A stretch of 62,685 nt of DNA. Origin: a virus. Taxonomy: Duplodnaviria > Caudoviricetes. The translations under genes and the position numbers were made by a program. Below, one piece after another: positions 1 to 62,685 of this stretch. Positions within the stretch are counted from its first letter, which is position 1. Each line of letters starts with the position of its first letter. Location: IMG/VR virus record IMGVR_UViG_3300037354_000009, positions 1 through 62,685 of that record; one strand, 5' to 3'. The notes under the pieces are model-generated. The model had not been told where the DNA came from. It searched no databases and was given only the letters and a program-made list of their open reading frames with translations.

Positions 1-25
1 TGGTGATGTTGAGGTTCTGAGCCAT
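1..25 (-). CDS. partial CDS (N-terminus MAQNLNIT...), runs off left edge
   Basis: ATG at 25-23 overlaps the TAA of the upstream gene (TAATG coupling); frame open to window edge. Confidence 0.5.
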
Positions 26-561
26 TACTCTTCTAGTTCCTTCTGCGGATCAGACCCGAGATACTTTTGAGCAGCTTCCGGCGTGTACCTACCACGACCT
101 AGACCTAGAAGAGTGGGCTCTATGCCCCTCTTTGCTAGGTGTGCCTTATCAGCAGAATACATACCGTGTGCATCACCGACCCCAGCACCCAGCATGCCAC
201 CAATAGCAGCCCCAAGACCTGGACGTCCTCTAGCAACCCCACCAACCAAAGCACCACCAGCAGCACCTATTCCTCCACCGACCAGAGCATGAATGAGACT
301 CTTCTTCACCCTCTCCTTTATGAGAGCTGAGTCAGCCAGCAGCAAGCCTAGGCCAGAGTCTCCAGCTCGTGTAGCACGAACTATACCGCGTTGACCGTCA
401 TACCAAGACTCTGGCCTTACACTGTGCTCTGGACCAGCTTTCTTCTCAATACCGAGTACCTGCTCTAGCTGAGGAATAGACATCTGATCAAACAGACGCT
501 CTACTTCTGCACCAGCAGTCTTCTCTTGTTCCTCTGCGTACAACTTTGCCATGAAGTCCAT
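25..561 (-). CDS. putative head/ejection cargo protein with glycine-zipper segment
   Basis: 178 aa; N-terminal MDFMAKLY..EEQEKTAG and IEKKAG motifs; GxxxG hydrophobic stretch ALVGGGIGAAGGALVGG...GAAIGGMLGAGVG; RBS AAGGAG. Confidence 0.6.
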   Translation of the reverse strand: MDFMAKLYAEEQEKTAGAEVERLFDQMSIPQLEQVLGIEKKAGPEHSVRPESWYDGQRGIVRATRAGDSGLGLLLADSALIKERVKKSLIHALVGGGIGAAGGALVGGVARGRPGLGAAIGGMLGAGVGDAHGMYSADKAHLAKRGIEPTLLGLGRGRYTPEAAQKYLGSDPQKELEE

Positions 562-564
562 GAT

Positions 565-921
565 CTACTCCTTCTTCCCGTGCTTATCCCAAAAAGCCTT
601 CTTCTGCTCTGGCGTCATGCCGTGTTCCATCTTCTTTATCCCTAGGAAAGCGACCTTCTCTCCTACATACCGAGCAGCTGCCTGCTTGATGTGCCCTGGA
701 GCATTTCGTGTAGCTCTCATAGCCGTGAGTACAAGCTCTGCTTTCTTCTCAGCAGCGGTTGGCTCCTCAGGAGGAGTGGTCTTCTTGGCTGGAGCCTTAG
801 TCTCGGCATCCAGGGACTTCACAACCGAGGCATCTGGAGCCGGTGGTGTAGATGGACCAGCCACGGCTACTTTGGCCATCCCACGGTCATATAGGTCTGA
901 AAGGAAAGTATCCATGATCAC
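565..921 (-). CDS. hypothetical virion protein (K-x-A motifs)
   Basis: 118 aa; overlaps upstream stop; MAKVA, EKKA, EKVA motifs. Confidence 0.6.
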   Translation of the reverse strand: MIMDTFLSDLYDRGMAKVAVAGPSTPPAPDASVVKSLDAETKAPAKKTTPPEEPTAAEKKAELVLTAMRATRNAPGHIKQAAARYVGEKVAFLGIKKMEHGMTPEQKKAFWDKHGKKE

Positions 922-2099
922 TCCTGTAGTGCATCTATTCTGTTACCCAGCTGACCAGAACTCTGTAGACCGCTCTTTGCTCTACGAGACTGGTTCCACT
1001 GCTTGATCTTTCTGATGAGATATGGTGCAGCCACTACCGGCGCACCTAAGCCTAGTGCGTACGTACCGAAAGCCTTGCCTAGCTGCCTACGTGCTGTACG
1101 CAGAGCCTCAGGATGGTAGCCCATAGACTTCATCAGCTTCAGTGCGTGTATGGAGGCTGCGGCCTCTTCTCCTAGAATGGGGGCTACACCAGCAGCCGAC
1201 ATAAGTGGGGACAGCTTAGAGGCTGTGGAGTCAGGATCTGTCAGAGACGCAGTAACATTACCAGCACCTATACCAAACAATGCTCCAGGGAGGCGCAGAG
1301 CCTGTGTGACCTTGCCTATGTTGGACTTCTGAAATATGCCATGACCGAACTCATGAGCTGCTATGTGTGGACCAGCGTCCAATGGGGCAGCGATCAAACC
1401 GTTGTCAAGTGCGCCCGTTGCTAGGTGTGCAGCTGCCCTGTCTAGTACCTCTGGCGTAGCAAACTCTGCAGCAGGAGTCTGATTTAAGTAGTTCCTAATG
1501 AAGCCAGCGACACCCTTCTCCTCACGTTTGCGCATGAACTTAGGCAACATACCACCCTTAGGGTACGTTCTTCCAACGCCTATCCCTCCATGTGGTATTT
1601 GAATCACATCGGGCAAGTCTCCAACAACCTTGTACTTGTCCCGCATTATCTTACCAGCAGCCTCCTCCATAGCGTTTACGTGTTCTGGAGAGATGCTCTG
1701 ACCTAGCTCTGTCTTTTTGAGATTGTTTTTAAGCACCCTGCTTATACGCAGACCACCATACAGGGCCCCAGCATTTGCCAGGCCAGCACCTGCAAGTTCT
1801 GCATTGCTGGTTGCTGCCTGCATGCCTACTAAGGACTTCTTGAGGGCAGCTCTGTTAACAGGATCTGACTGATCTAATTGCTCAGCAGCCTGCAGGGCAG
1901 GCAGACGCTTCTCCTCTACTGGAGACATGCCTTTGCTGCCCCAAGGACCGTGTCTTACTAGACCTACTGCCCCGCTCGCTCCACCGAGTAAGGCAGCCGT
2001 AGTGTAAGGCTTCCTGGATACCCAAGAGGTGATTGGACTCAAGTCTGAGGCCACCTTCTTTTTGAAGGCAGCATATTTTGCCTGCCCAGCCGTTAACAT
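918..2099 (-). CDS. putative membrane-associated zinc metallopeptidase (HExxH), probable virion cargo
   Basis: IAAHEFGH plus downstream EEAAAS third-ligand motif and flanking hydrophobic helices; N-terminal AKYA/KKVA motifs. Confidence 0.65.
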   Translation of the reverse strand: MLTAGQAKYAAFKKKVASDLSPITSWVSRKPYTTAALLGGASGAVGLVRHGPWGSKGMSPVEEKRLPALQAAEQLDQSDPVNRAALKKSLVGMQAATSNAELAGAGLANAGALYGGLRISRVLKNNLKKTELGQSISPEHVNAMEEAAGKIMRDKYKVVGDLPDVIQIPHGGIGVGRTYPKGGMLPKFMRKREEKGVAGFIRNYLNQTPAAEFATPEVLDRAAAHLATGALDNGLIAAPLDAGPHIAAHEFGHGIFQKSNIGKVTQALRLPGALFGIGAGNVTASLTDPDSTASKLSPLMSAAGVAPILGEEAAASIHALKLMKSMGYHPEALRTARRQLGKAFGTYALGLGAPVVAAPYLIRKIKQWNQSRRAKSGLQSSGQLGNRIDALQE

Positions 2100-2101
2100 T
2101 C

Positions 2102-4063
2102 CTACGCCTTGGCGGCTGGCTTAGCTGCTTTTGGTGGGTGGATATTGACATTCACACCAGCTCCACCGCCACCCTCTGCTGAAGGAGGCTTAGGTGCTTC
2201 AGGAGCTTCGCCACCAGCAGGTGCAGCAGGAGCCGGAGGAGCTGCTCCAGTGGCCTCTGCAGGCATCTCTTGAGGCTGTGAGCCGCCACCTGGAGGCATT
2301 GGCTGTCCATCAGGGCCTGCTGCCCCACCCTCAGCCCCAGGAGGGCCAGGAGCTGGACCTACGGGCACCGGTGGAGGTCCAGCGGCCATGGTTGGGTCCT
2401 GGGCCAAGAGATCCATGAGCTGCTGCCTGTATGAGGTAATGGACTGGCGAAGCATCATGACCTGCTGTTGGGCCGCCTGAGACTCTGTCCTGGCCGACAT
2501 AGCGTCCTGCGAAGACATCTGGGCCTGTTCACTGGCCATCTGTGCCTGACCACCCTGGTCCTGCTTGACCTGCTCAATCTCTTGAAGCAGCTGCTGCATC
2601 TGGCCCTCAAGCATACCTGCACGCTCTTCTGCGGCAGATGCTGCTTGCTGGGCCTCATCAGCCCGAGCCTCGTGGAACTCAGATTCGTTGCCCTTCTGGA
2701 GCAATGCCATGATGGCATCCGACGGATCTGGTTGCAGGTCTGGATCAACTGTAGCTACTGGCTCTGCATCTGGTGCAGCACCCATCTCATCGTGCCCTGC
2801 TGGGTACTGATTGCCAGAGGCCTCATTGGCCCCAGGCATCGAGTGCTCGTCTGTGGTGGATAGACCATCACGACCATCTTCAGCAGTCTTCTTCAAACTG
2901 CGAATAGCACTCAGTAGCTTTGTAGCTGCTGCAGTCTTGGGAGCATCCATGCCCTCTGTGAGCTGTCCAGAAAGACCCTTGGCCCCCAGATTCCCGGCCA
3001 TACCGCCCAGAACAGGAGCATGGAATCTCTCACCGATAGCATGACCGGCCAGTACACCAGCCTGACCAGCAGCCTCATTGATTGCACCAGCAGCACCATC
3101 TTGTAGACCACCAGATACAGCGGCCTCTCCAACATCCTCTGGAGGTACCATTTCTGGTACAGATCTGAATAGATTACGAAGGCTCCAGCCTTCCTTGATC
3201 AGAGCAAGAGCAGAGGCTACCTTTGGCGAAGCTGGGTTGAAGCTCAAGGCTCCCTCAGCGAGACGACCCTCACCCGTCAGCTTAGGTGCCAGATTCAGCG
3301 TACCTTTGCCTGGAATGTTCAGGGCTGCTGAACGACCGCCTTTGGCCATGGCCTTCATGCCAAAGTGAGCACCGGCTATACCCAAACCACCGCCTGCTAG
3401 GCCACCCTTGAGGGCACCGCCTAGCATGCTTCCTTGTGGGTTGTTCATGTTACTGACCGCACCACCGATGGCCCCAACGCCAGCACCAGCCGCACCAGCA
3501 GCCAAAGTCGGATGCTTGATCGCCCAACCACCAATCTGACCAAGAACACCAGCAACCTTATGAGAGTTCTTCTCCGTCAGATCACCGGCCCCCTTCTCCA
3601 TAGCACCACGCTTGTTCAGCTTGTGAGCATCAAGCTCCTGACCAACAACTTTGCCAGCCTCATGACCCAGTGCCATGCCTGCAGCAGCTCTAAAAGCTTT
3701 CTCTCCAATACTGTGCCCTTGCCCAGTAAGACCCTTTCCCCTACCAGCCAAAAGACCAGCACCAATGCCAGCCATTGTACCAACCCCTTTACCAAGGCGC
3801 TCACCGTGGGTCCTCTGGTGTTTGGCATGGTTGGTAATGTCCTGTGCTACAGAAGATCGAACTCCTGATAGAGTACCTTGATCCATTGCACGCTGAATGT
3901 CTTCAGGAGCGATGGTTCCTTCGGCAGTCTTGATCAAGAGATCTACCTCGTCACCGAGCAGACCTCCAGAAGCCAGCTTCATGTACATGAAGTGTTCTGC
4001 AGACTTCTCCCACGGAATCTTGTTCTCTGTGGAGAGTGCCTTGAATAGCGCTTCCTCGTGCAT
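2102..4063 (-). CDS. large Gly-zipper/coiled-coil virion protein with many K-x-A motifs
   Basis: 653 aa; three Gly-rich hydrophobic modules separated by IKTA, EKGA, PKVA, PKTA, KKTA; Q-rich coiled coil and Pro/Gly tail. Confidence 0.65.
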   Translation of the reverse strand: MHEEALFKALSTENKIPWEKSAEHFMYMKLASGGLLGDEVDLLIKTAEGTIAPEDIQRAMDQGTLSGVRSSVAQDITNHAKHQRTHGERLGKGVGTMAGIGAGLLAGRGKGLTGQGHSIGEKAFRAAAGMALGHEAGKVVGQELDAHKLNKRGAMEKGAGDLTEKNSHKVAGVLGQIGGWAIKHPTLAAGAAGAGVGAIGGAVSNMNNPQGSMLGGALKGGLAGGGLGIAGAHFGMKAMAKGGRSAALNIPGKGTLNLAPKLTGEGRLAEGALSFNPASPKVASALALIKEGWSLRNLFRSVPEMVPPEDVGEAAVSGGLQDGAAGAINEAAGQAGVLAGHAIGERFHAPVLGGMAGNLGAKGLSGQLTEGMDAPKTAAATKLLSAIRSLKKTAEDGRDGLSTTDEHSMPGANEASGNQYPAGHDEMGAAPDAEPVATVDPDLQPDPSDAIMALLQKGNESEFHEARADEAQQAASAAEERAGMLEGQMQQLLQEIEQVKQDQGGQAQMASEQAQMSSQDAMSARTESQAAQQQVMMLRQSITSYRQQLMDLLAQDPTMAAGPPPVPVGPAPGPPGAEGGAAGPDGQPMPPGGGSQPQEMPAEATGAAPPAPAAPAGGEAPEAPKPPSAEGGGGAGVNVNIHPPKAAKPAAKA

Positions 4064-4074
4064 TGGTGTGCTCC

Positions 4075-4518
4075 TTAGGCAACGTAGTAGATGACGTCGT
4101 AGCGAGGGCCACCAGAGATGGAGGCCGTGATGTGCACGATGTCAGTCTTGACAACTTCAGCAACCGTAGTGTTCGTACTAGGGAACCCAAGTATGGTGTT
4201 CGCAGTACCGACCTTCACTGTGAAACCCTGCTCATCAACCACCAAGATAGGGTTTTGAGGAGACTGGCCATACGAGCGCAGCCTTACTGCTGCCATGCTG
4301 GAGTCAGTAGCCCTGATCTGTGTGTGGATCTCATAGGGAGAAAGACCAGCCCCAGTCGGATCTGAAAGGGTAGTAGTCCTGTCCGCACTGCCGTCATTGA
4401 TGATCACAGTCAACCCATGAAGACCAAAGACGGTTCCCTTCAGTGGCTTACTGCGAACAGCGCCGTTCAGGAAGTCTACTAGCTCCTCTGGGTTGTTGAA
4501 TGTCTTATCGATGTACAT
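4075..4518 (-). CDS. hypothetical structural protein
   Basis: 147 aa beta-rich ORF, RBS AGGAG, inside morphogenesis operon. Confidence 0.6.
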   Translation of the reverse strand: MYIDKTFNNPEELVDFLNGAVRSKPLKGTVFGLHGLTVIINDGSADRTTTLSDPTGAGLSPYEIHTQIRATDSSMAAVRLRSYGQSPQNPILVVDEQGFTVKVGTANTILGFPSTNTTVAEVVKTDIVHITASISGGPRYDVIYYVA

Positions 4519-4526
4519 GTGATCTC

Positions 4527-5540
4527 CTACCTCATACTCTCTCTAGAGAGAAAAGCGGCGCGTAGTACCGCAGCCAGTTTGTCGAATTCGTCTGAGTGCT
4601 TGAACGTGTCCCACAGATTGTTAACCCGCTTGAGCCTCTCCGTACTTTCTGCGTTTGGGTTCCTGTCAGGATGGTGTTGTATTACGAAGTCTCTATAGAT
4701 CTTCTTAGCTTCGACTTTTGTCTTTACCCTGCCTATTCCAGATAGCCCAGCTTCTTCTAACTTAGGAAGATGCCCAGTACTGTAACTCTTAGTGCGAGCC
4801 CCAGCATCACCACGATCCCTGGTGCTAGATCTCGCACCACTGTAGCTACGACTACCAGACCCTGCGCCCCCATAGGACTTCGAACGAGCCCCAGAGTCAC
4901 CGGTCCACTTTTTGTATCTCTTGCTGGCTTCGTCCTCCCCTGTATCCCATTTGACCTTATGTCTAGCTGTGGAGGCTTTCTCTCTAACACCCTTTGCATG
5001 ATAATAGGCGTTACGACTGGCGGCATACGCCTTAGACGCAGCATCCCACTCGTTCCACTTTTTCCAATTATTGGCATGGTGAGCGCTGTCGTGGGCCTTG
5101 CGTGCATCGTTGAAGTGCTGATCAAACGCCGCTTTACCAGCAGCATGATCTGCCTCATGATGGACGCCTTCCCCTATATTGTAGATGCTCTCGTACGAAC
5201 CTTTGTACTCGTTCCACACATCGTGGTTGCTATTTATTCGTGATGCAGTTTTTTTAGCAGCCAGATTTCCGAGAACCTTGCGGGCAGCAAGACCGAGTCC
5301 GATAACACCAGCAGCCCCAGCTACTCCTTTAGCCACGTTCCCGACAGTCCACCCCTTGCCCTTACCTTTGCCCTTATGTTCTACCTCACTCTGATAGACT
5401 GGTTCGCCCTTAGCAGTGTAGTGGTGCACCTTTCCACCACGTGATCCAGCACCACTGAGGGCGATCTTTTCCAGCTCATCAAACAGGGCGGCTGTGTCGT
5501 AAGCAGTGTTCATCTTAGTAGACTCCGTAGCAGTGTTCAT
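4527..5540 (-). CDS. J-domain (DnaJ-like) protein with N-terminal FDELEKIA motif and one TM helix
   Basis: C-terminal KKIYRDFVIQHHPDRNPN...RLKRVNNLWDTF (HPD J-domain); hydrophobic GVAGAAGVIGLGLAA. Confidence 0.75.
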   Translation of the reverse strand: MNTATESTKMNTAYDTAALFDELEKIALSGAGSRGGKVHHYTAKGEPVYQSEVEHKGKGKGKGWTVGNVAKGVAGAAGVIGLGLAARKVLGNLAAKKTASRINSNHDVWNEYKGSYESIYNIGEGVHHEADHAAGKAAFDQHFNDARKAHDSAHHANNWKKWNEWDAASKAYAASRNAYYHAKGVREKASTARHKVKWDTGEDEASKRYKKWTGDSGARSKSYGGAGSGSRSYSGARSSTRDRGDAGARTKSYSTGHLPKLEEAGLSGIGRVKTKVEAKKIYRDFVIQHHPDRNPNAESTERLKRVNNLWDTFKHSDEFDKLAAVLRAAFLSRESMR

Positions 5541-5555
5541 CTTAGTAGACTCCGT
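5502..5555. repeat. perfect 27-bp tandem duplication spanning a stop/RBS/start junction
   Basis: AGCAGTGTTCATCTTAGTAGACTCCGT at 5502-5528 and 5529-5555. Confidence 0.95.
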
Positions 5556-6063
5556 ACCAGCCGTTCACGAAGAAGTACTCAGTATGAACGCCAGAAGAGC
5601 TGGTCATCATGTTGGCAATGTTCATTGCTACTTTCTTCTGCACTTTTTCTTGCTCGTACTTGGTAGAGAAGTCTCGAATCCACTGCATCCACATGGGTGC
5701 CTTGTTGTTGGCGTCCACGCTGATGCCTCCATCCGAGAATTGTAGCTGGTTGCGGGTCTGGAGGATACCGATAGATTGCAGCAAGGCTACGCAGGTTCCA
5801 CGGAGGGCGAAGGCCTGGTAGTACCTACTGAACATGTCTTCGAGGGTCATGTACCCCAGGTTAGGAGGGGTACCAGCGAAGTCAGACAGGAAATCCATGA
5901 TCGCCCATGCGATCATTCTGTCTGAGTGCTCCTGCCCCTTCACCAGCCTATTGAGCTGGGGATGATCTCTCATGAAGAAGCGGACGGTCTGAATGAACGA
6001 GTTGAAGATAGGGCTTGTAGCCCCGCCCGCAACGCCATCCAGACCCTGTAGCTGCTGAGCCAT
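5542..6063 (-). CDS. putative head-tail adaptor/neck protein
   Basis: 173 aa helical protein (VRFFMRD..., SDGGISV) a few genes downstream of the capsid gene; positional inference. Confidence 0.55.
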   Translation of the reverse strand: MAQQLQGLDGVAGGATSPIFNSFIQTVRFFMRDHPQLNRLVKGQEHSDRMIAWAIMDFLSDFAGTPPNLGYMTLEDMFSRYYQAFALRGTCVALLQSIGILQTRNQLQFSDGGISVDANNKAPMWMQWIRDFSTKYEQEKVQKKVAMNIANMMTSSSGVHTEYFFVNGWYGVY

Positions 6064-6368
6064 TAGCTCCTCTTCTCTCCACGCAGCTTACCCCGCTGCC
6101 TACCATCCATCTTCTTTGTCGGAGCGTCTAGGTCTATCTCCTGGACCAAGCCAGAGACAGGCACAGCCGTGACAGTCCTCTTGGGAGCACTGCCCATAGA
6201 GACCAGATCTAAGGACAGCAGGTGCTTCACAACAGGCCCGTAGGCAACTGAATCAGGAAGCTCTTCCCTGACCTTGCCATACCTGTCAACGCACTTCGTA
6301 CCGCCAGCAAGGAGGGTCCACCTCTCCACTGGGAGACTTCTGCTCGTCTTGTTCAGCACCTTTGCCAT
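6063..6368 (-). CDS. hypothetical protein
   Basis: 101 aa, RBS AAGGAG, translationally coupled to the next gene. Confidence 0.55.
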   Translation of the reverse strand: MAKVLNKTSRSLPVERWTLLAGGTKCVDRYGKVREELPDSVAYGPVVKHLLSLDLVSMGSAPKRTVTAVPVSGLVQEIDLDAPTKKMDGRQRGKLRGEKRS

Positions 6369-6371
6369 GAT

Positions 6372-7079
6372 CTACTCCTTACGACGCTTTGACTTCTTGG
6401 TGGGCATATCCACCGTGATAGTCTGATCATCCTGTACCGGCAGAACCCCTGTCTCAAGCAGAAGCTTGTTTGGGTCTACCAGCTCTGTCGTGATGTCTTC
6501 TGATGGGGGCACAGGCTCTGGCATGCCTTCTGGACCTACTACTCCTGGAGCTTCTACAACTCCTGGGTCTCCCACTGCACCTGGATGACCACCATCCCAG
6601 TTCTCATCCGTACCTACAGGACCGGTTGGGCCCTCAGACACAGTCTCTGGTTGTGGGGAGCGCTCTGGCTCTGTCCTTGGGCCTGGAGGTGGAGGAAGCT
6701 CCTCATCAAAACCAGTGCCTGGAACTTTGCCAGCTACCTTACGCTTGAAAGGCCACATCTTGAAAGCCGGGCTAGAGGGTTCCTCGTCAGTCTTCTTGTC
6801 CAAGTAGGTAATGAACAGCCTACCATCTGGACGGGAGTCAACGAAAGACAAGTCTGGGCAAGTGAATGCCAGGCGTCCTTCACGAACCTTGGAAACGATC
6901 TCCTCTTCGTGCGCCTTGAACTCTTCCTCTGTGATTCTGATCGGTCTCTTCGGCAGAATCCTCCTGCCCATCAGCCGCTCAGTGGCTGTGTGTGGCACAG
7001 GGGAGTGGGCACGTTGGATGTGCGAACTCTGAGCCTTGAACATGTTGTGGATAACGAATGTCGGCACCTTCTCAGCCAT
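6372..7079 (-). CDS. hypothetical protein with acidic Pro-rich C-terminus
   Basis: start moved to ATG 7079 (MAEKVPTF; RBS CAGGAGA) because 7093-7133 is a terminator. Confidence 0.6.
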   Translation of the reverse strand: MAEKVPTFVIHNMFKAQSSHIQRAHSPVPHTATERLMGRRILPKRPIRITEEEFKAHEEEIVSKVREGRLAFTCPDLSFVDSRPDGRLFITYLDKKTDEEPSSPAFKMWPFKRKVAGKVPGTGFDEELPPPPGPRTEPERSPQPETVSEGPTGPVGTDENWDGGHPGAVGDPGVVEAPGVVGPEGMPEPVPPSEDITTELVDPNKLLLETGVLPVQDDQTITVDMPTKKSKRRKE

Positions 7080-7092
7080 TTGAATTCTCCTG

Positions 7093-7133
7093 AAAGAAAA
7101 AGCGCCAGCGCCCATGGTTAGGAACGCTGGCGC
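7093..7133 (-). terminator. intrinsic terminator after major capsid gene
   Basis: minus strand GCGCCAGCG-loop-CGCTGGCGC followed by TTTTTCTTT. Confidence 0.85.
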
Positions 7134-7166
7134 ATTCAACTACTTCTGTGTGTTGGTCAGGTCTCT

Positions 7167-8288
7167 TTAGAAGGCCTCGACCTGTGGGAACACCAGACCG
7201 GAGTCAACCCTGTTGTTCTCCTGGCCAAGGTCCTCTTCTGCCATCGGGATGACACTCGACAGGATGCTGTCGGTGTCGAGGCTGGTCGCATCACCCGAGT
7301 AGAGCTCGAGCTTACGTACAGACGCGATGTTGATCACGCTGACGGCGATGTCCTCCCAGGACTGCCAGGTGATCATGTTGGCAATCTTGTCGATGTAGAA
7401 CTTCGTGTTGTTCAGGATGAAGAACTTCCCGAAGAAGTCTGGCTTCGTGAACAGGTACAGGTTACCTGGACGAAGGATGTCCGTCTTGATGGTGCGGCAG
7501 TAAGCACGACCCATGAGGAGGTTGTACTTGTAGCCTTCGACAGTGGTCTCACTGACGATCTTGTTGCCGACGTCTTCAGTGGTCCACTGAAGGATGTCAT
7601 CCCAGTCAACTTCTGTCATGAGAACCATCTCTCCACGGAGACGGTTACCCGACAGCAGCTTGAACATGTTGACCAAGTCTGGCTTCTGGATGGGCAGCGA
7701 TGCCGAGGTCTCGGTAGAGGCATGGCGAGCAAGCTCACCCTTGCGTACGGAGAACTCAACTACGCTACCAGCCTGGACGCCAGCTGCATTCAGTGCAGTG
7801 ACGGTGTTGCCATTGGCTTCCTTCTGGAGAGCCTGGACAGCGGCCTCGATGTGGATCGTGAACTCACGATCTTCGATCTCTTGGATGTCCTTGACGGAGT
7901 TGTCCTCGATGACCTTGGTGATTGGCATTTCGTAGGCCAAGAGCTCCTGCTCAGTCTTCTCGAACTTCTCCGAGGAGATTGTGAAGAAGGGGACTTCCGC
8001 ACGTGGTGCACGGATGAAGCGGGCAGTGGGTTGACCACGGAAGGTCAAGCTCATTGCACGGCTCTTTGGTTCTACGTCGATGATCTTCACCAACGTATCG
8101 TGGTTGACGGAGCGCTGGCAGTCTGCCCGTGTGACCTGTTGCGGTGGGAGGATCTTCCTGGAGAAGGCGACCTCACGCAAACGGTCCCGGATGTACGTAC
8201 CGGCGTACTCAGCGATCTTCTCTTGCCCTTCGGCAGAGTCGAGCTTCTGAGTAAAAAGATCATTCAGAATTCTGGATGGAACGCTCAT
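7167..8288 (-). CDS. major capsid protein (probable HK97 fold)
   Basis: 373 aa; strongly biased codons; followed by terminator; follows protease/scaffold/decoration genes; short N-terminal segment ending QEKIA then YIRDRLREVAFSRKILPP. Confidence 0.75.
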   Translation of the reverse strand: MSVPSRILNDLFTQKLDSAEGQEKIAEYAGTYIRDRLREVAFSRKILPPQQVTRADCQRSVNHDTLVKIIDVEPKSRAMSLTFRGQPTARFIRAPRAEVPFFTISSEKFEKTEQELLAYEMPITKVIEDNSVKDIQEIEDREFTIHIEAAVQALQKEANGNTVTALNAAGVQAGSVVEFSVRKGELARHASTETSASLPIQKPDLVNMFKLLSGNRLRGEMVLMTEVDWDDILQWTTEDVGNKIVSETTVEGYKYNLLMGRAYCRTIKTDILRPGNLYLFTKPDFFGKFFILNNTKFYIDKIANMITWQSWEDIAVSVINIASVRKLELYSGDATSLDTDSILSSVIPMAEEDLGQENNRVDSGLVFPQVEAF

Positions 8289-8325
8289 GTGTATACCTCT
8301 TGTATGAAACCCTTGTTTGCCTCAA

Positions 8326-8769
8326 TTACCCGATGGTCTTGAGGAACCGCAGCTTGCCGCCGTTGTTTGCAGGTAGCCGTGTGACGTACCCGATGACCAC
8401 GCCAGTATCCCAGGCGACCAGACCAGAACGGGTCTGAGCATCATAGGTCACTGCTGCAGAGATCTTGAGTGGGGCACCCAAGACAACGGCACCTTGGAAG
8501 ATGCGGGTATCTGCTTCGTATGGCTTTGCAAACAAGACGGTGGTCTTGCCTAGTGCCTGGACGTCGAAACGTCCACGCTCTGCAAACACTGCGAAACCAA
8601 GGGCTCCCGTGTTTGCACGGATGAGCTGGTAAGCAGAGTTGAGTTGAGCGAACTCACCGTCTAGCAGTGGGTTCGGGTTAGTTGGGTTCACGATGCTTTG
8701 ATCAGCAACCGTAAAGTCCCTGCGGATCAGGTCTTGTACGTCTGTGACCAGTTCGAAATTGACGATCAT
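8326..8769 (-). CDS. putative capsid decoration/cement protein
   Basis: 147 aa beta-rich protein immediately upstream of MCP, ending VIGYVTRLP...KLRF. Confidence 0.6.
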   Translation of the reverse strand: MIVNFELVTDVQDLIRRDFTVADQSIVNPTNPNPLLDGEFAQLNSAYQLIRANTGALGFAVFAERGRFDVQALGKTTVLFAKPYEADTRIFQGAVVLGAPLKISAAVTYDAQTRSGLVAWDTGVVIGYVTRLPANNGGKLRFLKTIG

Positions 8770-8811
8770 GTGGATTCTCCTGTTGTTTCTTGTTGCCTTC
8801 GGAACACCGGC

Positions 8812-9183
8812 TTACGCCAGTCCGCCAAGCAGATACGTTTCAAGTGGGTTTGACCCGTCCTTGGAATCTTCAGCTGCAATCTTTGCGATCTCTCCGTTAG
8901 GAGCGGTCATCTCGATTGCCTCTTCGATTGCTTCCAGGGACCTTCCCTTGGCGTGAGCCTCCTTGATGTACTGGACGCGCTCTGCAAGGCTGGAGCCGAG
9001 ATTGATGTTCTTCTCCTCCATGCTGTGAGCGATCTTAGCAATCCTGGAGCCTAGACGATAACCGTCTAGTTCACGTTGCAGGGCATCCCGTTCCGAGGCC
9101 AGCTTCCGAAGGACTCCTGGTACCTCGGCGTAGACCTGGGCGGCCTGTGCAGCACTGATCTTTGTCGTTCCCATGGTATTCAT
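8812..9183 (-). CDS. putative scaffold/core protein
   Basis: 123 aa coiled coil; RKLA, AKIA, IKEA, AKIA motifs; C-terminal NPLETYLLG. Confidence 0.55.
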   Translation of the reverse strand: MNTMGTTKISAAQAAQVYAEVPGVLRKLASERDALQRELDGYRLGSRIAKIAHSMEEKNINLGSSLAERVQYIKEAHAKGRSLEAIEEAIEMTAPNGEIAKIAAEDSKDGSNPLETYLLGGLA

Positions 9184-9189
9184 CCTTCC

Positions 9190-10242
9190 TTAGGCTGTCT
9201 CTTTAGGGAGGTCGAACGAACTCGACTTCTCTTTTTGCTTGGCTTCTACGATAGACCGAAGCCTATCTGCCTTGTCCTTTGCTTCTGGTGAAGCATCGGA
9301 ACTGCAACCTGCCTCAGCGATCTTCTTGAGGTAGGCCCTCGCCGCAGCCACCTTCACAGATGAGATTTTGGTCCCAGCTGCATCAGTGTTGGAGAGGTTG
9401 TTCTGAAGGACAGTATCCGTCGTCTTCTTCTGAGCTGGTTCGTCTAGAACCTCACCCATCCGCTCTTTGGGCTCTGCCTTCGCATCACGCTTAGTGTAGT
9501 TGATTGCTGCTGTAAGTGAATCGATCAGCTTCTCCTGGGACGCAGCAGGTCCTGGAAGAGCTGGAACACCTTCTTCAGATGCAGTTGCCTGTGGTGGGAC
9601 ATCTGCTTCCTTGACGATGTGTAGAACACGAGCTACCTGAGTGGCCCGACCTGCCCGCTTGACCAAAGCTGCAGCAGCTTGCTTGAGGACATCCTTGTCC
9701 TTCCAAGACTCGCTGCCACCGGGTGGGTCATTCTGGGTGGTCTCCATGGCCGTATCAGGGTTGGTCTGGCCTGGTGACTTCACATCAGATCCTGGCTTCA
9801 TTGGGATCACGCCAGTGTTGGCCTGGCCCACAGCTTCAGATTGGACACCAGGAGTAGGCGAATTCTCATTCGTCTCGAAGGCACCTGGGCCTTCACCTGG
9901 ACCAACCTTGGCTTCTGGCTGACCTGTTGGTGTAGGAGGTGTGATCTCTCCTACGGCCTGCTTGAGCAACCAGTTCTGGTTGAGATACTCAATGGCACTG
10001 GCGAGCTTGATCGCCACTGCTGAGGTCTTCTCACCATCTGCTTTGCTGGTTTCATTCCTTTCGGGAACGGTAGCAGGGTTGTTGGGAGAGGCATTGGCAG
10101 CGCTTGGCTCCTTACCCTTCCCATCGTTGATATCTGTATCTTCTCCGTTGGCTGCGGCATCGCCGTCTGCTGCTGCTAGCTTCTCACGTTCTTCAGCCTC
10201 AGCCAGCGCCGTAGCAACCATTGCTTGTAGCGAGATGTGCAT
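9190..10242 (-). CDS. putative scaffold/core protein, K-x-A-rich
   Basis: start at ATG 10242 (RBS GGAGG); disordered acidic linkers with EKLA, IKLA, LKQA x2, VKRA, VKEA, VKVA, KKIA. Confidence 0.6.
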   Translation of the reverse strand: MHISLQAMVATALAEAEEREKLAAADGDAAANGEDTDINDGKGKEPSAANASPNNPATVPERNETSKADGEKTSAVAIKLASAIEYLNQNWLLKQAVGEITPPTPTGQPEAKVGPGEGPGAFETNENSPTPGVQSEAVGQANTGVIPMKPGSDVKSPGQTNPDTAMETTQNDPPGGSESWKDKDVLKQAAAALVKRAGRATQVARVLHIVKEADVPPQATASEEGVPALPGPAASQEKLIDSLTAAINYTKRDAKAEPKERMGEVLDEPAQKKTTDTVLQNNLSNTDAAGTKISSVKVAAARAYLKKIAEAGCSSDASPEAKDKADRLRSIVEAKQKEKSSSFDLPKETA

Positions 10243-10283
10243 CGAATCCTCCGAGTACAAAATTAGGTGGCAGTTGCTGCCGA

Positions 10284-10565
10284 CTACACTCCACCTACAT
10301 CATTCACCCCTACGCCCATAGACGCTGGGGGTGTGGAGAAGTTAGGCTGAGAGTAGTTCTGGCTGGGACCATACTTAGCTGCCGGTGTTACGAGCTTGGG
10401 AGACATGGGACCGGGGGCAGTCGGCGCTTTTGGGAACTGGGCTGGAGTGATCTTAGACCTTGGTGCTCCGACAGTCTTGGTTCCCCAAGGGCTGTCCATG
10501 GAGCGGGCCAAACCACCCAGCTTCTCCAGTTCTTCAAAAAACGCCGACATACCGATCCCAGTCAT
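10284..10565 (-). CDS. small Pro-rich virion protein with N-terminal AFFEELEKLG motif
   Basis: 93 aa ORF filling gap in the head operon. Confidence 0.55.
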   Translation of the reverse strand: MTGIGMSAFFEELEKLGGLARSMDSPWGTKTVGAPRSKITPAQFPKAPTAPGPMSPKLVTPAAKYGPSQNYSQPNFSTPPASMGVGVNDVGGV

Positions 10566-10571
10566 TGGGTG

Positions 10572-11468
10572 TTATTCATTCCACTGAACTGGAACGCCCT
10601 CTGCCTCAAGCATCTGTAGAGCACGACGCTCAATCTCGATCTCGAGAGTAGAAGCAGTCTTCTCCTCAGGAGTCTCATCTACTTGTGGAGGAGCAAGGTT
10701 GCCCTCTGTATCAACCCAGCCAGCTTCCTTGGCCAGCTCCCAGGCGCGCTCAGAGGCCAAAGCATCGAGTGCCGAGGACTCCTTCTTCTTGCCGCCCACT
10801 GCCTTGCTGACACCTACGCCAGCGGCACCAGCTCCTGCGGCGATACCTGTCCGGGTACCCCAGACCTTGGCGCGCTCCTTGTTGAGCTCGCTCTTCATGT
10901 TTGCACCAGTGGCGACGCCACCGTGACTCTTGGCTGCGTGATCTGCCAGCGCCACTGGGGAATTCTTGAACTTGTTCAAGGTGTCGCCCTTAGCGAGGTC
11001 CATGGCACGGCTGCCCTTGACCTTGTCGAGGACGGCCTTGCCTGCGTCAGAGACGTCCTTACCACGCTTCTTGGCGAATTCGCCGGCGTGGAACAGAGCG
11101 TTCCTGACCTTGTCGGATACCACTCCGGCCTGCTTCTGGATCTCAGTGAGCTCTTGATTGAACGAGTGAGCCATCACGCGGCCAAGGAAGTCAGCTTCTG
11201 CCACCTTCTCTGCTGCGTCCTTCTCACCAGACTCAGAGGACTCCTTGGACTCCTTCGACTCTGCTGTCTCCTTCGATTCCTTTGGAGGGAACTCTGCAGT
11301 CTTCTGCAGTTCGCTGACCATATTGGCCACTTCAGCATCGCTGAACTGACTCAGATCAACATTGTTATCCTCAGCCAACTTCACAAGAAGTTCTGCAGCG
11401 GCCAACTTTACCTGATCGTCTTCGGCGCTGCTACCAGTGCCATAGATCTCTGCCAATTGTGCGTCCAT
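10572..11468 (-). CDS. putative scaffold/core protein with Gly-rich hydrophobic insert
   Basis: 298 aa; VKLA x2, QKTA, EKVA, QKQA, AKEA, EKTA; RBS CAGGAG. Confidence 0.6.
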   Translation of the reverse strand: MDAQLAEIYGTGSSAEDDQVKLAAAELLVKLAEDNNVDLSQFSDAEVANMVSELQKTAEFPPKESKETAESKESKESSESGEKDAAEKVAEADFLGRVMAHSFNQELTEIQKQAGVVSDKVRNALFHAGEFAKKRGKDVSDAGKAVLDKVKGSRAMDLAKGDTLNKFKNSPVALADHAAKSHGGVATGANMKSELNKERAKVWGTRTGIAAGAGAAGVGVSKAVGGKKKESSALDALASERAWELAKEAGWVDTEGNLAPPQVDETPEEKTASTLEIEIERRALQMLEAEGVPVQWNE

Positions 11469-11543
11469 GTGTGATCTCCTGAATTCTCGGTTTGTTTCGG
11501 TTCGTTCGGTGATCTGTTTCCTCGAGGTACGAAGCCTCTAACC

Positions 11544-13325
11544 TCACCGAGAAATGACTTTCTTCCCTATCCCAACCAATTTTGCTAGTAAATCCTTCGG
11601 AAGGGAAGAACCTTCTGCATGTAAAATACCCAGGGCGGCTAGTGAAGCCAGAGCGTGTGGATGGCTAGCAAGCAGATCTTCTACGATACCAGCTTGTTCA
11701 CCTTGAAGCTCCTGCCTCTTTACATCACGCCTAGCCATCATAGAGATGGCTTCCGCAGCAATAGCAGCCCCTATTACGTGAGCTGTTTCAACTGTCGCTG
11801 TCTTGAACAAGGCATCTGCTACACCAGATCGATGTACAGCACTCCACAGACCAGAATCTGTTTCCACTACCGAGGGCACATCCTTCAAACAAGAAGCAGC
11901 TCCTCGTATGTACCCGTTGTACATAGCGGCAATCTTCTGCATGAATGGGTGCGAAGAAGTCTTCTGAAGAGATGGCTCTTCCTTGGGCCCGCCCATGATA
12001 GTGATGCGAACCATACGTCTCTTAGCTACTGGCTCAAGGGAGCTTCTACCTTCCAAGAGAGGCATCAACAGCTTCTTGATCACGTCACTGAAGTGACCCG
12101 AGCCCATGTCTGCCGGTGACTCATCCTCATCACTATGAGGAAAAACGATACCCTTATTGTCCAGCTCATCAGCCAAAGGCTTGTTGCCCATGCTGATGAT
12201 GGTGATCCTTTGAAACTCACGTGGCCGCAGGAGCATGCCCATCATGGTTGGTGTGGAGAGAGACTCGCTCAGATCTCCTTTGCCCAGCGTATCCAGTATA
12301 TCGTTAGGGATGTCGTCTTTAGCTGGTACTGCTTTACCTCCAAACTGGGAAGGTACGACGTCCTTTTCGATTTCTCCTGACTTGATCTCGGACGCTGACT
12401 TGACCCTGGGTAACACGGTGCCGACCGAAGCAGCTTTTTCCATAGGTTCTTCCCCATAGCCGACTTCCTCTGCCACCTGCCACGATGGAACCGTCTCTCC
12501 CTGGAAAGACACAGAGGCGAGCTTTGCCATCACCTTAGCCGTCTTGTCAGCCCCTATGAACACCACAGAGATATCGAAGAACCTGGGGTAGTCGTTGATG
12601 GCGTAGTTCTTCATGCCGTTGGGCATGATCTTGTTGAGCGCCTTCCTCAGGTGCTCACAATAGTCATTCCTGGTGATCGAGACTCCACGAATAAGACGAA
12701 CCTTGTGTACCTCTAGCACAGCTGCCGATACGCTCTTGTGCTTCGACGGATCGAAGGTAGCTTTGGCCTCTTCGTAGCGTTTCCAGTCAGTACAGTTGGA
12801 GCACAGATCGTAGGGGACCTTGCACCCCATGGACACGTCTGGGTAGATGCCTTGATCTAGCTTGTCACAGACATCAGTAGCACCAAACTGTAGAGCTCTG
12901 TCACGGTCTACCTCTATGACTAGCTCCACCCTCTTCATGTGGTCATGCCAAGCAGACAGCATGATGTTACCGAAGCTACGAAACGGGTCCTTGTTCACGT
13001 GGTGCTTGAACAGACCCGCAGTCCTGAACGTCTCGTATCCGTAGTCTGGGCCCCTGTGTATCAGCGCAGTCTCTGGGAAGTAGTCCCCATTGATATTCGA
13101 ACCCCAGTATTCACCTGCGCCAAGGGCATTCACCAGGATGTAGATCTTCCTGGGGTTAGGTCTAATGGTCTCAAGCAGATCACGCACGGAGGGGAGCAAA
13201 GGAGCTGCAGTCTTCCCCATACTAAAGAAAGATGCAGCCTTCTCCATCTCCCCTGGCTGGAAGACCTCTACAAGCCTTTCGCCGTGCTGACGGTGTGCTT
13301 GAAACTGACAGACCTTAATGATCAT
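11544..13325 (-). CDS. prohead (capsid maturation) serine protease with Cys/His cluster
   Basis: NINGDYF, FKHHVNK (His), DVSMGC (Ser), CSNC...YCEH, FFDISVVFIGADKTA; position upstream of scaffold and capsid genes. Confidence 0.65.
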   Translation of the reverse strand: MIIKVCQFQAHRQHGERLVEVFQPGEMEKAASFFSMGKTAAPLLPSVRDLLETIRPNPRKIYILVNALGAGEYWGSNINGDYFPETALIHRGPDYGYETFRTAGLFKHHVNKDPFRSFGNIMLSAWHDHMKRVELVIEVDRDRALQFGATDVCDKLDQGIYPDVSMGCKVPYDLCSNCTDWKRYEEAKATFDPSKHKSVSAAVLEVHKVRLIRGVSITRNDYCEHLRKALNKIMPNGMKNYAINDYPRFFDISVVFIGADKTAKVMAKLASVSFQGETVPSWQVAEEVGYGEEPMEKAASVGTVLPRVKSASEIKSGEIEKDVVPSQFGGKAVPAKDDIPNDILDTLGKGDLSESLSTPTMMGMLLRPREFQRITIISMGNKPLADELDNKGIVFPHSDEDESPADMGSGHFSDVIKKLLMPLLEGRSSLEPVAKRRMVRITIMGGPKEEPSLQKTSSHPFMQKIAAMYNGYIRGAASCLKDVPSVVETDSGLWSAVHRSGVADALFKTATVETAHVIGAAIAAEAISMMARRDVKRQELQGEQAGIVEDLLASHPHALASLAALGILHAEGSSLPKDLLAKLVGIGKKVISR

Positions 13326-13327
13326 GG

Positions 13328-13981
13328 TTAGTCATCTACACCGGGACGACTGGGAGCATGTGAGTGCCCACCAGCATGTTCCTCTTTTTTGGAACTCTCT
13401 CTTGCTGCACGCTCAGGTGCCCTCATACCGTGTTCGAACATGGATTTCTGAGCGCCGCCGACCCCTCCAGATACGAAGCCTGGGAACTGAGACTCGTTAT
13501 GTCCACGTGCACCAGATACAGACTTCTGTGTATCAGCAAGCATCTTAGCCGTGTCCATAGGAACAGCCACACTACCCTCGTTCCCACGCTCTAGAAGATT
13601 GCGAACGAAAGAGCCAGCAATCACAGGGTCCTTGGCCATGTGTGGAGACATGTGCCTGAGTGAATTATAGAGCGCCTGTACCTTGGCAGCATCCTGCTGT
13701 TGAAGCTCTGGATGAGCCTCTAGCATTGCCTTGTACTCCATAGGCTTCTTCCACTTGTCTATGCCCATGCCGATCAACTTACGAAGACCACCTAGGGCAG
13801 CTTCACCGCCCATGGTGACTCCACCCACTGCAGCACCTGCAGTAAGCTGATTACCTAGGACATTGGCGAAGGTGTCCATCCCACCGGCACCAACAGCAGG
13901 CTGAAACTTCATACCACTCCACAACGATCCCCCAAAGCCAGCAGTTTTCTTCAGTGAGAGGAACTCTTCTACAGGGTTCAT
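13328..13981 (-). CDS. putative virion cargo/ejection protein
   Basis: N-terminal EEFLSLKKTAG then Gly-rich hydrophobic segment. Confidence 0.6.
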   Translation of the reverse strand: MNPVEEFLSLKKTAGFGGSLWSGMKFQPAVGAGGMDTFANVLGNQLTAGAAVGGVTMGGEAALGGLRKLIGMGIDKWKKPMEYKAMLEAHPELQQQDAAKVQALYNSLRHMSPHMAKDPVIAGSFVRNLLERGNEGSVAVPMDTAKMLADTQKSVSGARGHNESQFPGFVSGGVGGAQKSMFEHGMRAPERAARESSKKEEHAGGHSHAPSRPGVDD

Positions 13982-14298
13982 TGGTAACCTCCAGCAGCCA
14001 TCTGTTTACGGAGCACACGCTCCTTGTTCCAGTCGGACACACCCTTCAGGGTCTTGTATGCGCCATACGTGGCCACGCCAACTGGAAGTGCGTGAACAGC
14101 ACCCGAAAGGATCTTGGGAGCTTTCACAGAATCAAGGTGCTCAGCCATAGCCTGTGAACCCTTGTTGGCAGCGTCCCACACGTGGCCAACACCCCTACGA
14201 GCCGATCCAAGCAGGTCCCTAACGCCAGTAGACTTGGCTTCTGCAGCTGTCTTAGTTCGAAGAACAGCTAGGGCTGTTCTGACCTTTGGTGTGCTCAT
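13978..14298 (-). CDS. small virion protein with hydrophobic segment
   Basis: start at ATG 14298 (ATGA overlap with upstream gene); RTKTAA motif. Confidence 0.55.
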   Translation of the reverse strand: MSTPKVRTALAVLRTKTAAEAKSTGVRDLLGSARRGVGHVWDAANKGSQAMAEHLDSVKAPKILSGAVHALPVGVATYGAYKTLKGVSDWNKERVLRKQMAAGGYQ

Positions 14299-14477
14299 GT
14301 TTTGGCCCTCGCCTCTTCTAGACTCCGTTGCCAATCTTCTACGCGCTTGCGTTCTTTGATGGGGCACTGCCAGTGGGAGCTACAGATCTTTACTCCGATC
14401 CATGGCCCCAACACAGACCATACTGTGAACCACAATATGATCAGGACTAGTGCCCATACTGGAAGATGGACAGTCAT
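14295..14477 (-). CDS. small single-pass membrane protein
   Basis: 60 aa, VWALVLIILWFTVWSVLG; coupled to both neighbours (TAATG, ATGA). Confidence 0.6.
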   Translation of the reverse strand: MTVHLPVWALVLIILWFTVWSVLGPWIGVKICSSHWQCPIKERKRVEDWQRSLEEARAKT

Positions 14478-15406
14478 TAGCGTACCAACTCGTGCAACTT
14501 CTTGTTGGCACCCACCAGCTGCTCATCCAAGATCTTGATAGATGTGTCCAGCACCCGGCAGGCATGAGCCGCCTTGGTGAAGGCCACGTAGCTAGCGATC
14601 ACTGGGTGTGCTGGGTTTGGGATCACTCCAGCCACCTTGGCCATCAAAGTCAGCTCTTTGTGCCCACGAGCCCGAAGATGATTGGCCACCTTCATCATGG
14701 CCTCCTTGTACAACCGAGCATCCTCAGTGTACCCGCTCCAGGCCCTGGCAATGTCTCCAAGCTGAGTACCCGTCTCTACAGCCTGAGTAACTGTGTCACA
14801 TAGGTCTTTGGCTAAGCCACCATAGAAGATTCTAGCAGAGGCCAACTTACTGGTGGCATCTTCCTTTGCCCTCTCCAACCCCAACCTCAGATCGTTCACA
14901 TCGTCTGCAGGATCAATGTGGCTAGCGTGATCCCTAGTGCGACTAACAGCAGAAGCCGTCTTAACATTCTCTGTCGAGAACCCAAAAGCCTCTGCAATCT
15001 TACTCATCCCGTCTGCTGAGGCAGTTTTGTAGGACAATGCCGGAGCCTGATAGTCGTCATTGCCGATGTTGTTGAGGGCAGGATTGCCACCGTCATTTAG
15101 GTCCTTGAGGACGTAGCCAGGATCTGCTGGACCACCGGTAAAGGTCACGTTGCGCATCTCGCCAGCCTTCTCGAACTCCGATAGGTAGGCGCTTGTGTTT
15201 GCGAACTCACAAACCCGCTTTACCTGCTCCGGGGAGAGGCACGCCTCTTTTACCGTAGCCACGACCGCCTCTGAAAGACTATGTTTTCCGTCTCCGTACA
15301 GGGCAGCCGCTTTCTTACCCATCAGCTCAAGCTGTTCCGGGTCTACTGACTTGGCGGCTCTCTGCAAGGACAGACCAAGTGGAAGAGCTCCTGGTGCATC
15401 ACTCAT
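14477..15406 (-). CDS. putative head core protein, K-x-A-rich; first gene of head operon
   Basis: 309 aa; LSPEQVKRVCEFAN; YKTA, SKIA, VKTA, SKLA, AKVA. Confidence 0.6.
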   Translation of the reverse strand: MSDAPGALPLGLSLQRAAKSVDPEQLELMGKKAAALYGDGKHSLSEAVVATVKEACLSPEQVKRVCEFANTSAYLSEFEKAGEMRNVTFTGGPADPGYVLKDLNDGGNPALNNIGNDDYQAPALSYKTASADGMSKIAEAFGFSTENVKTASAVSRTRDHASHIDPADDVNDLRLGLERAKEDATSKLASARIFYGGLAKDLCDTVTQAVETGTQLGDIARAWSGYTEDARLYKEAMMKVANHLRARGHKELTLMAKVAGVIPNPAHPVIASYVAFTKAAHACRVLDTSIKILDEQLVGANKKLHELVR

Positions 15407-15425
15407 GGGATTCCCCTTTGTGGAT

Positions 15426-15466
15426 AGAATAGGTAGTTGACTGCATGCATGTCAACCCCGCAGAAT
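15426..15466. promoter_or_regulatory. overlapping divergent sigma70-like promoters centred on a palindrome
   Basis: minus strand TTGACA(15455-15450)-N18-TATTCT(15431-15426); plus strand TTGACT(15437-15442)-N18-CAGAAT(15461-15466); palindrome GTTGAC-TGCATGCAT-GTCAAC. Confidence 0.65.
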
Positions 15467-15491
15467 CAAAACTCATCTCTACAGAGATAAC

Positions 15492-16022
15492 ATGAAGCAC
15501 GACGACTTGGGAAGCAAACAGGAAGCAGAGCACCTCCGCAGGTTGATGGACGCCAGAATAGCCAACCTCGAGAAGCAGATGGCCTTCCTTCTCCGAATCA
15601 ACGGCCTAGATCTGTCAGCCTTCCGTACAGCCACTGATGAGCAGTTACTAGAGATCTACCGTGGTTCCGTGAGCCTAATCTCCGTGATCAACAAAGGTGT
15701 AGATCTGGAGGTCATAGAACGGTGGTCTGAGTACTTTGTTCAGTTCTCTGAATACGAATTCACCCGACTGCAGCCCCTAGTATCCTTTGACCACACTTGG
15801 GAGCCATTCTTCCTCCTGTGCACCAAGATGATGACCCAAGTAAGGCACGATAAGCGCATGGGCGAGAACACCTCTATTCAGCAGCTTTATGCCGTCCTGG
15901 ACAAGGGTAGGAGAAACCTCAGGGACGCGGCCATCCTTATGTGCCGCAAGTACCCCGATACCCTAACAGCCAAGGGTAAGGTGATCTTAAAGGACAACAA
16001 CCTGCTGGCAGACCTCCAATAG
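15492..16022 (+). CDS. hypothetical protein, divergently transcribed from head operon
   Basis: 176 aa helical ORF with ATG start. Confidence 0.65.
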   Translation: MKHDDLGSKQEAEHLRRLMDARIANLEKQMAFLLRINGLDLSAFRTATDEQLLEIYRGSVSLISVINKGVDLEVIERWSEYFVQFSEYEFTRLQPLVSFDHTWEPFFLLCTKMMTQVRHDKRMGENTSIQQLYAVLDKGRRNLRDAAILMCRKYPDTLTAKGKVILKDNNLLADLQ

Positions 16023-16023
16023 C

Positions 16024-16052
16024 GCAAAACAGGCTGTTTTCCTGGGTATAAG
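16024..16052 (+). promoter_or_regulatory. phage promoter class A
   Basis: GCAAAA-N17-TATAAG (GGGTATAAGGATA); followed by hairpin CTGCTACA/TGTAGCAG and RBS. Confidence 0.8.
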
Positions 16053-16105
16053 GATACTGCTACAGGAAACGCTATTCTAACGATGGCGTGTAGCAGGAGG
16101 ACACT

Positions 16106-16411
16106 ATGCGTACACCCAAGAGTCAGAACCAAGGTCAGAAGGTTGCTACTCAAGACTCTATGACCCAAGCCGGGCTTCAAATCTCCCAGGCCACGCTTCA
16201 GGGCTACTTTGACAACCAAAAGGCCCAGGCTGATGCCGTCATCGCCTTCTTCAAGGACATGATGAGCTCCACCGTTCCGCTCGTGATGGCCGCCATTTCA
16301 ATGAAGGAGCGAGAATGCGCCTCCAGGATCGAAGTGGCCAAGTTGGAGCTGGAACGGGCCAAGCTCGAGAACCCGTCTGCCAAACGCCGTACCAGCAGTG
16401 ACGTTTCCTAG
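16106..16411 (+). CDS. hypothetical (probable early) protein
   Basis: 101 aa; RBS CAGGAGGACACT-ATG; own promoter and terminator. Confidence 0.75.
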   Translation: MRTPKSQNQGQKVATQDSMTQAGLQISQATLQGYFDNQKAQADAVIAFFKDMMSSTVPLVMAAISMKERECASRIEVAKLELERAKLENPSAKRRTSSDVS

Positions 16412-16430
16412 ACAACGGTCATGACCCAGG

Positions 16431-16463
16431 TTGACCCCGTCCAAACGGATCGGGGTCAATTTT
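16431..16463 (+). terminator. intrinsic terminator
   Basis: TTGACCCCG-TCC-AAAC-GGA-T-CGGGGTCAA then TTTT. Confidence 0.7.
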
Positions 16464-16525
16464 AGCCCCCAAAATAGGCCAAAATGGGGCGTTTTGGGCC
16501 CCCTATGGGATACCCCTCCAAACAG

Positions 16526-16554
16526 TGAAAAACATGGGTTTGGGTGGGTATAAG
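16526..16554 (+). promoter_or_regulatory. phage promoter class A
   Basis: TGAAAA-N17-TATAAG (GGGTATAAGGATATTG). Confidence 0.8.
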
Positions 16555-16614
16555 GATATTGAAGCAGGAAAGGATAGTCCGATCTTGTGGCCCAAAACTG
16601 ACCAGGAGGACACT

Positions 16615-17043
16615 ATGGAAACTGAAGAGAACTACACCATGAACAAGACCACCATCAAAGCCATCATCGCCAAGCTGGCCAGCACCAACCTCTCCGCTGA
16701 GGACTCGGAGAGTATCAAGAAAGACTTCGCATCCTTGTCCGACGAAGACAAGGACACCCTGCGGGCTAACCTCTCCACCTTCGGCTTCTACAAGAAGGGT
16801 GGGGCCTGGAATGCCGGAATGATAACCGAGTTCGGAGACCTTCTGCGACCCAACATCGGGGTGCACGAGACGGTCAAGGCCGCCGTCAACCTGGGCCTCA
16901 AGGGCTTGGGTATCGGTACTGGCGGCTACCTGGCATATCAGGGCGGCAAGGCCGTGCTCGAGAAGATGGGCGTGGTGGGTGTTACCAGCACGGGGCTGGC
17001 GGCGGCAGACACCCTGGGTGCGGCGGCCTTCGGCGATGAGTAG
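16615..17043 (+). CDS. hypothetical (probable early) protein with Gly-rich hydrophobic segment
   Basis: start moved to ATG 16615, RBS CAGGAGGACACT-ATG identical to that of 16106. Confidence 0.75.
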   Translation: METEENYTMNKTTIKAIIAKLASTNLSAEDSESIKKDFASLSDEDKDTLRANLSTFGFYKKGGAWNAGMITEFGDLLRPNIGVHETVKAAVNLGLKGLGIGTGGYLAYQGGKAVLEKMGVVGVTSTGLAAADTLGAAAFGDE

Positions 17044-17052
17044 ATCACAGTA

Positions 17053-17104
17053 GACACACCCTATTCGAATTGGTGTGTCGGGAGAGGCCATCGGGCTTCT
17101 CTTT
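17053..17104. terminator. tandem hairpins between convergent genes, probable terminator
   Basis: GACACACC/GGTGTGTC and GGAGAGGCC-ATCG-GGCTTCTCT-TT. Confidence 0.55.
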
Positions 17105-18914
17105 AGCCGTAATTCTCTGCCAGACCAGTGTCCTGTAGCGGTGCAAAGATATCTGGACGAGGGTTCTCCAGACACGCAGCCAGCAAGCACAGCAGGTGAG
17201 AGTGGAATGCGTCGTCTGTCTTACCAGGCTGCTTCTTGTACTCATTCATCCTGAGCCGCTCGTTATACTCGGTGAAGATGTTGAGCACGTCCTGAGCATG
17301 AGGTTCTTTGTAGTCTTCCCACCTAGGCAAGTCGATCTTCTTAGCCTTCATGGCATTGAACAGATCGCTCATGACCTCAGTCCTATGGGTCATCCAGCGC
17401 TTGAGGTTAGGCTCCCAATAGATCTTCTTTTTCTGCCTCGGATTGTATTGGTACTTCATTACCTTGTGCGCACCAAAGCGCTTGATTAACTTGTCATTGG
17501 GATAGAAGCCACCACCGTAGTCGACCCCTATGATCCTGACCTGCAACTGGGAGCACATCTGAGTGATAATGTCTAGCTGGCGCTCAGGGTCCAGGTCCTG
17601 CCCAGTGAAACGATGGCACCAAAAGATCGTGAAGTTTCCTGACCCCATGTACCCGCCAAAGGATACGTGTGTGTAGGATGCGCTCTCTCCCGGACCCCAG
17701 TCTATCCCAGCGTAGATAGCCCTACCCTGTGCCAGCGTACGGAACTGTTCAATGTCCCCCATCTCCAACTCTGGACGGCAGACAGCCTGCAGCTGAGCCC
17801 TGGTGATTGGACGAACACCAGAGTCATAAGACATACCCAGCTTCTCGTTCATGAACTGAGATCTTGAGTACTGCTCCTGGGCAACAGTAACCTCCTCCCA
17901 GTCCACCCACGGCACCATGATCTGAGGAATACGGTATCCCTCAAAGGTGACCTTGTCCTTATTGTCCACGGTCATGGGCTGCATAGAAGCCCACTGTGCC
18001 TTAGGGTGGCGAGCACTGATCAGCTCACCACACTTGTCACATATCAATCCCTCGGACCCTATGTTCTTCTCAGCCAGTACATTCCAGTGCCACGTACCCG
18101 AGTCACTCGGTAGACCGTGCCTCTCGCAAGGTACAACCCACTCATTCTGAGTAGAGAACTCACTCCAGTAGTGAGCGATGGTGTTGTCCACTGACTTAGG
18201 TGTGCCGGAGTAAAGGAAGAGCTTGTAGCTCGAGTGGAATGCACACTGCTCGATGACTGGGATGTTATCTACCAAGATGTCTTGAAGCTCATCGATCAAC
18301 ACCATATCCGCAGGAATACCACGGACACGGTCTGCTGTGAGGTAGGCGTACCTGAGTCTGATCTGAGAGTAGTTGATGAACTTCTTGAAGAAGACTGCTT
18401 GGTTGATCTTAGATGAGGTGTACGAACGAAGCATAGGTGAGGAGTCGATGACGTCCTTGATGCGGTCGTTCGAGAAGACCTTCGCTTGTTCAGCTGAGGG
18501 TGCGACGTACAAAGATCTGAAGTTGTTGGTCAGTGCTGAGTAGCAGAGTAGACGATTGCCTAGGGTGGTGGACTTCTCAACCTGACGACCGCACTGAAGT
18601 AGAACCTTGTTGGCTGGGGTATCATAGATCTTCTTGAGGTACTCACGTCCCTCGAAAGAGAAGTCTGAGATACGACCAGCCTCTGGCACCCTGATAGCAG
18701 TCTCCGCAAACTCAGATGGAGATACTCCAACCAGCTCTTCCATCTGAGCTGCGATCTCATCCTCCTCAGGTTCGAGATCTATTTGAAACTCTTGTGGTTC
18801 TCCTTCCTCGTTGTAGTCAAAGAAGGGTTCCCCTTGTCCATAGGAGACATGGTGAAGTGGAATAGCTCTCGCAGAGCTCAACATCTCAGCTTCATCTAGT
18901 CTGATCGTAGCCAT
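17103..18914 (-). CDS. terL: terminase large subunit (lambda gpA-like)
   Basis: Walker A-like CGRQVEKST, LYVAP, Walker B VLIDELQD, motif III SGTP, CxxC/H zinc pairs, RNase H-like GIDWG and C-terminal DDAFH. Confidence 0.85.
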   Translation of the reverse strand: MATIRLDEAEMLSSARAIPLHHVSYGQGEPFFDYNEEGEPQEFQIDLEPEEDEIAAQMEELVGVSPSEFAETAIRVPEAGRISDFSFEGREYLKKIYDTPANKVLLQCGRQVEKSTTLGNRLLCYSALTNNFRSLYVAPSAEQAKVFSNDRIKDVIDSSPMLRSYTSSKINQAVFFKKFINYSQIRLRYAYLTADRVRGIPADMVLIDELQDILVDNIPVIEQCAFHSSYKLFLYSGTPKSVDNTIAHYWSEFSTQNEWVVPCERHGLPSDSGTWHWNVLAEKNIGSEGLICDKCGELISARHPKAQWASMQPMTVDNKDKVTFEGYRIPQIMVPWVDWEEVTVAQEQYSRSQFMNEKLGMSYDSGVRPITRAQLQAVCRPELEMGDIEQFRTLAQGRAIYAGIDWGPGESASYTHVSFGGYMGSGNFTIFWCHRFTGQDLDPERQLDIITQMCSQLQVRIIGVDYGGGFYPNDKLIKRFGAHKVMKYQYNPRQKKKIYWEPNLKRWMTHRTEVMSDLFNAMKAKKIDLPRWEDYKEPHAQDVLNIFTEYNERLRMNEYKKQPGKTDDAFHSHLLCLLAACLENPRPDIFAPLQDTGLAENYG

Positions 18915-18943
18915 GCAAAAACTTCCTGTGTTCGAGGTATAAG
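18915..18943 (+). promoter_or_regulatory. phage promoter class A, abutting the terL start codon on the opposite strand
   Basis: GCAAAA-N17-TATAAG (AGGTATAAGGATATTG). Confidence 0.75.
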
Positions 18944-18946
18944 GAT

Positions 18947-19080
18947 ATTGGTTGAGAGGAGTCTTACTCTGTCAACCAATCAAAACTCTGCTGGACCTCA
19001 GCACTGCATTGGTACCTAGTGAAAACTAGGAACCATTCATTGCTGATAGCCAACAGACCGGCGTAAGCCGGTCCAGTACT
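18947..19080 (+). ncRNA. candidate structured small RNA (~135 nt)
   Basis: no ORF; stems ATTGGTTGA/TCAACCAAT, TCAGCA/TGCTGA, CCTAGT-GAAA-ACTAGG, GACCGGC-GTAA-GCCGGTC (two GNRA loops on + strand); directly after class A promoter. Confidence 0.6.
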
Positions 19081-19088
19081 TAGCCCTA

Positions 19089-19613
19089 CTACGGTAGCCC
19101 TATGTAGGTACCGCATGGCCATTTGTACACTTCACCGATCTTAAACCCGAAGTGATAGATGAAGCGAACGATGAAGTTCTCTGACCACAAAGGACCAGTC
19201 GGCAATGACACAGACCAGCTGTCTACCTCAGGAAAGTACTCCATCTTTCCAGAGGAACCCTTGAAGTACTCCGTCAATGCCTCAGAAAGCTTCTCTTCGA
19301 AGCCAGGATTCCACGGGATCTTCTCGAATGCAGCGTTGGCTTCCGTGGCCAGAGCATTCTTAGCCTCATCAGTGGACAAGGTCCTCATCAGTTCTTCGGT
19401 TTCTTCGAATAGCTTCTTTCGATCTCTCTTGTAGAAGTGGTAGGTCAGCACGTCGCCTGCCACTCTCCACTCAGCCAACAGATTGTCCTTTACCACTTGG
19501 TTGAACTTAGGCACCGCCTTGATCACACTATCAAGCGGTACGGTATCTGTTGGTAGAGTGTCTACTGCTTTGTGTTCGGTCTCAGTTGCGAAGAACGGTA
19601 CGATCTCAGCCAT
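19089..19613 (-). CDS. hypothetical protein
   Basis: 174 aa, RBS GAGGA, coupled to upstream gene. Confidence 0.6.
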   Translation of the reverse strand: MAEIVPFFATETEHKAVDTLPTDTVPLDSVIKAVPKFNQVVKDNLLAEWRVAGDVLTYHFYKRDRKKLFEETEELMRTLSTDEAKNALATEANAAFEKIPWNPGFEEKLSEALTEYFKGSSGKMEYFPEVDSWSVSLPTGPLWSENFIVRFIYHFGFKIGEVYKWPCGTYIGLP

Positions 19614-20517
19614 CTTTATCCTCCTCTAACATACTGTCGTGGATCAGCTTACCGTCGGTTCCGGCTCCCGACTTGCTGAAGTTGTCACCTGCAAGCTCTT
19701 CAATGGACAGCACCCTGCTTGTGTCCTTCTTCATCCTGAACTTCTCGAATGCCTGGAGAACTTCCTTCAGAGCTACATCGCTCTGCCGCATCTCGTTCTC
19801 AGCAGCAGTGATGACGTCCATGTAGTTCTTCATCATCTTGGAGTGGATGATAGAGGCGGGCTGCCTTTCGATCTCTAGCACCTTCATGAAGGCTACGTCC
19901 CGCATACGACGAGCCACCACACCAGTGTTGATGTTGGGTGGTGGACCAGACATGCCAGCCAACCAAGGCACCACCATCTCCTGCATGTCTGGGGCAGCAG
20001 TGAGAGTAGTGATACGATCATAAGCATTGGGCTTATGATCCATGAACGCTATCCACTCACTCATGGATAGGAGTCTACGGTTCCAGAAGTAGTGCTGGAA
20101 CGCAGACACACCCTCCACAGTGAGGCTAGCGCCGTGATACTTGTTGGCTTTGGTTACGATGTCCTCGAATCTCAACGAGGACAAGATCAATTGCTCGATG
20201 TTTTCTCTTAACCTGGGTTCACCTAATATCCTGTAAGCCTCAGCCACTGCTGGGGTAGGGAACCACAGCTCATGGATGTTGTGCTTGCGCAGGTACGCTA
20301 CAGTCTCCTCATACGCTTCGGAATCACCTGATGGAGACGTCTCCCAGGGATCTGGAAAGGGCTCCATCTTCTCCTGAAGCTCCTCCAGATAGCGCCTGCC
20401 TACAGACTCCATCTGATGGTCTTCAAGGATTGTTACGAGCGTACCTAGATCGTACTCCCTCTTACTAATTAAGAATCTAATGAAGTATTCTGCTGGGCTA
20501 TGCCTAAGGTCTGCCAC
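19606..20517 (-). CDS. hypothetical protein (possible terminase small subunit by position)
   Basis: 303 aa helical protein two genes upstream of terL; no diagnostic motif. Confidence 0.5.
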   Translation of the reverse strand: MADLRHSPAEYFIRFLISKREYDLGTLVTILEDHQMESVGRRYLEELQEKMEPFPDPWETSPSGDSEAYEETVAYLRKHNIHELWFPTPAVAEAYRILGEPRLRENIEQLILSSLRFEDIVTKANKYHGASLTVEGVSAFQHYFWNRRLLSMSEWIAFMDHKPNAYDRITTLTAAPDMQEMVVPWLAGMSGPPPNINTGVVARRMRDVAFMKVLEIERQPASIIHSKMMKNYMDVITAAENEMRQSDVALKEVLQAFEKFRMKKDTSRVLSIEELAGDNFSKSGAGTDGKLIHDSMLEEDKDG

Positions 20518-20535
20518 GGGACACCTCTCGTGGAC

Positions 20536-22563
20536 TTAGGCCTGTGGTGCAGCGTCGAGTGTCTTCAGTCCCGCAACTACCTTGTCCAGATGCACCAGTG
20601 CTCGCTGAAGGGCCCCCTCATCTACAGTGTGCAGCCCCATCCTGGTAGCTACCAGAAGCTCTGCCATCTTGCGGATGACAGACTCGAACTCTGGGATGTA
20701 TCCAGCAAAGATGGCTACGTTCTCAGGGTTAATGAACCCCACCGACAGTACCTTGTCCACCGCCGTCGGGTCCTCTAGCATCGCTGCTTCCTTGAGAAGG
20801 TAGGCACGAAGAGGAGGGAGCTTATTCATGACGTCTGCAGCAGCCAGCTTGGCCTTACCGTAGCGTTCACTCATGAGGGTGACTGGCTTGGCAGAGAACC
20901 ACATCTCGTGGCTCGCCTGCTTTTGCATGCTCACCAGATCTTGAGCGAACTGCACAGGCTCCTGTCCCAACACCGCTCCCAAGAACACAGCATCGTCCTT
21001 GTCCACGAACTTGGTCGGGATTAGGTGGGCAACCTTGTCAATCTCTTGACCCTGGAAGCTGTACTCCACGCCATTCGTGATGACCCGAACAGCATTCGTC
21101 ATGGCCAGGGCCTGGCCTACCTTGGTGAACTCATCTGGAGATGAGGCAAGATCAGTAGGCTCATTGAGCGTGATGAAGCCGCACTCTTCTGGAATACCGT
21201 AGTGCCCCTCTTCGATCATGGCTGGCATCTTCAGACCAGGAACCTTGGAGACCGTGATCTTCTCACCCAAGGTAGTGTCACAGTGGAATGACATACCCTC
21301 TGGTGTCTCTTCGCAAGCAGTGACGTTGACAGGAGTGAAGGCCAGCGCCCCATCAGAAGCAGCATGGTAGAAGCAGCCAAGACCCTCTGGATCTGAATCG
21401 ATCAGGTCACTGGTCTTTGCTACTGCCACACCCGCAATGTTCTCCTGTACAGCGGACTCGCTGCCGTTGGTGAACACAGACATAGGCAACAACGTACCAT
21501 CAAAGTCCATGATCTTTGGGAACACCCAGCCAACCAACTCACGGTTCTCGTTCTGGGTCTTGACCTTGTACATACCGAACTTGTTGACCACTTCGATTGT
21601 CACATCTACCAGGGTCTTCTTCACTGCAGGTTCTGATGTGATGGTAGTGGTGCCGTCTGCCTCTACTTTGGACACCATGTCCCCACCAAGAGCACCGACT
21701 GCTGCTTGACGAGGGATATCCTGAGCATCAGGGATGAAGGCATCTGGATTGGCCGTCTTGATACGGAAGCCATCGTCTAGCCTCTTGATCTGAATAACGG
21801 TGGGCTTGATAGCCCCAGCTATCTTGCGAAGGTAGTCTTCTCCGCTGCCGACATTGGCAGTCGCAGCCTTCGTCAGCTTCTTGATGAAGCCCATAGCTGC
21901 AGCGTTCTTGGTCAGGGTGCCAGCCAAGCTCCACGCTTCATCAGTCTCACCACCGACCTTGCTGAGCACGTCACTGGCCTGCTCCCTGGTGATGGTGGGT
22001 AGGATGGCGTCGAACAGGAACTCTGGGTGAGCTCCACCCTCCTTGCCCATGCCACCGGAGGCACCAACGTCTGCCATCATGGGGCCACGAGCACCACCAT
22101 ACTGACGGTGAGGTGGGTACAGCTGCTCAATGAGAGAGATGTCGCCTGGCCGCTCACGGATAGCTTCGAACAGGTTGGGGCGGAACAGGGCCTTACGTAG
22201 GCGCTCATCTGTGAGAGGCTCCACCTTCCCATCGTAGACCAAGGTGTCTAGCTGCTTGAGCTTGCCATCCTGGACAATGATCGGAATGATAGCCTTCTGC
22301 CTACCCTTCAGGGTAGCAGGGGTATCATCATCCCGTGGGTTGATGGCCATCTTGTTGAGGAGTTCGACCTGACCCAGGCCATACCGCCTGTCCGAGTCCA
22401 CCACCCGGAGCACCACCTTGGGGGCGTACTCGCTGGTGTAGGGGGCCTGACGGTACAGCTCATCGAGAATCTGCTGAGGCCAGTCATTGGCATCCTCGCT
22501 TAGCATGCACTCCATGCCTAGCTTCTCGAGTTGGATTGGGTTTTGATCTAGAAAGAGGTTCAT
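20536..22563 (-). CDS. large putative head core protein with K-x-A/G motifs
   Basis: 675 aa; EKLG, SKVG, TKNA, RKIA, TKVG, DKVA, QKQA, AKLA, LKEA. Confidence 0.65.
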   Translation of the reverse strand: MNLFLDQNPIQLEKLGMECMLSEDANDWPQQILDELYRQAPYTSEYAPKVVLRVVDSDRRYGLGQVELLNKMAINPRDDDTPATLKGRQKAIIPIIVQDGKLKQLDTLVYDGKVEPLTDERLRKALFRPNLFEAIRERPGDISLIEQLYPPHRQYGGARGPMMADVGASGGMGKEGGAHPEFLFDAILPTITREQASDVLSKVGGETDEAWSLAGTLTKNAAAMGFIKKLTKAATANVGSGEDYLRKIAGAIKPTVIQIKRLDDGFRIKTANPDAFIPDAQDIPRQAAVGALGGDMVSKVEADGTTTITSEPAVKKTLVDVTIEVVNKFGMYKVKTQNENRELVGWVFPKIMDFDGTLLPMSVFTNGSESAVQENIAGVAVAKTSDLIDSDPEGLGCFYHAASDGALAFTPVNVTACEETPEGMSFHCDTTLGEKITVSKVPGLKMPAMIEEGHYGIPEECGFITLNEPTDLASSPDEFTKVGQALAMTNAVRVITNGVEYSFQGQEIDKVAHLIPTKFVDKDDAVFLGAVLGQEPVQFAQDLVSMQKQASHEMWFSAKPVTLMSERYGKAKLAAADVMNKLPPLRAYLLKEAAMLEDPTAVDKVLSVGFINPENVAIFAGYIPEFESVIRKMAELLVATRMGLHTVDEGALQRALVHLDKVVAGLKTLDAAPQA

Positions 22564-22572
22564 TGCGTTCTC

Positions 22573-22866
22573 CTACGTAATCATTCCTTGGATCAGGGGT
22601 CCACCTGCTGTACCAGGTGGGCAGGTACCCATCACCATAGCGTTGGATAGTAAGTGCGCCACTACGGCCTTAGCCACAGCATCAGCTATGACCTGGGCCA
22701 TGGGGTCAGCCATGAAGGTTGGCTTCAAAGTAGGTGTCGTCGTGACACTTATAGTACCGTCACCATTATCCGTCTTGTTGATGGCTGTTTCTGGAGACAT
22801 GCCGATAGGCACCGTGGTCAACAGTGAGTGGATGGCAGCCGATAGTGCGTTTGGATCTAGTGGCAT
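22573..22866 (-). CDS. small baseplate/spike-associated protein
   Basis: 97 aa immediately downstream of gpV-like spike gene. Confidence 0.5.
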   Translation of the reverse strand: MPLDPNALSAAIHSLLTTVPIGMSPETAINKTDNGDGTISVTTTPTLKPTFMADPMAQVIADAVAKAVVAHLLSNAMVMGTCPPGTAGGPLIQGMIT

Positions 22867-22869
22867 GTT

Positions 22870-24093
22870 CTACTTCAAATAAACGATCTTTGCGAGGATG
22901 CTAGCCAGTGCCCCTGCCTGAATGGGAGGACCATTGGGTACGTGAGTATGTGTTGCGAGCCAGTTCAATAACTGTAACCCAAGAACGCCTGGCTCGGAAG
23001 CGTCTGCACCACCTAATTTCAAAGAGGATGCAGTGATTGACTTGATCTTGGCCCAAGTCTCTGCACTTCCCTCATTTCCAGTAATGGTGTGGTCTTTCTT
23101 GATGGTCTCAGTGAGAGCACCCTGCACTATGAGTTCACGATCCTTAGTGACGGTGATGCTCTGTGTACCATCCACTGTCAGCGTGTCTGTACCGGTGATC
23201 TCTACCTTGCGGTCACCCTGCATCGTGTAGGTGGTGCCGTCTCTACCTATTCGAAGGATGAACTTCTCACTCTGGGTGGTTCCATCTATTGGATTCACGT
23301 TGTCTGGAGAGACCACCACTTCTATGAATGGAACAGCGTCACTGGGAAGATGGGTACTCTTAATCAAGGAGCCGACGCTTACCTTGACAGAAGCCATCTT
23401 ATCTTGAGCAAACTCTCTGGCCACCAGCATGAACTGCGTGGGAGCATCAGCATCAGGCGTGGTCTCCGACGGGTGCACCACCCAGCTCATGGTTCCGGCT
23501 GCTGTGTTCAGCTCGTAGTTCTCGCAGAAGTCCCGGATGTAGTTGCCTAGAGGTATGTAAGCCCGCTGACAGATATTAGTGGACCCTATCTGAAGGACAC
23601 CACCTCGACGCATGACTACGAAGTTCTCATCCCGGCCCTGCCACAGCATGTCCCCAGGGTTGAGCACGGGTCTCTTCGACCGGTAGCTTGCGTCCGAGAC
23701 CCTCTCCTGGGTAGTGCCACCGGAGGTGGATACCTTGGGCGTAGAGACGAGAGCAGTCTCCTGGGTACCTGTTGGCTCCTCCTGGGCGTTCGTACTGCCA
23801 GAGTCCACTGCCGATGCTTCAGGGGCAGTGAGGAACCCCATGACGAAGGGAGACTCGTCATCAGATGGCCAGCAGAGCACGCACACGGCACCTACCTCAG
23901 GCACTACGGTGAAGCCCTCACCGTTGTTGTAGTGGAGGTATGGGGCCATGATTTGCACCCCAGCGATCTGCCTGCCTGAGTGTTGGGACACCCAGTCTAT
24001 GGTCATGTTCTGTGGGTTCACGTTGGCTACGACACCGGTCTCACATCGAAACCGGCTCTTGCCGTCGCTCACCATTGAGTTCTTGAAGGCCAC
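22870..24093 (-). CDS. baseplate central spike protein (gpV/gp45/gp5-like)
   Basis: N-terminal OB-fold (GVVANVN...VPEVGAVCV...PFVMGF), 8-residue beta-helix repeats (ITGTDTLT VDGTQSIT VTKDRELI VQGALTET), C-terminal THTH tip motif. Confidence 0.75.
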   Translation of the reverse strand: MAFKNSMVSDGKSRFRCETGVVANVNPQNMTIDWVSQHSGRQIAGVQIMAPYLHYNNGEGFTVVPEVGAVCVLCWPSDDESPFVMGFLTAPEASAVDSGSTNAQEEPTGTQETALVSTPKVSTSGGTTQERVSDASYRSKRPVLNPGDMLWQGRDENFVVMRRGGVLQIGSTNICQRAYIPLGNYIRDFCENYELNTAAGTMSWVVHPSETTPDADAPTQFMLVAREFAQDKMASVKVSVGSLIKSTHLPSDAVPFIEVVVSPDNVNPIDGTTQSEKFILRIGRDGTTYTMQGDRKVEITGTDTLTVDGTQSITVTKDRELIVQGALTETIKKDHTITGNEGSAETWAKIKSITASSLKLGGADASEPGVLGLQLLNWLATHTHVPNGPPIQAGALASILAKIVYLK

Positions 24094-27000
24094 TAGTATT
24101 CCCCTGGCTTTCCTTTTCCTACCTCAGCACCGTACACAATGGCTGGGATCGGATGGACCCCGTGGATGCTACTCGTCCAGCCCTTCTGAGCTGCTTCTAT
24201 GATCGTATCCGACAGGTTCTCGTGATTGAGCTTAGCTATCCAGTCTTCTTGCATCTCTAGTGGTAGTACGTTGACACCCTTGAGAATGGGCTCATGGATT
24301 ATTGGGTGAGCTCCCTTAGGCATGCTCCTGTTGATACTGGAGACCTGAGACGTAGAAGCAAAGTCTCCACGGATATACCCAGTGGAGGAGCCTGGGTCCT
24401 TGATCTTAGTGAGGTTGGTCAGTGCCTTCACCACTACCTCGTGGTTCCTTCTACGGATACCCGAGTCAGCGAAGGCATTGCTTAGCTCCTTGGCCAAGTG
24501 CAATTGCACAGGCTCTACACCAGTGAGAGCAAGCATCTCGTGTGGATTCACCAGACCACCAGAGATTGGGCTACCCTTCTTAACCTCCATCCCGACCTTC
24601 AACGGCTGTCCGTTGTACATCGGGGCACCTATTGCGTGGGGTACGTAGTGCGTGTGCCCTTCTACGGTGACTTCGTAACCACCGGCTGCTGATGGGGCGA
24701 TCTTAGTTACCTTACCATTCACTCCGCTCAAAGTAGCAGACCCAGGCAGTACCTTCGGGAAGGCCAACAGATTCTTGACGTTCTCGAAGTCATCGACCAG
24801 AGCACTCTTAGAAGAGGCGGTACCACCAGTGTGGAACGCCTTCAGGGCCAGCTGCGTAGTGCGTTCGCCCAGGGACTGCCCAGCAAGGACACCTACGTTG
24901 AGTCCCTTCTCTGGCAACACACCGTTCTCTGTGAGACCGTAACACTTCTGGCAGATACCGGGCCCGTGCAGGCAGCGAAGTGGAGACCTGACCACTACCT
25001 TACCCACGTTATTGTTCCGTAGGGAATTGCGTACCTCAGGTGTGATCAGTGTGCCTGTCTTGAAGACGTGGCTGCCTGCCTTGATGTCAGCCGCAGTGAA
25101 CCTATCCAGGACGTCCTTGTCATCTACACCAAGGGCTATACCCTTATCTGTACCGCAGTCATGATCTACGATCAAATTGTTCATGACCGAGTTCATGACC
25201 TGCTTGCTGATGTAGCCAGGCTCCTGAACGGATTGAACCTTCTGGATGATGCCCTTACGGGAACCACTGATAGCCGTCCAGTAGTCTGCGACATCCAGTC
25301 CTTCGGAGTAAGACCTACGAACTGGAGTAGGGATGATCTCTCCCTTGTGATTGCTCATGAGCATGGGCGCAGCACGTATCTGCCTGAGGGTATCGGTACC
25401 ACCCTTCATGCCCACGTTGTGCAGGAGCATCAGATTGTTATCGCTCTCGGACACAGCCCTAAGATGTTTGTTCATCTCATTAGTGGCTGCAGCGTAGATG
25501 TCAATCTGCTTTTGATCTTTGTGTGGGCCAGTAAGCTTGTGTACTTTGGCATCGGCTTCAGCCAAGATCTTGTCTCTCATGTGGCGCTCAGGAGCTATGT
25601 CCTTCATGCCAATGGAGAAGGCCGTGTCTGTGGCCCACATGTTCCCGAGATCTTTCAGCTTGTTAGCAGCGTCACTGTACTCACCCTTGTGCTCCTTGCC
25701 GATCTGGGTGAACATGGCTTCCTGTGCCTTCTTGTCTAGAGAGGCACTGCCCTCTAGTAGCTTCCGGCGCATGGCCTCTGGTAGAGCACCGGCTACCATG
25801 AATCTTCCTACACTAGCCTTCATACCGCCTACAGACACTCTATCAGTGAGGTGCGCTTCTCCCCTCCTGACAGCAGCCTCCATCTCCTGCATGTTGGCGA
25901 ACTTATGATTCGTATTCTTCCCAGGCTGCATGATTCCATACAACCCGAGTCTGCTCTCGTTAGTCGGGGCGTACATGATGTCCCCTGTAGAAGGACTGAA
26001 TAGGTTCCTTGAGGGCAGCATCTTGTGTGCTTCTGCCACAGCTTCTACGCTCACAGGTACGAAGGCACCCATGGCATCGCCATCGAAGTCAGCATTGAAT
26101 CCGCTGGTAACCAGAGGGTGTACCTGCACCGCCTTGCCTCCTACTATACGAGGCTTGAATGCCTGCACACCGTACTTGTGGAGAACAGGATCTCTCTTGA
26201 GGAGAATGGGCCTACCTGCCATGACTCTGTTCAAAGCACGATCAACTATCTCACCACCCTCAGTCAGCTGCTTCTGTGCCTGCAGTGGGGTAATGCCAAG
26301 CATGTTCTTCAGCTCACGTACAACGAATGGCTTGTACACCTCGAGTGCAGCAGACCTAGGCAGGCCTACTTCGTCCAACCCTAGAGACGGCTCTGGGATA
26401 ATGGTTCCACGCATGGACATGTCCTGCTTGCGTTCGACCAATTGATCTTGGAAGAAGCCCTCCTTGGGAGAGCCACCCTTAGCGCCTGTCCTGACATCTA
26501 TGACCTTCTTGCCGTGGATGTAGTCCAGGATTCCTCTGCGCACCTGGGACGGGTACCCACCAATACCAGCCAGTGCACGAAGGCCATCATAGACCTCATT
26601 ACGAACGTCAACCTTCGACGGATCATCATCCGGGATCAATGGAGACATCTTAGAGTAACGAGAAGCCGATAGGTGCAGGTTCTTGTAAAGACCATTCAGA
26701 TCTTCTTCGCTGATGGTTCCATTGGGTAGCACTGGTAGAGGCCGCATCGAAGGAGGAAGAATAGGTATGGTCTTGGCTAGGTACGCTTGAGAAGGGGTCA
26801 TGCCCACCTTGTCTAGCGCCTGCAGCAACTTCACTTTGCTGTTGGCATGGTCTAGGTAGGAGCCTTTCAACGTAGGCTTATCTAGTGCGATCTTAGCGGC
26901 AGCTAGGTCTCTCTTCACATCGATCTTTCCAAGCATGTGCTCGAAAGCCTTACCTCCTACGATCCCACCAGGCATCTTCTCAGCCAGCCCTATCTTACCC

Positions 27001-30000
27001 GTACCAGGATCTACGGCTAGCGTACCACCCACCACCCCATCGAACTCTTTCTGCTTGATGCCAAGCAAACGAATGATCGCACTCTCAAAGACTGGATTCG
27101 GAAAGGCTTCTGGCAGGTGGTAATGTGACCACTTCGTACCCTCTAGCCCACCAGTAACCTTGGGGTCGAACAAACCACCGGGTTCTGGCTTCATGTTCTT
27201 GGCAGTAACCCACCGAGCTGGATCTGTGATCTCACCGTTGCTCTGCTCAACGATCTGCTTGTCAGTCATCGGCATCAACGTGAGATTGTTCCCTACTTTG
27301 TGTACATTCACCCCTAGCCCCTTGATGTACCCAAGGAACTTGTGATACGCAAACGAAGGCTTAGGTGTAGGCAACATCTCTCCAGCCTGGAGAGCGGACC
27401 AGAACTGATCTCCTTGAGCAGCGTCACTCTTCAGAGTCTGCATCTCTCGCAAGTTGGCCACTGCACCGTGAGCCAGCATAGAGTACAGACCAAGGGTACC
27501 CAGAGACTTGGCTCCCTGTGGACCACCGCCCCTAGGGATCATGTTCTTGTCGTAGGCGTAGCCAGTACCACCAGCACGAGCACTCAGCTTCTTTTCTACC
27601 TGGTGATGGAGCTTGAAGACGTGCATGGGTCCGACTAAAACGTCACCCATCTTGTTGTGAGTAACGGGATCGAATACCTCTTCCTTGTCTGTGAGTCCAT
27701 GCTTCTCGAGGTCAGCCGTCACCTGTGCATGGAAGTCTGCGCCTGGAGCAAAGTTCTTGACCAGGTAAGGCTTGCCAGTCTTCTCTGCAATCTTACCGGC
27801 TGCGACCTCGAGCACCTGCCCTAAGTTGGTTCTACCCGTGACACCCAGTGGGTTCAGTAAGATCTCAAGATGCCTACCGTCCTTGGTGTGTGGCATCTCG
27901 CTGTCAGGTATGATGCGAGTAACGATACCCTTATTACCGTGCCTGCCTGTGGCCTTGTCACCGATCTCAAGTGGCTCCTCAGTCTTCACGTGTACTGACA
28001 CGTTCTTGCCGACCTTCACCACCTCTTTGACGATACCAGAGTAGTCGCTGTCCCACTTGATGCTGGAGTCTTTGTACGGCCTGACGATGGACTTGTGAAG
28101 CTTCGACAGTTCTATGTCTTCCTTACGCTCAGGATCATTAGAAGCACGAAGAGCAGCCACCAAAGTATCCCCAGGCATAATCACTGTACCTGGTAGTACG
28201 ACGCCTTCTTCATCTAGCTTGTCGTACTGAGCCTTGTTCATGGCCGTTGGCATGTACGCCTGGAACTTCTTCTTGTCCAGGATGTGTGCGATGTCCCGCT
28301 CCAGAGAGTGCCTGTGCAGGTGCTCAGATGTCAGCTTCTTAGCTGCGCTCTCGCTGACCACGATGCCGTCATCAAAGTTGTACCCTTTGTAGGGCATGAA
28401 CCCTGCTCGCAGGTTGGTTCCTATGGCTAGAGTACCGCCCTTGGTGTAGTTGGTATCAGCAATGGTCTGCCCATCAGTAACCCGATCACCCACCTTAACG
28501 ATGGGCTCAGCATGCATGAAGGCCTTGTCCTCGTTCAGTGGAAAATTATCGTAGATGTGTACCTCGTGCTTGCCACCATCAGATTTCTTGATGATGATGG
28601 AGTCGGACTTGATCTTGTGGACTACGCCATCTACTGGAGATCTGTGACTAGCAAAAGTACCGACCACCTTATCAAAACTATTGGCACCAGCCATGCTCTG
28701 AACAAGAGGGACCTCCCTATGCTTGAGCGAGATAGCTTGTTCCATCTGCCGACCAGCCATGGTGCTACGGTTCGGGTGATCTGAGGGCATGAATGGAATC
28801 ATGTTGGATGACATAGAGAACATCTGAAGAGGGTCCTTCATGATGTAGTCTGCGTCCTTCAACTTCCCCTCATAGATCTCGTTGCCTGGCCCACTGATCT
28901 TGACTACGTCACCTGCAGCCTTTGGCTTGCCGCCTTCCCAGTGTACTTGATCTGGTAGAGCTACGTGTGACCGGTATGCCAGAGCAGGATTCACATCCTC
29001 ATGCTTCCCAGTCTTCGTGTTGTACATACGCACAACAACATCGTGCCCCTTCTTGATGACACCAAGAGGGAGTCGCAGGGTGATGCCGGTAGCGTGACCT
29101 TCGGGAGTATGGATAGGGTCCAAGAATCCTAAGTGAGAGGGGTCAATCAACTTGGCATCGTCGCTGATCTGATGCTCAGACTTGACGCCACCATCCCCCA
29201 TGATGGTTGTCTTCATCTGCGCAGAAACCATCTCCAACGGATTCGTCTGGTCCGTAACGATAGCTAGAGAGTTCTTACCGAACATCTGCTTGATCGGACG
29301 GTTGAACACCTCTGGAGAGATGATGTCCCTGACTCTATCCTTTCGGTCAATGTTATTGTTGACCTTCCTTATGATCTCTCTAGAGCCTTTGATCAACCTC
29401 TCTGCTGCAAAGTCCTCAATCGAATGGAGGTCTTTGAACATGAGAGCATCACGTGGGTCTGGCTTAGCCTCACCTCGAGAGATCTGAAGGAGCTTGTGAG
29501 ATGCGTCCAACAATAATGGGCCAGTGACTGATGTGTACCCTTTACCTAAGGTGAATAGGTTCACCTCTGGACGAAGTACAGTCTTGCCCATGGTCTCCCA
29601 CAGGTGCGCCTTTGCCTCATCTGGCGTGGGCTTAGTAGTCTTGTCACCTGTAGATGCCCGGTAGAACTTGGCCAGTTCCTTGGTCTCGTCTGCGTGATTG
29701 ACACCTACGATGTCTTTACCCCAGGACTTCTCTACCTCTTCCTCAGACACACCCATGGCGTGTAGGAACGGTTTCAATGGCATGTTTGAGTTGCCGTAGT
29801 TCAGTGTGAACTCCTTCGACTTTGGATCGAAGTGTACCTTGAACCCGCCAATAGCATTGACATGAGACTCGAGAGCCCCGTCTGCTTTGACCATGTTATA
29901 GACACCTGGCTTCAGCCTCCACTGGTTGTCTATCTGGTACTCTTGGCCATCCACAATGTGGCTATACCTACTGGTGACCTTAGGCAGGTTCAGCAGGTTC

Positions 30001-30260
30001 ATCTTCTGCTTGTCTATGACCTTGCCAGAAGTGTTGTCCTTCAAGGTGACTGTGGCTTCAACAGGAACGGACCAAGTACGTCCGCTCAGCTTGGCCTGTT
30101 TCTGTGACCTGAGATCATCGATACTCAGATTATCTTTAACCGCTACATCATGTAGTTCTAGCGTGTTCTTCCGCCCGATTATGGGGAAGAGCCCGCTGAC
30201 TGCCTTTTGTACTCGGTCCTTGAGGAGTTCAAACCCCTCTTCCGGTGCAAGACGTGCCAA
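24093..30260 (-). CDS. rpoBC: single-polypeptide two-barrel DNA-directed RNA polymerase, fused beta and beta' homologues
   Basis: beta motifs GDKATGRHGNKG, LLNPLGVTGRTNLGQVLE, KLHHQVEKKLSAR; beta' motifs RPILLKRDPVLHK, HPLVTSGFNADFDGD (~26076-26096), DCGT, VRSPLRC..GICQKCYG, GQSLGERTTQLALKAFHTGG; TTG start with RBS GAGGA. Confidence 0.95.
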   Translation of the reverse strand: MARLAPEEGFELLKDRVQKAVSGLFPIIGRKNTLELHDVAVKDNLSIDDLRSQKQAKLSGRTWSVPVEATVTLKDNTSGKVIDKQKMNLLNLPKVTSRYSHIVDGQEYQIDNQWRLKPGVYNMVKADGALESHVNAIGGFKVHFDPKSKEFTLNYGNSNMPLKPFLHAMGVSEEEVEKSWGKDIVGVNHADETKELAKFYRASTGDKTTKPTPDEAKAHLWETMGKTVLRPEVNLFTLGKGYTSVTGPLLLDASHKLLQISRGEAKPDPRDALMFKDLHSIEDFAAERLIKGSREIIRKVNNNIDRKDRVRDIISPEVFNRPIKQMFGKNSLAIVTDQTNPLEMVSAQMKTTIMGDGGVKSEHQISDDAKLIDPSHLGFLDPIHTPEGHATGITLRLPLGVIKKGHDVVVRMYNTKTGKHEDVNPALAYRSHVALPDQVHWEGGKPKAAGDVVKISGPGNEIYEGKLKDADYIMKDPLQMFSMSSNMIPFMPSDHPNRSTMAGRQMEQAISLKHREVPLVQSMAGANSFDKVVGTFASHRSPVDGVVHKIKSDSIIIKKSDGGKHEVHIYDNFPLNEDKAFMHAEPIVKVGDRVTDGQTIADTNYTKGGTLAIGTNLRAGFMPYKGYNFDDGIVVSESAAKKLTSEHLHRHSLERDIAHILDKKKFQAYMPTAMNKAQYDKLDEEGVVLPGTVIMPGDTLVAALRASNDPERKEDIELSKLHKSIVRPYKDSSIKWDSDYSGIVKEVVKVGKNVSVHVKTEEPLEIGDKATGRHGNKGIVTRIIPDSEMPHTKDGRHLEILLNPLGVTGRTNLGQVLEVAAGKIAEKTGKPYLVKNFAPGADFHAQVTADLEKHGLTDKEEVFDPVTHNKMGDVLVGPMHVFKLHHQVEKKLSARAGGTGYAYDKNMIPRGGGPQGAKSLGTLGLYSMLAHGAVANLREMQTLKSDAAQGDQFWSALQAGEMLPTPKPSFAYHKFLGYIKGLGVNVHKVGNNLTLMPMTDKQIVEQSNGEITDPARWVTAKNMKPEPGGLFDPKVTGGLEGTKWSHYHLPEAFPNPVFESAIIRLLGIKQKEFDGVVGGTLAVDPGTGKIGLAEKMPGGIVGGKAFEHMLGKIDVKRDLAAAKIALDKPTLKGSYLDHANSKVKLLQALDKVGMTPSQAYLAKTIPILPPSMRPLPVLPNGTISEEDLNGLYKNLHLSASRYSKMSPLIPDDDPSKVDVRNEVYDGLRALAGIGGYPSQVRRGILDYIHGKKVIDVRTGAKGGSPKEGFFQDQLVERKQDMSMRGTIIPEPSLGLDEVGLPRSAALEVYKPFVVRELKNMLGITPLQAQKQLTEGGEIVDRALNRVMAGRPILLKRDPVLHKYGVQAFKPRIVGGKAVQVHPLVTSGFNADFDGDAMGAFVPVSVEAVAEAHKMLPSRNLFSPSTGDIMYAPTNESRLGLYGIMQPGKNTNHKFANMQEMEAAVRRGEAHLTDRVSVGGMKASVGRFMVAGALPEAMRRKLLEGSASLDKKAQEAMFTQIGKEHKGEYSDAANKLKDLGNMWATDTAFSIGMKDIAPERHMRDKILAEADAKVHKLTGPHKDQKQIDIYAAATNEMNKHLRAVSESDNNLMLLHNVGMKGGTDTLRQIRAAPMLMSNHKGEIIPTPVRRSYSEGLDVADYWTAISGSRKGIIQKVQSVQEPGYISKQVMNSVMNNLIVDHDCGTDKGIALGVDDKDVLDRFTAADIKAGSHVFKTGTLITPEVRNSLRNNNVGKVVVRSPLRCLHGPGICQKCYGLTENGVLPEKGLNVGVLAGQSLGERTTQLALKAFHTGGTASSKSALVDDFENVKNLLAFPKVLPGSATLSGVNGKVTKIAPSAAGGYEVTVEGHTHYVPHAIGAPMYNGQPLKVGMEVKKGSPISGGLVNPHEMLALTGVEPVQLHLAKELSNAFADSGIRRRNHEVVVKALTNLTKIKDPGSSTGYIRGDFASTSQVSSINRSMPKGAHPIIHEPILKGVNVLPLEMQEDWIAKLNHENLSDTIIEAAQKGWTSSIHGVHPIPAIVYGAEVGKGKPGEY

Positions 30261-30321
30261 GGATTCCTCGCTTTATGTGTGTGGTCAGGACAAAGGTACC
30301 AGAACGCATCAAGTATGGGCA

Positions 30322-30350
30322 TGAAATTATACTGCGCAAAGCGGTATAAG
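30322..30350 (+). promoter_or_regulatory. phage promoter class A (variant), divergent from RNAP gene
   Basis: TGAAAT-N17-TATAAG (CGGTATAAG); followed by hairpin GCAAGGG/CCCTTGT. Confidence 0.65.
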
Positions 30351-30407
30351 TACTATGCAAGGGAAGAAGACTTCGCCCTTGTAAGACATACGACGAAGGA
30401 GCCGCTA

Positions 30408-30548
30408 ATGAGCATGTCCACCGAAGATCGATCATCCTTGGATTCATTCAGTGATATGGTCCAAGGAGAGGTATCAGACGACAAAGAGGAAGATGGAGGC
30501 GGCGGCGGAGGACAAGACGCAGAAGAAGATGCCGGTGATGACAGGTGA
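30408..30548 (+). CDS. small highly acidic protein (46 aa)
   Basis: RBS AAGGAG then ATG 30408; MSMSTEDRSSLDSFSDMVQGEVSDDKEEDGGGGGGQDAEEDAGDDR. Confidence 0.5.
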   Translation: MSMSTEDRSSLDSFSDMVQGEVSDDKEEDGGGGGGQDAEEDAGDDR

Positions 30549-30632
30549 TCATCTTTTTGGCAAGCTTCTTTGCGAGTTTGCTGGCCACAGTGACTAGGAG
30601 GCCAAATAGCAACTGGGACAACGGTACCAGCG

Positions 30633-31238
30633 GTGAGGCTAAGCGACAGTTGTAGTAGTTGCGGCGACGCAATGTATGATCGACAGCTGTCGATGATAGA
30701 GAGCGGGTACATGCAACCCATGCTAAAAGATCCTAGGTTTTTCAGGTTTGTAGCATGGGCGGCTGTACCTCTAGACGATAGACCAGAGGGTGCAGTAAGC
30801 ATCCTGATACTGATCCACCAAGACTGCTTCATGAGTAGCCGAGGAGAGCTAGAAGATGAGTTGGCTGCTCCAGAAGCAAGAGACTCGAGGCACTGCGATC
30901 TGTGTCGAAGAAGGTTCGATCCGTACCACAAGATGTTCCAAGTAACCGAGTGGTGCCCGATGCCTGAAGCTAGTGACGAGAACGGTCAACCAGAGTTTGT
31001 TCTGGACCCGACCGTTGAGAAGATTCTCCTCTGCCCAGGGTGCATGAAACGCATCTTGGGCGAGGGGGATGAAGAAGAGGGAGACGCCTACCTAACCGAA
31101 GGCATTCTCCCTACCACAAAGGAGGAAGACAATGATGCCACTGAACCCTGCAGTACCGGGGGTGACTCTGGCCAACTACGCAGAAGAGACCCTGAAAGTA
31201 GACGGGCTAGATTCAAACGTCTATTTATACCGAGCTAG
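30633..31238 (+). CDS. putative zinc-binding protein
   Basis: CSSC, HQDC, CDLC, CPGC pairs. Confidence 0.6.
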   Translation: MRLSDSCSSCGDAMYDRQLSMIESGYMQPMLKDPRFFRFVAWAAVPLDDRPEGAVSILILIHQDCFMSSRGELEDELAAPEARDSRHCDLCRRRFDPYHKMFQVTEWCPMPEASDENGQPEFVLDPTVEKILLCPGCMKRILGEGDEEEGDAYLTEGILPTTKEEDNDATEPCSTGGDSGQLRRRDPESRRARFKRLFIPS

Positions 31239-31494
31239 GCTCGAGTACGGCCTGACGTCAATCCCAGTAGAAGTAGTAAGGCTATCCAACGACATGGCAA
31301 TAACGATGTACTGGTTCCCCAGGATCAAAGCTGCCGTAGCGTTGGAGCATTACAAACACCAAAAAGAAGCAGGACTAGCAGCCTCTGATCCAGAGGTGCA
31401 CAAAGTGAATGACATGCTTCACTCTGTGCGCCAAATGCTGGGAATCAACAATACAGTATGCGGCAAACGTAAGAGAGCTGAGAGTAACCTGTGA
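31132..31494 (+). CDS. hypothetical protein
   Basis: 120 aa, RBS AAGGAGG; converges on portal stop. Confidence 0.6.
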   Translation: MMPLNPAVPGVTLANYAEETLKVDGLDSNVYLYRARLEYGLTSIPVEVVRLSNDMAITMYWFPRIKAAVALEHYKHQKEAGLAASDPEVHKVNDMLHSVRQMLGINNTVCGKRKRAESNL

Positions 31495-33537
31495 TCAGAC
31501 TTGCGCAGCTTCAGGACCTCTGCGAGGTGCACGTTGCAGTGGCAACGCTCTCGCAGAGGCCTGTGAGGCGGCGGTGGGACCGTTACCGCCGCTCATCATT
31601 AGCCCCATAACCGTATCGTGCAGAGCTGGGTTGTACTGCTTTAGCCTACCGAGCATGACTGGCTTCTCCCCAGGGTTGAGCCTGGAGAACTTGTCCGCCA
31701 GCTTCCGTGCCATGAACAGCAGGTCCACATTCATGCCACCAGCTATATCTTCGTTGGTAGCAGAAGGTGGATGCCTCTGAACACTCTGCAGGGAGAGTGG
31801 AGAGTTGATCTCCTTAGGCCCAGCAATCAGTGATGGGTTCCTTGGGGTAGGTGTCAGGTCTGGATTTTTAGGTGGGGGTTGCTGTCCTGTTTGAGCAGCA
31901 GCCTGATCTTGCATCATTCCGTTCTGAAGCTCAGACTGGAATGCCATCTGATCTTTAGCCCCCTCACCCTGGATAGCGACTTGTTCAGCCATGGCTTTGG
32001 CTTGAGCCTTGTTGACCCACTTCTGCTGGACCAACTGTGCTTCGCCTTCCATCTCTGCCTGGAGCAGACGCTGCTTCTTCATCGCACCGATGCGACGAGT
32101 AGCTTCGTTCTCCATGATCTGGTCTTCCTTAGCAGAGTCGTAGTCTGCATCCGAGCAGAGAGACTCGTCTGAGATCTTCCCGGCCTGGTTGAGCTGGAAC
32201 AGATAAGCCTTCCTCTGTAGGTCGTCTGCCATCTTGAATGGCTTGAACCTTGCCCCGACCTTGGCCCAGCCTAGGTAGGAAGCCGTACGTTCAATCACCC
32301 AATGCAGCAGTGCCAGCTGATCAGATAGGTAGCCCAGGAACATGTTCTCGAGCATACGCAGAGACACGTTGGACCCCGAATAACTGAGCCCGCCGAAGAT
32401 GAGTTCGGTAGGCACGCCCATACCTGCGATGATGTGTTCGGACCACACTCTGATCTCTTGGCTCAAGAGTAGGGCCCTACCATCACCGCCGATTGTCTGT
32501 TGACCAATGGGCAATGGGAGGATGGGGATATAGTTGTTGTCTGCCCTCCACCGACGCAGCTCTCCTGCGATCTGGTCATGCCAGTCCATCAAGTTGACGG
32601 AGGTGTACGGGTCCGACGTAGCTGACCCAGCCTGTGGGAACAGCACACGCAAAGGAACAATGTGCTCGAGGGCGATGGACTCCTGAGCCTTGCGGAGAAC
32701 CTGAAGGTAGAACGTATCCTTCAGAACAGGCAAGATCATAGGGGTACCCCAACCTCTATCCTTCCCGGCCAACGTGGGCCGCTTGAAGTGATAGATGTTG
32801 TCACGAGAGAACACGACAGCTTTTCTTAGCCTTAAAGCATCAATGAAGAGCTGTGGCATGGTCTCCACAGTGGACTTCTTCCCCATGATGATGTCGTTCT
32901 TGATCTGAACAGGGATGGTGTAGTAGTACTCCGACTCACCGGTGATGTCGTTGTACCGGGTATCGATATCCTCGGGGTTCCACCTGAGCAAACGAATGCC
33001 CTTTGGTGCCTTGATGTAGTGATCACGAACCAAGGCAATGTCAGCATGGCTGCACTTGGTGCACTCCCAGTGGAACTCAAAGTTCTGGAAGCGGTACGTG
33101 GCATCAGCAGCCTGCTTCTCATGCCCACAGCGCTTGCACTTGAGCATCTTCACGAAGGGGTAGAAGATACTGACCAAGGCGTTGCCATAGGCGTAGTAGT
33201 CCAGCCCCAGTTCAATCTGGAAGGGACGGTACCTGAGCTGAGAGTTCAGGAAGGTGTACCACTTCTCCTTCAGATCTGGCTTGTCCGTGTCCAGGATGAT
33301 GTCAGTGACTGGGTAGTCCGCCATCTTGGCCACGACTGCATTGATCAGTGGGTTGACCAAGAAGTAGTACCTGCACCACCGGAACATCTGCTTGACGGTA
33401 GCCGGTAGGTAGGTCTGACCAATGTCAAAGAATGGACTCGGGTACTGCAGACCGTAGTCAGAGGAGCTACCGGTACGTCCACGAGACCTAGAGAAACGAA
33501 GTGCAGAGGAGTCCGCACCGCCCAATCCTACAGACAT
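31495..33537 (-). CDS. portal protein with zinc-ribbon insertion
   Basis: 680 aa; RYYFLVNPLINAVV, YYAYGNALV, LLRWNPEDI, IYHFKR...GWGTPMILP; CKRC/CTKC insert; Q-rich C-terminus. Confidence 0.75.
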   Translation of the reverse strand: MSVGLGGADSSALRFSRSRGRTGSSSDYGLQYPSPFFDIGQTYLPATVKQMFRWCRYYFLVNPLINAVVAKMADYPVTDIILDTDKPDLKEKWYTFLNSQLRYRPFQIELGLDYYAYGNALVSIFYPFVKMLKCKRCGHEKQAADATYRFQNFEFHWECTKCSHADIALVRDHYIKAPKGIRLLRWNPEDIDTRYNDITGESEYYYTIPVQIKNDIIMGKKSTVETMPQLFIDALRLRKAVVFSRDNIYHFKRPTLAGKDRGWGTPMILPVLKDTFYLQVLRKAQESIALEHIVPLRVLFPQAGSATSDPYTSVNLMDWHDQIAGELRRWRADNNYIPILPLPIGQQTIGGDGRALLLSQEIRVWSEHIIAGMGVPTELIFGGLSYSGSNVSLRMLENMFLGYLSDQLALLHWVIERTASYLGWAKVGARFKPFKMADDLQRKAYLFQLNQAGKISDESLCSDADYDSAKEDQIMENEATRRIGAMKKQRLLQAEMEGEAQLVQQKWVNKAQAKAMAEQVAIQGEGAKDQMAFQSELQNGMMQDQAAAQTGQQPPPKNPDLTPTPRNPSLIAGPKEINSPLSLQSVQRHPPSATNEDIAGGMNVDLLFMARKLADKFSRLNPGEKPVMLGRLKQYNPALHDTVMGLMMSGGNGPTAASQASARALPLQRAPRRGPEAAQV

Positions 33538-34391
33538 TATGCTTCTCCCTCATACGCAGGAGCGTACGCTTCAGCCGGTGCTGGGTTATGCCCCGTGAGG
33601 CGATCTCCAACACGTCCCACCCTCTGCCCAGCTCTGCCTGTCCAGCTACCCATCAGCATGCCAGGTAGCATACCAGCGGGACCAGCAGTGAACCCGAGAG
33701 TACCTGAAGCGTTGCCGAGGGTCTTCTCCAACCTGCCTGGACCGTTAGGATCTGGCTTACTCAACAGATCTGACGCTGCTGACAGACCAGCGACACCGGT
33801 CAAAGCCTTCCCAGCGCCATCCATACGGTTCCACGAATTCTTGAGGACAGTACCAGGCTTGGTCACAAGACCATGAACAGACCCCGGCAAAGAGAGCCAG
33901 TCATTCTTCAGGGCCTCTTGCATGTGAGTGTCTTGTGCCAGCTGCCCTGGAGTAGCATCGGCTTCTAGCTTTGGAAGCACTCCGATCTCTCTGGCTCTGG
34001 CCACACGCTCTGGGTGTGTTCCCTCTATCCCCTTGCCAGTGAACTGATACTTCTGTCTCTCCCAGAAGTTGCTCACGCCCTTGCCTGCGGCCTCTCTACC
34101 ACCCTTAGTGGCCAGATGACCCAGGCCTACAGCACTTGCTCCAGCTAGGCCACCGAGCACACCTCTATGAAGACGATTGCCGTCCTCACCAGTAGCAGCA
34201 CCAATACCAGCACCTACAGCACCACCAGCCAGCATCTGTCCAGATCTGGTCTCTAGCCCAGGAAGGCTCTTCAATAGTGGAAAAGATCGCAGACCCTTAA
34301 CCCCACGACCCAAGAGATCTGCAGCCCCACCGGCCTCCTTCTGAAGCTCAGTTAGCATACCCAGCATATGATCTTCGGTGATGTGCTTCAT
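33537..34391 (-). CDS. Gly-zipper putative cargo/ejection protein
   Basis: start moved to ATG 34391 (ATGA overlap); N-terminal MLTELQKEAG then several GxxxG hydrophobic segments. Confidence 0.6.
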   Translation of the reverse strand: MKHITEDHMLGMLTELQKEAGGAADLLGRGVKGLRSFPLLKSLPGLETRSGQMLAGGAVGAGIGAATGEDGNRLHRGVLGGLAGASAVGLGHLATKGGREAAGKGVSNFWERQKYQFTGKGIEGTHPERVARAREIGVLPKLEADATPGQLAQDTHMQEALKNDWLSLPGSVHGLVTKPGTVLKNSWNRMDGAGKALTGVAGLSAASDLLSKPDPNGPGRLEKTLGNASGTLGFTAGPAGMLPGMLMGSWTGRAGQRVGRVGDRLTGHNPAPAEAYAPAYEGEA

Positions 34392-35254
34392 GTGAGTAAC
34401 AACAGCTGTTCTTTGAGCTGCCTCCCCCTCAGAGCTTGATAGTCCCACGCCACCTTCAGTTTGGCTACCTGTATGTCTACCGCCGTCTCTTCAAGAGACA
34501 TGCCAGAAGTCTTGATGGCCTCTCGATACTTGCGCTGCACCTCTAACTCCATACCCTCGTACTCAATGCCTCTGTCTGACAAGTAACGATTGATCTCTGC
34601 CTGACAAAACGAAACAGGATGTGGTGCGTACAGCACTCCTTCATCCAGCATGCTTGCAGCCACAAAGCTTTCCACCTCAGGCGCAAACACCTCACCCTTA
34701 CGAACCATCTCTGCGATGTCCACGCTGCTCATGAGCTGTGACAATGATGGCTTCTGAAGAACGTGCCAGTCTGGGATGTTGTTGTTCAGTGCTTGGGTGA
34801 TCCAGCAGAACGTCTCCCAGTTCTTCCAGTACATCTCCCCTATATGAAGGGTGCGTACCGCTTGTATCTTAGCCTTGGCATGGTCGGAGATAGAGGGAAC
34901 CCTGAAGTCTTCCTTGATCTCTTTCCACAGCGTCTCTGGCTGCCACTCAAACCAGTCTGCCTGGTACCGTTTCAACAGAGCGATGTCGAACACCACCGGG
35001 TGTGTGTCGTGATGAACGAATAGGTTCTTCCCAGTGACTGGTGTGGTCTTCCTGGTATTCAGCTCCGGCACCTGTAGAGGTGGGGGAGCGTATGGCTCAG
35101 GTAGATTAACCTTATAGTGATCATCTGTAGGTACAACTGTCTTCGCATCGAGGACAGCTGAGTCATCGTCACTCGGTGTAGTGGGTATCTGCTGGCCGAC
35201 TTTTTGTAGTACGGCCAGCAGATTTGACTCGTGGTCTGTCACCCCGTCCTTCAA
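34388..35254 (-). CDS. hypothetical virion-associated protein
   Basis: 288 aa (start uncertain: TTG 35254 or GTG 35242); LQKVG near N-terminus. Confidence 0.6.
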   Translation of the reverse strand: MKDGVTDHESNLLAVLQKVGQQIPTTPSDDDSAVLDAKTVVPTDDHYKVNLPEPYAPPPLQVPELNTRKTTPVTGKNLFVHHDTHPVVFDIALLKRYQADWFEWQPETLWKEIKEDFRVPSISDHAKAKIQAVRTLHIGEMYWKNWETFCWITQALNNNIPDWHVLQKPSLSQLMSSVDIAEMVRKGEVFAPEVESFVAASMLDEGVLYAPHPVSFCQAEINRYLSDRGIEYEGMELEVQRKYREAIKTSGMSLEETAVDIQVAKLKVAWDYQALRGRQLKEQLLLLT

Positions 35255-36097
35255 TTATGTAGGACCAGTTGCGCCAGTCACACCGGTTGGGCCGGTAGGA
35301 CCGGTAGCGCCAGTGACGCCTGTTGCGCCAGTAGCACCAGCAGAGCCTCCACCAAGCTGTACCGTGATAGGAGCAGTCAATGTACCGTTCGACTCGACCA
35401 CAGCAGCCACCTTGTCACCAGTGTTGTGTGCTGGAGTCGTGGTGCTCAGGTTCGGAGATGACACAGTGAGGACAGCGTCAGTCCAAGCAGCCGCACCAGT
35501 GGCACCGGTGGTGTTCTTTGGTAGTGCTTCCACTCCCGAGAACGTCACCTTGTTGCCAGCATATGCGCCAACGCCACCAGCAAGAGGCGTAGAGGCCACT
35601 GCTAGAGCGAATGGAGTAGCGTCACCAACGACGACGGTTGCCCACAGGATACCCTGGCACCCAGAACCGTTGGCATTGATCAGCGTAGCGATAGCAGAAG
35701 CCGTGCTTCCGCCAGCAGCAGGTTGAATGGTGAGGGTGTTGTTGGCGAAGGCCACCGAAGCTCCTCCTGCTGCCACAAGGATCACGACCTTGATGCCGCT
35801 CTTACCTGGCTTCAGTGCAGTGATGACCAGGTGAGAGGTACCAGACACGAGCGTCAGTGTGTCGAAGGTCTGGCCCTGAAGCAGAGCTCTGCCACGGAAC
35901 ACCACTGTGGCTCCTGTTGCTGCAGGCTCAGCACCCACTAGCCAGTCTAGCATCGGGAACCCGACCTGAGCTTCCAGGTTCTCGAATCCAATTTCCGTAT
36001 CACTGCGAAGGTCAGCGACCTCGCCTGGGATACCGCTCTTGCCTAGAAGCAAGTGCTCTAGCTTTGCATGTTGTGCGCCAAATGATCTACTGGACAT
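35255..36097 (-). CDS. structural protein with C-terminal collagen-like G-X-T repeat
   Basis: beta-rich; ends GATGATGVTGATGPTGPTGVTGATGPT. Confidence 0.65.
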   Translation of the reverse strand: MSSRSFGAQHAKLEHLLLGKSGIPGEVADLRSDTEIGFENLEAQVGFPMLDWLVGAEPAATGATVVFRGRALLQGQTFDTLTLVSGTSHLVITALKPGKSGIKVVILVAAGGASVAFANNTLTIQPAAGGSTASAIATLINANGSGCQGILWATVVVGDATPFALAVASTPLAGGVGAYAGNKVTFSGVEALPKNTTGATGAAAWTDAVLTVSSPNLSTTTPAHNTGDKVAAVVESNGTLTAPITVQLGGGSAGATGATGVTGATGPTGPTGVTGATGPT

Positions 36098-36109
36098 GGT
36101 CTCTTCTCC

Positions 36110-37504
36110 TTATTGTGAGTCGTTGAGAATCCTGGCAATGATACGTTTCGAATCCAAAGGCAGAGAGTCGAATACCGTATTCGGGTTCTCTACGATTTCA
36201 CTGGCCAGTTCTTTTCCGAACAGGGTGCAAATCTCGTGAATCTTCTTTCCGTCCCTGACTCCCTGGGTAAGTACATCCTCGGTCAGTCTATCGGCACCTT
36301 GCGTCCAAGTCCACTCAGCTTGCTTGGTCATACCAAAGGTTGAGGCGATAGGATCGACCACGTAGTCATCCCAATACTGATCGATACCGTGGTCAACGTC
36401 GAACCTTGTAAGCTCTGCACAGAAAGCTTCTGGCTTTGCACTGGCATACTTATCGATCATTCCCTTGAGCACATCACGCTCAGGAGAATCATTCTGCCAG
36501 AACTGCATACGGGTACTGACTGCTGCTCTAACTTCCATCTCTGGAGCAAAGCTCTTGCTTGCGTACTTCCTGATCGTACTAGTCACCTGGATGCCTAGGC
36601 TGTCCGCCCTTGCTGCCAGCTTGGTGCAGTACTCTTGTCGGTCACTGGGATGCAACGTCTTACCATTCTCTTCGAACCACCGGTTGGCCTCGAGGACATC
36701 GCCGTAGGAATCGAGAGGGAACCTACCCTGGCCGTACTTGTGTAGGGCGTAGTTGCTGTGAGCTTGCTTCACGAACTTGGGTTCTGGTGCTTTACCAGTC
36801 ACATCCACGTAGAGTGCCGCAGTCTTCTTGATCGTAGCATTGAGCTGACTATCAGCATCGTCAGCCTTGTTGGGGTTGGACTGGAGTGGCATGATCTCAG
36901 AGCCGGTCACGTCTCCGTCCTTCTCTAGCCTAGGAAACACCGACTCGCTTTGCCTGCGCTTGCTCTTACCGTAATTCAAAGAATTGCCAAAAGCTACTTC
37001 ACCAGACTTCCCTCGTCTGACCGCCTTCATAGCCTGGGCACTAGCGTTTTGTCCTGCGGTAGAAGAACTAGCCCTTCGAAAAAGAGCCAAATCCTTTGGG
37101 TTATTTGGTAGCAGATCGGTGGCTAAGGCTTTAGCGAATGCCTCTGCCTTCGTAGCAATCTTCTCGAGCTGTGCGGGAGGCTCTATACCGAAGGCCAGGC
37201 AGTACCCGAGCAGGTTTGCCGCAGCGATCTTCTGGGCTTCCTCAGGGAGCTTGTCCTTGGTCTCCATGAAGTAGAGAGCAGACAAGGCAGTATTCCCCTT
37301 GTCCACGCAGGCAAACTTCCTCATGGCCTTGCCGTTGTCTACCATGATCAGAGCGAAGGCGTCATCTGGCAAAGCTGCCAGCTTCTCCTCTGTCTGGAAG
37401 TCAGCCGATCTGACGTAGTCAGGCAGCTGGGCGTGAGCCACTTTGGTTTTGAGAACCGACCCCATCGGGTCGTCATAGAAGTCAATGATGGTGCCGGTTT
37501 GCAT
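36110..37504 (-). CDS. putative head core protein, K-x-A-rich; first gene of portal operon
   Basis: 464 aa; QKIA, EKIA, KKTA, VKQA, TKLA, RKYA, DKYA, TKQA. Confidence 0.65.
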   Translation of the reverse strand: MQTGTIIDFYDDPMGSVLKTKVAHAQLPDYVRSADFQTEEKLAALPDDAFALIMVDNGKAMRKFACVDKGNTALSALYFMETKDKLPEEAQKIAAANLLGYCLAFGIEPPAQLEKIATKAEAFAKALATDLLPNNPKDLALFRRASSSTAGQNASAQAMKAVRRGKSGEVAFGNSLNYGKSKRRQSESVFPRLEKDGDVTGSEIMPLQSNPNKADDADSQLNATIKKTAALYVDVTGKAPEPKFVKQAHSNYALHKYGQGRFPLDSYGDVLEANRWFEENGKTLHPSDRQEYCTKLAARADSLGIQVTSTIRKYASKSFAPEMEVRAAVSTRMQFWQNDSPERDVLKGMIDKYASAKPEAFCAELTRFDVDHGIDQYWDDYVVDPIASTFGMTKQAEWTWTQGADRLTEDVLTQGVRDGKKIHEICTLFGKELASEIVENPNTVFDSLPLDSKRIIARILNDSQ

Positions 37505-37534
37505 GAAGGTCTCCCTGCGTGAGTACCAAAGATG

Positions 37535-37564
37535 ATAGTACGTTCCGAAGACAAGTCATGTCAA
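37535..37564 (-). promoter_or_regulatory. sigma70-consensus promoter for portal operon
   Basis: minus strand TTGACA(37564-37559)-N18-TACTAT(37540-37535). Confidence 0.7.
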
Positions 37565-37578
37565 CAACGCCGTGGGGT

Positions 37579-37608
37579 GCAAAAATATCAGAAATTCACG
37601 GGTATAAG
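37579..37608 (+). promoter_or_regulatory. phage promoter class A for replication operon
   Basis: GCAAAA-N18-TATAAG (GGGTATAAGCA); leader hairpin CCCAATC/GATTGGG. Confidence 0.75.
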
Positions 37609-37677
37609 CATCCTACTTATGACCCCCCAATCCCGCCTTGAAACGAGATTGGGAAACCTGTGAAAGGAACTGACCGA

Positions 37678-38091
37678 ATGGGAGCATACGCCGACCGTGT
37701 CAACGTAAACGAGAAGCCAGCCTGCTGGGGAGATGGCGACTCGTACGACTCCAGGGATGCGGACTGTTCTGCGTGCAACTTTCAGCACACCTGCCGAGCT
37801 GAGATATCTAGGGCATCTGCCGCAGCCATGGGCCCAGACAGAAGAACAACCCCTGCAGGTACCCCGCTTCGAACCTACCAGACATACCAACCGTACCGAC
37901 CACAAGGATACCAAGCGCCCACCTCCAACTACCGTCCCCAAGGAGGAGTAGAGTACAGCAACTGGGCTCCTGGTCCGATCAGCGAGAACGACAACCCGGT
38001 TACCAGGTTCTTCAAAGATGGTGTAGCAGGAGCGGCTCGTGGTGGTCTGTACGAGTGGTACAGATTCTTCACAGTGTTCCGGCTCAAGTAA
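37678..38091 (+). CDS. hypothetical protein with N-terminal four-Cys cluster
   Basis: PACWG...CSACNFQHTC; ATG 37678 with RBS AAAGGA. Confidence 0.6.
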   Translation: MGAYADRVNVNEKPACWGDGDSYDSRDADCSACNFQHTCRAEISRASAAAMGPDRRTTPAGTPLRTYQTYQPYRPQGYQAPTSNYRPQGGVEYSNWAPGPISENDNPVTRFFKDGVAGAARGGLYEWYRFFTVFRLK

Positions 38092-38099
38092 GGAGAGTA

Positions 38100-39548
38100 A
38101 TGGAGATCACCCTAGTCAGAAAGGACCCAGACGTTGGCTACTTCGGTAGGCAGCTCTGGATACCCAAGAAGCACATCAATGTCCGCTCCATCAAGGCAGG
38201 GCTCGAGTTCCCTGTCATGGGGGAGACTGGGGTCGAGTTCCTGCAGCTGTGGGAGGAATGTGATACTCACATCATCGTCCCACGAGAGTTCATCCCCAGG
38301 AGTCAGTACAAGGATGCTCCCTTCCCGATCATAGACATCGGACCCTACGAGTACAGGAACATCAACTTCAACAGTCGCATCGTCCTGGATTTCCTAGAGC
38401 CTGACAAGGACATCCAGCGAAGAGCCTTCAAGGCTATGTGCGAAGCCAACTGTGGAATCCTGAACCTGTCCTGCGGCAAAGGGAAAACACAGATCGCCCT
38501 GAGCCACATGGCACACAAGAAGGTACCAGCCCTGGTGATCGTGAACAACACCACGCTCATTGACCAGTGGAAGGCACGCATCGAGTCCTTCATGGATGTG
38601 GACGGTGGTGTAGGCCTGGTCCAAGGAGACCCAGCTGAGTGGGACTGGAGGGGCAGGGGTGTGGTTCTGGCAATGATCCACTCCCTGTCTCTCCGTTATG
38701 AAGAGATACCTGAAGGCTTCGACAGATACTTCGGTGGTATCTACTATGATGAAGTCCACCACCTATCCGCCCCGTTGTTCGTCCACACAGCCCCCATGTT
38801 CTACGGAGAGCGTTGGGGGCTGACTGCTACGGTGAATAGGGAGGATGGTCTCGAGCCCATCTACCAGTACCACGTTGGCCCCACCTTCTTTCGGGACCTA
38901 CAGCAGGAGGTCAAGCCACGCATCTACATTCAAGAGGTACCTATCAGCATAGATACCAATGATGAAGAGGTACAAAAGAAGATCTATGCTGGCGGGAAGA
39001 TCAACATCCCCAAGCTGAGGACCTACCTGGGTACTCTCCAAGCCAACAATGACTTCATTGCCGAGAAGCTTCGTATGCCCATCAGCAAGAAGAGAAAGAT
39101 GCTGGTACTGAGCCACAGTGTAGATCAACTCAGGCTTCTCCACGACATGTTCCCGGATTCCGGTCTGTGCACAGGTAGGGAGAAGCCAGCAGCCAGGATA
39201 GAGACCCTGAGGACCAGGCAGATAACCTTCGGGACTTTGCAGCTGGTGAAAGAGGCTCTGGACGAGAAGTCCCTAGACACGATCTTCTTTCTTACGCCAT
39301 TCGGAAGTGGAGCAGTAGAAGACGGTGGAAAGAACACCCTACAACAGGGCATGGGACGCATCCTTGGGTACCGTGGTGGTGGCAATCACCCAGTGGTGGT
39401 AATCATGGACCACGTCTTCATCCCTAAGTTCCACAAGTCATGCCGACAACTGAAGAAGCTGATCAACGAGTGGCCCGTCGATGAGGGTGGTCCACTAGAG
39501 TACACAATCCTTCGACCCTTTGACGAACAGGAGAGATACAAGAAATGA
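38100..39548 (+). CDS. superfamily 2 helicase (UvsW/SSL2-like)
   Basis: GILNLSCGKGKT, DEVHH, GLTAT, QGMGRI; ATG 38100 with RBS AAGGAG. Confidence 0.85.
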   Translation: MEITLVRKDPDVGYFGRQLWIPKKHINVRSIKAGLEFPVMGETGVEFLQLWEECDTHIIVPREFIPRSQYKDAPFPIIDIGPYEYRNINFNSRIVLDFLEPDKDIQRRAFKAMCEANCGILNLSCGKGKTQIALSHMAHKKVPALVIVNNTTLIDQWKARIESFMDVDGGVGLVQGDPAEWDWRGRGVVLAMIHSLSLRYEEIPEGFDRYFGGIYYDEVHHLSAPLFVHTAPMFYGERWGLTATVNREDGLEPIYQYHVGPTFFRDLQQEVKPRIYIQEVPISIDTNDEEVQKKIYAGGKINIPKLRTYLGTLQANNDFIAEKLRMPISKKRKMLVLSHSVDQLRLLHDMFPDSGLCTGREKPAARIETLRTRQITFGTLQLVKEALDEKSLDTIFFLTPFGSGAVEDGGKNTLQQGMGRILGYRGGGNHPVVVIMDHVFIPKFHKSCRQLKKLINEWPVDEGGPLEYTILRPFDEQERYKK

Positions 39549-39928
39549 GAACCGTGATCTTAGGAGACAGCAACCCGAACTACATGTTCATTGGTCAGAC
39601 CGACATGGATGACGGGGAAGTCAAGAGCTACATGGAAAAGGGATGGGGAGTAGAGCTCAAGAATGCTCGAATCTTCCAGCACCAGATCATGACCGTCATG
39701 ACCCAGCAGGGCCCGAATACCATGGCCAGTACCAAGATCTACCCATTCCCCCTGACCAACTCGGGGGCAAGCATCACCATCAAGCCCACGCTGTACATCT
39801 CTGTGGAAGACATCCCAGAGATCAGTGCAAACTTGAAGCAGGTAATGGAAGCTTGCCTCGAACTAGAGCAACACCTCAGAGTCCAACAGTCTGGCCTAGT
39901 CATGGCCAGAGAGCTGCCCAAAATCTAA
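39545..39928 (+). CDS. hypothetical protein
   Basis: 127 aa, ATGA overlap with helicase. Confidence 0.65.
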   Translation: MRTVILGDSNPNYMFIGQTDMDDGEVKSYMEKGWGVELKNARIFQHQIMTVMTQQGPNTMASTKIYPFPLTNSGASITIKPTLYISVEDIPEISANLKQVMEACLELEQHLRVQQSGLVMARELPKI

Positions 39929-40001
39929 ACATTGGTAACGCAGTAGGCAATTCGGGGCACCGTGCCCCAAATTACCGTGTGCGTCAAGGAAAGGAGATCA
40001 A

Positions 40002-40169
40002 ATGCTTGTAACAATCACGATCAAAGTAAACTACGACGAAGCTACTGTAACTGATCCCACCGAGCTACGAGACTGTCTGCGTGAAGAGGTCGGCTACTGC
40101 ATAGGAGATGGAATGCTCACGCCTCTGGATAGCGAGGTTGTAGACAGCCACTCCGTAGAGGTCATATGA
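40002..40169 (+). CDS. small acidic hypothetical protein (55 aa, not in ORF track)
   Basis: RBS AAGGAG; MLVTITIKVNYDEATVTDPTELRDCLREEVGYCIGDGMLTPLDSEVVDSHSVEVI; ATGA overlap with UDG-like gene. Confidence 0.65.
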   Translation: MLVTITIKVNYDEATVTDPTELRDCLREEVGYCIGDGMLTPLDSEVVDSHSVEVI

Positions 40170-40930
40170 ACAAGGCAGAAAAGCTGGCCCAGCTAGAAGA
40201 GAAGTGGGCAGGCTGTACCAAGTGTCCGCTGCACACGACAAGGAAGAATCTGGTGTTCGGGGAAGGCAATCCTAATGCCGACTTGATGATCATCGGAACT
40301 GCTCCTGGAGAAGAAGAGGACCTGTTGGGCAGACCATACATGGGAGAGTCAGGAGCCATCCTGAATGACTTCCTCAATGGTGCCCGGCTCAGCAGAGAAG
40401 AGGACGTGTACATCACCAACATTGTCTGCTGCTATCCGCAGATGGTGAAGGAGGATGAGCGCACGGGGAAGAAGTACGTGGGGGCTCGTGATCCGAAGAA
40501 GGAAGAGAGGATGGCATGCAGGGAGCGCCTGCTGGAGACCATCTACATAGTGGACCCTATGCTCATCGTAGCTTTCGGAAAGCCAGCCATGCAGGCACTG
40601 ACCGGGAAGAGCACAGTGACAGCCAGGCTTCATGGTGAGATCCAAACCATGCGCCTACCAGGAAGAAGCACAGAGCTCAGGTATGCAGTGATGCCGACAT
40701 ATGAACCAGGCCAGCTGGCGGGCAGCTCTGATACAACCACCCAGCACACAGGACTGTGGGGTCCAGCGATACAGGACTTCACCAACATCTGCAAGATCAT
40801 AGACTACCTCAGAGAGCAGTACTACGGCGTGGTACCACCAGATAAACAAAAGCAACCTGACAAGAAAACCAAGAAGGGAAAAGCATCGCATGCCGAAGAA
40901 GACGACGAAGACCCAGACAGAGAAGACTGA
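40166..40930 (+). CDS. uracil-DNA glycosylase family 4-like protein with altered active-site motifs
   Basis: CTKCPL, VFGEGNPNADLMIIGTAPG, YITNIVCC; GEAPG->GTAPG and YHP->YEP. Confidence 0.8.
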   Translation: MNKAEKLAQLEEKWAGCTKCPLHTTRKNLVFGEGNPNADLMIIGTAPGEEEDLLGRPYMGESGAILNDFLNGARLSREEDVYITNIVCCYPQMVKEDERTGKKYVGARDPKKEERMACRERLLETIYIVDPMLIVAFGKPAMQALTGKSTVTARLHGEIQTMRLPGRSTELRYAVMPTYEPGQLAGSSDTTTQHTGLWGPAIQDFTNICKIIDYLREQYYGVVPPDKQKQPDKKTKKGKASHAEEDDEDPDRED

Positions 40931-41402
40931 GGCTCCACCAGAGACCACGGCACAGAAGCAGGCAAAGGTCTACAAGCATGCAGAGGACGAGCTACGAGCA
41001 TTCATGAAGGACCCAGATGTCCGACCGATGCTCGAGGAGTTCTACGGGCTCCTGGAAGCTAGGAATCTGGCACTAGATGTAGCCGTACGAGAGGTGAAGG
41101 CAGAGCTTCAGAGATCTGATAGGAAGCAGCTGGTCTATGAAGGCATCGGTGCACAGAGCAAGATGAGCCGGTACTACGACACGGACTTCTTGGCAGAGCA
41201 TCTACCTGTCGGGCAAGCAAACCTGGTACTGACCAGCAAGCTTGTCTACGAACTGAACCAACCTCTACTCGAGCAGATGGTACGTCAAGGAGAGGTTGAT
41301 CCACAGATCGTAGGACAGGCCTACCACGAAGACCCACAAAACCCATCAGCCCTTCCGGGAACACCAAAACCATTCACCCTTCCGGCACTGCCGAGAGACT
41401 AG
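40890..41402 (+). CDS. hypothetical protein
   Basis: 170 aa in replication operon. Confidence 0.65.
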   Translation: MPKKTTKTQTEKTEAPPETTAQKQAKVYKHAEDELRAFMKDPDVRPMLEEFYGLLEARNLALDVAVREVKAELQRSDRKQLVYEGIGAQSKMSRYYDTDFLAEHLPVGQANLVLTSKLVYELNQPLLEQMVRQGEVDPQIVGQAYHEDPQNPSALPGTPKPFTLPALPRD

Positions 41403-41544
41403 TGTGGCACGACCAGGAATAGCGAAATAGATTGCGAAGATCTACTAGAGCACGAATATGAACCACGGACACCAATAGGAGAAGACGGCCTGATCATAGG
41501 ATGGTTATGCCGATGTGGACAACGAGTAACCCCAAAGGAGAACC

Positions 41545-41949
41545 ATGGCGAGACCATTGATACCAGGAAGAAAGACAGCGGGACCGGTAGGTAACACTGG
41601 CCCAGGGCCAAACGCTACCGCCTCTGTGCAAGGTAAGGCAACAGAGAAGGTCAAGACAGACGGAGATCGCATCAGGCGAGAGAAAGACCTGAGTGGAAGC
41701 TTCGACATGCCCTTCCCTATCGGGGATGGTGTAGGAAGAGTCGAGGTAACCAGGGGATTCAAGAACTGGTTCAGCACACGTGAAGCTGGTCTGACCGTTG
41801 AATCCACCGTAACAGTAAGTGTGGCGTGCAACCAAGACGTCCACTCCATTCTAGAGGCTGTCACACAAGCCGGAATAGTAGCCGAAGAAAAGGCCAAGGA
41901 AGGCGCAGAAGAGATGGGGGCTTACCTCAAGAACTTCGGGGGAGGCTGA
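41545..41949 (+). CDS. hypothetical protein
   Basis: 134 aa, RBS AAGGAG. Confidence 0.65.
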   Translation: MARPLIPGRKTAGPVGNTGPGPNATASVQGKATEKVKTDGDRIRREKDLSGSFDMPFPIGDGVGRVEVTRGFKNWFSTREAGLTVESTVTVSVACNQDVHSILEAVTQAGIVAEEKAKEGAEEMGAYLKNFGGG

Positions 41950-42284
41950 TGTTAGTCTGCGAGGCAGAGAGCAAGATCAATGCCCTGCAGGTGACCGAGG
42001 TATCCATCACCAACTTTCCGAACGCTGGTCTGGTAGTGAATGCCACCTACGCACTGATGGAGTATGATGTTAAAGCCAAGGCCGTGGTAGGAACTCACGG
42101 AAAGTGCACAGCGAACCCAAAGAACTGGTCTGAAGAGACCCTCCAACTAATGAAAGACCTTATGGTCGCAATGGAAGAAGATCTTACACCACGACACTTT
42201 GCAACCCAACGAAACCCAAGCATGGAGAACAAAAATGAGACGCGGACTGAGACTGGAAGACTCGAAGAAGTTGATCCCGTTTAA
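41949..42284 (+). CDS. hypothetical protein
   Basis: start ATG 41949 (TGATG coupling, RBS GGAGG). Confidence 0.6.
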   Translation: MLVCEAESKINALQVTEVSITNFPNAGLVVNATYALMEYDVKAKAVVGTHGKCTANPKNWSEETLQLMKDLMVAMEEDLTPRHFATQRNPSMENKNETRTETGRLEEVDPV

Positions 42285-43386
42285 CCTGGTACGGGAAGAG
42301 ATTGCTGAAGAGCATGACCTAAAGAACAGAGACGTCGTAGTGAAGATGTCTGATGTTCGGATCAACAAAGAGCTGAACATGGACATCCCTGGACTCGGCT
42401 CCTACACAATGACCGGCTGGTCGAAGAGCCAACTCGGCTCAAAGCTGGGCATCCAGTGGGACAAGTGGTTCAACTCCAAGTGGATCAAGCCAGAGCAGGT
42501 GCAAGAGGAACTGCAGAGGCGGTTCAACCACAGTGGTGAGAGCTGCAAGATCAGAACAAAGAGGTACCGTGCTGGTGCCCCTGGACTGAAGGTAGCTGAT
42601 GGGTACATGAGAGCTGTCCTCTCGCCCACCTTCGAACCCATTGATGACGAGAAGATCTTTGACCGGTGTGAGCGCAAGTTCACCTCCCAGTTGGAGACTC
42701 TTGGCTTCATGAAGGACCACCACAACAAGCACGCAGTGTGGGGCAATGATCACTGCAACTACTACACCCTGGTAGCCAAGGAGCCTATCGACCTTGGCCC
42801 CATCGACAGGAACAGTGATAACCACGAACTGAGGGCTGTCTACGACAATGCAGAACGAGCAGGGAGTCTCCCGGAGACTGACCTTGTGTACCCAGGCATG
42901 ACCTTGCGCAATTCTGAGGTCGGGTACACAGCGGTCATCATCGACGAGTTCTCCTTCCGCCTGGTCTGCTCGAACGGGATGATCATTAGTGTTGGGGACA
43001 GCCGCCTTCTCTACAGGCAGCACCGCCCCATCGAAGAGGCAGCGTTGGACAGGCAGCTGAGCGAAGCCTTCGGTGTACTGAGTGCACGGTGGGTCTCTAC
43101 CAAGTCGAAGCTGCAGCTTCTGTCCAGCATCAACGTGGTCAACCCAGAGAAGGAAATCGAAATGCAGCTGAACAAGATGGAGGCCACCAAGCTCTTCATC
43201 AAGGGTGCACAAGATGCCTTCAAACTGGAGCCACTGCCCAACATGTACGGCATCCTCCAGGCAATCACACGTGCTGCACAAGATGTGAATGAGGACATGG
43301 ACAAGAGGGTAACTCTGGAGGAGATGGCTGGTCGCTTTCTCTCCAAGGCCCCATCGTTGACTGCCCTCGCCACTGTCGCAGCGTAA
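42235..43386 (+). CDS. DUF932-family protein
   Basis: RAVLSPTFEPIDD and LRNSEVG...FRLVCSNG motifs; ATG 42235 with RBS GGAG. Confidence 0.75.
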   Translation: MRRGLRLEDSKKLIPFNLVREEIAEEHDLKNRDVVVKMSDVRINKELNMDIPGLGSYTMTGWSKSQLGSKLGIQWDKWFNSKWIKPEQVQEELQRRFNHSGESCKIRTKRYRAGAPGLKVADGYMRAVLSPTFEPIDDEKIFDRCERKFTSQLETLGFMKDHHNKHAVWGNDHCNYYTLVAKEPIDLGPIDRNSDNHELRAVYDNAERAGSLPETDLVYPGMTLRNSEVGYTAVIIDEFSFRLVCSNGMIISVGDSRLLYRQHRPIEEAALDRQLSEAFGVLSARWVSTKSKLQLLSSINVVNPEKEIEMQLNKMEATKLFIKGAQDAFKLEPLPNMYGILQAITRAAQDVNEDMDKRVTLEEMAGRFLSKAPSLTALATVAA

Positions 43387-43400
43387 CCACAACCCGTAGT

Positions 43401-43486
43401 GGGGGAGCAGAGTCTGCGCCACTAGCAGTGGTGTAGGTCAACAATCTTTTGACTTGCACACCTACTGGGCGCAGCTTTGTTCCCCC
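43401..43486 (+). ncRNA. 86-nt rod-like RNA hairpin upstream of Hfq-like gene
   Basis: GGGGGAGCAGAG/CTTTGTTCCCCC, CTGCGCC/GGCGCAG, internal loop, GTGTAGGTCAA/TTGACTTGCAC; G-U pairs work only on + strand. Confidence 0.6.
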
Positions 43487-43507
43487 TCGTTTCTCGAAAG
43501 GAATCGT

Positions 43508-43786
43508 ATGAAACCAAGCGACACTGCTGTACTCGAAGGCAAGGTAAAGAAGCTCGAGAAGGATGTAAACGAGCTCAAGGACTTGATCAACGTCCATGAG
43601 AACTGGAACAGTGAGATCAAGAAGATGTTCGGCAAGAAGGTAGATGTCGTAACCAGCACAGGCACCGTGCATAGGGGTGAGCTGCTCTGGTCAGATCGTT
43701 ACTGCATCTGCATCTTCCACGAAATCAGAAAGAACAGGGTCACCCTGAATAAAGGGGGAGTGGTATCTATCGAACTGTCCAAGTGA
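43508..43786 (+). CDS. Hfq/Sm-like RNA-binding protein with N-terminal coiled coil
   Basis: VDVVTSTGTVHRGELLWSDRYCICI matches Sm1 pattern; VTLNKGGVVSI matches Sm2 position; ATG 43508, RBS AAAGGA. Confidence 0.6.
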   Translation: MKPSDTAVLEGKVKKLEKDVNELKDLINVHENWNSEIKKMFGKKVDVVTSTGTVHRGELLWSDRYCICIFHEIRKNRVTLNKGGVVSIELSK

Positions 43787-43799
43787 GAGGAGCATTCCC

Positions 43800-45305
43800 A
43801 TGGCTGCGAACAAAGACCTAAGACTGATTGCAAAAATAGCCGACGTGGGCCCTTCTGGGATGAGGGCAGCAATAGATGCTGAGATCCGACCGGACCACAT
43901 CATGGACCTCGACGCACGCATGGTGTTCGAGTTCATGCTGGGGTACTACCACAATGCCAAGACCGGGGGTGATGTACCAACAAGGGACATGATCCGCGAC
44001 AGCTACTCAACGGTGGACCTCCCTGACAACGACCGTATGAAGATGTCCTCCGTCATAGAGGACTTCAAGAAGCACGACGCCAGTGCAAGGTTGGACAAGC
44101 TGTCCTCCTACCTACACGACTGGAGAGACAGACCTGACGAAGCACTGGTACATCTAGAACGAGAGATCAAAGAGATTGGCAAGCAGCGTAGAGGCAGCAC
44201 CGACATAGTCGTGGCTGACGCGATCTCTGCAGTCAAGTACATCTACGAAGAGAACAAGAACAGGGGCGTGCTCAAGGGCATACCCTATCCCTGGAAGATC
44301 TTAAATGATGAGACCAGGGGAATGCAGGATGGAGAGTACATCATCTTCTATGGTCGCCCAAAGTCTCTCAAGACCTGGGTAGCCTTGAGCATCTGCATGT
44401 ACGCCTACGACTATGCCAGCAGGAGAATCCTAATCTATACACGTGAGATGTCTCCAGAACAGATGATGGAGAGGTGCGTGTGCCTATTGATTGGGGCAGC
44501 CTACGACGACTGGAAGCACGGTCGTTTGGCATCTATCCCGCACCCTCATGGTGGGTCTATGGAAGACCACTTCTACTCCATGATGGAGACCATGAAGCAG
44601 GACGAAGTCACCTGCAGTCTAGAGACAGGAAAGAACAAGAGCCTCATCATCACCAGTGACCGACAGGACAGGAAGTACGGCGGTGGTGTGAAAGGACTAC
44701 GGCACAAGATCGAGGACTTCAAACCCGATCTAATCTTCGCAGATGCCGTGTACCTGATGAGGAATGACAGAGAGCAAGGGGCCCGGTCCTTGAAGTGGAA
44801 TGACCAGGCAGCTATCTCTCAAGACCTGAAGGACCTGGCACAGGACATGAAGCGTCCTATCCTGGCCACTCTCCAGGCCAACCGTGCCAGTGAGAAGGAG
44901 GACCAGCAGGGGCGGTCCACAACCAACATGTCCTTCTCAGACTCATACGCTCAGGACACAGACCTGGCCATTGAGATCATCAAGAAGAGGGTGGACAGGC
45001 ACCACAATGAGCTGGCCCTCTCCATCACAGCATCACGTGAAGCAAACATCGCAGGGTTCGCCATCAACGGAGACCCAGCTACCAACTTCACACAGCTGTA
45101 TCGTCCGGTACATGACGACGTAGGTGAGGTGAAGGTAGACGGGCAGGTAGTCATGGCACCGTTGATCTTCAATGACTCACGAGACATCAAGGAAGTGTTC
45201 TGGAAGAACTACATCCCGAAGTACATGCCAGACTACGACAGCAAGCCAGAGAAGGCCAAGGACAGGGCACGGAAGCCAGTCAACATACCTCGAGGTGGAG
45301 CATAG
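43800..45305 (+). CDS. dnaB: replicative DnaB-like (SF4) helicase
   Basis: GIPYPW..LN..T.GMQ.GEY, Walker A GRPKSLKT, EMS, LIFAD, LQANR, SDSYAQD. Confidence 0.85.
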   Translation: MAANKDLRLIAKIADVGPSGMRAAIDAEIRPDHIMDLDARMVFEFMLGYYHNAKTGGDVPTRDMIRDSYSTVDLPDNDRMKMSSVIEDFKKHDASARLDKLSSYLHDWRDRPDEALVHLEREIKEIGKQRRGSTDIVVADAISAVKYIYEENKNRGVLKGIPYPWKILNDETRGMQDGEYIIFYGRPKSLKTWVALSICMYAYDYASRRILIYTREMSPEQMMERCVCLLIGAAYDDWKHGRLASIPHPHGGSMEDHFYSMMETMKQDEVTCSLETGKNKSLIITSDRQDRKYGGGVKGLRHKIEDFKPDLIFADAVYLMRNDREQGARSLKWNDQAAISQDLKDLAQDMKRPILATLQANRASEKEDQQGRSTTNMSFSDSYAQDTDLAIEIIKKRVDRHHNELALSITASREANIAGFAINGDPATNFTQLYRPVHDDVGEVKVDGQVVMAPLIFNDSRDIKEVFWKNYIPKYMPDYDSKPEKAKDRARKPVNIPRGGA

Positions 45306-45308
45306 CAG

Positions 45309-46385
45309 ATGGCCCTCTCGGACATGATCTTAGAGTCCGCCAGGAAGCACCTACGGTTCATCAAGACCTCCGGTAACTACAACATCGGAGGTCCGTGTCC
45401 TTTCCACAAGTCCGGTCAAGAGAAGACCCCGTCGTTCTACATCAACCTGAACAACGGTCTGTACTACTGCCATGCCTGCGGAGAGAAGGGCACCTTCGCC
45501 CAGTTCCTCAAGGCTATGGGGGAGCAGTCAGAGAAGGTAGATCTTATCTTGCAGCTCTCCAGGGAGGCCAGGATAAAGCCTCCACCAAAAGCCACCAGCC
45601 TGCGGGGCACGCACTTCCTGAAGGAGAGCCTTCTCGGTGTGTTCGATTACTGCCCCATCAAGCTGGTGGACGATGGCTTTGATGAGGTCCTGCTGCAGAA
45701 AATGGACATAGGGTTCGACAAAGAGTACGAACGGATCACCTTCCCCATCCGGGACATCTACGGAGATCTGGTTGGTGTCTCTGGCCGCACGGTCACCGGC
45801 GCCTTCCCCAGGTACAAGGTCTACAAGAAGGAGGACCTGGTGCGCTTTGCATCAGACGATCCGATAGAGAAGTCTAAGTACGACCAGTACGAAATCAAGA
45901 ACCACTGCTTCCTGTGGAACATGCACAACGTATATCCGAAGCTCTTCTACACAGACCTGGACACGGTCATATTGGTAGAGGGCTACAAGGCATGCTTGTG
46001 GATGCTCCAGCAAGGATTTGAGAACACAGTAGCCCTGCAAGGGAGTAGAATGAGTGCCCTTCAAGAAGCCGCTCTGGCGAAGCATGATGGCTGGGTCATC
46101 CTCTTCCTAGACAACAACAAGGCTGGAAAGGAAGGTACAGCAGACACAGGAGACCGACTGATCGCAAGAGGACTACGTGTCCTAGTATGCAACTACCCAG
46201 ACGAATACGAAGACAATGCACAACCTGACAATCTAACCCAAAGCGAAATTCAACAAGTACTAGATCAAGCAACATCACTGATCGAATGGAAGGACAAACA
46301 TGGAATACTCACCAAATCGCAGCCTCTCGACGTCAATGCATGGGTACGTAACGAGCCGAACCACGGGGTCAGGCGGTCGGAGTAG
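45309..46385 (+). CDS. dnaG: DnaG-like primase (CHC2 zinc finger + TOPRIM)
   Basis: CPFH..EKTPSF...YYCHAC, RITFPIRD...VGVSGR, VEGY, LFLDNNKAG. Confidence 0.8.
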   Translation: MALSDMILESARKHLRFIKTSGNYNIGGPCPFHKSGQEKTPSFYINLNNGLYYCHACGEKGTFAQFLKAMGEQSEKVDLILQLSREARIKPPPKATSLRGTHFLKESLLGVFDYCPIKLVDDGFDEVLLQKMDIGFDKEYERITFPIRDIYGDLVGVSGRTVTGAFPRYKVYKKEDLVRFASDDPIEKSKYDQYEIKNHCFLWNMHNVYPKLFYTDLDTVILVEGYKACLWMLQQGFENTVALQGSRMSALQEAALAKHDGWVILFLDNNKAGKEGTADTGDRLIARGLRVLVCNYPDEYEDNAQPDNLTQSEIQQVLDQATSLIEWKDKHGILTKSQPLDVNAWVRNEPNHGVRRSE

Positions 46386-47418
46386 AGGGGCATCCCTCAA
46401 CATCAGATGGGGACACCGTTGGGCACCACCCAAGGGAATCCCTGCAAAGGTACGGCTTCTTCCTGGAGCCTACATGTCCAAGAGCGGGGACGAGGAGGCG
46501 AACTACTATCAGTACATCTCCTTCTACAGTGCCCGTACGAACAAGAGCTTCGTCACCTCCGCAGAATGGGAGCTGAGGAATGGTCGTCCAGAACGTACTG
46601 GTGGGGAGTGCCTAGGTTGGGATGCGTTTGACCAAGAGACATCAGAGGGTGTGGAATCAGCCCACCGTACTGTTTCTCGTCGTCTCATGCATGCCTTCAA
46701 TGGCATCCACCTGGACTGGTACCACCAGGTACCGGTAGAGCGTGATGGCAAGGCCGTGCTCTTCGAGAACGGACCACACAAAGGTGAGCAGATCACCAAC
46801 CAAGAACAATGCACCGGACGCAAGTGCGAGTACTGCTCTGCCAAGATCCCTAAGACCTTTGGCAAGAAAATCCACTGGAGCATGGGCCTCGGCCACCTAC
46901 AGAATCTTGTAGGAGCCATCGACGAGATCGAAAAGGACTGCGCTAACTGTGGTGGTACTGGCAGCGTAGAGAAGATCAGCTGTGACTGTGAAGGGTGTGG
47001 CAAGATCGTGCTGAACGTAGGCGACTTCAATATGGCCAACGAGAAGCAAGCCAACGAGTTCTACAAGCTCACAGGATCTCCATTCAAGTGCAAGTGCGGC
47101 CACACCGGCTGGCTGCTCACACAGCTCGAATGCAACAACGAGCAAGCCAAGTGCAGAGACCCAAAGCCACGGTCACTGTTCGACTGTGACATCGAAGTGA
47201 AGCGTCAAGGAGAAGGTTCTAGCTCGACCGTTCAGGTCGTCCGCTGGACACCTACTGTACTGTCCGAAGATCTCTTGGAGATGGCAAAGCCATACGACTT
47301 CTCTGAGATCTTTGCGCCAGACCCGTTGAAGATCCAAGCTGAAATCCTAGGGATCAGAGGCCCCAAGGACGACAAGCCGCAGTCCCGTGAGTACGGGAAA
47401 GCCAACTTCGACAAGTAG
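46300..47418 (+). CDS. putative single-stranded DNA-binding protein (gp32-like) with Cys-rich inserts
   Basis: KVRLLP and DIEVKRQGEGSSSTV motifs, many CxxC; between primase and polymerase, followed by terminator. Confidence 0.55.
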   Translation: MEYSPNRSLSTSMHGYVTSRTTGSGGRSRGASLNIRWGHRWAPPKGIPAKVRLLPGAYMSKSGDEEANYYQYISFYSARTNKSFVTSAEWELRNGRPERTGGECLGWDAFDQETSEGVESAHRTVSRRLMHAFNGIHLDWYHQVPVERDGKAVLFENGPHKGEQITNQEQCTGRKCEYCSAKIPKTFGKKIHWSMGLGHLQNLVGAIDEIEKDCANCGGTGSVEKISCDCEGCGKIVLNVGDFNMANEKQANEFYKLTGSPFKCKCGHTGWLLTQLECNNEQAKCRDPKPRSLFDCDIEVKRQGEGSSSTVQVVRWTPTVLSEDLLEMAKPYDFSEIFAPDPLKIQAEILGIRGPKDDKPQSREYGKANFDK

Positions 47419-47425
47419 TACTCGG

Positions 47426-47460
47426 AGCCCCGCTCTCATAAGGAGGGCGGGGTTTCTTTT
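47426..47460 (+). terminator. intrinsic terminator
   Basis: GCCCCGCTCTC-ATAAG-GAGGGCGGGGT then TTCTTTT. Confidence 0.8.
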
Positions 47461-47492
47461 CTCTCGATAACCTGCCACAGGAGGGCCGTGCA

Positions 47493-49427
47493 TTGCCTGG
47501 AATGATCCAAGACCTACCGCCAGTAACCTGGGTAGACAACCCAGAAGCGATGATGAAGTTCGTGAACCACGTTCGAGACACCAAAGAAGCAGCTATAGAC
47601 ACAGAGACCACTGGCCTCAACCGATGGAAAGATCATGTGGTCGTTTGGTCTGCCTGCCCAGAAGAGAACTCCAGATACTGCTTCAGCCGAGAGATGCTCA
47701 CCATCTTCGACAAGGAGCTGTCCCAAGACAGTAGCCTGACCTGGTGGCTGACCAACATGACATTCGACTTCTGCATGCTCACCAACTCTGGTGTGCGAGC
47801 ACCAACAGGCCCTGCCTACTGCACCCTGGCCATGGACTGGCTCCACGATGAGAACAGGTCAGGCTTCCACGGATTGAAGGACACTGCTCTTCACTACTGT
47901 GGCCTGAACATGATCAGCTTCAAAGACACCTTCGAGAAAGAGCACAAGGAGGATACGGTAGAGCAGAGGCTTCTCCGTGGACTCAAGAACGACTTCCGTG
48001 GTGCCATCAACTACGCCTCATTCGACGCCTACGCTACCTATCGAGTGAAGGACGTACTGAGAGACAAGCTAGCAGACGAGGAGATGGTGAACAGCCAGTC
48101 CTTGTGGGACTACTACCGTGAGATAGAGCTGCCATTCACAAGGGTACTGTTCAACCTGATCCGCCGAGGAATCATGGTGGACACCGGGTACCTCGAGGAC
48201 CTCAAACCCAAGCTTGCTGACACGGCCATGAGGCTGGAACGTCAGATCAACAAGATAGCAGGTAAAGAGATCAACCTGAAGAGCACCAAGCAGCTTCGTT
48301 GGCTGCTGTTCGAAAAAATGGGACTCAAGCCGATCAAGAAGACGGAGACACAGGAACCATCCACAGATGAGAGCGTGCTGTCCTTCTATGCGGAAGAGGG
48401 CATAGAGATATGCGAGCTCATCACCAAACTCAGGAAGGTGAACAAGATCAATGGCACCTATGTAGAGGGCTTGTCCAAGTGGGCAGACCACGATGGGCGC
48501 ATTCATCCTACTCTCACCCAGCACGTGACTGTCACTGGTCGTCTCAGCTCAGTAGACCCCAACCTCCAGAACGTACCCAAGCCGGACCATGATGATTACC
48601 ACCTGCGAGAAGCCTTCATTCCCAGGCACGGGTATGTCTTCGTCGTGTTCGACTACAGCCAGCTGGAGATGAGGCTGCTGGCACACGAGGCACACGATCA
48701 GAACATGATCGACGTCATCAATCGTGGCTGGGACATTCACGCAGGCACCGCCTGCATCATGTACAACTACGACTATGATGAGCTGAACAAGGCACTGAAG
48801 AAAAAGAAGAACCCTCAGCTTGAGCTCTCCGCACTGGAGAGAGCCATGTGTGATGCTAGGTCAGCAGCCAAGGCCATTGGCTTCGGTCTGTCCTACGGTG
48901 AGGGGCCCAAGAAGTTGGCGAAGAAGCTAGGCATCTCCTACGATGAAGCCCTAGTTAAGATCGAAGACTACTTCCGCCCGTACCCAGACATTCGTCAGTT
49001 CATCAACGATACCCACAGGCTAATCCGCACTGACCAGATGGTTCGCACTGTATCTGGACGTCCACGTAGATTCCCTGCCATGCACACGCTTGGCGGCATG
49101 TCGAAGTGGCACATGTCCGGTGCTCAGCGTGGAGAGCTGGCCAGGGCAGAGAGGCAGAGCGTGAACAGCCGCATCCAGGGGTCAGCAGCGGACGTAGCCA
49201 GGAGGGCCATGATCCACTGTGAGTATGACTCACGTCTAGCAAACCTAGGTGTACAGATGCTTCTTCAGATCCACGACGAACTCATCTTCGAGGTACCTGA
49301 AGAGTCTGTGAAGGAGGCTACGCCTATCATCAAGAACATAATGGAACACCCACTACCCTACGACCTCTCCGTTCCATTGGAGTGCGATGGAGGGTCTGGG
49401 TACAGCTGGGCCTCGGCAAAGGGGTAA
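47493..49427 (+). CDS. polA: family A DNA polymerase with 3'-5' exonuclease (no 5' nuclease)
   Basis: IDTETTG, TVTGRLSS..PNLQN, DYSQLEMR, RSAAKAIGFGLSYG, NSRIQGSAAD, QIHDEL. Confidence 0.95.
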   Translation: MPGMIQDLPPVTWVDNPEAMMKFVNHVRDTKEAAIDTETTGLNRWKDHVVVWSACPEENSRYCFSREMLTIFDKELSQDSSLTWWLTNMTFDFCMLTNSGVRAPTGPAYCTLAMDWLHDENRSGFHGLKDTALHYCGLNMISFKDTFEKEHKEDTVEQRLLRGLKNDFRGAINYASFDAYATYRVKDVLRDKLADEEMVNSQSLWDYYREIELPFTRVLFNLIRRGIMVDTGYLEDLKPKLADTAMRLERQINKIAGKEINLKSTKQLRWLLFEKMGLKPIKKTETQEPSTDESVLSFYAEEGIEICELITKLRKVNKINGTYVEGLSKWADHDGRIHPTLTQHVTVTGRLSSVDPNLQNVPKPDHDDYHLREAFIPRHGYVFVVFDYSQLEMRLLAHEAHDQNMIDVINRGWDIHAGTACIMYNYDYDELNKALKKKKNPQLELSALERAMCDARSAAKAIGFGLSYGEGPKKLAKKLGISYDEALVKIEDYFRPYPDIRQFINDTHRLIRTDQMVRTVSGRPRRFPAMHTLGGMSKWHMSGAQRGELARAERQSVNSRIQGSAADVARRAMIHCEYDSRLANLGVQMLLQIHDELIFEVPEESVKEATPIIKNIMEHPLPYDLSVPLECDGGSGYSWASAKG

Positions 49428-49428
49428 C

Positions 49429-49782
49429 ATGACGTACTCACAGCTGATCACGCAGCTATCTAAGAACACTGGGTACACCAAGAGAGAGCTACGTACAGTT
49501 CTAAGGAACCTAGCAAAGATCATCTCAGAGACCTTGTGTAGTGGTCAGCCAGTACAGTGGGATTCGGTGGGCCTCTTCTTCAATGCACCTGAAGGGGCCC
49601 ACCACGTCCGTAACTACAAGACTGGAGAGCGCTACTGGACCAAACCAAGACGCAGGGTAAAGTACAAACCTAGTACAGGATTAAGGAACAGCGTCAGAAG
49701 ATCAATCGAACTGTTCAAAGAAGAAGAACCCACTGAACGGTATCTACCAAAGGAAAAGGCCCATGGAAAAGTACGCAGTTGA
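49429..49782 (+). CDS. HU/IHF-like DNA-binding protein
   Basis: MTYSQLITQLS...GQPVQWDSVGLF...RNYKTGE...RRVKYKPS; start ATG 49429. Confidence 0.75.
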   Translation: MTYSQLITQLSKNTGYTKRELRTVLRNLAKIISETLCSGQPVQWDSVGLFFNAPEGAHHVRNYKTGERYWTKPRRRVKYKPSTGLRNSVRRSIELFKEEEPTERYLPKEKAHGKVRS

Positions 49783-49927
49783 GATCGACCCGAAGAAGGT
49801 GGAGCAAGAGAAGACGGCGGGTAAGAGCCCACCGAACAACCCCAGCTCCAACATTCCGCTAGACCCTGAGAAAGGATCTGAGCCGTTTGAAAAAGAGAGC
49901 GGAAAAAAAGCACCACAGACCACGTAA
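49763..49927 (+). CDS. small protein carrying EQEKTAG motif (54 aa, not in ORF track)
   Basis: MEKYAVEIDPKKVEQEKTAGKSPPNNPSSNIPLDPEKGSEPFEKESGKKAPQTT; RBS AAGGA. Confidence 0.6.
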   Translation: MEKYAVEIDPKKVEQEKTAGKSPPNNPSSNIPLDPEKGSEPFEKESGKKAPQTT

Positions 49928-50549
49928 GCTAAGTGCCGACAAAGAAAAAGAGATCCTAGAGGGTCAAGACTACTTGTGCGCTATGTGTAGCATTCCCCTC
50001 AAGAGTGAACGGTACCCAGAGGGTAAGAAACGCTGTCACGATCACGATCACAGAACAGGTAAAACTCGTGGGTTTCTTTGCACAAAATGCAACACGACTT
50101 TGGGGGCGCTTGGAGACAACGTCCCCGAGGTCAAAGAGACTACCGAACGCGCTCTGGGCTATCTAACTAGATCAGAGGGTCCGTGGATCTACAATGGCAA
50201 AACGTACACAACAAAGTCAGCAACTATCTACGCCTTTCTGGACGATGAAAAAGCGTACACAGGGGACGTACTGTTCCCTACCCTGGAGACAGCTAGGAAA
50301 AATCTACCGTTTCCAGTCTACCACGGAGACTTCCACGCCAGAGTAGATAACTACTGCAACAAGACAAGAACAGATCAAACAGGTCAGTACACAATAAGTA
50401 GACCTCTTCTCAAATCCGGGAAGTGCGGAAGAGTGTACACCACTGCACTAATCACACCTGAAAATAAGGAAGGCCATGACACCAAAAAAGAAGAGCAAAG
50501 AAAAGACAGCATCCAAGACATCCAGCAACCAAGCATATCTAGTATTTGA
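49887..50549 (+). CDS. endonuclease VII-like (His-Me) nuclease
   Basis: QDYLCAMC...CHDHDHRTGKTRGFLCTKCNTTLG. Confidence 0.8.
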   Translation: MKKRAEKKHHRPRKLSADKEKEILEGQDYLCAMCSIPLKSERYPEGKKRCHDHDHRTGKTRGFLCTKCNTTLGALGDNVPEVKETTERALGYLTRSEGPWIYNGKTYTTKSATIYAFLDDEKAYTGDVLFPTLETARKNLPFPVYHGDFHARVDNYCNKTRTDQTGQYTISRPLLKSGKCGRVYTTALITPENKEGHDTKKEEQRKDSIQDIQQPSISSI

Positions 50550-50820
50550 AGACACGTACGACCCACAAGGTGAGCCCTCTATGTATGATGGAGCCTGCGA
50601 AGAGGGAGCGTTACACGTCGGCGATGCCACTATGGTATTGGCAACGTCTCCAAGAGAAGCAGCGAAGGCGTACAGAGGCGACATACAGGGGCAGTCAAGG
50701 CTAGTGGTAGCTACCGTTAGTAGCTTTACAGCATTCTCCACAGACGAACCAGAAGGACCCAGGCCATTTTTGCTAGTAGAAGAAGAGTCCTACGGAGGAG
50801 CGAGCGATGCCAAAGGCTAA
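50476..50820 (+). CDS. hypothetical protein
   Basis: 114 aa, RBS AAGGAAGG. Confidence 0.55.
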   Translation: MTPKKKSKEKTASKTSSNQAYLVFEDTYDPQGEPSMYDGACEEGALHVGDATMVLATSPREAAKAYRGDIQGQSRLVVATVSSFTAFSTDEPEGPRPFLLVEEESYGGASDAKG

Positions 50821-52117
50821 GAAAGCGCCTGCCCAAGAGGAATTCACCCCCATAGATCGTAATAACATCCCAAGGGTGGACACCGACGAACTCCTGGATT
50901 CTCTTCAGGCGAAGCTTGGAGGAGAGGGGGTGGTCATGCAGAGAGGTGAGGAGGTTGAAGGTCGCTTCGATCTCCGCAGACCCAGTGGCATCCTTCAACT
51001 AGACCTCGCTTGTGGTGGAGGACTTCCAGCAGGTGGCCTGTCTCAGATAGACGGGCTGGATGGCATCGGCAAGAACCTGCTCCTCAATCACTTCCTGGCC
51101 AAGCAGCAGCGCATCCACAAGGAGAACACCAACCTAGCCATGGTGTGCTTCGAGGGAGGCTTCGACAAGCTGTTTGCTCGAGCCCTGGGCGTGAGGGTGG
51201 CTCTATCTGACTACGAGATAGAGGGCATAGGTAGGGAGAGGCACCTCAGAGGACAGCCTGAGCTCACTGAAGAAGAAGTAGCTGACTTGAAAGATCAGAT
51301 TGGCAACTTCCACATCTTCCGTGGTGCTGCTGCAGAAAAGATCTTGGAGGGCGTGGCTGACTGCATAGCCAGTAACTCCTACCAGATCATAGGCATAGAC
51401 TCGTGGGACGCCATGCTCACCCAGTCCGAGGACAACAAAGATCTAGAGGACAACGCCAAGGTAGCAGACGCGTCCAACGTACAGACTCGCTGGATGAGGA
51501 AGGTGTTTGGTGCCCTTGCTCCCCAGAAGATCTGTCCGTCCTGCGGAAGCAGACCGCTAGACTTCAAGGTCTTCGGGAAGGGTGGCTACGAGTACAAGTG
51601 CGGTAACTCCAAGTGCGGATGGAAGGGACAGAAGCCCTTCTTGTGGGAGAATGAGACCACCATCATTGGCCTCCGACAGGTACGTGCGAACATGAAAGCG
51701 TACGGGCACGCCAGAGAGTACAGGACCACTGGTGCCTATGCCCTCCGTCACGGCAAGATGATCGACATCCAGCTCCGCAAGGGCAAGCCCATCACCATCA
51801 AGGACAAGGACGTAGGCAAGGAGATTGTGTGGGAGCTGACCAAAGGGAAAGCAGGTACTCACGAGGGCCTGACTGGTATCTACAGCTACTACTTCAATCC
51901 CCCACAGATCGACATAGCAGCAGACCTGGAGAACTACTGCACCGCCAATGAGGTCATCACATATGGCGGTCCTAAAGCAGGGTTCATGCTCGGTGATATG
52001 AAGCTGGGCAACAAAGAAGAGATGCAGAGGCGCATCGAAGAGGACGAAGACTTCCAATCTCTTCTCAGGATCGAAGCCATCAAACATGCAGGACAGGGGC
52101 ACGTGAGGTACAAGTGA
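50807..52117 (+). CDS. recA: RecA/UvsX-like recombinase with zinc-ribbon insert
   Basis: PSGILQLDLACGGGLPAG, Walker A GLDGIGKN, IIGIDS, QVRAN...TTGAYALRH; CPSC...C...C insert. Confidence 0.85.
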   Translation: MPKAKKAPAQEEFTPIDRNNIPRVDTDELLDSLQAKLGGEGVVMQRGEEVEGRFDLRRPSGILQLDLACGGGLPAGGLSQIDGLDGIGKNLLLNHFLAKQQRIHKENTNLAMVCFEGGFDKLFARALGVRVALSDYEIEGIGRERHLRGQPELTEEEVADLKDQIGNFHIFRGAAAEKILEGVADCIASNSYQIIGIDSWDAMLTQSEDNKDLEDNAKVADASNVQTRWMRKVFGALAPQKICPSCGSRPLDFKVFGKGGYEYKCGNSKCGWKGQKPFLWENETTIIGLRQVRANMKAYGHAREYRTTGAYALRHGKMIDIQLRKGKPITIKDKDVGKEIVWELTKGKAGTHEGLTGIYSYYFNPPQIDIAADLENYCTANEVITYGGPKAGFMLGDMKLGNKEEMQRRIEEDEDFQSLLRIEAIKHAGQGHVRYK

Positions 52118-52656
52118 AAGGCGTGGAACTGGAACTAGGTATTCGATACGTGGGCTTTGGTCTGTCTTGCACCAACTGTGGAAAGGTCAGAGAATCCACA
52201 CGCTACGTACTTAGGGACGCACAGTCGGGCACCCTCCTGCAGGAGGCTCGACTGTGTGACCAGTGCCAAGACAAGGGACACGTGATCAAGTTCAACGTGG
52301 CATCCACAGACCCACGAGCAGCAGTACGAGCTGCTAGAAGAGTAAAGCTATCCAGGAACATGGAGAGAGGGCTAGCCCTGGACGTTGGAGGGGTAGTACA
52401 GCCAGGGTCAGGGAATGGGGATGACAAGGATGACGTTCGGGTCCATGGGGAGTGGCGCTTCGAACACAAGTACACAGACAGCGTCAAGAGCTACAAACTC
52501 GAGGCCACTGACTTGGCTGCTGTTGCAAGGCACGCCAAATTGGCGGGTGAGAAACCAGCTCTGGTGTTGAACTTCCGAAAACTGGGGAAGAGGTTCGTGA
52601 CACTCCCCTACGACCTCTTCTTGGAGATCATGGAGAAGATACGTGGAAAGAACTGA
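52114..52656 (+). CDS. PD-(D/E)XK Holliday-junction resolvase-like nuclease with N-terminal zinc finger
   Basis: CTNC/CDQC; QPGSG...DDV...FEHK. Confidence 0.65.
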   Translation: MKGVELELGIRYVGFGLSCTNCGKVRESTRYVLRDAQSGTLLQEARLCDQCQDKGHVIKFNVASTDPRAAVRAARRVKLSRNMERGLALDVGGVVQPGSGNGDDKDDVRVHGEWRFEHKYTDSVKSYKLEATDLAAVARHAKLAGEKPALVLNFRKLGKRFVTLPYDLFLEIMEKIRGKN

Positions 52657-53521
52657 GCTACTCACAATTGCAGACAGCAAGGACTTCCGTAAGGAGGTCC
52701 TGCAGCACATAGTAATCAAAGATCGTGTAGAGGCGATGCTAGAGGACATGAACGCAGAGCCCGTAGAGCTGCGGGGTGAACTGAGAATCGGAGACGCACC
52801 AAGAAGGAAGCACATCTTCCATGCGTCCGAGATTGGCAGACTCACTGGTAAGACCCTAGACAAGAAGTACCCAATGGGCTGTGGCAGGGCCCTCTACTAT
52901 GGGTACGTGGGAGCTAAGTCTGAGAACTCCTTCGATCCTAGACTCCGCCGCATCTTCGACAATGGTTCGGGTATCCACCTGCAACTGCAGATGTACATGC
53001 ACCACTATGCTAAGAAGCACAAGAAGACGGACAAGTTCCAGGACGAGGTGGGTATCAGCCCAGAGAACAATGCGATGGCAGATAGCTACGATATCTCTGC
53101 CCACATGGACGGCCTATGGGAGTTCACTACTCCCACCATCCACGCCAGAGCAGGACTAGAGATCAAATCCATCAATGACGAGGGCTTCAAGGCCACCAAA
53201 GGCGCACACCAGGAACACATTATACAGGGCACCGTCTACCAGGCATGCCTGGACCTGCCTCTCATGGTGTTCCTGTACTACAACAAGAACGACTCCAGCC
53301 TTGCTGAGTACGTTCAGGTGTTCGATGAGGATAGGTGGAACTCGATCAAAGAGAAGCTCGACTATGTTCGTGGGTGTGCCATGAAAGGAACCGAGCCTCC
53401 ACAAGAGATCACCTTTGGTTGCAGGAACTGCAAGTACGCAGCTGTCTGCAAGCCACCTAAGATGGGACGCGGAGGCCCGTCAGCCCTCAGCACACTCCGC
53501 ACCAGCAGGAAGGGACAATAA
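52643..53521 (+). CDS. Cas4/AddB-like PD-(D/E)XK exonuclease
   Basis: HASE, C.RALYY, G.GIH, HMDG, LEIKS, Q...Y, C-terminal CRNCKYAAVC. Confidence 0.75.
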   Translation: MERTELLTIADSKDFRKEVLQHIVIKDRVEAMLEDMNAEPVELRGELRIGDAPRRKHIFHASEIGRLTGKTLDKKYPMGCGRALYYGYVGAKSENSFDPRLRRIFDNGSGIHLQLQMYMHHYAKKHKKTDKFQDEVGISPENNAMADSYDISAHMDGLWEFTTPTIHARAGLEIKSINDEGFKATKGAHQEHIIQGTVYQACLDLPLMVFLYYNKNDSSLAEYVQVFDEDRWNSIKEKLDYVRGCAMKGTEPPQEITFGCRNCKYAAVCKPPKMGRGGPSALSTLRTSRKGQ

Positions 53522-54123
53522 TGCCAACCACTGAAGCAGAGTACACACACGGCGTGAACATGTACGCCCAAGCCGTGGACAAGGGTGACGCTGACATGAC
53601 CCTGATGGGCTTCCCACAGGCAGAGCGCCCAAAAAGGGGTGAAGAGCTAGCGGACAGACCACAGCTACCAGAACGCATCAGCGATCTGAACATGTCACAG
53701 TTGTTGGACCTATTGACCTGGTACACCGCCTGGTTCGACTACGCCACCAACCTGATGCCAAAGGCCAGGTCGATGAAGACCTCTCTGGAATCCGCCAGAG
53801 ACTTCGCCTGGGCTAAGATCAGAAGAGAGAAGAGGGACGAGAAAACTGTCTCTGACAAGGACGACGCAGCTCGTACCGATCTGAGGTACATCAAGCTCAA
53901 CGCCGACCTGGAGACGGCAGACTACAGATACAACATGCTGAAGGCCATCTCAGAGGGCCTGTACAGAGACATAGAAACCATCTCCCGTGCCATCACAGGA
54001 CTGTCAGATCGATTCAACAGTGAGGGGCACAGGTACACTGGGGAGAAGATAGCTAGCAAGCACGGTGTTGGGCAGTCACACCCAGGCATGAACGTACTAT
54101 CCAGGTTCAGGAAGAAGTCATGA
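53521..54123 (+). CDS. helical hypothetical protein (possible UvsY-like recombination mediator)
   Basis: 200 aa coiled-coil pattern with KTVSDKD; in recombination cluster. Confidence 0.5.
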   Translation: MPTTEAEYTHGVNMYAQAVDKGDADMTLMGFPQAERPKRGEELADRPQLPERISDLNMSQLLDLLTWYTAWFDYATNLMPKARSMKTSLESARDFAWAKIRREKRDEKTVSDKDDAARTDLRYIKLNADLETADYRYNMLKAISEGLYRDIETISRAITGLSDRFNSEGHRYTGEKIASKHGVGQSHPGMNVLSRFRKKS

Positions 54124-54569
54124 GCTACCTGAAGGTGTGGATAGATCGTCTACCACCCTCATCCAACAAGATCTATGTGAGCGTCCCAGGAAAGGGGAGG
54201 TTCCTATCGCCACAGGCGTCAGCCTTCAAGGTGTACGCCATGCGGACGATCCAACAGCAGGGCAGGGTAGCCTTCCTAGGCATGAAGCAGAACGTACCAT
54301 ACGAGTTACGCCTGATAGTGTTCTTCGATCAAGTTGAGTACCTGAAATCTGCGAAGGGAACACGGTATAAGCGTATAGATCTTAGCAACCAAGTTAAGCT
54401 GATCGAAGATACGGTTGCAGCAGCAACAGGCATAGATGACTCGCATAACTTCAGGATGGTCTTGGAGAAGCACTGCGATCCAGACCACCCAGGTATGTAC
54501 GTCACCCTGCTACCCATCTCAGAAGATCGAGTTGGGCTCACCAAGGAGCAGTACGATGCAGACACGTAA
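54120..54569 (+). CDS. rusA: RusA-like Holliday junction resolvase
   Basis: LPPSSNKIY...DLSNQVKLIED...GIDDS. Confidence 0.75.
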   Translation: MSYLKVWIDRLPPSSNKIYVSVPGKGRFLSPQASAFKVYAMRTIQQQGRVAFLGMKQNVPYELRLIVFFDQVEYLKSAKGTRYKRIDLSNQVKLIEDTVAAATGIDDSHNFRMVLEKHCDPDHPGMYVTLLPISEDRVGLTKEQYDADT

Positions 54570-54918
54570 CTACGAAGAGATGAACGTAACAGAGCTGGTT
54601 GCGCTAGCCAGAAGGGCAGGCATCCTGTCGGCCCACCGTGGTATGGGAAGAGAGCTTCTGACAGGGATGCTCACAGAGGAAATAGATCCTGCGGACGTAG
54701 ACAACCCAGACCCAATAGACGAAGAACGAGAGCTCATGCTCTACCTACAAGAGACCCAACCGGACATGATCTTGGGACAGCTGAAGTGTAAATCAGAACA
54801 CTACTTCTGCCCTCTCTGTCCGCCCGCTAGGGTAGCCATGTGTGCCGTCATATCCAGCTCACAAGGATTCAGGGAACGCAACAAGGCCGACATGCTACAT
54901 GGCATTCGGAGGCCGTGA
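54556..54918 (+). CDS. protein with N-terminal Rho-N/HEH-like motif and Cys cluster
   Basis: YEEMNVTELVALARRAGI; start ATG 54556, RBS AAGGAG. Confidence 0.55.
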   Translation: MQTRNYEEMNVTELVALARRAGILSAHRGMGRELLTGMLTEEIDPADVDNPDPIDEERELMLYLQETQPDMILGQLKCKSEHYFCPLCPPARVAMCAVISSSQGFRERNKADMLHGIRRP

Positions 54919-55148
54919 TGCCTTCCTGTGGGTCATGTGGGAATCTAAGAACCTGCTACGTAGTTGATGAAAAGAAGCTGGCTTCGGGATACTATTGCGG
55001 TTCCTGGGTCAGTGCTGCCGAAAGTGTGCTGACTGCACGTGACCAGATCAATGAAGCGTTCGGACCTTGGGCACTCAAGTTCGAACTGCCACCTACTGCT
55101 ATGAAGAGTGTTGTTTCGAGAATGAGGAGAAGACACAAAAATGGCTAG
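54918..55148 (+). CDS. small Cys-rich protein
   Basis: MPSCGSCGNLRTC...YYC; TGATG coupling, RBS GGAGG. Confidence 0.55.
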   Translation: MPSCGSCGNLRTCYVVDEKKLASGYYCGSWVSAAESVLTARDQINEAFGPWALKFELPPTAMKSVVSRMRRRHKNG

Positions 55149-55635
55149 CACCTATACCCGTGAAGAGCTGGAGAACCTGCGCCGATCTGAGATTCGGACC
55201 ATTGCAGTCAGCGATGGATTCGACATGTCCCCCAAGGACGCAGTGAGTGCTCCATCCAAGGACCTGATCGAGTACATCCTATCCAAGCAGGGTGGGGAGA
55301 AGAAGGCTGCAGGTGGCAAGAAGGCTGCTGCCAAGGCTGCTCCTGTCTCCGAGCCGGAAGAGACACCAGAGGAGGCCCCAGAAGAGGCTCCAGCAGCAAC
55401 CAAGACCTCCAAGAAGGAGGAAGCAACCACCGTCACCAGGATCAACAAGCTCGGTGAAGCACTGGACACTGTCCAGGCTGAGATGAAGAGCGAGATTGGC
55501 GACGTCAAGCAGCAGGTCTATGTGCTCATGGCCATGGTCAAGCTGATGCTCGGCACCACCGACCTCGAGCCCAAGGACATCGACGAAGCAATCGAAGCCG
55601 CCAGTGCGGAGTTCGAAGAGCAGGGAAAAGAGTAG
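55141..55635 (+). CDS. Rho-N/HEH-like protein ending in a GGGAAAA slippery site
   Basis: TYTREELENLRRSEIRTIA; acidic linker; coiled coil; ends CAG GGA AAA GAG TAG. Confidence 0.7.
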   Translation: MASTYTREELENLRRSEIRTIAVSDGFDMSPKDAVSAPSKDLIEYILSKQGGEKKAAGGKKAAAKAAPVSEPEETPEEAPEEAPAATKTSKKEEATTVTRINKLGEALDTVQAEMKSEIGDVKQQVYVLMAMVKLMLGTTDLEPKDIDEAIEAASAEFEEQGKE

Positions 55636-55826
55636 GCCGGGATAGCCTAGGCCCTCAGTCTCCACCTCCGGGTACACTCAGTACCTTCAGACAGGAGGAG
55701 CTAGAACTGATGGGCTTTGAGGAGCTGCGAGACATGCTAGATGGGTATGTGATCTACAAACCAGAGAACCTATCCGCTACCAAAGAGCAGCTCCTCGGGC
55801 TTGCCCGTAAGCACTCAGTACGTTAG
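55623..55826 (+). CDS. -1 frame extension of upstream gene (or independent 38-aa ORF from ATG 55710)
   Basis: -1 frame open from slippery site to TAG 55824-55826; encodes TFRQEELELMGFEELRDML, similar to upstream N-terminus. Confidence 0.5.
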   Translation, partial: GKRVGRDSLGPQSPPPGTLSTFRQEELELMGFEELRDMLDGYVIYKPENLSATKEQLLGLARKHSVR

Positions 55827-55830
55827 ATCG

Positions 55831-55863
55831 GAAGGGCCCCCAAACCAGGGGGCCTTTTCTTTT
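55831..55863 (+). terminator. intrinsic terminator ending replication operon
   Basis: GGCCCCC-AAACCA-GGGGGCC then TTTTCTTTT. Confidence 0.85.
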
Positions 55864-55868
55864 AACCA

Positions 55869-55898
55869 TGAAAAAGGCGCGTCATGTACGGGTATAAG
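55869..55898 (+). promoter_or_regulatory. phage promoter class A
   Basis: TGAAAA-N18-TATAAG (GGGTATAAGGAT). Confidence 0.75.
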
Positions 55899-55916
55899 GA
55901 TTGTGGAGGACACCTT

Positions 55917-56198
55917 ATGAAACCTATTGTGGAGAGATCAGTCCGACTTGTTTCGCACAGAAACCTCACAGGAGTGACTATGGGTACGACCAGGGGAAAG
56001 AACGGAGTGCCGCCAATGCATGCTGTAGGCAGCGTCCCCCCAACCAGATCTTCTAAGGTCATGGCAGATGCCATCATAGCCAGGACACCGACCAAAGATC
56101 GATACGGCATCGACTACGTGCTTCGTCACGGGATCAACTCAGACGTTGACTCTCTTGCTGTCCAGCACGAACTCGACCAGGCTAACCTGGAAGAGTAG
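55917..56198 (+). CDS. hypothetical protein
   Basis: start ATG 55917, RBS GGAGGACAC. Confidence 0.65.
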   Translation: MKPIVERSVRLVSHRNLTGVTMGTTRGKNGVPPMHAVGSVPPTRSSKVMADAIIARTPTKDRYGIDYVLRHGINSDVDSLAVQHELDQANLEE

Positions 56199-56199
56199 C

Positions 56200-56382
56200 A
56201 TGCCACAAAAGAGGGAATGGAAAACCTCTCCGTGGATCAAGCTGAGACCCAAGTTTCTAGAAGACTACTACAGGAGCTACAAGCCACTGGTGCAACGGAT
56301 AGCTGTAGTCGCTCTACCCAGGCTACAAGAAGTGATGAAGATAGTGGATAAGTCCACCCATCAGACTAGCGAAGGAGGGTAG
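56200..56382 (+). CDS. small basic hypothetical protein
   Basis: MPQKREWKTSPW...; ATG 1 nt after upstream stop. Confidence 0.5.
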   Translation: MPQKREWKTSPWIKLRPKFLEDYYRSYKPLVQRIAVVALPRLQEVMKIVDKSTHQTSEGG

Positions 56383-56394
56383 TCTGATGGCAAT

Positions 56395-56467
56395 GGGCCT
56401 GTAGCTCAACGGTCAGAGCAGGCGGCTCATAACCGCTCGGTTCGGGGTTCGAATCCCTGCAGGCCCA
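56395..56467 (+). tRNA. tRNA with CAT anticodon, most likely tRNA-Ile2 (lysidine type); CCA not encoded
   Basis: acceptor GGGCCTG/CAGGCCC, D arm GCTC/GAGC, anticodon GGCGG-CTCATAA-CCGCT, T arm GGTTCGAATCC; C4,C5 acceptor pattern as in bacterial Ile2 tRNAs. Confidence 0.9.
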
Positions 56468-56469
56468 CT

Positions 56470-56520
56470 GAGAATCCCCACAGCCAACACTGGTTGGACT
56501 GCACTGTGGGGATTTTCTTT
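56470..56520 (+). terminator. hairpin/terminator after tRNA
   Basis: GAGAATCCCCACAG/CTGTGGGGATTTTC then TTT. Confidence 0.7.
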
Positions 56521-56522
56521 AG

Positions 56523-56551
56523 GCAAAAGATGATCACATTCGGGGTATAAG
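56523..56551 (+). promoter_or_regulatory. phage promoter class A
   Basis: GCAAAA-N17-TATAAG (GGGGTATAAGGA). Confidence 0.75.
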
Positions 56552-56555
56552 GACT

Positions 56556-56750
56556 TTGGTGAGGATGCATTCTGCCTTCTGTCCTTTCGAAGTGTGTGAA
56601 CATAGTGATCCTCCATCACCGTGATCCTTGGGGATGCATCCTCACCAATTTCTTTGCAGTCGAGGGCCGTTCTGGTTGGCATCAAGCAGGCTTCTTTGGG
56701 CAGAAAACACACAGGCATCGGCCCCTGCATAGTGCAGCTGTGTGTTTTCG
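56556..56750 (+). ncRNA. candidate structured RNA (~195 nt)
   Basis: perfect 15-bp stem 56556-56570/56634-56648; perfect 12-bp stem 56703-56714/56738-56749; GGGCCG/CGGCCC potential pseudoknot; no credible ORF. Confidence 0.6.
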
Positions 56751-56756
56751 TTAGCC

Positions 56757-58103
56757 TTAGATCAGCGGCTGGTTAGCCAAGATCTTCCTGACGAGGCTCG
56801 AAGCCTTGCGTACGTCCGTCACTTCTCGCTTTGCCTCGGCTATGGGGTTGGACGGAGACAAAGGTTCCAGTGGCTCGAACATGGCGTTGGCTGCCGACTG
56901 CAGTACTCCAGGAGGAGCATCCCCCTCACTGGACTTGATCTTACCTGGCATCTTGAAGTGAATAGGTGGAGCGTCACTGCCAAGGGTAGCTGGGTCAGCA
57001 TCGAACACATCGAAGGCCCGCTTCTGCAACAGAGCCGCTACCTTGATCAGTGTCTTCTTCTTAGCCACCAACTCACGGAGCTTGTCCATGGTGACTGGAT
57101 GGATGCTGTCGAAGAACTTGGGGTTGTCGTAGTGGTCGAGGTAAGCCTGCTTGGCCTCATCCTCCTCATCAAACCCCAGCATCACCTTGTCCTCGTCGTA
57201 CTTACCAGACTCTGGCTTCTTCTGGTGAACCACGAAGGCCATGTCAGCGTTCACGTTGGGGCCCAGGAACACATCCAGGCCCTCTCCGTCCGCTCCCTTG
57301 GTGCCTTCGATGTAGCCGTAGGCGTAACGGAAGATGGTCTTCCAGGGGTGGCCGTCCTTGTCCACACCACGTCTGATGCTGCCAGCCGTGTGCTCTATAG
57401 CGATGGGGAGGCCCTGGAAGTCCGTCTTACCTTCGAGGGTGAAGGCATGCTTTACCAGCGCCTGGGAGAGCTTCTGAAGGGCTGGGTTGGTGTGTGCCTT
57501 GACCCAGGCAGAAGCCACAGCAGCACGCTTCTTGAGGCCCTTGGCGATGCGTATACGCTCCCCTTGTGGCTCCTCTGGTTCAGCCTCAGAGATGGGGTTG
57601 TCTTCCATCTCACCGGTGCCCACACCTGCCCCACGTACACCCACATCGGAGGTGGTTTGAAGGCCACCACCTGGCTGCGGTGGGCTCAGATTATCTGCAC
57701 CACGGTGGGCTACGTCGATGGGGGCATCAGTGTTCCTGGCCATGGACCGCTCTCGAGTACCAGCGTCGGTAGCTCGCTCATCCTTTGTGGAGGGGTTGAG
57801 GCGGCTCTGGTAGGTGGCATCCATATCCTCGAGGCCGAAGGTGGAATAGTTGGCTCGCTTGACTACGTGACCTGTCTTCCAGATCTGACGGATGTTGGGC
57901 ATGATCTTAGTGCCATCCCCTAGGAACCCTCCTCCATCAAAGTCCGCCCCCTTCTCCACAGCACCAGCAGCATCCCCCTGCACAGCATCCATACGAGTAC
58001 CAGCAAGCTGATGACCAGACAGCTCTTGTGCCTGGTCTTCAGCCATCAAGTCACGATCTTCGTGCTTGGCTTTGCGTGGTTGATCAAACGTCAGTACTCC
58101 CAT
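56757..58103 (-). CDS. virion-associated protein with inorganic pyrophosphatase-like domain
   Basis: FQGLPIAIE..GSIRRG...YGYIEGTKGADGEGLDVFLGP...YDEDKVMLGF...AYL.HY, the pattern of the pyrophosphatase-like domain of phage polyvalent proteins; K-x-A motifs on both sides. Confidence 0.75.
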   Translation of the reverse strand: MGVLTFDQPRKAKHEDRDLMAEDQAQELSGHQLAGTRMDAVQGDAAGAVEKGADFDGGGFLGDGTKIMPNIRQIWKTGHVVKRANYSTFGLEDMDATYQSRLNPSTKDERATDAGTRERSMARNTDAPIDVAHRGADNLSPPQPGGGLQTTSDVGVRGAGVGTGEMEDNPISEAEPEEPQGERIRIAKGLKKRAAVASAWVKAHTNPALQKLSQALVKHAFTLEGKTDFQGLPIAIEHTAGSIRRGVDKDGHPWKTIFRYAYGYIEGTKGADGEGLDVFLGPNVNADMAFVVHQKKPESGKYDEDKVMLGFDEEDEAKQAYLDHYDNPKFFDSIHPVTMDKLRELVAKKKTLIKVAALLQKRAFDVFDADPATLGSDAPPIHFKMPGKIKSSEGDAPPGVLQSAANAMFEPLEPLSPSNPIAEAKREVTDVRKASSLVRKILANQPLI

Positions 58104-58126
58104 AGCTGCTCCAGTTACCTACAGGA

Positions 58127-60421
58127 CTAGCGTGCCACGTGCCCTTCGCTATGCGCATCAATGAAGTCCACGTAGATGGCTACTGGACCATCTCCAGACA
58201 TGTTTATGACCTGAAGTGGAACGTAGTAGAAGGATGTACTAGCTGGTGCGAACGTGGTCAAAGGACCGAGCAAGCCGCCGTCTATGTATGCTTGGAAGGT
58301 GTTATTCTTATAGAACACCATCTCTAGTGTGTAGTATTGCCCAGCGTTCAGCACCAAGCCACTGTCATAGATGCCGCTGTTGCCGAATCCATCGTTCCAG
58401 GAGAAGCCTATGCTGTTGGCGTACTCATTTAGAGTAAAGTAGCAGTACGAGATTGACGTCTCTGGATTAGAGGCATCACCGAACCCAGCATCAAATCTGT
58501 ATGTAGGATTTACTCCACCAGACAGAGCCAGCAACTCTAAGCACAAGCGAAAGCGCCAGGCATTGGCTGTCAAAGAGGCTACCTTAGATCCAGAGATGAT
58601 CCCTCTTCCATCGACGATTGCTTCAGTAGTCAGAGCACACACGGTCTCTCTACCAGCATGATCTTGGTGGAAGAATGTCTGCCCACCGGTGCCGTCTAGC
58701 ACATAGTTGTCATCGATCTTGATGTTGGTGCTGTCAGCGAAAATAGCTCTACTCTGGAAGTCACTGAAGAAGTCGTAGTCGAGGCCCTTATCTATTAGGA
58801 TCGGGTTGCCGCCATCAAAAGTGCTCAGTGCCCGACTATTGTCCAAGACTACCTCGCTGGCATAAACGTAGTACGAAAAGAGCGTACTCCATCTAGAACC
58901 AGCAGTACCTAGGCTTACAGCCATATCTCCTATGGGACGAAAAGCTGTCCAGTAAGCAGACCTCTCTAGACCCACTCCCACTGTACCGAAGTAGGAGTTG
59001 TACATCGACAGCTCTAATGAGGACGCAGATGCGCCTGGGATAGTCGGATCTCCTTGTAGTACCAGAGACCCAGATATGTCCCCCGTCACAAGACGCATAC
59101 TGTATCCGGCCAATGAAGCTAGACCAGGTGGCTCTACTCCGGCTATGGTGTAGACAGTCTCAACAAAAGGATAGTGTCCAGGGAACGGCTCCACGTTCAA
59201 CCCGCCCCTAAAGTTGACTGCTGAACCTGTCGAAGACCCAGCCAAGTAGGAACCAAGGTGTATGGCGTTTTGAGGGTCTGAGAGAGGAGCCCTTATGGTG
59301 GTCAAGTAAGCATCTGCCCATGGAAGAGATGCTGTTCCTAGAGATAGGGTTGTGCCACTGTTAGGGCCCAGTACACCGTCAACACCAAACCTCATCTGAC
59401 GTGTGATATCACCGGCAGAAATCACAGTAAACAGCATGTCCGCAGCTGGGGTAGCTACCCCCAGATTTGCAATCATACTGATGGCTAATTGTACGGTGTG
59501 GGGTCCTGGGGCCATCAGGTACAGCCCAGCATAGTTCTCTCTAGCATTTATCTCAGTACCGGTAGACCCGTACGCCATGAAGATGTTAGGGGCTGTTCCG
59601 TTTACTGGGGTAACATTGATCGGGTTCATCACACCAATGCCAGAATAAGGTGACCCTAATGGGGCGAGTCCTATGCTCTGACAACCGGTTATTTTATGGG
59701 TAGCTAAGTTCAGATCACCAGTCATTGACCTGGAACCGTCCTGAAGAACAACCCCAGGCGGAACGTCCTCACCAGTCAGTGAGCGGAAGCGAGTAAAGGC
59801 GTCTGGGTGGGTGAACGGCATGTCCTTGAGGTTAGTTCTCACACCGTAGATCAACCGCACTGCTGTAGCATTTGGGATCGTGTAGGCTGGATTTACTATT
59901 GCACCAGTAAGAGGGTCTACTGTGCAAAAACGTGCCCATGGATTGGGCACAAACCCCTGCTGGTATACCTCAGTCGAGTCTGCCGAGTCATACACAGCAT
60001 GGACCCGCACCTCATTGCCGCTGGTGTCAGTAAGAGCATTGTACTGAGCATCCATCACGCTGAACAAGGCCTGCATACCTTCAGGATCTGCGGGCGTAGC
60101 TGCGCCTGGGTACGTGGCGTCTCCACAGAACACTGGATCAGCTATTGCAATCTGAACCCTGTCTTGCCCAGTAGATGTGAACCTTAATGCAGCATTGACA
60201 GCGATAGGCACAGACAAAATGCCAGTGAAGATTGTGTCTACATTCAATGACAGAGCCCAGGAAGCACGGTTGGCTATGCCAGAGGTTCCAGGCTCACCGA
60301 ATCCAACGAAACGACCACCAGAAGATCCTGGTGTATCAGATAGACTGATCTGAGCGTTGTTTCCTATTTGCCCAGAGGCTGTACCATGTGGGAAGGGAAG
60401 CTGTGCGATTGGGGTTGCCAT
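58127..60421 (-). CDS. tail fibre / receptor-binding protein
   Basis: 764 aa; DGSRSMTGDL, two LGTA...W...Y repeats, C-terminal lectin-like beta-sandwich composition. Confidence 0.65.
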   Translation of the reverse strand: MATPIAQLPFPHGTASGQIGNNAQISLSDTPGSSGGRFVGFGEPGTSGIANRASWALSLNVDTIFTGILSVPIAVNAALRFTSTGQDRVQIAIADPVFCGDATYPGAATPADPEGMQALFSVMDAQYNALTDTSGNEVRVHAVYDSADSTEVYQQGFVPNPWARFCTVDPLTGAIVNPAYTIPNATAVRLIYGVRTNLKDMPFTHPDAFTRFRSLTGEDVPPGVVLQDGSRSMTGDLNLATHKITGCQSIGLAPLGSPYSGIGVMNPINVTPVNGTAPNIFMAYGSTGTEINARENYAGLYLMAPGPHTVQLAISMIANLGVATPAADMLFTVISAGDITRQMRFGVDGVLGPNSGTTLSLGTASLPWADAYLTTIRAPLSDPQNAIHLGSYLAGSSTGSAVNFRGGLNVEPFPGHYPFVETVYTIAGVEPPGLASLAGYSMRLVTGDISGSLVLQGDPTIPGASASSLELSMYNSYFGTVGVGLERSAYWTAFRPIGDMAVSLGTAGSRWSTLFSYYVYASEVVLDNSRALSTFDGGNPILIDKGLDYDFFSDFQSRAIFADSTNIKIDDNYVLDGTGGQTFFHQDHAGRETVCALTTEAIVDGRGIISGSKVASLTANAWRFRLCLELLALSGGVNPTYRFDAGFGDASNPETSISYCYFTLNEYANSIGFSWNDGFGNSGIYDSGLVLNAGQYYTLEMVFYKNNTFQAYIDGGLLGPLTTFAPASTSFYYVPLQVINMSGDGPVAIYVDFIDAHSEGHVAR

Positions 60422-60430
60422 CGTGATCTC

Positions 60431-61117
60431 CTAGAACTGTAGCTGCCAACGAACTTCGAGAGTGATGTCCGTGGTCTTCGTGATCGTACCAAAGTTGTTG
60501 TAGGCCACTACCGTGGGCCTCAGTGGATTGATGTACGCTGGTGGTGTGGTGTAGGCGTAGAAGTCTGTGGCTGGCCTAGCTATCACGGCCTGGTTGTACA
60601 GCATCAAGCCAGCTTCACTAATGGGCACAGATGGGTGTGCCCCACTTAGGTTCATCATCTGATCTGTTATGGTTGATGTGTACTCTACTGTAGAGTAACC
60701 AGAACCAGTAACATAGAACAATTGAGGCGGTGCCACTACTGGAACTGCCCAGTCTCCACTTCCACCGGTACCAGAAGTGCCAGTAGCCAACACCGGCCTC
60801 TCTAGATACTTGATGAGCGGATCTCCCTTATCGTAGTTGTTCAGTCCAGGATAGTCGGTAGCCAGGTCTGGGTACATCGTATCCACGCCAGTGAGCTGCT
60901 TTTTGCCGCCTATACCGAAGCTCATGTACCCGATGAAGGTATCCATCATGTGCCCGGCAAAACCAGAACTTGGGGACACAACCCGAGGCAGAAACTCCCT
61001 ACCCAGGTTCACCCAGATGTTGTGGGACTCGTGGCAGTCCTTCAGAACGATCTTCCCACGATCTCTCGTGGTGATCTTGAAGTTTGATTCTACGTGTATG
61101 CCCTCAGAAAAATGCAT
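60431..61117 (-). CDS. baseplate/tail-fibre collar-like protein
   Basis: HNIWVNLGR, ISEAGL, ITKTTDITLEVRWQLQF; start moved to ATG 61117 (RBS AAGGA). Confidence 0.6.
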   Translation of the reverse strand: MHFSEGIHVESNFKITTRDRGKIVLKDCHESHNIWVNLGREFLPRVVSPSSGFAGHMMDTFIGYMSFGIGGKKQLTGVDTMYPDLATDYPGLNNYDKGDPLIKYLERPVLATGTSGTGGSGDWAVPVVAPPQLFYVTGSGYSTVEYTSTITDQMMNLSGAHPSVPISEAGLMLYNQAVIARPATDFYAYTTPPAYINPLRPTVVAYNNFGTITKTTDITLEVRWQLQF

Positions 61118-61155
61118 CGTTGTCCTTGCCGTGCAGTATATCGCACACCTAAGTA

Positions 61156-62685
61156 CTATAGCCACCACTGTCTTGTGTACACCCCGTTAGGCACAAGAGT
61201 GTCATAGTAGATCACTCCATATGCAGGCCCATAAGGTGGCGGTGGGTAGATGTCAGGGCCAGAAAGAGGAATGATGTCTAGCCCGCCTCCGTCATCATAG
61301 GCCCAGATGGAATCCCAGTTGAGGTAACGTGGGACTCCTAATGGAGGAAGATGCTCCGTCAAGTCTATGGTCTTGTCCACGCCCGACAGATCCCCCTGTC
61401 TGAACATGGTGTAGTCAAGAAAGATGTCTATCGGCGTAGGGTTGCCTACTAGGTAGTACCGCAGAGTTGCTTTGCCCATCGCTAAGAGCAACATCGTAGG
61501 CGTACCCACGCTAAATGGAACAAGATGTAGAGAACTCTCGACCTGATCAGAGGCACATAGCCACGGAGGTATTTGATCTAAGTGTACACTACCGAGAACA
61601 GTAGGATCGATCTCTCCCCACTCTCCTTCAGTGTGCCCCATACGGTTAGCCGTAAGCCTGCTGTCTGGTCCAATGAGCTCATCTACTCCACCACTCATCC
61701 CGTTTACTTGGATAGCATTTGGTGTAGCCGTCACAGTCGTAAGAGCAAAGTTACCGCCCGTACCCATAAATGGTGCTGCACAATGCCGTACAACGATGTC
61801 CACATCCGACCACCCACCATCCACTATTATGAGGCTATTGCTAAAGATGATGTCCCACACCAAGTCTCTGAGAGCAAACTGCGTGTCGTCAATGGTCGTA
61901 CAGTCCGCTACTAAAGTACCTGGCGTTTGTACAAACGTCCCATCTACCTTGAATTCAATAGTGATCGATCCACCTAGCCCGTCGTAGGTAGGGACAGTGA
62001 GTGTGTCGTTGTTCGTCATCCATGATTTGGTGTGGGTGGCTATCTCCCCTGAGGCAGCAGGAACCTGAGGAGCAGCAGACACTCTGAAATCAACTGTGTT
62101 GATTGTACCGAGCGCTGTATTTGCAGTGATTGGCTGATTACCCGCATAACCAGGGACAGGATACTGCCAAGTCTGCGTGAACACTGGGTCACCACCACCA
62201 GTAGGATTACCCAACGTGGTGTTAGAGAGAATCACTCCGTGAACCACCGTAGCAGTGTCATTAGCGTTCTCGGGTATCCCACGAAGGTCAGCTACCAAGG
62301 TGCCTGGTGTCTGCACAAAATCGTCGTCTACTTGCATCTCAACGACGATGAACCCACCACTACCATTAGGCATGGTAAGGGTATCGTTGTTCCGCAGTTG
62401 AGAAACTCTAGGCAACCCTGTGTATCCGATAGCCTTTAAGGTTAGCCCGGCTCTGAACGGCTCAGTGATTATGATCTCTGTGGAACTGATTAAGGAAGTA
62501 GGAATCCCGCCTGAAACGGTAAGCCTGGCCAGCACGTTCATACGATCAAACGGAAACAACTGTGGTCGATCATGCAGGAATGGTAGGACAGCATCATAAT
62601 GCTGCAGAGGCCTTCCGTCGTCGTCTAGAGCAGAGTAAGGAGCAGGTAATGGCACACCCTCAATGTTGTCATCCCACCTATAGCC
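61156..62685 (-). CDS. partial baseplate/tail protein with internal duplication (5' end beyond window)
   Basis: frame open to right edge; two copies of NNDTLT.P...GG.I..E..VD..FVQTPGTLVAD. Confidence 0.6.
   Translation of the reverse strand, partial: GYRWDDNIEGVPLPAPYSALDDDGRPLQHYDAVLPFLHDRPQLFPFDRMNVLARLTVSGGIPTSLISSTEIIITEPFRAGLTLKAIGYTGLPRVSQLRNNDTLTMPNGSGGFIVVEMQVDDDFVQTPGTLVADLRGIPENANDTATVVHGVILSNTTLGNPTGGGDPVFTQTWQYPVPGYAGNQPITANTALGTINTVDFRVSAAPQVPAASGEIATHTKSWMTNNDTLTVPTYDGLGGSITIEFKVDGTFVQTPGTLVADCTTIDDTQFALRDLVWDIIFSNSLIIVDGGWSDVDIVVRHCAAPFMGTGGNFALTTVTATPNAIQVNGMSGGVDELIGPDSRLTANRMGHTEGEWGEIDPTVLGSVHLDQIPPWLCASDQVESSLHLVPFSVGTPTMLLLAMGKATLRYYLVGNPTPIDIFLDYTMFRQGDLSGVDKTIDLTEHLPPLGVPRYLNWDSIWAYDDGGGLDIIPLSGPDIYPPPPYGPAYGVIYYDTLVPNGVYTRQWWL

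Follow-up and report, generated by a model that had tools for sequence, protein, structure and literature searches.

The window, i.e. the whole 62,685-nucleotide stretch of viral DNA analysed here (IMG/VR record IMGVR_UViG_3300037354_000009), encodes on its minus strand a block of 19 head proteins at positions 25-15406. The initial annotation had taken the larger range 25-37504 as head region, but this range also holds genes for the large terminase, a fused RNA polymerase, a spike-like protein, the portal and tail-fibre-like proteins. The first gene of the head operon (14477-15406) encodes a 309 aa protein with 11 copies of the three-residue motif K-x-A vs 3.3 expected. Four of these sites (residues 31, 53, 127 and 234) showed retention of 0.72-0.97 in homologues, with flanks at 0.2-0.7. 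The position of this gene in the block is that of gp220 of Salmonella phage Arash and 0268 of Vibrio phage D69, two distant cultured relatives whose proteins at this place hold 10 and 11 K-x-A (3.0 and 4.1 expected), and its N-terminus is similar to D69 0268 (E 6e-5). Two small head proteins of 129 and 217 aa (13328-14367) have one N-terminal K-x-A each (site 39, retention 1.00 among 4 homologues; site 12, retention 0.62), and the product of 13328-13981 resembles Arash gp221 (E 5e-7).

A candidate prohead protease of 593 aa (11544-13325) is encoded next, and directly downstream of it an acidic scaffold-like protein of 298 aa (10572-11468) with 8 K-x-A vs 4.7 expected. Its sites 21, 30, 88 and 270 were retained at 0.94, whereas other K/A pairs in this protein averaged 0.22; at site 270 (EEKTA|S) the flanks reached only 0.20. 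Just upstream of the major capsid protein (MCP) gene lie genes for a low-complexity protein of 356 aa and a protein of 123 aa (8812-10260), which have 8 K-x-A vs 5.0 and 4 vs 1.3 expected, and the residues at which conserved sites lie are 27, 85, 100 and 313 in the former and 50 and 74 in the latter. The MCP itself (7167-8288, 373 aa; PHROG 2522 major head protein, E 2.7e-8) is 27% identical to the Arash MCP. The EKIA quoted in the initial annotation is present at its residues 23-26, and the K-x-A it contains (residues 24-26, window 8211-8219) had a retention of 0.97 among 63 homologues. The distal end of the block (25-4063) encodes four proteins (653, 393, 118 and 178 aa) with 10, 2, 5 and 2 K-x-A, both N-terminal and internal, and all four have one within the first 45 residues. 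Conserved sites, each based on 6-9 homologues, are residues 20, 29, 157, 376, 392 and 645 of the protein encoded at 2102-4063, residue 8 for 918-2099, and residues 17, 59, 79 and 89 for 565-921.

The K-x-A excess in the window is real, yet modest. The head block holds 69 K-x-A vs 45.2 expected (1.53-fold, z 4.0), a count matched in 0 of 1000 shuffles, and the minus-strand proteins of 25-37941 together hold 111 vs 82.9 expected, an excess unchanged when residues were shuffled locally in blocks of 15 or 30. The motif had initially been described as K-x-A(G/S), and of this description only the Ala form stood: K-x-G was rarer than expected in the head block (18 vs 33.3, z -2.9), K-x-S showed no excess (24 vs 23.8), and K-x-[AGS] was not enriched over the shuffled null (111 vs 101.9, z 1.1). 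R-x-A was likewise not enriched (26 vs 28.6), E-x-A in the window was at chance level, and K-xxx-A was mildly above expectation (102 vs 82). The extended pattern [LMIVF]-x-K-x-A was found 41 times in 20 head proteins of the window vs 11.2 expected (z 8.8), and 29 times vs 18.8 elsewhere in the window. About 17 proteins, often with 5-9 copies each, had been claimed, which proved overstated, as at least four K-x-A were present in 7 of the 19 head-block proteins and none in 5. K-x-A was found within the first 45 residues in 13 of the 19 vs 6.0 expected (p 0.001). On the DNA level, the pattern AARNNNGCN occurred 80 times in the coding frame vs 7 and 10 times in the two other frames, and codon choice at K-x-A sites followed general usage, which indicates that selection acts on the protein.

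The strongest confirmation of the signal is its conservation rather than these counts. Joint retention in homologues was 0.60 for K-x-A of the head block (n=63) vs 0.35 for all other K/A pairs with spacings of 1-4 (n=267; Mann-Whitney p 1.6e-7). These statistics count related sequences and are based on MAFFT alignments that include low-complexity regions. Among 212 residue-pair and spacing patterns with at least 25 instances, K-x-A ranked first by joint conservation, and many sites kept K and A despite variation at the middle position and in the flanks. Some sites, at residue 301 of the MCP and residue 261 of the protease, are fully conserved within well-conserved segments and may be structural and not cut. 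Non-head proteins had a weaker excess (94 vs 75.7 expected) and their K-x-A were not retained above other pairs (0.19, n=50, vs 0.24, n=374; p 0.97); raised conservation at K-x-A was lacking in tail and terminase proteins as well as in the RNA polymerase and the replication proteins. The initial description, by which terminase, tail and replication proteins have no enrichment of the motif, is roughly right: the large terminase (17103-18914, minus strand; PHROG 675, E 4e-65), a negative control, has 0 K-x-A vs 2.1 expected, and the 25 replication proteins show a weak excess (41 vs 30.4, z 2.0) at unconserved sites. The second negative control, the fused beta-beta' RNA polymerase on the minus strand (24093-30260, 2055 aa; Pfam Rpb2_6, Rpb1_2 and Rpb1_5), has 10 K-x-A vs 13.5 expected with a retention of 0.22 vs 0.25 for other K/A pairs. 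The portal protein (31495-33537, minus strand, 680 aa), assigned by BLASTP to Bacillus phage G gp14, which is annotated as portal (E 4.5e-19 over residues 35-433), has 4 vs 3.4 expected and a retention of 0.37 vs 0.30. By these comparisons K-x-A behaves as a selected short linear motif in head-module proteins only.

The designation of 11544-13325 as a protease is supported by comparative evidence. Its N-terminal domain (residues 1 to about 262, window 12540-13325), which precedes a hypervariable linker and a further domain at the C-terminus, matches PHROG 18299 'head maturation protease' (E 2.9e-4), and this match supports a predicted head-maturation-protease domain. Homologues (tblastn E 1e-9 to 2e-36) are phage G gp19, Arash gp222 and D69 0270, all of which match PHROG 18299 with better scores (2.6e-19, 2.1e-6 and 6.6e-7, respectively) and are shorter (300, 491 and 471 aa). 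Phage G gp19 is named head maturation protease in the accessible text of PMC12484599. No match was obtained for the window enzyme to Pfam S77/S78 or to PDB sequences. The family comprises 2583 representatives (E<=1e-3), and His109, Ser165 and Gly167 are invariant among 45 aligned family sequences; in three homologues inteins adjoin the Ser motif. All K-x-A instances quoted for the protease are present (EKAA at residues 28-31 and 296-299, GKTA at 37-40, AKLA at 267-270, QKIA at 463-466, FKTA at 507-510). Three conserved K-x-A sites lie in the linker (window 12429-12545) at residues 261-263, 268-270 and 297-299, with joint retention of 0.95, 0.89 and 0.97. The linker after the catalytic domain is gap-rich, yet K-x-A was kept there in 43 of 45 diverse family members. 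A further site at residues 38-40 (window 13206-13214) had a retention of 0.84, and K38 and A40 were conserved in at least 90% of the 45 aligned sequences. Among 150 family representatives there were 1578 K-x-A vs 736 expected, and 148 of them exceeded their own expectation.

In phage G, Arash and D69 the protease homologues and their neighbouring head genes are K-x-A-rich, as in the window. The signal is stronger in Arash and D69, in the form [L/M/I]-x-K-x-A followed by S/A. Arash gp218-gp226 sum to 46 K-x-A vs 21.2 expected and D69 0266-0275 to 51 vs 22.9, whereas the neighbouring tail and RNA polymerase genes have 22 vs 18.1 and 16 vs 17.9. L/M/I/V stands two residues before K at 71 of the 97 head sites and S/A/G after A at 56; no such flank pattern was found at 38 non-head K-x-A sites in these phages. 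The MCPs of both phages, which are only 25-27% identical to that of the window, carry GL[VT]KEA|GA with K-x-A at residues 27-29, and the position of the MCP site is conserved in this sense. K-x-A is absent from the MCP of phage G, unlike that of the window, which counts against the cleavage reading given below.

Outside the head operon, the product of 36110-37504 (minus strand, 464 aa), for which no match to protein families or cultured phages was found, has 11 K-x-A vs 4.5 expected with a retention of 0.56 (n=11) vs 0.16 for other K/A pairs (n=41; p 1.5e-5), and is a candidate internal head or ejection protein. A 448 aa protein (56757-58103, minus strand) contains an InPase domain (PF18823, residues 224-345, Pfam E 3.9e-42) bounded by K-x-A sites 192, 218, 354 and 361, and relatives L081/L082 lack exactly residues 222-351. 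This gene lies beyond the range 25-37504. In the L067 ORF the InPase module is found inside the protease linker, directly after EGEKVA. The suggestion that all these ORFs are polyproteins from which scaffold, membrane peptides and enzymes are released is only partly supported, by a single enzyme module bounded by K-x-A, the pyrophosphatase module InPase (in 56757-58103 and in relatives' protease linkers). Most of the ORFs look like scaffold/core and internal head proteins with N-terminal propeptides.

We consider it probable that K-x-A marks sites cleaved by the prohead protease, Lys occupying P3 and Ala P1, which would be a new specificity of a known kind of enzyme. The proposal that the protease at 11544-13325 cuts at K-x-A is partly supported by this comparative evidence, namely head-only conservation, N-terminal placement and the sites in its own linker. 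An uncleaved docking or targeting motif, with which scaffold, core and cargo proteins would bind the inner face of the capsid shell, the portal or the protease for incorporation into the procapsid, is a considerably less likely reading, although head-specific conservation, N-terminal placement and multiple copies in scaffold-like proteins fit it as well as they fit cleavage. The high coverage at which K-x-A-rich proteins were detected in Arash virions also agrees with docking: Table 2 of the Arash virion proteome, as far as this source was accessible, gives 80-100% for K-x-A-rich gp220-gp225 including the protease homologue gp222. That search used fully tryptic peptides and is blind to K-x-A cuts, and coverage does not show removal. 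The accessible part of the Arash paper mentions neither a protease nor cleavage, and the literature covered yielded no published cleavage motif for gp19, gp222 or D69 0270. Docking leaves unexplained why sites cluster at the end of the catalytic domain of the protease in a linker of variable length, and why small residues, as is typical of a scissile bond, are preferred directly after Ala. Both readings could hold at once, since targeting leader and cleavage site coincide in T4.

It is improbable that the motif is a functionless by-product of Ala/Lys-rich helical scaffold composition and of alignment bias in low-complexity regions. Ala and Lys are indeed abundant in head proteins, and the weak excess in non-head proteins and the mild K-xxx-A enrichment point the same way. 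But the excess survived block shuffling, every other K/A spacing or order was at chance in count and had far lower retention, K-x-A came first among all ranked patterns, and the specific flank pattern recurs in independent phages. We regard it as very improbable that the conserved Lys is covalently modified or cross-linked in the head, through acylation or an isopeptide bond for which Ala would give the necessary access. Only the strict conservation of Lys, with R-x-A unenriched, speaks for this: each protein has many sites, which lie in variable, disordered linkers and in likely transient scaffold proteins, sites turn over between homologues unlike a fixed structural cross-link, and no modifying enzyme was identified in the head block.

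Most likely, then, the Lys-x-Ala signal marks cuts in head proteins that this large uncultured phage makes with its own capsid protease, and the fuller candidate motif would be hydrophobic(L/M/I)-x-K-x-A followed by S/A/G/E. The serine protease would enter the procapsid by co-assembly with the scaffold, core and internal proteins, trim the MCP (after residue 26) and most other head-block proteins by a short N-terminal propeptide, cut scaffold-like proteins at several internal sites, and shed its C-terminal domain through a cut in its own linker. We infer that this enzyme cuts after Ala, by analogy to the P3-x-P1 sites of T4 gp21 and the phiKZ/SPN3US proteases and to the Ala|Ser sites of assemblin. 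A Lys-x-Ala cutting rule is not described for studied phages.

The gene order of T4 (core proteins, protease, scaffold or scaffold-like protein, MCP) is that of the head genes in the window. Its protease gp21 (Pfam Peptidase_S77) is, like the window enzyme, a Ser/His enzyme with collinear arrangement of three motif blocks, and its catalytic residues His85 and Ser140 are 55 residues apart vs 56 for His109 and Ser165. The T4 protease cuts after Glu in (L/I)-x-E. Both motifs span three residues with first and third positions fixed, and both recur in scaffold/core proteins, close to the N-terminus of the MCP and of internal proteins, and in the protease itself (T4 substrates compared were gp22, gp67, gp68, gp23, gp24 and internal proteins). 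In contrast to T4, the fixed residues in the window are Lys and Ala, and the window enzyme does not match S77 significantly by sequence or by profile (hhalign vs gp21, E 0.54 and 0.34) and has 593 aa with a long C-terminal extension vs 212 aa for gp21. The phiKZ gp175 and Salmonella phage SPN3US gp245 systems (A/S/G-x-E) belong to large phages in which, too, internal head proteins are numerous and RNA polymerase genes lie among the structural genes. According to the accessible part of PMC10052503 these proteases cut C-terminal to A-x-E, and in SPN3US cleavage yields N-terminal propeptides, several motif copies are located in propeptides, and the protease cuts itself. Cleavage sites of T4 and phiKZ-type proteases are found in the protease linker, as is K-x-A in the window. 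The window motif differs by Lys and Ala without Glu at the last position, and its RNA polymerase is a single fused protein whose K-x-A are not conserved. Herpesvirus assemblin, a maturational protease with sites (V/L/I)-x-A|S, has a hydrophobic residue two positions before Ala where the window has Lys. In both, Ala precedes the presumed scissile bond and Ser or Ala follows it. Its self-cleavage parts the protease from a scaffold-like C-terminal portion, much as the proposed linker cut would do in the window enzyme.

The K-x-A (Lys-any-Ala) motif was more frequent in the head-morphogenesis block of the window (25-15406, minus strand, 19 proteins) than expected from shuffled sequences, with 69 instances against 45.2 expected (z 4.0), and all instances quoted in the initial annotation were present in the sequence. 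The 34 minus-strand proteins of 25-37941 contained 111 instances versus 82.9 expected (z 3.4, whole-protein shuffles). The excess was unchanged when shuffling was confined to blocks of 15 or 30 residues, and among other spacings and orders of K and A, K-xxx-A alone was mildly high (102 versus 82). Outside the head block, the remaining 47 proteins showed 94 instances versus 75.7 expected. Among the 25 plus-strand replication proteins (38055-56382) there were 41 versus 30.4 (z 2.0), and these were not conserved in homologues; such a weak excess may be common to proteins in general. The enrichment proposed by the initial annotation was thus real yet modest, while its restriction to head proteins was not clean on counts alone.

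The minus-strand range regarded there as "head" was also too wide. Besides the head block, the minus strand of 25-37941 encodes a large terminase (17103-18914), a spike-like protein (22870-24093), a 2055-aa RNA polymerase in which beta and beta' are fused (24093-30260), a portal (31495-33537) matching phage G gp14 (E 4.5e-19), and a tail-fibre-like protein (35255-36097, PHROG tail fiber). The plus-strand replication module comprises DnaB, primase, family A DNA polymerase, RecA and UDG. Parts corresponding to the RNA polymerase are separate genes (0261 and 0264) in Vibrio phage D69, and gp216 of Salmonella phage Arash matches its C-terminal part. Three minus-strand proteins (58127-60421, 61156-62655 and 16462-17190) were nearly lysine-free (0.8%, 1.0% and 1.2% Lys versus 5-10% elsewhere), and Pfam and PHROG searches assigned no family to them. 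The window is a complete virus contig with an estimated share of the genome of 33%, relatives retrieved via the major capsid protein (MCP) sat on IMG/VR contigs as long as 195 kb, and the window probably comes from a member of the clade of RNA-polymerase-encoding tailed phages described in the accessible part of PMC7481178. A nucleotide search of window positions 1-25000 against cultured phages gave zero matches, and most head-block proteins could not be assigned to any Pfam or PHROG family. The MCP (7167-8288, minus strand, PHROG 2522) showed 27% identity to the Arash MCP. The gene order of 309-aa, 129-aa and 217-aa proteins, candidate protease (11544-13325), 298-aa scaffold-like protein (10572-11468), 93-aa, 356-aa, 123-aa and 147-aa proteins and MCP was identical in Arash and D69.

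Two other accounts of the motif could be weighed by counting. The initial annotation had allowed Gly or Ser in place of the final Ala. In the head block K-x-G was depleted (18 versus 33.3) and K-x-S was at chance (24 versus 23.8), which rules out both as general members of the motif; the combined class K-x-[AGS] was not enriched either (111 versus 101.9 expected). K-x-G look-alikes were seen at the N-termini of the proteins at 10284-10565 and 20536-22563 (minus strand), where LEKLG occurs within leaders of the form FFEELEKLG or IQLEKLG. The other account, a repeated or methylation-type DNA motif as the underlying cause, was ruled out by frame specificity and codon usage. Across 20 candidate genes, AARNNNGCN was found 80 times in frame with the coding sequence versus 7 and 10 times in the other two frames, and codon usage at K-x-A sites was ordinary, so the signal lies at the protein level.

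Conservation in homologues is the decisive test for this motif, above counts. The comparison drew on 168 related loci centred on the MCP, family A DNA polymerase or portal gene, whose translated ORFs were paired with 46 window proteins and aligned per family. Retention of each K-x-A site was calculated as the fraction of homologues with both K and A, using other K/A pairs with spacings of 1-4 in both orders as controls. Within head-block proteins retention was 0.60 for K-x-A (n = 63; 40% of sites at 0.8 or above) versus 0.35 for other K/A pairs (n = 267; 14%; Mann-Whitney p 1.6e-7), and in the protein at 36110-37504 it was 0.56 (n = 11) versus 0.16 (n = 41; p 1.5e-5); these p-values overstate independence because the homologues are mutually related, alignments of low-complexity segments are imperfect, and families at the distal end of the head block hold 4-9 homologues each. 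For terminase, RNA polymerase, portal, tail and replication proteins the values were 0.19 (n = 50) and 0.24 (n = 374; p 0.97), with the K-x-A sites of the RNA polymerase showing no conservation. The motif conservation implied by the initial annotation was borne out: as in head proteins processed under a P3-x-P1 code, a short motif is over-represented and conserved in head proteins and not in other proteins.

An unbiased scan covering every combination of residue pair and spacing seen at least 25 times placed K-x-A at rank 1 of 212, and among homologues below 60% identity its retention was 0.55 versus 0.19-0.29. At many sites K and A are kept, and the residue between them and the flanking residues vary. 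Examples, with the presumed cut marked by a bar, are EEKTA|S in the scaffold-like protein (retention 0.94, flanks 0.20), MEKAA|S in the candidate protease (0.97 and 0.34) and LYKEA|M in the protein at 14477-15406 (0.97 and 0.23). The protein at 20536-22563 contained 10 K-x-A versus 4.6 expected; its homologues in the loci were N-terminal and partial only, and 3 of 5 sites were retained at 0.67 or above in just 6-9 sequences, too thin for classification. Neither this protein nor that at 36110-37504 was matched in tblastn searches of cultured phages, and an atlas search with the latter yielded no usable family.

The placement of the sites within the proteins was also non-random. A K-x-A starting within the first 45 residues was found in 13 of the 19 head-block proteins (6.0 expected, p 0.001), compared with 14 of 47 proteins elsewhere (8.9 expected). 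The MCP site at residues 24-26 was kept in 0.97 of 63 homologues, and the candidate protease had conserved sites at residue 38 and, directly after its conserved N-terminal domain, at residues 261, 268 and 297. The protein at 4527-5540 (minus strand), which carries a J-domain (DnaJ; Pfam match at residues 270-315, 28.1 bits versus a cut-off of 27.8), has the N-terminal leader LFDELEKIA. Residues 1-90 of the protein at 25-561 (minus strand) form a leader with two K-x-A that recurs at the N-termini of differing, longer proteins in relatives, including a 529-aa ORF (locus L020) and, in two copies, an ORF of locus L001, and so behaves like a portable leader; the match to a 561-aa ORF (locus L072) was confined to the downstream part, residues 45-168.

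Among cultured phages, homologues of the MCP or the 593-aa candidate protease were confined to Arash and the Vibrio phages D69/D148/D181, plus, distantly and for the 593-aa protein, Bacillus phage G. The motif stands out far more in Arash and D69 than in the window. Counts versus expectation were 10 versus 3.0 in gp220, 8 versus 2.9 in gp223 and 7 versus 1.9 in gp225 of Arash, and 11 versus 4.1 in 0268, 10 versus 2.9 in 0271 and 6 versus 1.6 in 0273 of D69. Both MCPs carried GL[VT]KEA|GA with the motif at residues 27-29, and the neighbouring tail and RNA polymerase genes had K-x-A at chance. Summed over both phages, head genes contained 97 sites versus about 44 expected and non-head genes 38 versus about 36. 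L, M, I or V stood two residues before K in 71 of the 97 head sites, Glu directly before K in 29, and S, A or G directly after A in 56; none of these preferences was seen around the 38 non-head sites. The extended form [LMIVF]-x-K-x-A occurred 41 times versus 11.2 expected in 20 head proteins of the window (z 8.8) and 29 versus 18.8 elsewhere, a comparison which is partly post hoc as the window's own logo had been seen beforehand. According to the accessible part of the Arash proteome report, the K-x-A-rich proteins and the protease homologue were detected in virions with 80-100% coverage by a fully tryptic search, which can neither show nor exclude cuts at K-x-A. If these proteins are processed, they are retained in the virion, as internal head proteins are.

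The 593-aa protein at 11544-13325 (minus strand) is encoded in the head-morphogenesis module, ahead of the genes for scaffold and MCP. Pfam families S77/S78 (PF03420, PF04586) gave no match to it at E up to 5, nor to the whole contig in a six-frame search at E up to 10. None of 45 aligned homologues matched any Pfam family at E<=0.01, and sequence and profile searches of PDB returned chance matches only. PHROG 18299, named "head maturation protease" by annotation rather than assay, matched residues 1-262 (E 2.9e-4), and also matched the homologues phage G gp19 (2.6e-19), family representative P0139 (1.5e-9) and Arash gp222 (2.1e-6). Phage G gp19 is given as head maturation protease in the accessible part of PMC12484599. 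The family comprised 2583 representatives at E<=1e-3. Among the 45 aligned members (31-55% identity to the window protein) His109, Ser165 and Gly167 were invariant, and K38 and A40 were at least 90% conserved. His109 and Ser165 are 56 residues apart, compared with 55 for His85 and Ser140 of T4 gp21, which we take to be its catalytic residues. Alignment to T4 gp21 with hhalign put the motifs in register at non-significant values, both for the single sequence (E 0.54) and for a local profile of 61 close T4-type sequences (E 0.34), a shallow profile in which all retrieved homologues were at least 65% identical to T4; the blocks aligned at this level were N-x-N-x-x-x-[FY]-P, H...N-x-D-P and G-x-x-P-x-V-S. 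As a lead only, language-model neighbours with a Pfam name were S77 and S78 clusters (score 0.90).

Lengths of 900-1700 aa within the family are due to Hint and LAGLIDADG inteins, which were found in 3 of 5 long homologues scanned (P0006, P0011 and P0064). Inteins tend to insert at essential active sites, and that of P0006 starts at residue 177, adjoining the conserved Ser motif D-V-S-M-G/C. Across 150 family representatives there were 1578 K-x-A versus 736 expected, a total that counts conserved aligned sites repeatedly; 148 of the 150 exceeded their own expectation, and other K/A patterns had ratios of 0.76-1.22. Of the 45 aligned members, 43 kept a K-x-A in the linker that follows the catalytic domain, a region rich in gaps. 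Taken together, these sequence features provide evidence for a head-maturation protease at 11544-13325 despite the lack of a Pfam or PDB match.

The initial annotation further regarded the head proteins as polyproteins with enzymes as cargo. Most head-block proteins had no recognisable enzyme domain, the DnaJ domain being the single exception, and one case fitted the idea, an InPase domain (PF18823) bounded by K-x-A. In the protein at 56757-58103 (minus strand) this domain is flanked by GLKKRA, ALVKHA, TLIKVA and LLQKRA, and an otherwise collinear homologue (loci L081/L082) lacks exactly residues 222-351, between those sites. InPase domains were also found inside two protease homologues, an ORF of locus L067 (in the linker) and P0041, and in each a K-x-A lies 15-20 residues ahead of the start of the Pfam envelope. 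In the former EGEKVA|YK precedes the domain and begins the BLAST match; in the latter two further K-x-A follow the domain. The InPase thus appears to be a movable module, stand-alone in the window, missing in L081/L082 and within the protease linker of other relatives. This single example suggests that K-x-A-bounded modules might be shuffled.

We consider it likely that K-x-A represents the cleavage code of the phage's own capsid protease, with Lys at P3 and the cut after Ala at P1. That the motif is cut at all, that 11544-13325 cuts it, and that it does so at this bond are three separate steps which we infer. The motif is read as a cleavage code because site placement matches the head-processing paradigm of T4 and phiKZ/SPN3US. 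In gene order, K-x-A-rich core proteins are followed by the protease, the acidic scaffold-like protein, more K-x-A-rich proteins and the MCP. In the accessible part of PMC10052503, all cuts by SPN3US gp245 follow A-x-E and leave N-terminal propeptides, several cuts fall inside some propeptides, and self-cleavage is included. The cut is placed after Ala because of this analogy and because Ser or Ala is favoured in the following position. The enzyme would then strip a propeptide of about 26 residues off the MCP, take leaders off most head-block proteins, fragment the scaffold-like proteins and separate itself from its own C-terminal domain.

It is conceivable, if rather doubtful, that a Lys-x-Ala capsid protease is common to a very large, mostly uncultured clade of phages of about 120-195 kb, in which K-x-A also serves as a portable cargo junction. 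The clade would span at least 2583 protease-family representatives and include Arash, D69/D148/D181 and, distantly, phage G. K-x-A could join cargo such as an InPase pyrophosphatase domain, or a leader at the N-terminus, to head proteins or even to the protease, and the cargo could then be released inside the capsid and delivered into the host.

Motifs of prohead proteases have guided the mapping of propeptides, of scaffold breakdown and of proteins that are internal or ejected, both in T4 and in phiKZ-type phages, and the predicted code would allow such mapping in a widespread clade of large RNA-polymerase-carrying phages whose head proteins are almost without annotation. It predicts mature ends for the MCP and about a dozen head proteins, flags the proteins at 36110-37504 and 56757-58103 as likely packaged although encoded outside the head operon, and is directly testable in cultured members of the clade. 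As far as we found, a K-x-A prohead-protease motif is undescribed in the literature, with 2020 work on the phage G head possibly bearing on its novelty; the Arash paper mentions neither protease nor cleavage, and the accessible part of PMC7481178 mentions no protease.

We rate this as a familiar type of enzyme and maturation scheme, the new element being its directly testable specificity. T4 (L/I-x-E) and phiKZ and SPN3US (A/S/G-x-E) have Glu as the last residue of the motif, whereas the conserved last residue in the window is Ala, and neither E-x-A (78 versus 78.6) nor K-x-E (38 versus 51.4) was enriched, so K-x-A would represent a specificity different from those of the studied enzymes. Cleavage at K-x-A would widen the known specificity of the protease superfamily toward the Ala|Ser rule of herpesviruses. 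For the clade as a whole we propose only speculatively that its proteases depart from the cut-after-Glu rule of studied phage prohead proteases and stand nearer to herpesvirus assemblin.

Follow-up and report, generated by a model that had tools for sequence, protein, structure and literature searches.

The window analyzed here, a 62,685-nt stretch of DNA representing roughly a third of an uncultured phage genome of ~180 kb, carries virion genes and a gene for a fused beta-beta' multisubunit-type RNA polymerase (RNAP; 24093 to 30260, minus strand, 2055 aa) on the strand opposite to a recurrent octamer, GGTATAAG. The polymerase was recognized by matches to Pfam Rpb2_6 (1e-58), Rpb2_3, and Rpb1_1/2/3/5 and to the PHROG RNAP beta families. 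Its core is 28 to 33% identical to bacterial beta and beta' (tblastn), and the NADFDGD motif is unchanged in all 10 homologues aligned. We observed eight exact matches to the octamer in the window, all on the plus strand; across 100 dinucleotide-preserving shuffles of the window, used as the null model, the mean count was 0.66, the largest was 4, and none reached eight. TATAAG by itself was not enriched in the window (12 matches versus 11.2 expected), and one-mismatch variants occurred at the chance level (28 with the 8 exact copies counted, versus 25.3 expected). The signal therefore lies in the exact octamer. With coding status taken from a curated gene map of the window, seven of the eight sites were found in non-coding DNA, which makes up 5.0% of the window (binomial, 6e-9).

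An earlier note on this DNA had reported seven copies of a bipartite promoter, all on the plus strand. The upstream hexamers were confirmed at each of its positions (16024, 16526, 18915, 30322, 37579, 55869, and 56523), but the total is eight, with the extra copy at 54364 to 54371 (plus strand). The restriction to the plus strand is specific to this fragment: the relative G006 carries 12 copies on the plus and 16 on the minus strand. The note had further placed the sites ahead of all plus-strand units except the gene at 15492. This is true of the coding units, but the octamers at 18936 and 56544 precede no open reading frame (ORF).

The eight predicted promoters, P1 to P8, lie on the plus strand and are given here with their upstream box, octamer, and predicted +1. 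P1 (16024 to 16059; box GCAAAA at 16024 to 16029, octamer at 16045 to 16052, G at 16059) would drive the ORF at 16106 to 16411. P2 (16526 to 16561; TGAAAA, 16547 to 16554, G at 16561), with an intrinsic terminator upstream at 16433 to 16463, would drive the ORF at 16615 to 17043. P3 (18915 to 18950; GCAAAA, 18936 to 18943, G at 18950) has no ORF downstream; its box lies immediately next to the terminase start codon, which is on the opposite strand, and loci of 11 relatives retain the site next to that start. P4 (30322 to 30357; TGAAAT, 30343 to 30350, G at 30357) is oriented divergently to the RNAP gene and would drive ORFs from 30408 to ~31494. Orthologous P4 sites occur in 14 of the 17 loci having the exact octamer, and GTTATAAG or GATATAAG variants occupy this position in 7 more distant loci. 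P5 (37579 to 37615; GCAAAA, 16-nt gap, 37601 to 37608, A at 37615) heads a replication module (37678 to 55635) encoding helicases, primase, family A DNA polymerase, recombinase, and nucleases, and has orthologues in G006 and L002. P7 (55869 to 55905; TGAAAA, 16-nt gap, 55891 to 55898, G at 55905), with a terminator directly upstream at 55834 to 55863, would drive ORFs at 55917 to 56382 and, as the last gene of the unit, a tRNA-Met (CAT) at 56395 to 56468 on the plus strand (ARAGORN; Rfam tRNA, 70 bits). P8 (56523 to 56558; GCAAAA, 56544 to 56551, G at 56558) also directly follows a terminator (56473 to 56520) and has no ORF downstream. The remaining site, P6 (54343 to 54378; TGAAAT, 15-nt gap, 54364 to 54371, G at 54378), lies inside a RusA-like ORF (54120 to 54569), 185 nt before the start of the ORF at 54556 to 54918. 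In G006 and G002, the box and octamer of P6 are invariant and the spacer varies; this site is in coding DNA, where conservation is weaker evidence.

The two ORF-less sites, P3 and P8, are each followed by a conserved structured RNA, predicted from folding, that they would drive. The region downstream of P3 (18950 to 19090, plus strand) folds at -58 kcal/mol (z -5.8; none of 200 shuffles matched this stability), has a three-hairpin layout common to close relatives, and runs antisense to the spacer that separates the late genes at 19089 to 19613 from the terminase (17103 to 18914). From P8, a small hairpin RNA of ~100 nt is predicted from the +1 to a T-rich tail (56558 to 56655, plus strand; fold z -3.7), in which the 5' end pairs with the 3' end and the 3' end is terminator-like (56629 to 56655). 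In G006, the stem from the predicted +1 is kept, including one compensatory pair, and the terminator is a separate element. In both genomes pairing begins exactly at the predicted +1, an independent check of the predicted start point. Leader folds, computed on 58- to 147-nt stretches, were clearly more stable than shuffles at four of eight sites (16045, z -3.6; 18936, z -5.8; 37601, z -2.9; 56544, z -3.7), and the 30343 leader forms a clean 8-bp stem kept in relatives via compensatory changes. In contrast, the folds of the 16547, 54364, and 55891 leaders over the same lengths were no different from shuffles. Hence, where the earlier note counted leader hairpins at six of its seven sites, five are convincing (16045, 18936, 30343, 37601, and 56544).

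The geometry of the sites is nearly constant. A (T/G)(G/C)AAA(A/T) box lies 17 to 18 nt 5' of TATAAG at 8 of 8 sites, and the two features of the earlier description, GG before TATAAG and near-fixed spacing, were borne out: GG is invariant at all window sites, and the gap from hexamer to GG is 15 nt at six sites and 16 nt at two. Seven nucleotides 3' of TATAAG there is always a purine (G at seven sites, A at one), and T at -1 is combined with G at +1 at six of the eight. The octamers share the orientation of the genes and stand about 25 to 90 nt 5' of ribosome-binding sites (RBS) and start codons, which follow 26 to 70 nt downstream of five window sites. Intrinsic terminators often directly precede the sites; those upstream of P7 and P8 end 3 to 6 nt 5' of the boxes, and these units therefore need a promoter of their own. 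Taken together, the identification of these sites as promoters of one phage-specific class is well supported, with promoter function and +1 predicted from sequence. The predicted layout of the class is T(G/C)AA(A/T)A, 15 to 16 nt, G(G/T)TATAAG, 6 nt, and a purine at +1.

Promoters of the sigma70 family consist of a -35 element, a 17-bp spacer, a -10 element TATAAT, and a start ~7 nt on, with T required at -7 and, in extended -10 promoters, TGn ahead of the hexamer. The phage sites resemble them in being bipartite, with a 17- to 18-bp spacer, an A/T-rich TATAAx, a 6-nt discriminator, a pyrimidine at -1, and a purine at +1, and resemble extended -10 promoters in having additional conserved bases immediately 5' of the hexamer. 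However, the last -10 base is G rather than T, the added bases are GG or GT directly abutting the hexamer rather than TGn, and the upstream box is T(G/C)AA(A/T)A rather than TTGACA. Because of the final G, the sites fail the standard sigma70 definition, and a standard scan requiring T at that position recovered 0 of 6 sites in the two regions scanned (three sites each). A-11 and T-7 are the bases flipped out and bound by sigma region 2, according to the text available from PMC7598289.

A second predicted promoter class resembles the sigma70 consensus. On the minus strand, TTGACA-18-TACTAT (37535 to 37564), kept in G006, heads the tail-fibre unit (37504 to 31495), and TTGACA-18-TATTCT (15426 to 15455) heads the virion unit starting at 15406; G006 has TTGACA-17-TATCCT at the place orthologous to the latter. 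Its plus-strand partner, TTGACT-18-CAGAAT (15437 to 15466), is the sole candidate promoter for the gene at 15492. In total, TTGACA-17/18-TAnnnT occurs twice in the window and at five intergenic positions each in G006 and in Salmonella phage Arash. By these predictions, the virion and polymerase genes use different, more host-like promoters.

The octamer is kept in uncultured relatives. It was exact in 17 of 28 related loci, with 42 of the 43 copies lying on the other strand from the RNAP gene, and was retained at orthologous sites although the flanks diverge. In G006 (168 kb; RNAP 81% identical), no 8-mer is more enriched in intergenic DNA than GGTATAAG, which has 19 of its 28 copies in the 8.8% of the sequence that is intergenic. 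Phages of Salmonella and of Vibrio carry the same word as the phages from peat. In two cultured phages it is both strongly enriched and strand-biased. Arash (OQ632216.1) has 33 G[GT]TATAAG sites, 31 on one strand, versus 7 control matches, and 27 of the 33 have an RBS and start codon within 90 nt, versus 21% of random positions. Vibrio phage D69 (OZ195729.1) has 28, 24 on one strand, versus 16 control matches. Relatives whose RNAP is ~62% identical have few exact copies (4 to 7 per 58 to 137 kb, all on one strand; control matches, 0 to 3), and the density of the word thus varies across the clade. Arash and D69 share with the window the strand-biased octamer before non-virion genes and tRNAs and the trio of polymerase, sigma factor, and motif. 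In contrast to the window phage, Arash encodes beta and beta' as separate genes. Its downstream tAAaGTGTAaaca element is strong but its upstream box is weak, and the bipartite form therefore varies within the clade; D69 differs in preferring GTTATAAG. The word "promoter" does not occur in the accessible text of the Arash paper (PMC10585845), and we found no published description of a GGTATAAG promoter class in the literature.

The fused polymerase is a candidate core enzyme for these promoters, and relatives supply a candidate specificity factor. G006 encodes a 254-aa protein matching Sigma70_r3 (5.8e-7), SigA and RpoD chains (down to 2.9e-10), and RpoD-family models (1e-15); RpoD-type models scored 57.6 bits versus 32.7 and 29.4 bits for FliA/WhiG, all far below the family cut-offs. 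A search of 5 further records gave homologues in 3, and others are Arash gp10 (36% identity, 6e-32) and a D69 protein (tblastn, 5e-21). No sigma gene was found in the 62,685-nt window; since the gene is absent from the fragment, its presence in the window's phage is assumed from relatives. In the alignment, the W-W pair of the -10-reading helix of Bacillus subtilis SigA is G-Q in the phage sigma, which fits an altered -10 specificity. A complex model of the phage sigma with residues 1000 to 1450 of the RNAP from the same record scored 0.78, versus 0.00 for the best control, a level attained in 116 of 157 solved complexes and in 2 of 215 mismatched pairs; runs shared at least 71% of contacts, and partner pLDDT was at least 76. 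The modelled interface joins RNAP 1178 to 1221 with sigma 69 to 89, placing the sigma on the clamp helices of the polymerase, and may reflect likeness to solved sigma-beta' complexes. The model cannot separate the phage core from a host core, on which the sigma could also act. Both genes belong to operons of virion genes, which run on the other strand from the promoters. In the available text on the Arash virion proteome (PMC10585845), more spectra came from the beta subunit than from any other protein, and beta' and sigma gp10 were among the proteins detected. The same source counts 116 proteins, including ribonucleotide reductases, and detection of RNAP and sigma may therefore reflect abundance rather than packaging.

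We consider it fairly probable that the GGTATAAG class is read by the lineage's own sigma70-family factor, most likely on the fused beta-beta' polymerase. The suggestion in the earlier note of a phage RNAP or a specific sigma factor fits the polymerase gene in the window, the conserved sigma gene of relatives, the failure of the sites to match the sigma70 definition, and the presence of the word in phages of Salmonella, of Vibrio, and from peat, with the reading enzyme itself inferred. Under this hypothesis, a lineage-encoded sigma, its gene outside the present fragment and its protein most likely bound to the polymerase encoded at 24093 to 30260, would read the octamer within a sigma70-type geometry (-35 box, 17 to 18 bp, extended -10, 6-nt discriminator) whose -10 word is not used by primary sigma factors. 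The eight promoters would switch on non-virion genes (small accessory genes, the replication and recombination module, and a tRNA) and two small structured RNAs without an ORF, and separate host-like promoters would serve the virion and polymerase genes on the other strand.

Of the alternatives, the best placed, though unlikely, is that the phage sigma reads the sites on host core RNAP, as SPO1 gp28 and T4 gp55 do, and that the fused polymerase serves another class, such as late genes. The protein is a recognizable sigma70-family member, and polymerase and sigma genes placed among late virion genes could be made late and act late. Redirection of the host core is the commonest known mode of phage sigmas and is noted for jumbo phages without their own RNAP in the available text of PMC7598289. 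However, a sigma made only from a late operon could not start non-virion genes unless packaged, the sigma was modelled on the clamp helices of the phage polymerase far above any control, and octamer, sigma, and polymerase are co-inherited across phages of different hosts. Slightly less likely again is that a host holoenzyme, with a primary or alternative sigma and perhaps a phage activator, reads the sites as ordinary early promoters with a tolerated unusual -10. TATAAG equals TATAAT at five of six positions, spacing and start distance are classical, and the driven genes are of early or middle type. Yet neither the invariant last G of the -10 nor the invariant GG before it is typical of primary-sigma promoters, the sigma70 scanner missed every site in its two regions, and the same genomes hold a separate, good sigma70-like set. 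Moreover, the exact octamer persists in peat, Salmonella, and Vibrio phages with all flanks differing, which fits a reader inherited with the phage. It is very improbable that the word acts in 5' leaders at the RNA level or by binding a protein, for example as a processing site or as the operator of a phage regulator, and is no promoter: gene-oriented placement 25 to 90 nt before start codons would suit such a signal too, but the fixed 17- to 18-nt box spacing and conserved T-1/G+1 are DNA-level promoter features, the terminators close upstream of P7 and P8 leave no room for another promoter, pairing in the P8 hairpin RNA begins only 3' of the word, and in Arash the word also precedes tRNA genes.

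Compared with known systems, the preferred reading, a lineage sigma acting with the phage polymerase, has partial parallels. The sigma-28 (FliA/SigD) consensus is TAAA-N15-GCCGATAA; like the phage class, it has an A-rich -35 word, ~15 nt, and an 8-nt -10 word ending in ATAA, and its reader is a small sigma without region 1.1, as the candidate reader here would be. However, its -10 word starts with GCCG and the phage word with GG or GT. Phage sigmas with their own promoter words include gp28 and gp33/34 of B. subtilis phage SPO1 and gp55 of T4, which use the host core and drive middle or late genes. In common with these, the lineage studied here has a phage sigma-family protein and a sharp phage-specific word separating gene classes. 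In contrast to them, a bacterial-type beta-beta' core is encoded in the lineage, and the word marks non-virion genes, whereas the genes for sigma and core lie among those for the virion.

The early promoters of the jumbo phages phiKZ and AR9 carry a conserved, bioinformatically detectable AT-rich word of ~10 nt centred near -10, before presumed early operons, and are ascribed to a virion-carried multisubunit phage polymerase in the available portion of PMC7598289. The window resembles them in having a conserved AT-rich word near -10 and a phage multisubunit polymerase to which it may be ascribed. According to the same portion, the phiKZ and AR9 polymerases are split, very divergent, and without a recognizable sigma, AR9 gp226 having no sequence similarity to sigma. 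The window RNAP, in contrast, is fused and 28 to 33% identical to bacterial beta and beta', and its lineage has a recognizable sigma70-family protein. That text also treats RNAP-encoding and sigma-encoding jumbo phages as separate groups, unlike the window clade, which has both. The multisubunit-RNAP-encoding Caudovirales (mReC; PMC7481178) are, like the window phage, uncultured tailed phages with their own beta and beta', in their case close to cellular RNAP, and "promoter" and "sigma" each occur zero times in the mReC paper. In the preferred reading, the phage labels its replication and accessory genes, together with two small RNAs, by a predicted promoter word of its own, for which a lineage sigma and a bacterial-type RNAP are the probable readers.

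The 62,685-base window contains eight copies of the word GGTATAAG, TATAAG preceded by GG, all of them exact matches on the plus strand (starts at 16045, 16547, 18936, 30343, 37601, 54364, 55891, and 56544). Across 100 dinucleotide-preserving shuffles, the mean count was 0.66 and the maximum 4; no shuffle (0/100) reached 8. The hexamer TATAAG by itself was not enriched in the window (12 copies versus 11.2 expected), and octamer variants with one mismatch were also at chance (28, including the 8 exact copies, versus 25.3 expected); the signal therefore resides in the exact octamer. Seven of the eight octamers fall in noncoding DNA, which makes up only 5.0% of the window according to a curated gene map (binomial probability, 6e-9). 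From the extracted flanks of these sites we derived an upstream box, (T/G)(G/C)AAA(A/T), which is present at all eight octamers and ends 15 nt before the GG in six sites and 16 nt before it in two. A purine stands 7 nt past TATAAG at every site (G in seven, A in one), and T immediately precedes this G in six of the seven G sites. The predicted transcription start is placed solely by this conserved T at −1 and G at +1 and by the first paired base of the RNA expected from P56544 (predicted promoters are named here by octamer start). An earlier note, made from the sequence alone, had listed seven plus-strand copies, positioned by the starts of their upstream hexamers. All seven are real; the eighth (54364) had been missed.

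Five sites are followed after 26 to 70 nt by a Shine-Dalgarno sequence and a start codon in the same orientation (ORFs 16106, 16615, 30408, 37678, and 55917). Among these, P37601 heads an 18-kb replication and recombination module encoding an SF2 helicase, a DnaB-like helicase, a primase, a family A DNA polymerase, and an HU-like protein, together with a uracil-DNA-glycosylase-family protein, endonuclease VII, a RecA/UvsX-like protein, and Cas4-like and RusA-like nucleases. P54364 is located within the RusA-like ORF, upstream of ORF 54556-54918; in two relatives, the box and octamer of this site are invariant and the spacer is variable. Intrinsic terminators end 3 to 6 nt upstream of the P55891 and P56544 boxes, and another lies 63 nt upstream of the P16547 box. 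Given these terminators just ahead of promoter boxes, the units are arranged as terminator-promoter cassettes. The last gene of the P55891 unit is a tRNA-Met (anticodon CAT; 56395-56468, plus strand), with an intrinsic terminator behind it at 56473-56520. The earlier note had stated that the motif precedes all plus-strand units except the gene at 15492. That gene is indeed the one plus-strand gene lacking the word, but two of the eight sites, P18936 and P56544, precede no ORF at all.

Downstream of P56544 is a predicted long hairpin RNA of ~100 nt that ends in a T-rich tail and in which pairing begins at the predicted +1, 56558. A 168-kb relative (G006) has a matching stem that likewise begins at its predicted +1; one pair differs by compensatory change (A-U for the G-C of the window), and the terminator is separate. 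P18936 adjoins the start codon of the terminase gene on the opposite strand and would read into a highly structured 140-nt spacer (−58 kcal/mol, z = −5.8). Compared by pairwise inspection, the loci of 11 relatives have the same promoter next to the terminase start, in each case with strongly folding sequence after it. An Rfam search at E values up to 1 returned only the tRNA and a sub-threshold DUF805b match, placing neither ORF-less transcript in a known RNA family. Of interest alongside the two small RNAs is a 110-aa ORF in the replication module (43454-43786, plus strand) with a near-threshold Hfq-related match (PF21979; 26.6 bits, cutoff 27).

The window is the entire contig of its record, with a CheckV completeness of 33%; given relatives of up to 168 kb, it represents about one third of a ~180-kb phage. 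Its sequence is contained in only two sequencing runs, both of DNA and labeled peat metagenome, and in no listed RNA run; a search for near-identical DNA among GenBank phages with positions 1-25000 returned no match. The minus strand carries virion genes, including those for the major head protein, terminase, a gp5-like spike, and a tail-fiber-like protein. On the same strand, ORF 24093-30260 encodes a fused beta-beta′ RNA polymerase (RNAP) of 2055 aa with Rpb2 and Rpb1 domains, and the phage thus encodes a catalytic beta/beta′ core. The polymerase gene is the first of an operon that extends to terminase and includes the gp5-like spike gene. NADFDGD is invariant in all 10 aligned polymerase homologues. 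By tblastn, the best named-phage matches were Vibrio phages D69, D181, and D148 (31%) and Salmonella phage Arash (33%), compared with 28% for bacterial rpoB/rpoC. In seven related loci (L001-L004, L014, L015, and L027), the RNAP match spans 7.6 to 9.0 kb, not 6.2 kb, indicating a gene that is interrupted or lengthened, and a homing endonuclease is annotated beneath the match in D181 and D148; introns or inteins may thus interrupt the polymerase gene in several relatives. Two further minus-strand proteins were noted: one of 448 aa (56757-58103) with an "InPase" domain (PF18823, 4e-42), which is common to large virion and DarB-like phage proteins (PHROGs), and one of 337 aa (4527-5540), among the virion genes, with a C-terminal DnaJ (J-domain) match (28.1 bits, cutoff 27.8).

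The exact octamer was detected in 17 of 28 related IMG/VR loci, whose RNAPs are 41 to 88% identical to that of the window. Copies occur at places orthologous to P30343, P18936, P37601, P16045, and P16547, and 42 of the 43 copies in these 17 loci lie opposite to the RNAP gene strand. In seven loci lacking the exact octamer, the site divergent from the RNAP gene reads GTTATAAG or GATATAAG. Loci with 41 to 49% RNAP identity have just ATAAG-like words, except L021 and L022, which have GTTATAAG. In relatives with ~62% RNAP identity, the octamer is sparser (4 to 7 copies per 58 to 137 kb, with 0 to 3 control matches) and always on a single strand. G006 (42% G+C, RNAP 81% identical) carries 28 copies on both strands; GGTATAAG is its top intergenic-enriched 8-mer, with 19 of the 28 copies in 8.8% of the DNA. 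At 137368 (minus) and 137390 (plus) of this genome, two copies of GGTATAAG stand back to back, each octamer upstream of the other's box, forming a compact divergent pair. Two other intergenic words of G006 were set aside: AAATATAA, which had no common context, and GCCGAAAT, which is part of a long perfect palindrome. This palindrome of ~50 nt, with the center GATTTCGGCAC(c/g)GTGCCGAAATC, occurs at three intergenic places in G006 (L031, L034, and L037, at ~36.8, 98.4, and 151.35 kb) but not in the window; it might act as a bidirectional terminator or bind a protein.

The word extends to cultured phages. Arash (OQ632216.1) has 33 copies of G[GT]TATAAG versus 7 control matches, 31 of them opposite to the strand of the RNAP and virion genes. 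A ribosome-binding site and start codon follow within 90 nt (median, 28 nt) for 27 of the 33 words, compared with 21% of random positions. The genes behind these words comprise nucleotide metabolism genes, small genes, and tRNAs (roles taken from annotation of positions 1-50000 and 127168-137667). D69 (OZ195729.1) has 28 copies versus 16 control matches, 24 on one strand, with GTTATAAG as the main form. In the window and G006, the upstream box resembles TGAAAA; D69 has a TCAATAA-like box, as does Arash in weaker form. A proposed covariation of this box with the C-terminal region of the sigma factor was dropped, as the TCAATAA-like box shared by D69 and Arash resembles the TGAAAA of the window. 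A different word, (C/T)TAAAAT(A/C), lies 20 to 30 nt before the start codon of four Arash plus-strand late-type genes (plus strand, 30620-30658, 128057-128119, 137585-137659, and the genome end) and is a candidate late promoter other than GGTATAAG. To the reach of sequence comparison, these data support the promoter interpretation given in the earlier note.

Leader hairpins, which the same note had claimed at six of seven sites, fared less uniformly. Four window leaders (16045, 18936, 37601, and 56544; folds of 58 to 147 nt) are clearly more stable than shuffles, and the 30343 leader has a clean 8-bp stem kept in relatives by compensatory changes (CAAGGG/CCCTTG, TAGAAG/CTTCTA, and AAAGGG/CCCTTT), but the remaining three were not distinguishable from shuffles. 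Hairpins at z < −1.5 were found at 5/8 sites in the window, 7/28 in G006, 6/31 in Arash, and 5/24 in D69, versus 7/28, 3/31, and 2/24 upstream control segments in G006, Arash, and D69, respectively (the count leaves out four G006 sites in long ORFs and the plus-strand sites of Arash and D69). Because the rate in relatives is equal to or only slightly above that of upstream controls, we rejected leader hairpins as a defining clade-wide trait, frequent as they are in the window.

Could the octamer be read by the primary sigma factor of the host? The spacer of 17 to 18 bp would suit such a promoter, and box spacing is that of a sigma70-family promoter, in the wide sense, at all eight sites. However, a primary-sigma −10 element has A as its second and T as its sixth base, and all eight sites read TATAAG; the box, compared in register with the −35 consensus TTGACA, matches at no more than 3 of 6 positions. 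A sigma70 consensus scan that required T at −10 position 6 found none of the six sites in the two regions scanned, since each has a −10 hexamer ending in G. Sigma region 2 flips out A-11 and T-7 (PMC7598289). The departures at −10 and −35 place the octamer class outside the primary-sigma class.

Genomes carrying the octamer also have a distinct, small group of good sigma70-like promoters, TTGACA-17/18-TAnnnT. Two of these are in the window, each heading a minus-strand virion unit, and both are kept in G006. Gene 15492 has only a weak sigma70-like candidate, TTGACT-18-CAGAAT, back to back with the good TTGACA-18-TATTCT of a minus-strand virion unit. A near-palindrome, TTGAC(A/T)...GTCAA (15426-15466), holds both back-to-back −35 boxes and has the same layout near 69357 in G006; it could be a shared operator. 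Ahead of the RNAP gene, a conserved TATAAT overlaps the P30343 box on the other strand: the box TGAAATTATAC (30322-30334) reads GTATAATTTCA there, and thus two divergent promoters overlap. We do not claim a sigma70-like terminase promoter (TTGACA at 18975, minus strand), for which G006 has GTGACA within a hairpin stem.

A candidate reader for the word is encoded in the relatives, namely a sigma70-family protein of ~255 aa (Sigma70_r3, 5.8e-7; Sigma70_r2, 0.006). It matched PDB chains of SigA and RpoD down to 2.9e-10 and RpoD-family NCBIfam models at 1e-15, far under their cutoffs. Homologues are present in four related records (G005, G006, G007, and G008), in Arash (gp10; 36% identity, 6e-32), and in D69; none was found in the 64%-complete G004 or in the window, itself one third complete. 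Aligned to Bacillus subtilis SigA, the phage sigma has G-Q in place of the tryptophan pair in the −10-reading helix, and the next helix differs; judged from this alignment, the replacement fits the changed −10 word. In a complex model, the G007 sigma and residues 1000-1450 of the G007 polymerase scored 0.78, compared with 0.00 for the best control; of 157 solved complexes, 116 reach this mark, and of 215 mismatched pairs, 2 do. Model runs shared at least 71% of contacts, with a partner pLDDT of at least 76, and the modeled interface joins polymerase residues 1178-1221 to sigma residues 69-89, where the clamp helices and sigma region 2 are expected. The score may reflect likeness to solved holoenzymes, and the model would leave room for the sigma acting on the host core.

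The polymerase and sigma genes lie among the virion genes, on the strand without the word. Were the enzyme produced solely along with the virion genes, it could switch on the replication genes only after being packaged and injected, which is the design of N4, phiKZ, and crAss-like phages. Both phiKZ and AR9 are described as having a packaged, injected polymerase (PMC7598289). In a preparation of Arash particles, the beta subunit gave the most spectra, and beta′ and the sigma factor gp10 were detected; the list of 116 proteins includes ribonucleotide reductases, and the authors raised carry-over as one possible reason (PMC10585845). We tentatively propose, as something possible rather than probable, that the particle carries and injects a complete bacterial-type holoenzyme, a sigma-dependent virion RNA polymerase with GGTATAAG as its early promoter. 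Under this proposal, the fused beta-beta′ core and its own sigma70-family factor would start the nonvirion program independently of the host enzyme, host-type promoters would serve the virion genes and the polymerase gene itself, as in the N4 design, and two GGTATAAG promoters would make the conserved small RNAs. One of these RNAs, antisense to the terminase leader, might restrain late functions or act as a primer for replication. Among the papers listed, our literature search found no experiment on transcription from the motif by the phage polymerase and no published description of GGTATAAG as a promoter; a description elsewhere may exist.

The promoter word hardly varies between peat phages and the cultured phages of Salmonella and Vibrio, so the predicted promoter class is open to bench tests in Arash or D69. 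If it is confirmed, the core, the sigma, and an 8-nt word would constitute a compact orthogonal transcription system, provide a ready annotation rule for the transcription units of the clade, and offer a test case for a sigma that alters −10 reading (T-7 to G, with the W-W pair replaced). If injected, the enzyme would, to our knowledge, be the first virion polymerase that depends on a sigma factor.

Promoters that are specific to a phage and read by a phage sigma factor or polymerase are already known. The octamer class is comparable to sigma70-family promoters bearing an extended −10 element and to the words recognized by phage-encoded sigmas. It falls outside the sigma-28 (FliA) class, as GGTATAAG or GTTATAAG share only ATAA with the sigma-28 −10 word, GCCGATAA, and the phage sigma is no closer to FliA models than to RpoD models. 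The octamer class also differs from the phiKZ/AR9 type, whose polymerases are described as split, highly divergent, and without a recognizable sigma (PMC7598289). In that review of jumbo phages, RNAP-encoding and sigma-encoding phages appear as separate groups (PMC7598289); in contrast, the octamer class belongs to a wide clade of ~180-kb phages in which a bacterial-type beta-beta′ polymerase, fused in this case, is accompanied by a recognizable sigma70-family factor.

Follow-up and report, generated by a model that had tools for sequence, protein, structure and literature searches.

Genes flanking the gap upstream of terL

The locus considered here is a gap of 174 nt (positions 18915-19088) between two minus-strand genes, up174 and terL. 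The terL gene encodes the large terminase subunit, a member of the lambda gpA-type family (PF05876); up174 is named for the 174-aa ORF that lies upstream of it (Table 1). The whole stretch of DNA analysed (the window) is a viral record of 62,685 bp with a completeness rating of 33%. Relatives that are rated as complete (100%) measure 191 and 193 kb, and we consider the lineage to be one of phages of roughly 190 kb. Virion and packaging genes, mostly on the minus strand, occupy positions 25-37504 of the window, and the plus-strand block that runs from 37678 on encodes helicases, UDG, a DnaB-like helicase, primase, PolA and a RecA-like protein. A further product of the window is a protein of 2055 aa in which the beta and beta' RNA polymerase domains are fused in one chain. 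No DNA-level match was obtained among the 50,697 phage records searched. The runs listed as containing the sequence, nine DNA runs, carry peat or lake-water metagenome labels. In one of these runs (X1) a single contig of 25.8 kb covers the locus; a second run (X2) is fragmented and of low depth, and has no contig over 18988-19273.

Homologues of up174 are found upstream of terL in relatives. The protein falls in no Pfam or PHROG family and its AF2 model (pLDDT 86.8) gave no informative fold match, the Foldseek search being empty at E ≤ 0.001. A profile search of the PDB returned repeat-like matches to designed proteins and nothing else, and the best VIA match (Z 7.6, to ACT-like domains) is within the noise range stated for that tool. 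Assignment of up174 as a small terminase or as an RNA binder was considered and rejected, as the protein has neither a Pfam or PHROG family nor a match to an RNA-binding family or fold.

No plus-strand ORF of at least 30 aa is present in 18899-19159. The initial annotation had described a stretch of about 135 nt devoid of ORFs following a promoter, and this description was borne out: the 125-140 nt that follow the motif described below contain no plus-strand ORF of at least 30 aa. The minus strand has a 52-aa ORF (18964..19122) that extends across the gap. Of 28 relatives, 18 have short ORFs of this kind on each strand and five lack them on both.

Table 1 Positions of the genes, promoter-like elements and hairpins discussed in the text
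Feature	Position in window	Strand	Description
ORF starts after motif copies	16106, 16615, 30408, 37678, 55980	plus	Shine-Dalgarno and ATG
terL, large terminase subunit	17103..18914	minus	PHROG 675 at 4e-65; PF05876 GpA_ATPase
-35-like box ATGCAAAAA	18913..18921	plus	consensus RTGMAAAA from 7 aligned copies, ~17 nt before TATAAG
core motif GGTATAAGGATATTG	18936..18950	plus	-10-like TATAAG at 18938-18943
P1, 5' hairpin	18947..18980	plus	9-bp outer stem (18947-18955 with 18972-18980) and 5-bp inner stem
small terminator-like hairpin	18989..19003	minus	TGCTG-AGGTC-CAGCA then GAGTTTTGAT; from terminator scan; competes with the base of P2
P2, long irregular hairpin	18989..19055	plus	UCAGCA/UGCUGA stem, 18998-19003 with 19041-19046
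P3, terminal GC hairpin	19056..19073	plus	7-bp GACCGGC-GTAA-GCCGGTC
up174, 174-aa ORF upstream of terL	19089..19613	minus	stop codon abuts P3

A repeated plus-strand motif adjoins the terL start codon

The motif GGTATAAG occurs eight times in the window, where 0.66 copies are expected, and all eight copies are on the plus strand. None of 100 shuffled sequences contained eight copies. Seven of the copies are accompanied by the upstream RTGMAAAA box; the eighth (at 54364) lies within an ORF, lacks the box and was discounted. Five copies lead to the strong Shine-Dalgarno sequence and ATG of an open plus-strand ORF located about 45-80 nt further on (Table 1). The copy that precedes 37678 heads the plus-strand block holding the replication genes, and three small plus-strand genes headed by the motif lie head-on inside the minus-strand cluster. 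Other plus-strand units in the window have canonical hairpin plus T-run terminators at their ends. Two copies have no ORF downstream, the terL-adjacent copy and one at 56544. The 56544 copy is followed by a candidate hairpin RNA of 95 nt with a U-rich tail (56556-56650), also devoid of ORFs.

At the terL-adjacent copy the ATGCAAAAA box shares its first bases with the terL start codon (18912-18914, read in reverse complement), and the terL Shine-Dalgarno sequence, AGGAAG, is inside the spacer of the opposing plus-strand motif. What the initial annotation had called a class A promoter touching the terL ATG is a repeated and directional motif (8/8 on the plus strand). By its position the terL-adjacent copy is a putative promoter, for which the evidence at the level of the motif is strong, and a plus-strand transcription start is predicted near 18950. 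Note that a sigma-70 scan called no promoter sites in 18000-20000; the scan is blank at the motif because TATAAG lacks the final T. Two minus-strand operons are headed by canonical TTGACA-N18-TAnnnT sites (found by eye). We also considered an unusually stable 5' hairpin as a general feature following every copy of this promoter class, but this was rejected (-10.9 kcal/mol versus -10.3 kcal/mol for random windows).

Retention of the motif in relatives

Searches with TerL gave 22, 14, 80 and 24 loci, the 80 being those listed out of 358 relatives. Among the matches listed, 95 loci had usable upstream sequence and these gave 67 distinct upstream regions. The reverse complement of TATAAG was found no more than 90 nt from the terL ATG in 44 of the 67 distinct regions among the matches listed and the control orientation in none (0/67 of the same set). 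The distance from the ATG is mostly 20-49 nt. Among the matches listed, an NNAAA[AC] box is located 13-19 nt upstream of TATAAG in 29 of the 44 TATAAG-bearing relatives. The arrangement in which the terL Shine-Dalgarno sequence is inside the promoter spacer is likewise retained.

In several distant relatives (L018, L107/L108, L114 and L117) a Shine-Dalgarno sequence lies 43-51 nt beyond the motif and introduces a divergent ORF of 210-263 aa, indicating that the direction of the motif is away from terL. No Pfam family was found for the divergent ORF products of L018, L117 and L114, and the L018 product is unrelated to up174. In loci where terL is preceded by a co-directional up174 homologue, only non-coding sequence (121-242 nt) comes after the motif (28 distinct sequences, the window included).

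Fold of the predicted RNA

The plus strand of the gap folds with an energy of -63.0 kcal/mol (z -5.66) and none of 200 shuffled sequences folded as well. The minus strand gave -62.4 kcal/mol (z -3.67) with one of 200 shuffles as good. As the two energies are nearly equal, fold energy alone does not pick a strand. The plus-strand minimum-energy fold contains all of the helices proposed in the initial annotation, namely a 9-bp 5' stem, a TCAGCA/TGCTGA stem enclosing a GAAA-capped helix and a 7-bp helix capped by GTAA. The apical helix of P2, CCUAGU-GAAA-ACUAGG, lies inside the UCAGCA/UGCUGA stem with its GAAA loop at 19021-19024, and the three hairpin loops of the RNA are CUU, GAAA and GUAA. The alternative or closing helix that had also been proposed, TGCTGGACC/GGTCCAGTA, does exist in the window, where it has 9 bp including one G·U pair, but it is not conserved. 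It is reduced to 7 bp in L039 and is absent from the corresponding place in L038, L006, L001, L010 and L007.

When the whole window was searched with Rfam 15 the sole match was a tRNA at 56395-56467. With E values of up to 10 allowed, the segment 18700-19300 gave four chance-level matches (best E 0.067) that scored far below the gathering thresholds, and 26 related loci gave no Rfam match. The RNA thus matches no family at the gathering threshold, in keeping with the earlier remark that no known family was recognised.

The only terminator called at the locus is the minus-strand site at 19003-18989, a weak site with a stem of 5 bp; its stem and T-run can also be read in L038 and L039. P3 was not called by the terminator scan and no U-tract follows it on either strand, the mean number of T in the next 10 nt being 3.5 for the antisense strand and 3.2 for the terL strand (23 relatives). 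A simple terminator was therefore rejected as the sole identity of the locus, since P3 has no U-run and no terminator includes P1 or P2. The predicted RNA overlaps neither the Shine-Dalgarno sequence nor the ATG of terL, and tests of pairing in trans with the terL translation-initiation region gave a mean z of -0.03 with 0/28 sequences below -2. The original description of the RNA as antisense to the terL leader holds only if terL is co-transcribed with up174.

A three-hairpin plan in 28 distinct sequences

The comparison comprised 28 distinct RNAs, that of the window and those of 27 relatives (among the matches listed). In all 28 the fold begins with a 5' hairpin and ends with a terminal GC hairpin, and the middle hairpin between them is long and often near-perfect. 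No alignment of P1 or P2 could be obtained between subgroups, MAFFT aligning solely P3 and the promoter, and the sequences of P1 and P2 are hypervariable even at 93% TerL identity (L001). The antisense strand gave z < -3 in 21 of the 28 (median -5.2) and the terL strand in 19 (median -4.5), the antisense strand having the lower value in 19/28. RNAalifold analysis of the four close sequences (window, L039, L038 and L006), which has low power, detected compensatory changes in 6/22 pairs on the plus strand and 5/21 on the minus strand. It did not recover P1 and gave no strand preference.

The P3 core, CCGGC-N4-GCCGG, is near-invariant. An exact match to it is found once in the window, and each related locus has one. 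When the records of five relatives were searched, four had one or two copies per record and the fifth had none. P3 always adjoins the up174 gene and is present only where that gene is present; in 16 of the 23 cases listed, 6-8 nt separate the 14-nt P3 core from the stop codon. No plus-strand ORF after P3 is conserved: five of the 28 have none of at least 50 aa within 660 nt, and in the remainder the positions vary. A conserved small ORF within or after the RNA was not found in the relatives and this candidate was discarded. Taken together, the locus is non-coding, has structure above chance, and keeps its position and architecture in relatives, as expected of the structured ncRNA candidate first proposed.

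Strand signals in the terminal hairpin and in a sister clade

Over the whole RNA the G·U pairs are symmetric, the two strands having 73 versus 74 internal pairs, and 51 versus 48 in helices of at least 6 bp. Owing to this symmetry P1 and P2 are uninformative as to strand, and they could matter in both an antisense RNA and an mRNA. The P3 loop is GNRA (GAAA, GUAA or GCAA) in 17/28 sequences in the plus orientation versus 1/28 on the other strand, a count inflated by shared descent. Of the two GNRA loops originally noted in the window, the terminal one is widely shared, whereas the GAAA loop capping the middle hairpin occurs solely in the nearest relatives L039 and L006 and in the window. When the choice of hairpins was made symmetric between the strands, P3 had 10 G·U pairs (5 internal) on the plus strand versus 2 (0 internal) on the other, and the positions of the wobble pairs differ between lineages. 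The loop and wobble signals of P3 favour a plus-strand RNA.

A sister clade (the L068 group) has the same promoter together with an up174 homologue (hhalign 95%), and an antisense RNA of ~370 nt is predicted in the same slot. Invariant CTAG.TG and CATCCGA motifs flank a covarying hairpin of this RNA, several helices are capped by GNRA or UUCG loops, and compensatory changes are seen in 27 of 48 predicted pairs. The 370-nt RNA ends in GCGGCC-UUCG-GGCCGC followed by CCCCUUUUAGC, an end that is terminator-like on the antisense strand. The predicted L068-group RNA supports transcription of the antisense strand in the terL-upstream slot. As a separate observation, a plain antisense mechanism would need neither the invariant stem sequence of P3 nor the unvarying motifs in the internal loops of the 370-nt RNA.

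Discussion

The features observed in the up174-terL gap are the motif, its orientation, the absence of ORFs, the structure, its conservation and the strand bias of P3. We consider it probable (about 0.7), as judged from sequence comparison, that a real plus-strand ncRNA gene is located in this gap. In the model that we prefer, its transcription, timing, 3' end and regulatory effect are predicted as follows. The phage-specific promoter (RTGMAAAA, ~17 nt, GGTATAAG), with its -35 box against the terL start and the terL RBS in its spacer, would fire away from terL from ~18950 to give an RNA of ~125-140 nt consisting of P1, P2 and P3 and ending a few bases before the up174 stop codon. Since the same promoter class is present on the replication module and on the embedded small plus-strand genes, we infer that synthesis of the RNA would precede late transcription or be independent of it. 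By analogy with jumbo phages that encode RNA polymerases, the motif may be read early by a phage enzyme. Polymerase bound at or leaving the promoter would collide with minus-strand transcription entering terL. Moreover, the part of the polycistronic late mRNA that lies between the up174 and terL cistrons would find a perfect complement in the RNA; this complementarity follows from position, provided that the gap is part of that mRNA. RNA-mRNA pairing would result in a duplex open to cleavage or decay. By either route expression of the terminase large subunit would be held down until late transcription dominates. Our leading, though tentative, proposal for the locus, to which we assign somewhat less than even odds, is a new family of promoter-driven antisense ncRNAs acting in cis at the junction that precedes terL.

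A different reading of the same hairpins is that they act mainly in the minus-strand late mRNA as an intercistronic module of processing, stability or attenuation, with the promoter a separate neighbour. We consider this a live rival, if an unlikely one. The minus strand folds nearly equally well (-62.4 kcal/mol, z -3.67, with z < -3 in 19/28 relatives), the G·U pairs of P1 and P2 are symmetric between the strands, and the terminator-like site 19003-18989, readable in L038 and L039, is on that strand. In the "type ii" relatives a T-run follows the long hairpin on the terL strand. The spacing of P3 from the stop codon is near-constant (6-8 nt in 16/23 listed), and because the gap has no conserved sigma-70-type promoter for terL, it should belong to the mRNA. 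The individual roles that could be assigned, in which P3 protects the upstream message, P2 is a site of double-strand-specific cleavage and TGCTG/CAGCA plus its U-run is an attenuator, are likewise unlikely. The P3 signals (GNRA loops 17 versus 1, G·U pairs 10 versus 2) favour the other strand, however, and no U-tract follows P3 on the terL strand. Further, a role in the mRNA leaves unexplained both the outward promoter at the terL start in 44/67 relatives (among the matches listed) and the antisense-strand terminator-like end in the sister clade. We regard as quite unlikely a structured RNA that acts in trans or as an RNP component, be it a packaging RNA, a decoy for a defence system or nuclease, or a partner of the up174 protein, its antisense position being incidental. 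The P3 stem sequence is itself near-invariant while P1 and P2 drift, which suggests sequence-specific recognition, and P3 always abuts up174 and is found only where up174 is present. The 370-nt sister RNA is more elaborate than a simple antisense RNA requires, and the window has a second candidate for a promoter-driven, ORF-less structured transcript (56556-56650). Set against these points, the up174 protein has no match to an RNA-binding family or fold and no two loops of the window RNA are complementary in the manner of phi29 pRNA. In the boldest version, for which our expectation is similarly low, the terL-upstream slot would encode an undescribed structured-RNA family (in 125-140-nt and ~370-nt forms) that functions as an RNA machine or RNP, with P3 (CCGGC-GNRA-GCCGG) as the recognition hairpin, for example as a cofactor of gpA-type packaging or of the up174 protein.

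Two further explanations dispense with a functional RNA. The conserved elements might function at the level of DNA: P3, whose perfect 7-bp repeats are inverted about a 4-bp spacer, would form a cos/pac or replication-initiation site together with the flanking palindromes. A TerL of the lambda gpA-type family is in accord with this, as are the two-fold symmetry, GC-richness and low copy number of P3 (once or twice per genome) and the strand-symmetric hairpins, which fit a DNA-level reading. Yet neither of the 100%-complete relative records (191 and 193 kb) ends at P3, although the ends of assembled contigs are weak evidence. Hypervariability of P1 and P2 at 93% TerL identity is unexpected for a terminase recognition site, and the strand-asymmetric G·U and GNRA signals of P3 are unexpected for DNA. 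We give this explanation very little credence, and a DNA-level packaging site seems less likely than a trans-acting or RNP role. It is also very unlikely, in our estimation, that the promoter is the leftover of an ancestral divergent gene and that the transcript is functionless, its hairpins being generic stabilising or terminating elements or neutral palindromes. The same promoter does drive a divergent gene of 210-263 aa in distant relatives, P1 and P2 have no conserved sequence, and the 5' hairpins after this promoter class are no more stable than random windows (-10.9 versus -10.3 kcal/mol). A leftover is at odds, however, with the retention, by 21 of the 28 diverged sequences, of structure that far exceeds the shuffled controls, with an invariant P3 that bears a strand-specific signature, and with the persistence of a gap of 121-242 nt across lineages whose genomes are otherwise tightly packed.

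Antisense and small ncRNAs of phages are already known as a general kind. What is new in the proposed cis-acting antisense RNA is its fixed slot beside terL, its defined promoter, its three-hairpin plan and an invariant GNRA hairpin, all predicted across an uncultivated lineage. If transcribed, it would be a conserved, promoter-defined ncRNA gene fixed beside the terminase gene and present lineage-wide in uncultivated large phages. Late-gene antisense RNAs have so far been known phage by phage from RNA-seq. The synteny, the retained architecture and the strand-specific hairpin provide comparative evidence for selection on such an RNA, and this would provide a defined element on which the function of phage antisense RNAs could be tested. 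The transcription programme of the phage, whose RNA polymerase is an unusual single-chain beta/beta' enzyme, could also be approached through the repeated promoter motif.

Comparison with known phage systems

The lambda OOP RNA is a short promoter-driven antisense RNA that overlaps the 3' end of the cII coding sequence and ends at a canonical terminator. The predicted window RNA would likewise be a short promoter-driven antisense species that converges with the 3' region of its neighbour and has a stable end hairpin. It differs in covering an intergenic segment only, in having no U-tract after P3, and in having no sequence or Rfam relation to OOP. The phi29 pRNA (~120-170 nt) is made from an early-type promoter and has two mutually complementary loops used for ring formation. 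The predicted window RNA would resemble it as a structured phage RNA of similar size with an early-type promoter and a packaging context, but it has no Rfam match and its CUU, GAAA and GUAA loops are mutually non-complementary; the gpA-type terminase and the genome type of the window phage differ also. In phage T7, RNase III processing hairpins are located between early genes, and P2 read on the minus strand resembles them in being a long, irregular intercistronic hairpin. The T7 hairpins have neither an opposing promoter nor a conserved GNRA hairpin with antisense-strand signals. The nut site of lambda is a GNRA-like hairpin downstream of an early promoter that serves same-strand genes located beyond terminators. 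P3 has a GNRA loop but is followed by no conserved plus-strand ORF, and a lambda-type nut site was rejected.

In jumbo phages with multisubunit RNA polymerases, early promoters are described as marked by an AT-rich motif of ~10 nt near -10 (PMC7598289), and the polymerases are described in that account as 4-5 split polypeptides (PMC7598289). The window motif resembles those described there in having an AT-rich core of ~10 nt near -10 that is repeated in a phage encoding beta and beta' domains (PMC7598289). It differs in sequence and in having an extra upstream A-rich box, and the polymerase of the window phage is one fused chain of 2055 aa.

A parallel to the proposed function is given by phage PAK_P3, in which early cis-antisense RNAs over structural genes were found by RNA-seq (PMC4933390). 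These RNAs, the small ones being of ~176 nt, are proposed in that report to damp premature late-gene expression (PMC4933390). Further phage antisense RNAs with mapped starts are described in PMC10914365. A cis action at terL, which we favour, would follow the logic proposed for the PAK_P3 RNAs (PMC4933390). Like those described there, the predicted window RNA is non-coding, lies opposite late virion or packaging genes and is of a similar size class (PMC4933390). The PAK_P3 RNAs as reported are mostly inside genes, whereas the window RNA is predicted from sequence and has an intergenic slot of its own (PMC4933390). It is further set apart from them by its defined promoter motif, its three-hairpin plan and its invariant terminal hairpin, conserved across many uncultivated phages.

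Predicted RNA on the strand opposite to terL in the sister clade and in relatives

In a sister clade, the slot between the terL gene and its upstream neighbor (a homologue of the 174-aa gene) is predicted to encode an antisense RNA on the strand opposite to terL. This RNA contains a covarying hairpin flanked by the invariant motifs CTAG.TG and CATCCGA, several of its helices are capped by loops of the GNRA/UUCG type, and its 3' end is a terminator-like hairpin. Compensatory changes were found in 27 of the 48 predicted pairs. Only seven distinct sequences of this RNA were found. A search of Rfam with this RNA gave no match.

In one subgroup of the relatives found by TerL searches, the loop of P1 (the 5' hairpin of the RNA beside terL) was seen by eye to be a conserved 16-mer, GAAGATAGCCAYCACA. 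The stem beneath it appears to carry compensatory substitutions, for example CAGGAATG/CATTCCTG versus AGGAATAG/CTATTCCT.

In several relatives terL carries an intein, which lies after about residue 108, before the ATPase domain; L017 has a longer match span. In L019 the Endonuclease VII ORF puts a distance of about 480 nt between the promoter and the start of terL. The RNA region is retained upstream.

Features of the window and of related loci (L-numbers)
Feature	Location	Strand	Remarks
Antisense RNA, about 370 nt, predicted	L068:1105-1470; also L069, L072, L073, L076, L077, L078	opposite to terL	same slot as the window's candidate
P1 with conserved loop	L002, L003, L005, L008, L015, L016, just 3' of promoter	opposite to terL	by eye
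Intein-bearing terL, one 1025-aa frame	L007:2414-5491; also L006, L008, L009, L014		intein with LAGLIDADG domain
Endonuclease VII (HNH-type) ORF, 137 aa	L019:1836-2249	+	between promoter motif and terL
Second ncRNA candidate	window 56544-56650	+	class-A promoter copy followed by predicted hairpin structure; no ORF
Small genes after terL: ORFs of 176, 101 and 142 aa	window 15492-17043	+	own class-A promoters and terminators
Acidic 46-aa ORF upstream of polymerase gene	window 30408-30548	+	own class-A promoter and terminator
TTGACA-N18-TAnnnT promoter-like sites	window about 15430-15470; about 37530-37570	-	canonical; by eye
Fused RNA polymerase ORF, 2055 aa	window 24093-30260	-	beta and beta' domains within one chain

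Promoter copies and transcription units of the window

Another copy of the class-A promoter, a plus-strand promoter-like motif, directly follows a tRNA (56395-56467) and its terminator. The 95 nt behind it are predicted to fold into a hairpin structure closed by 18 bp (-38.5 kcal/mol, z -3.9), after which comes AAUUUCUUU; this segment is a candidate for another ncRNA.

The small plus-strand genes, including the acidic ORF, sit head-on inside the minus-strand virion/packaging cluster, and no PHROG or Pfam family was found for any of the four ORFs. By eye, the two minus-strand operons of the window are each headed by one of the TTGACA-type sites, in a back-to-back arrangement with units on the plus strand.

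RNA polymerase gene

The beta part of the polymerase ORF matched the domains Rpb2_6 (1.3e-58) and Rpb2_3, and the beta' part matched Rpb1_1, 2, 3 and 5. A class-A promoter copy at 30343 points away from the start of this gene. Jumbo-phage polymerases, as described in the review PMC7598289, are split into four to five separate polypeptides, whereas that of the window is a single chain.
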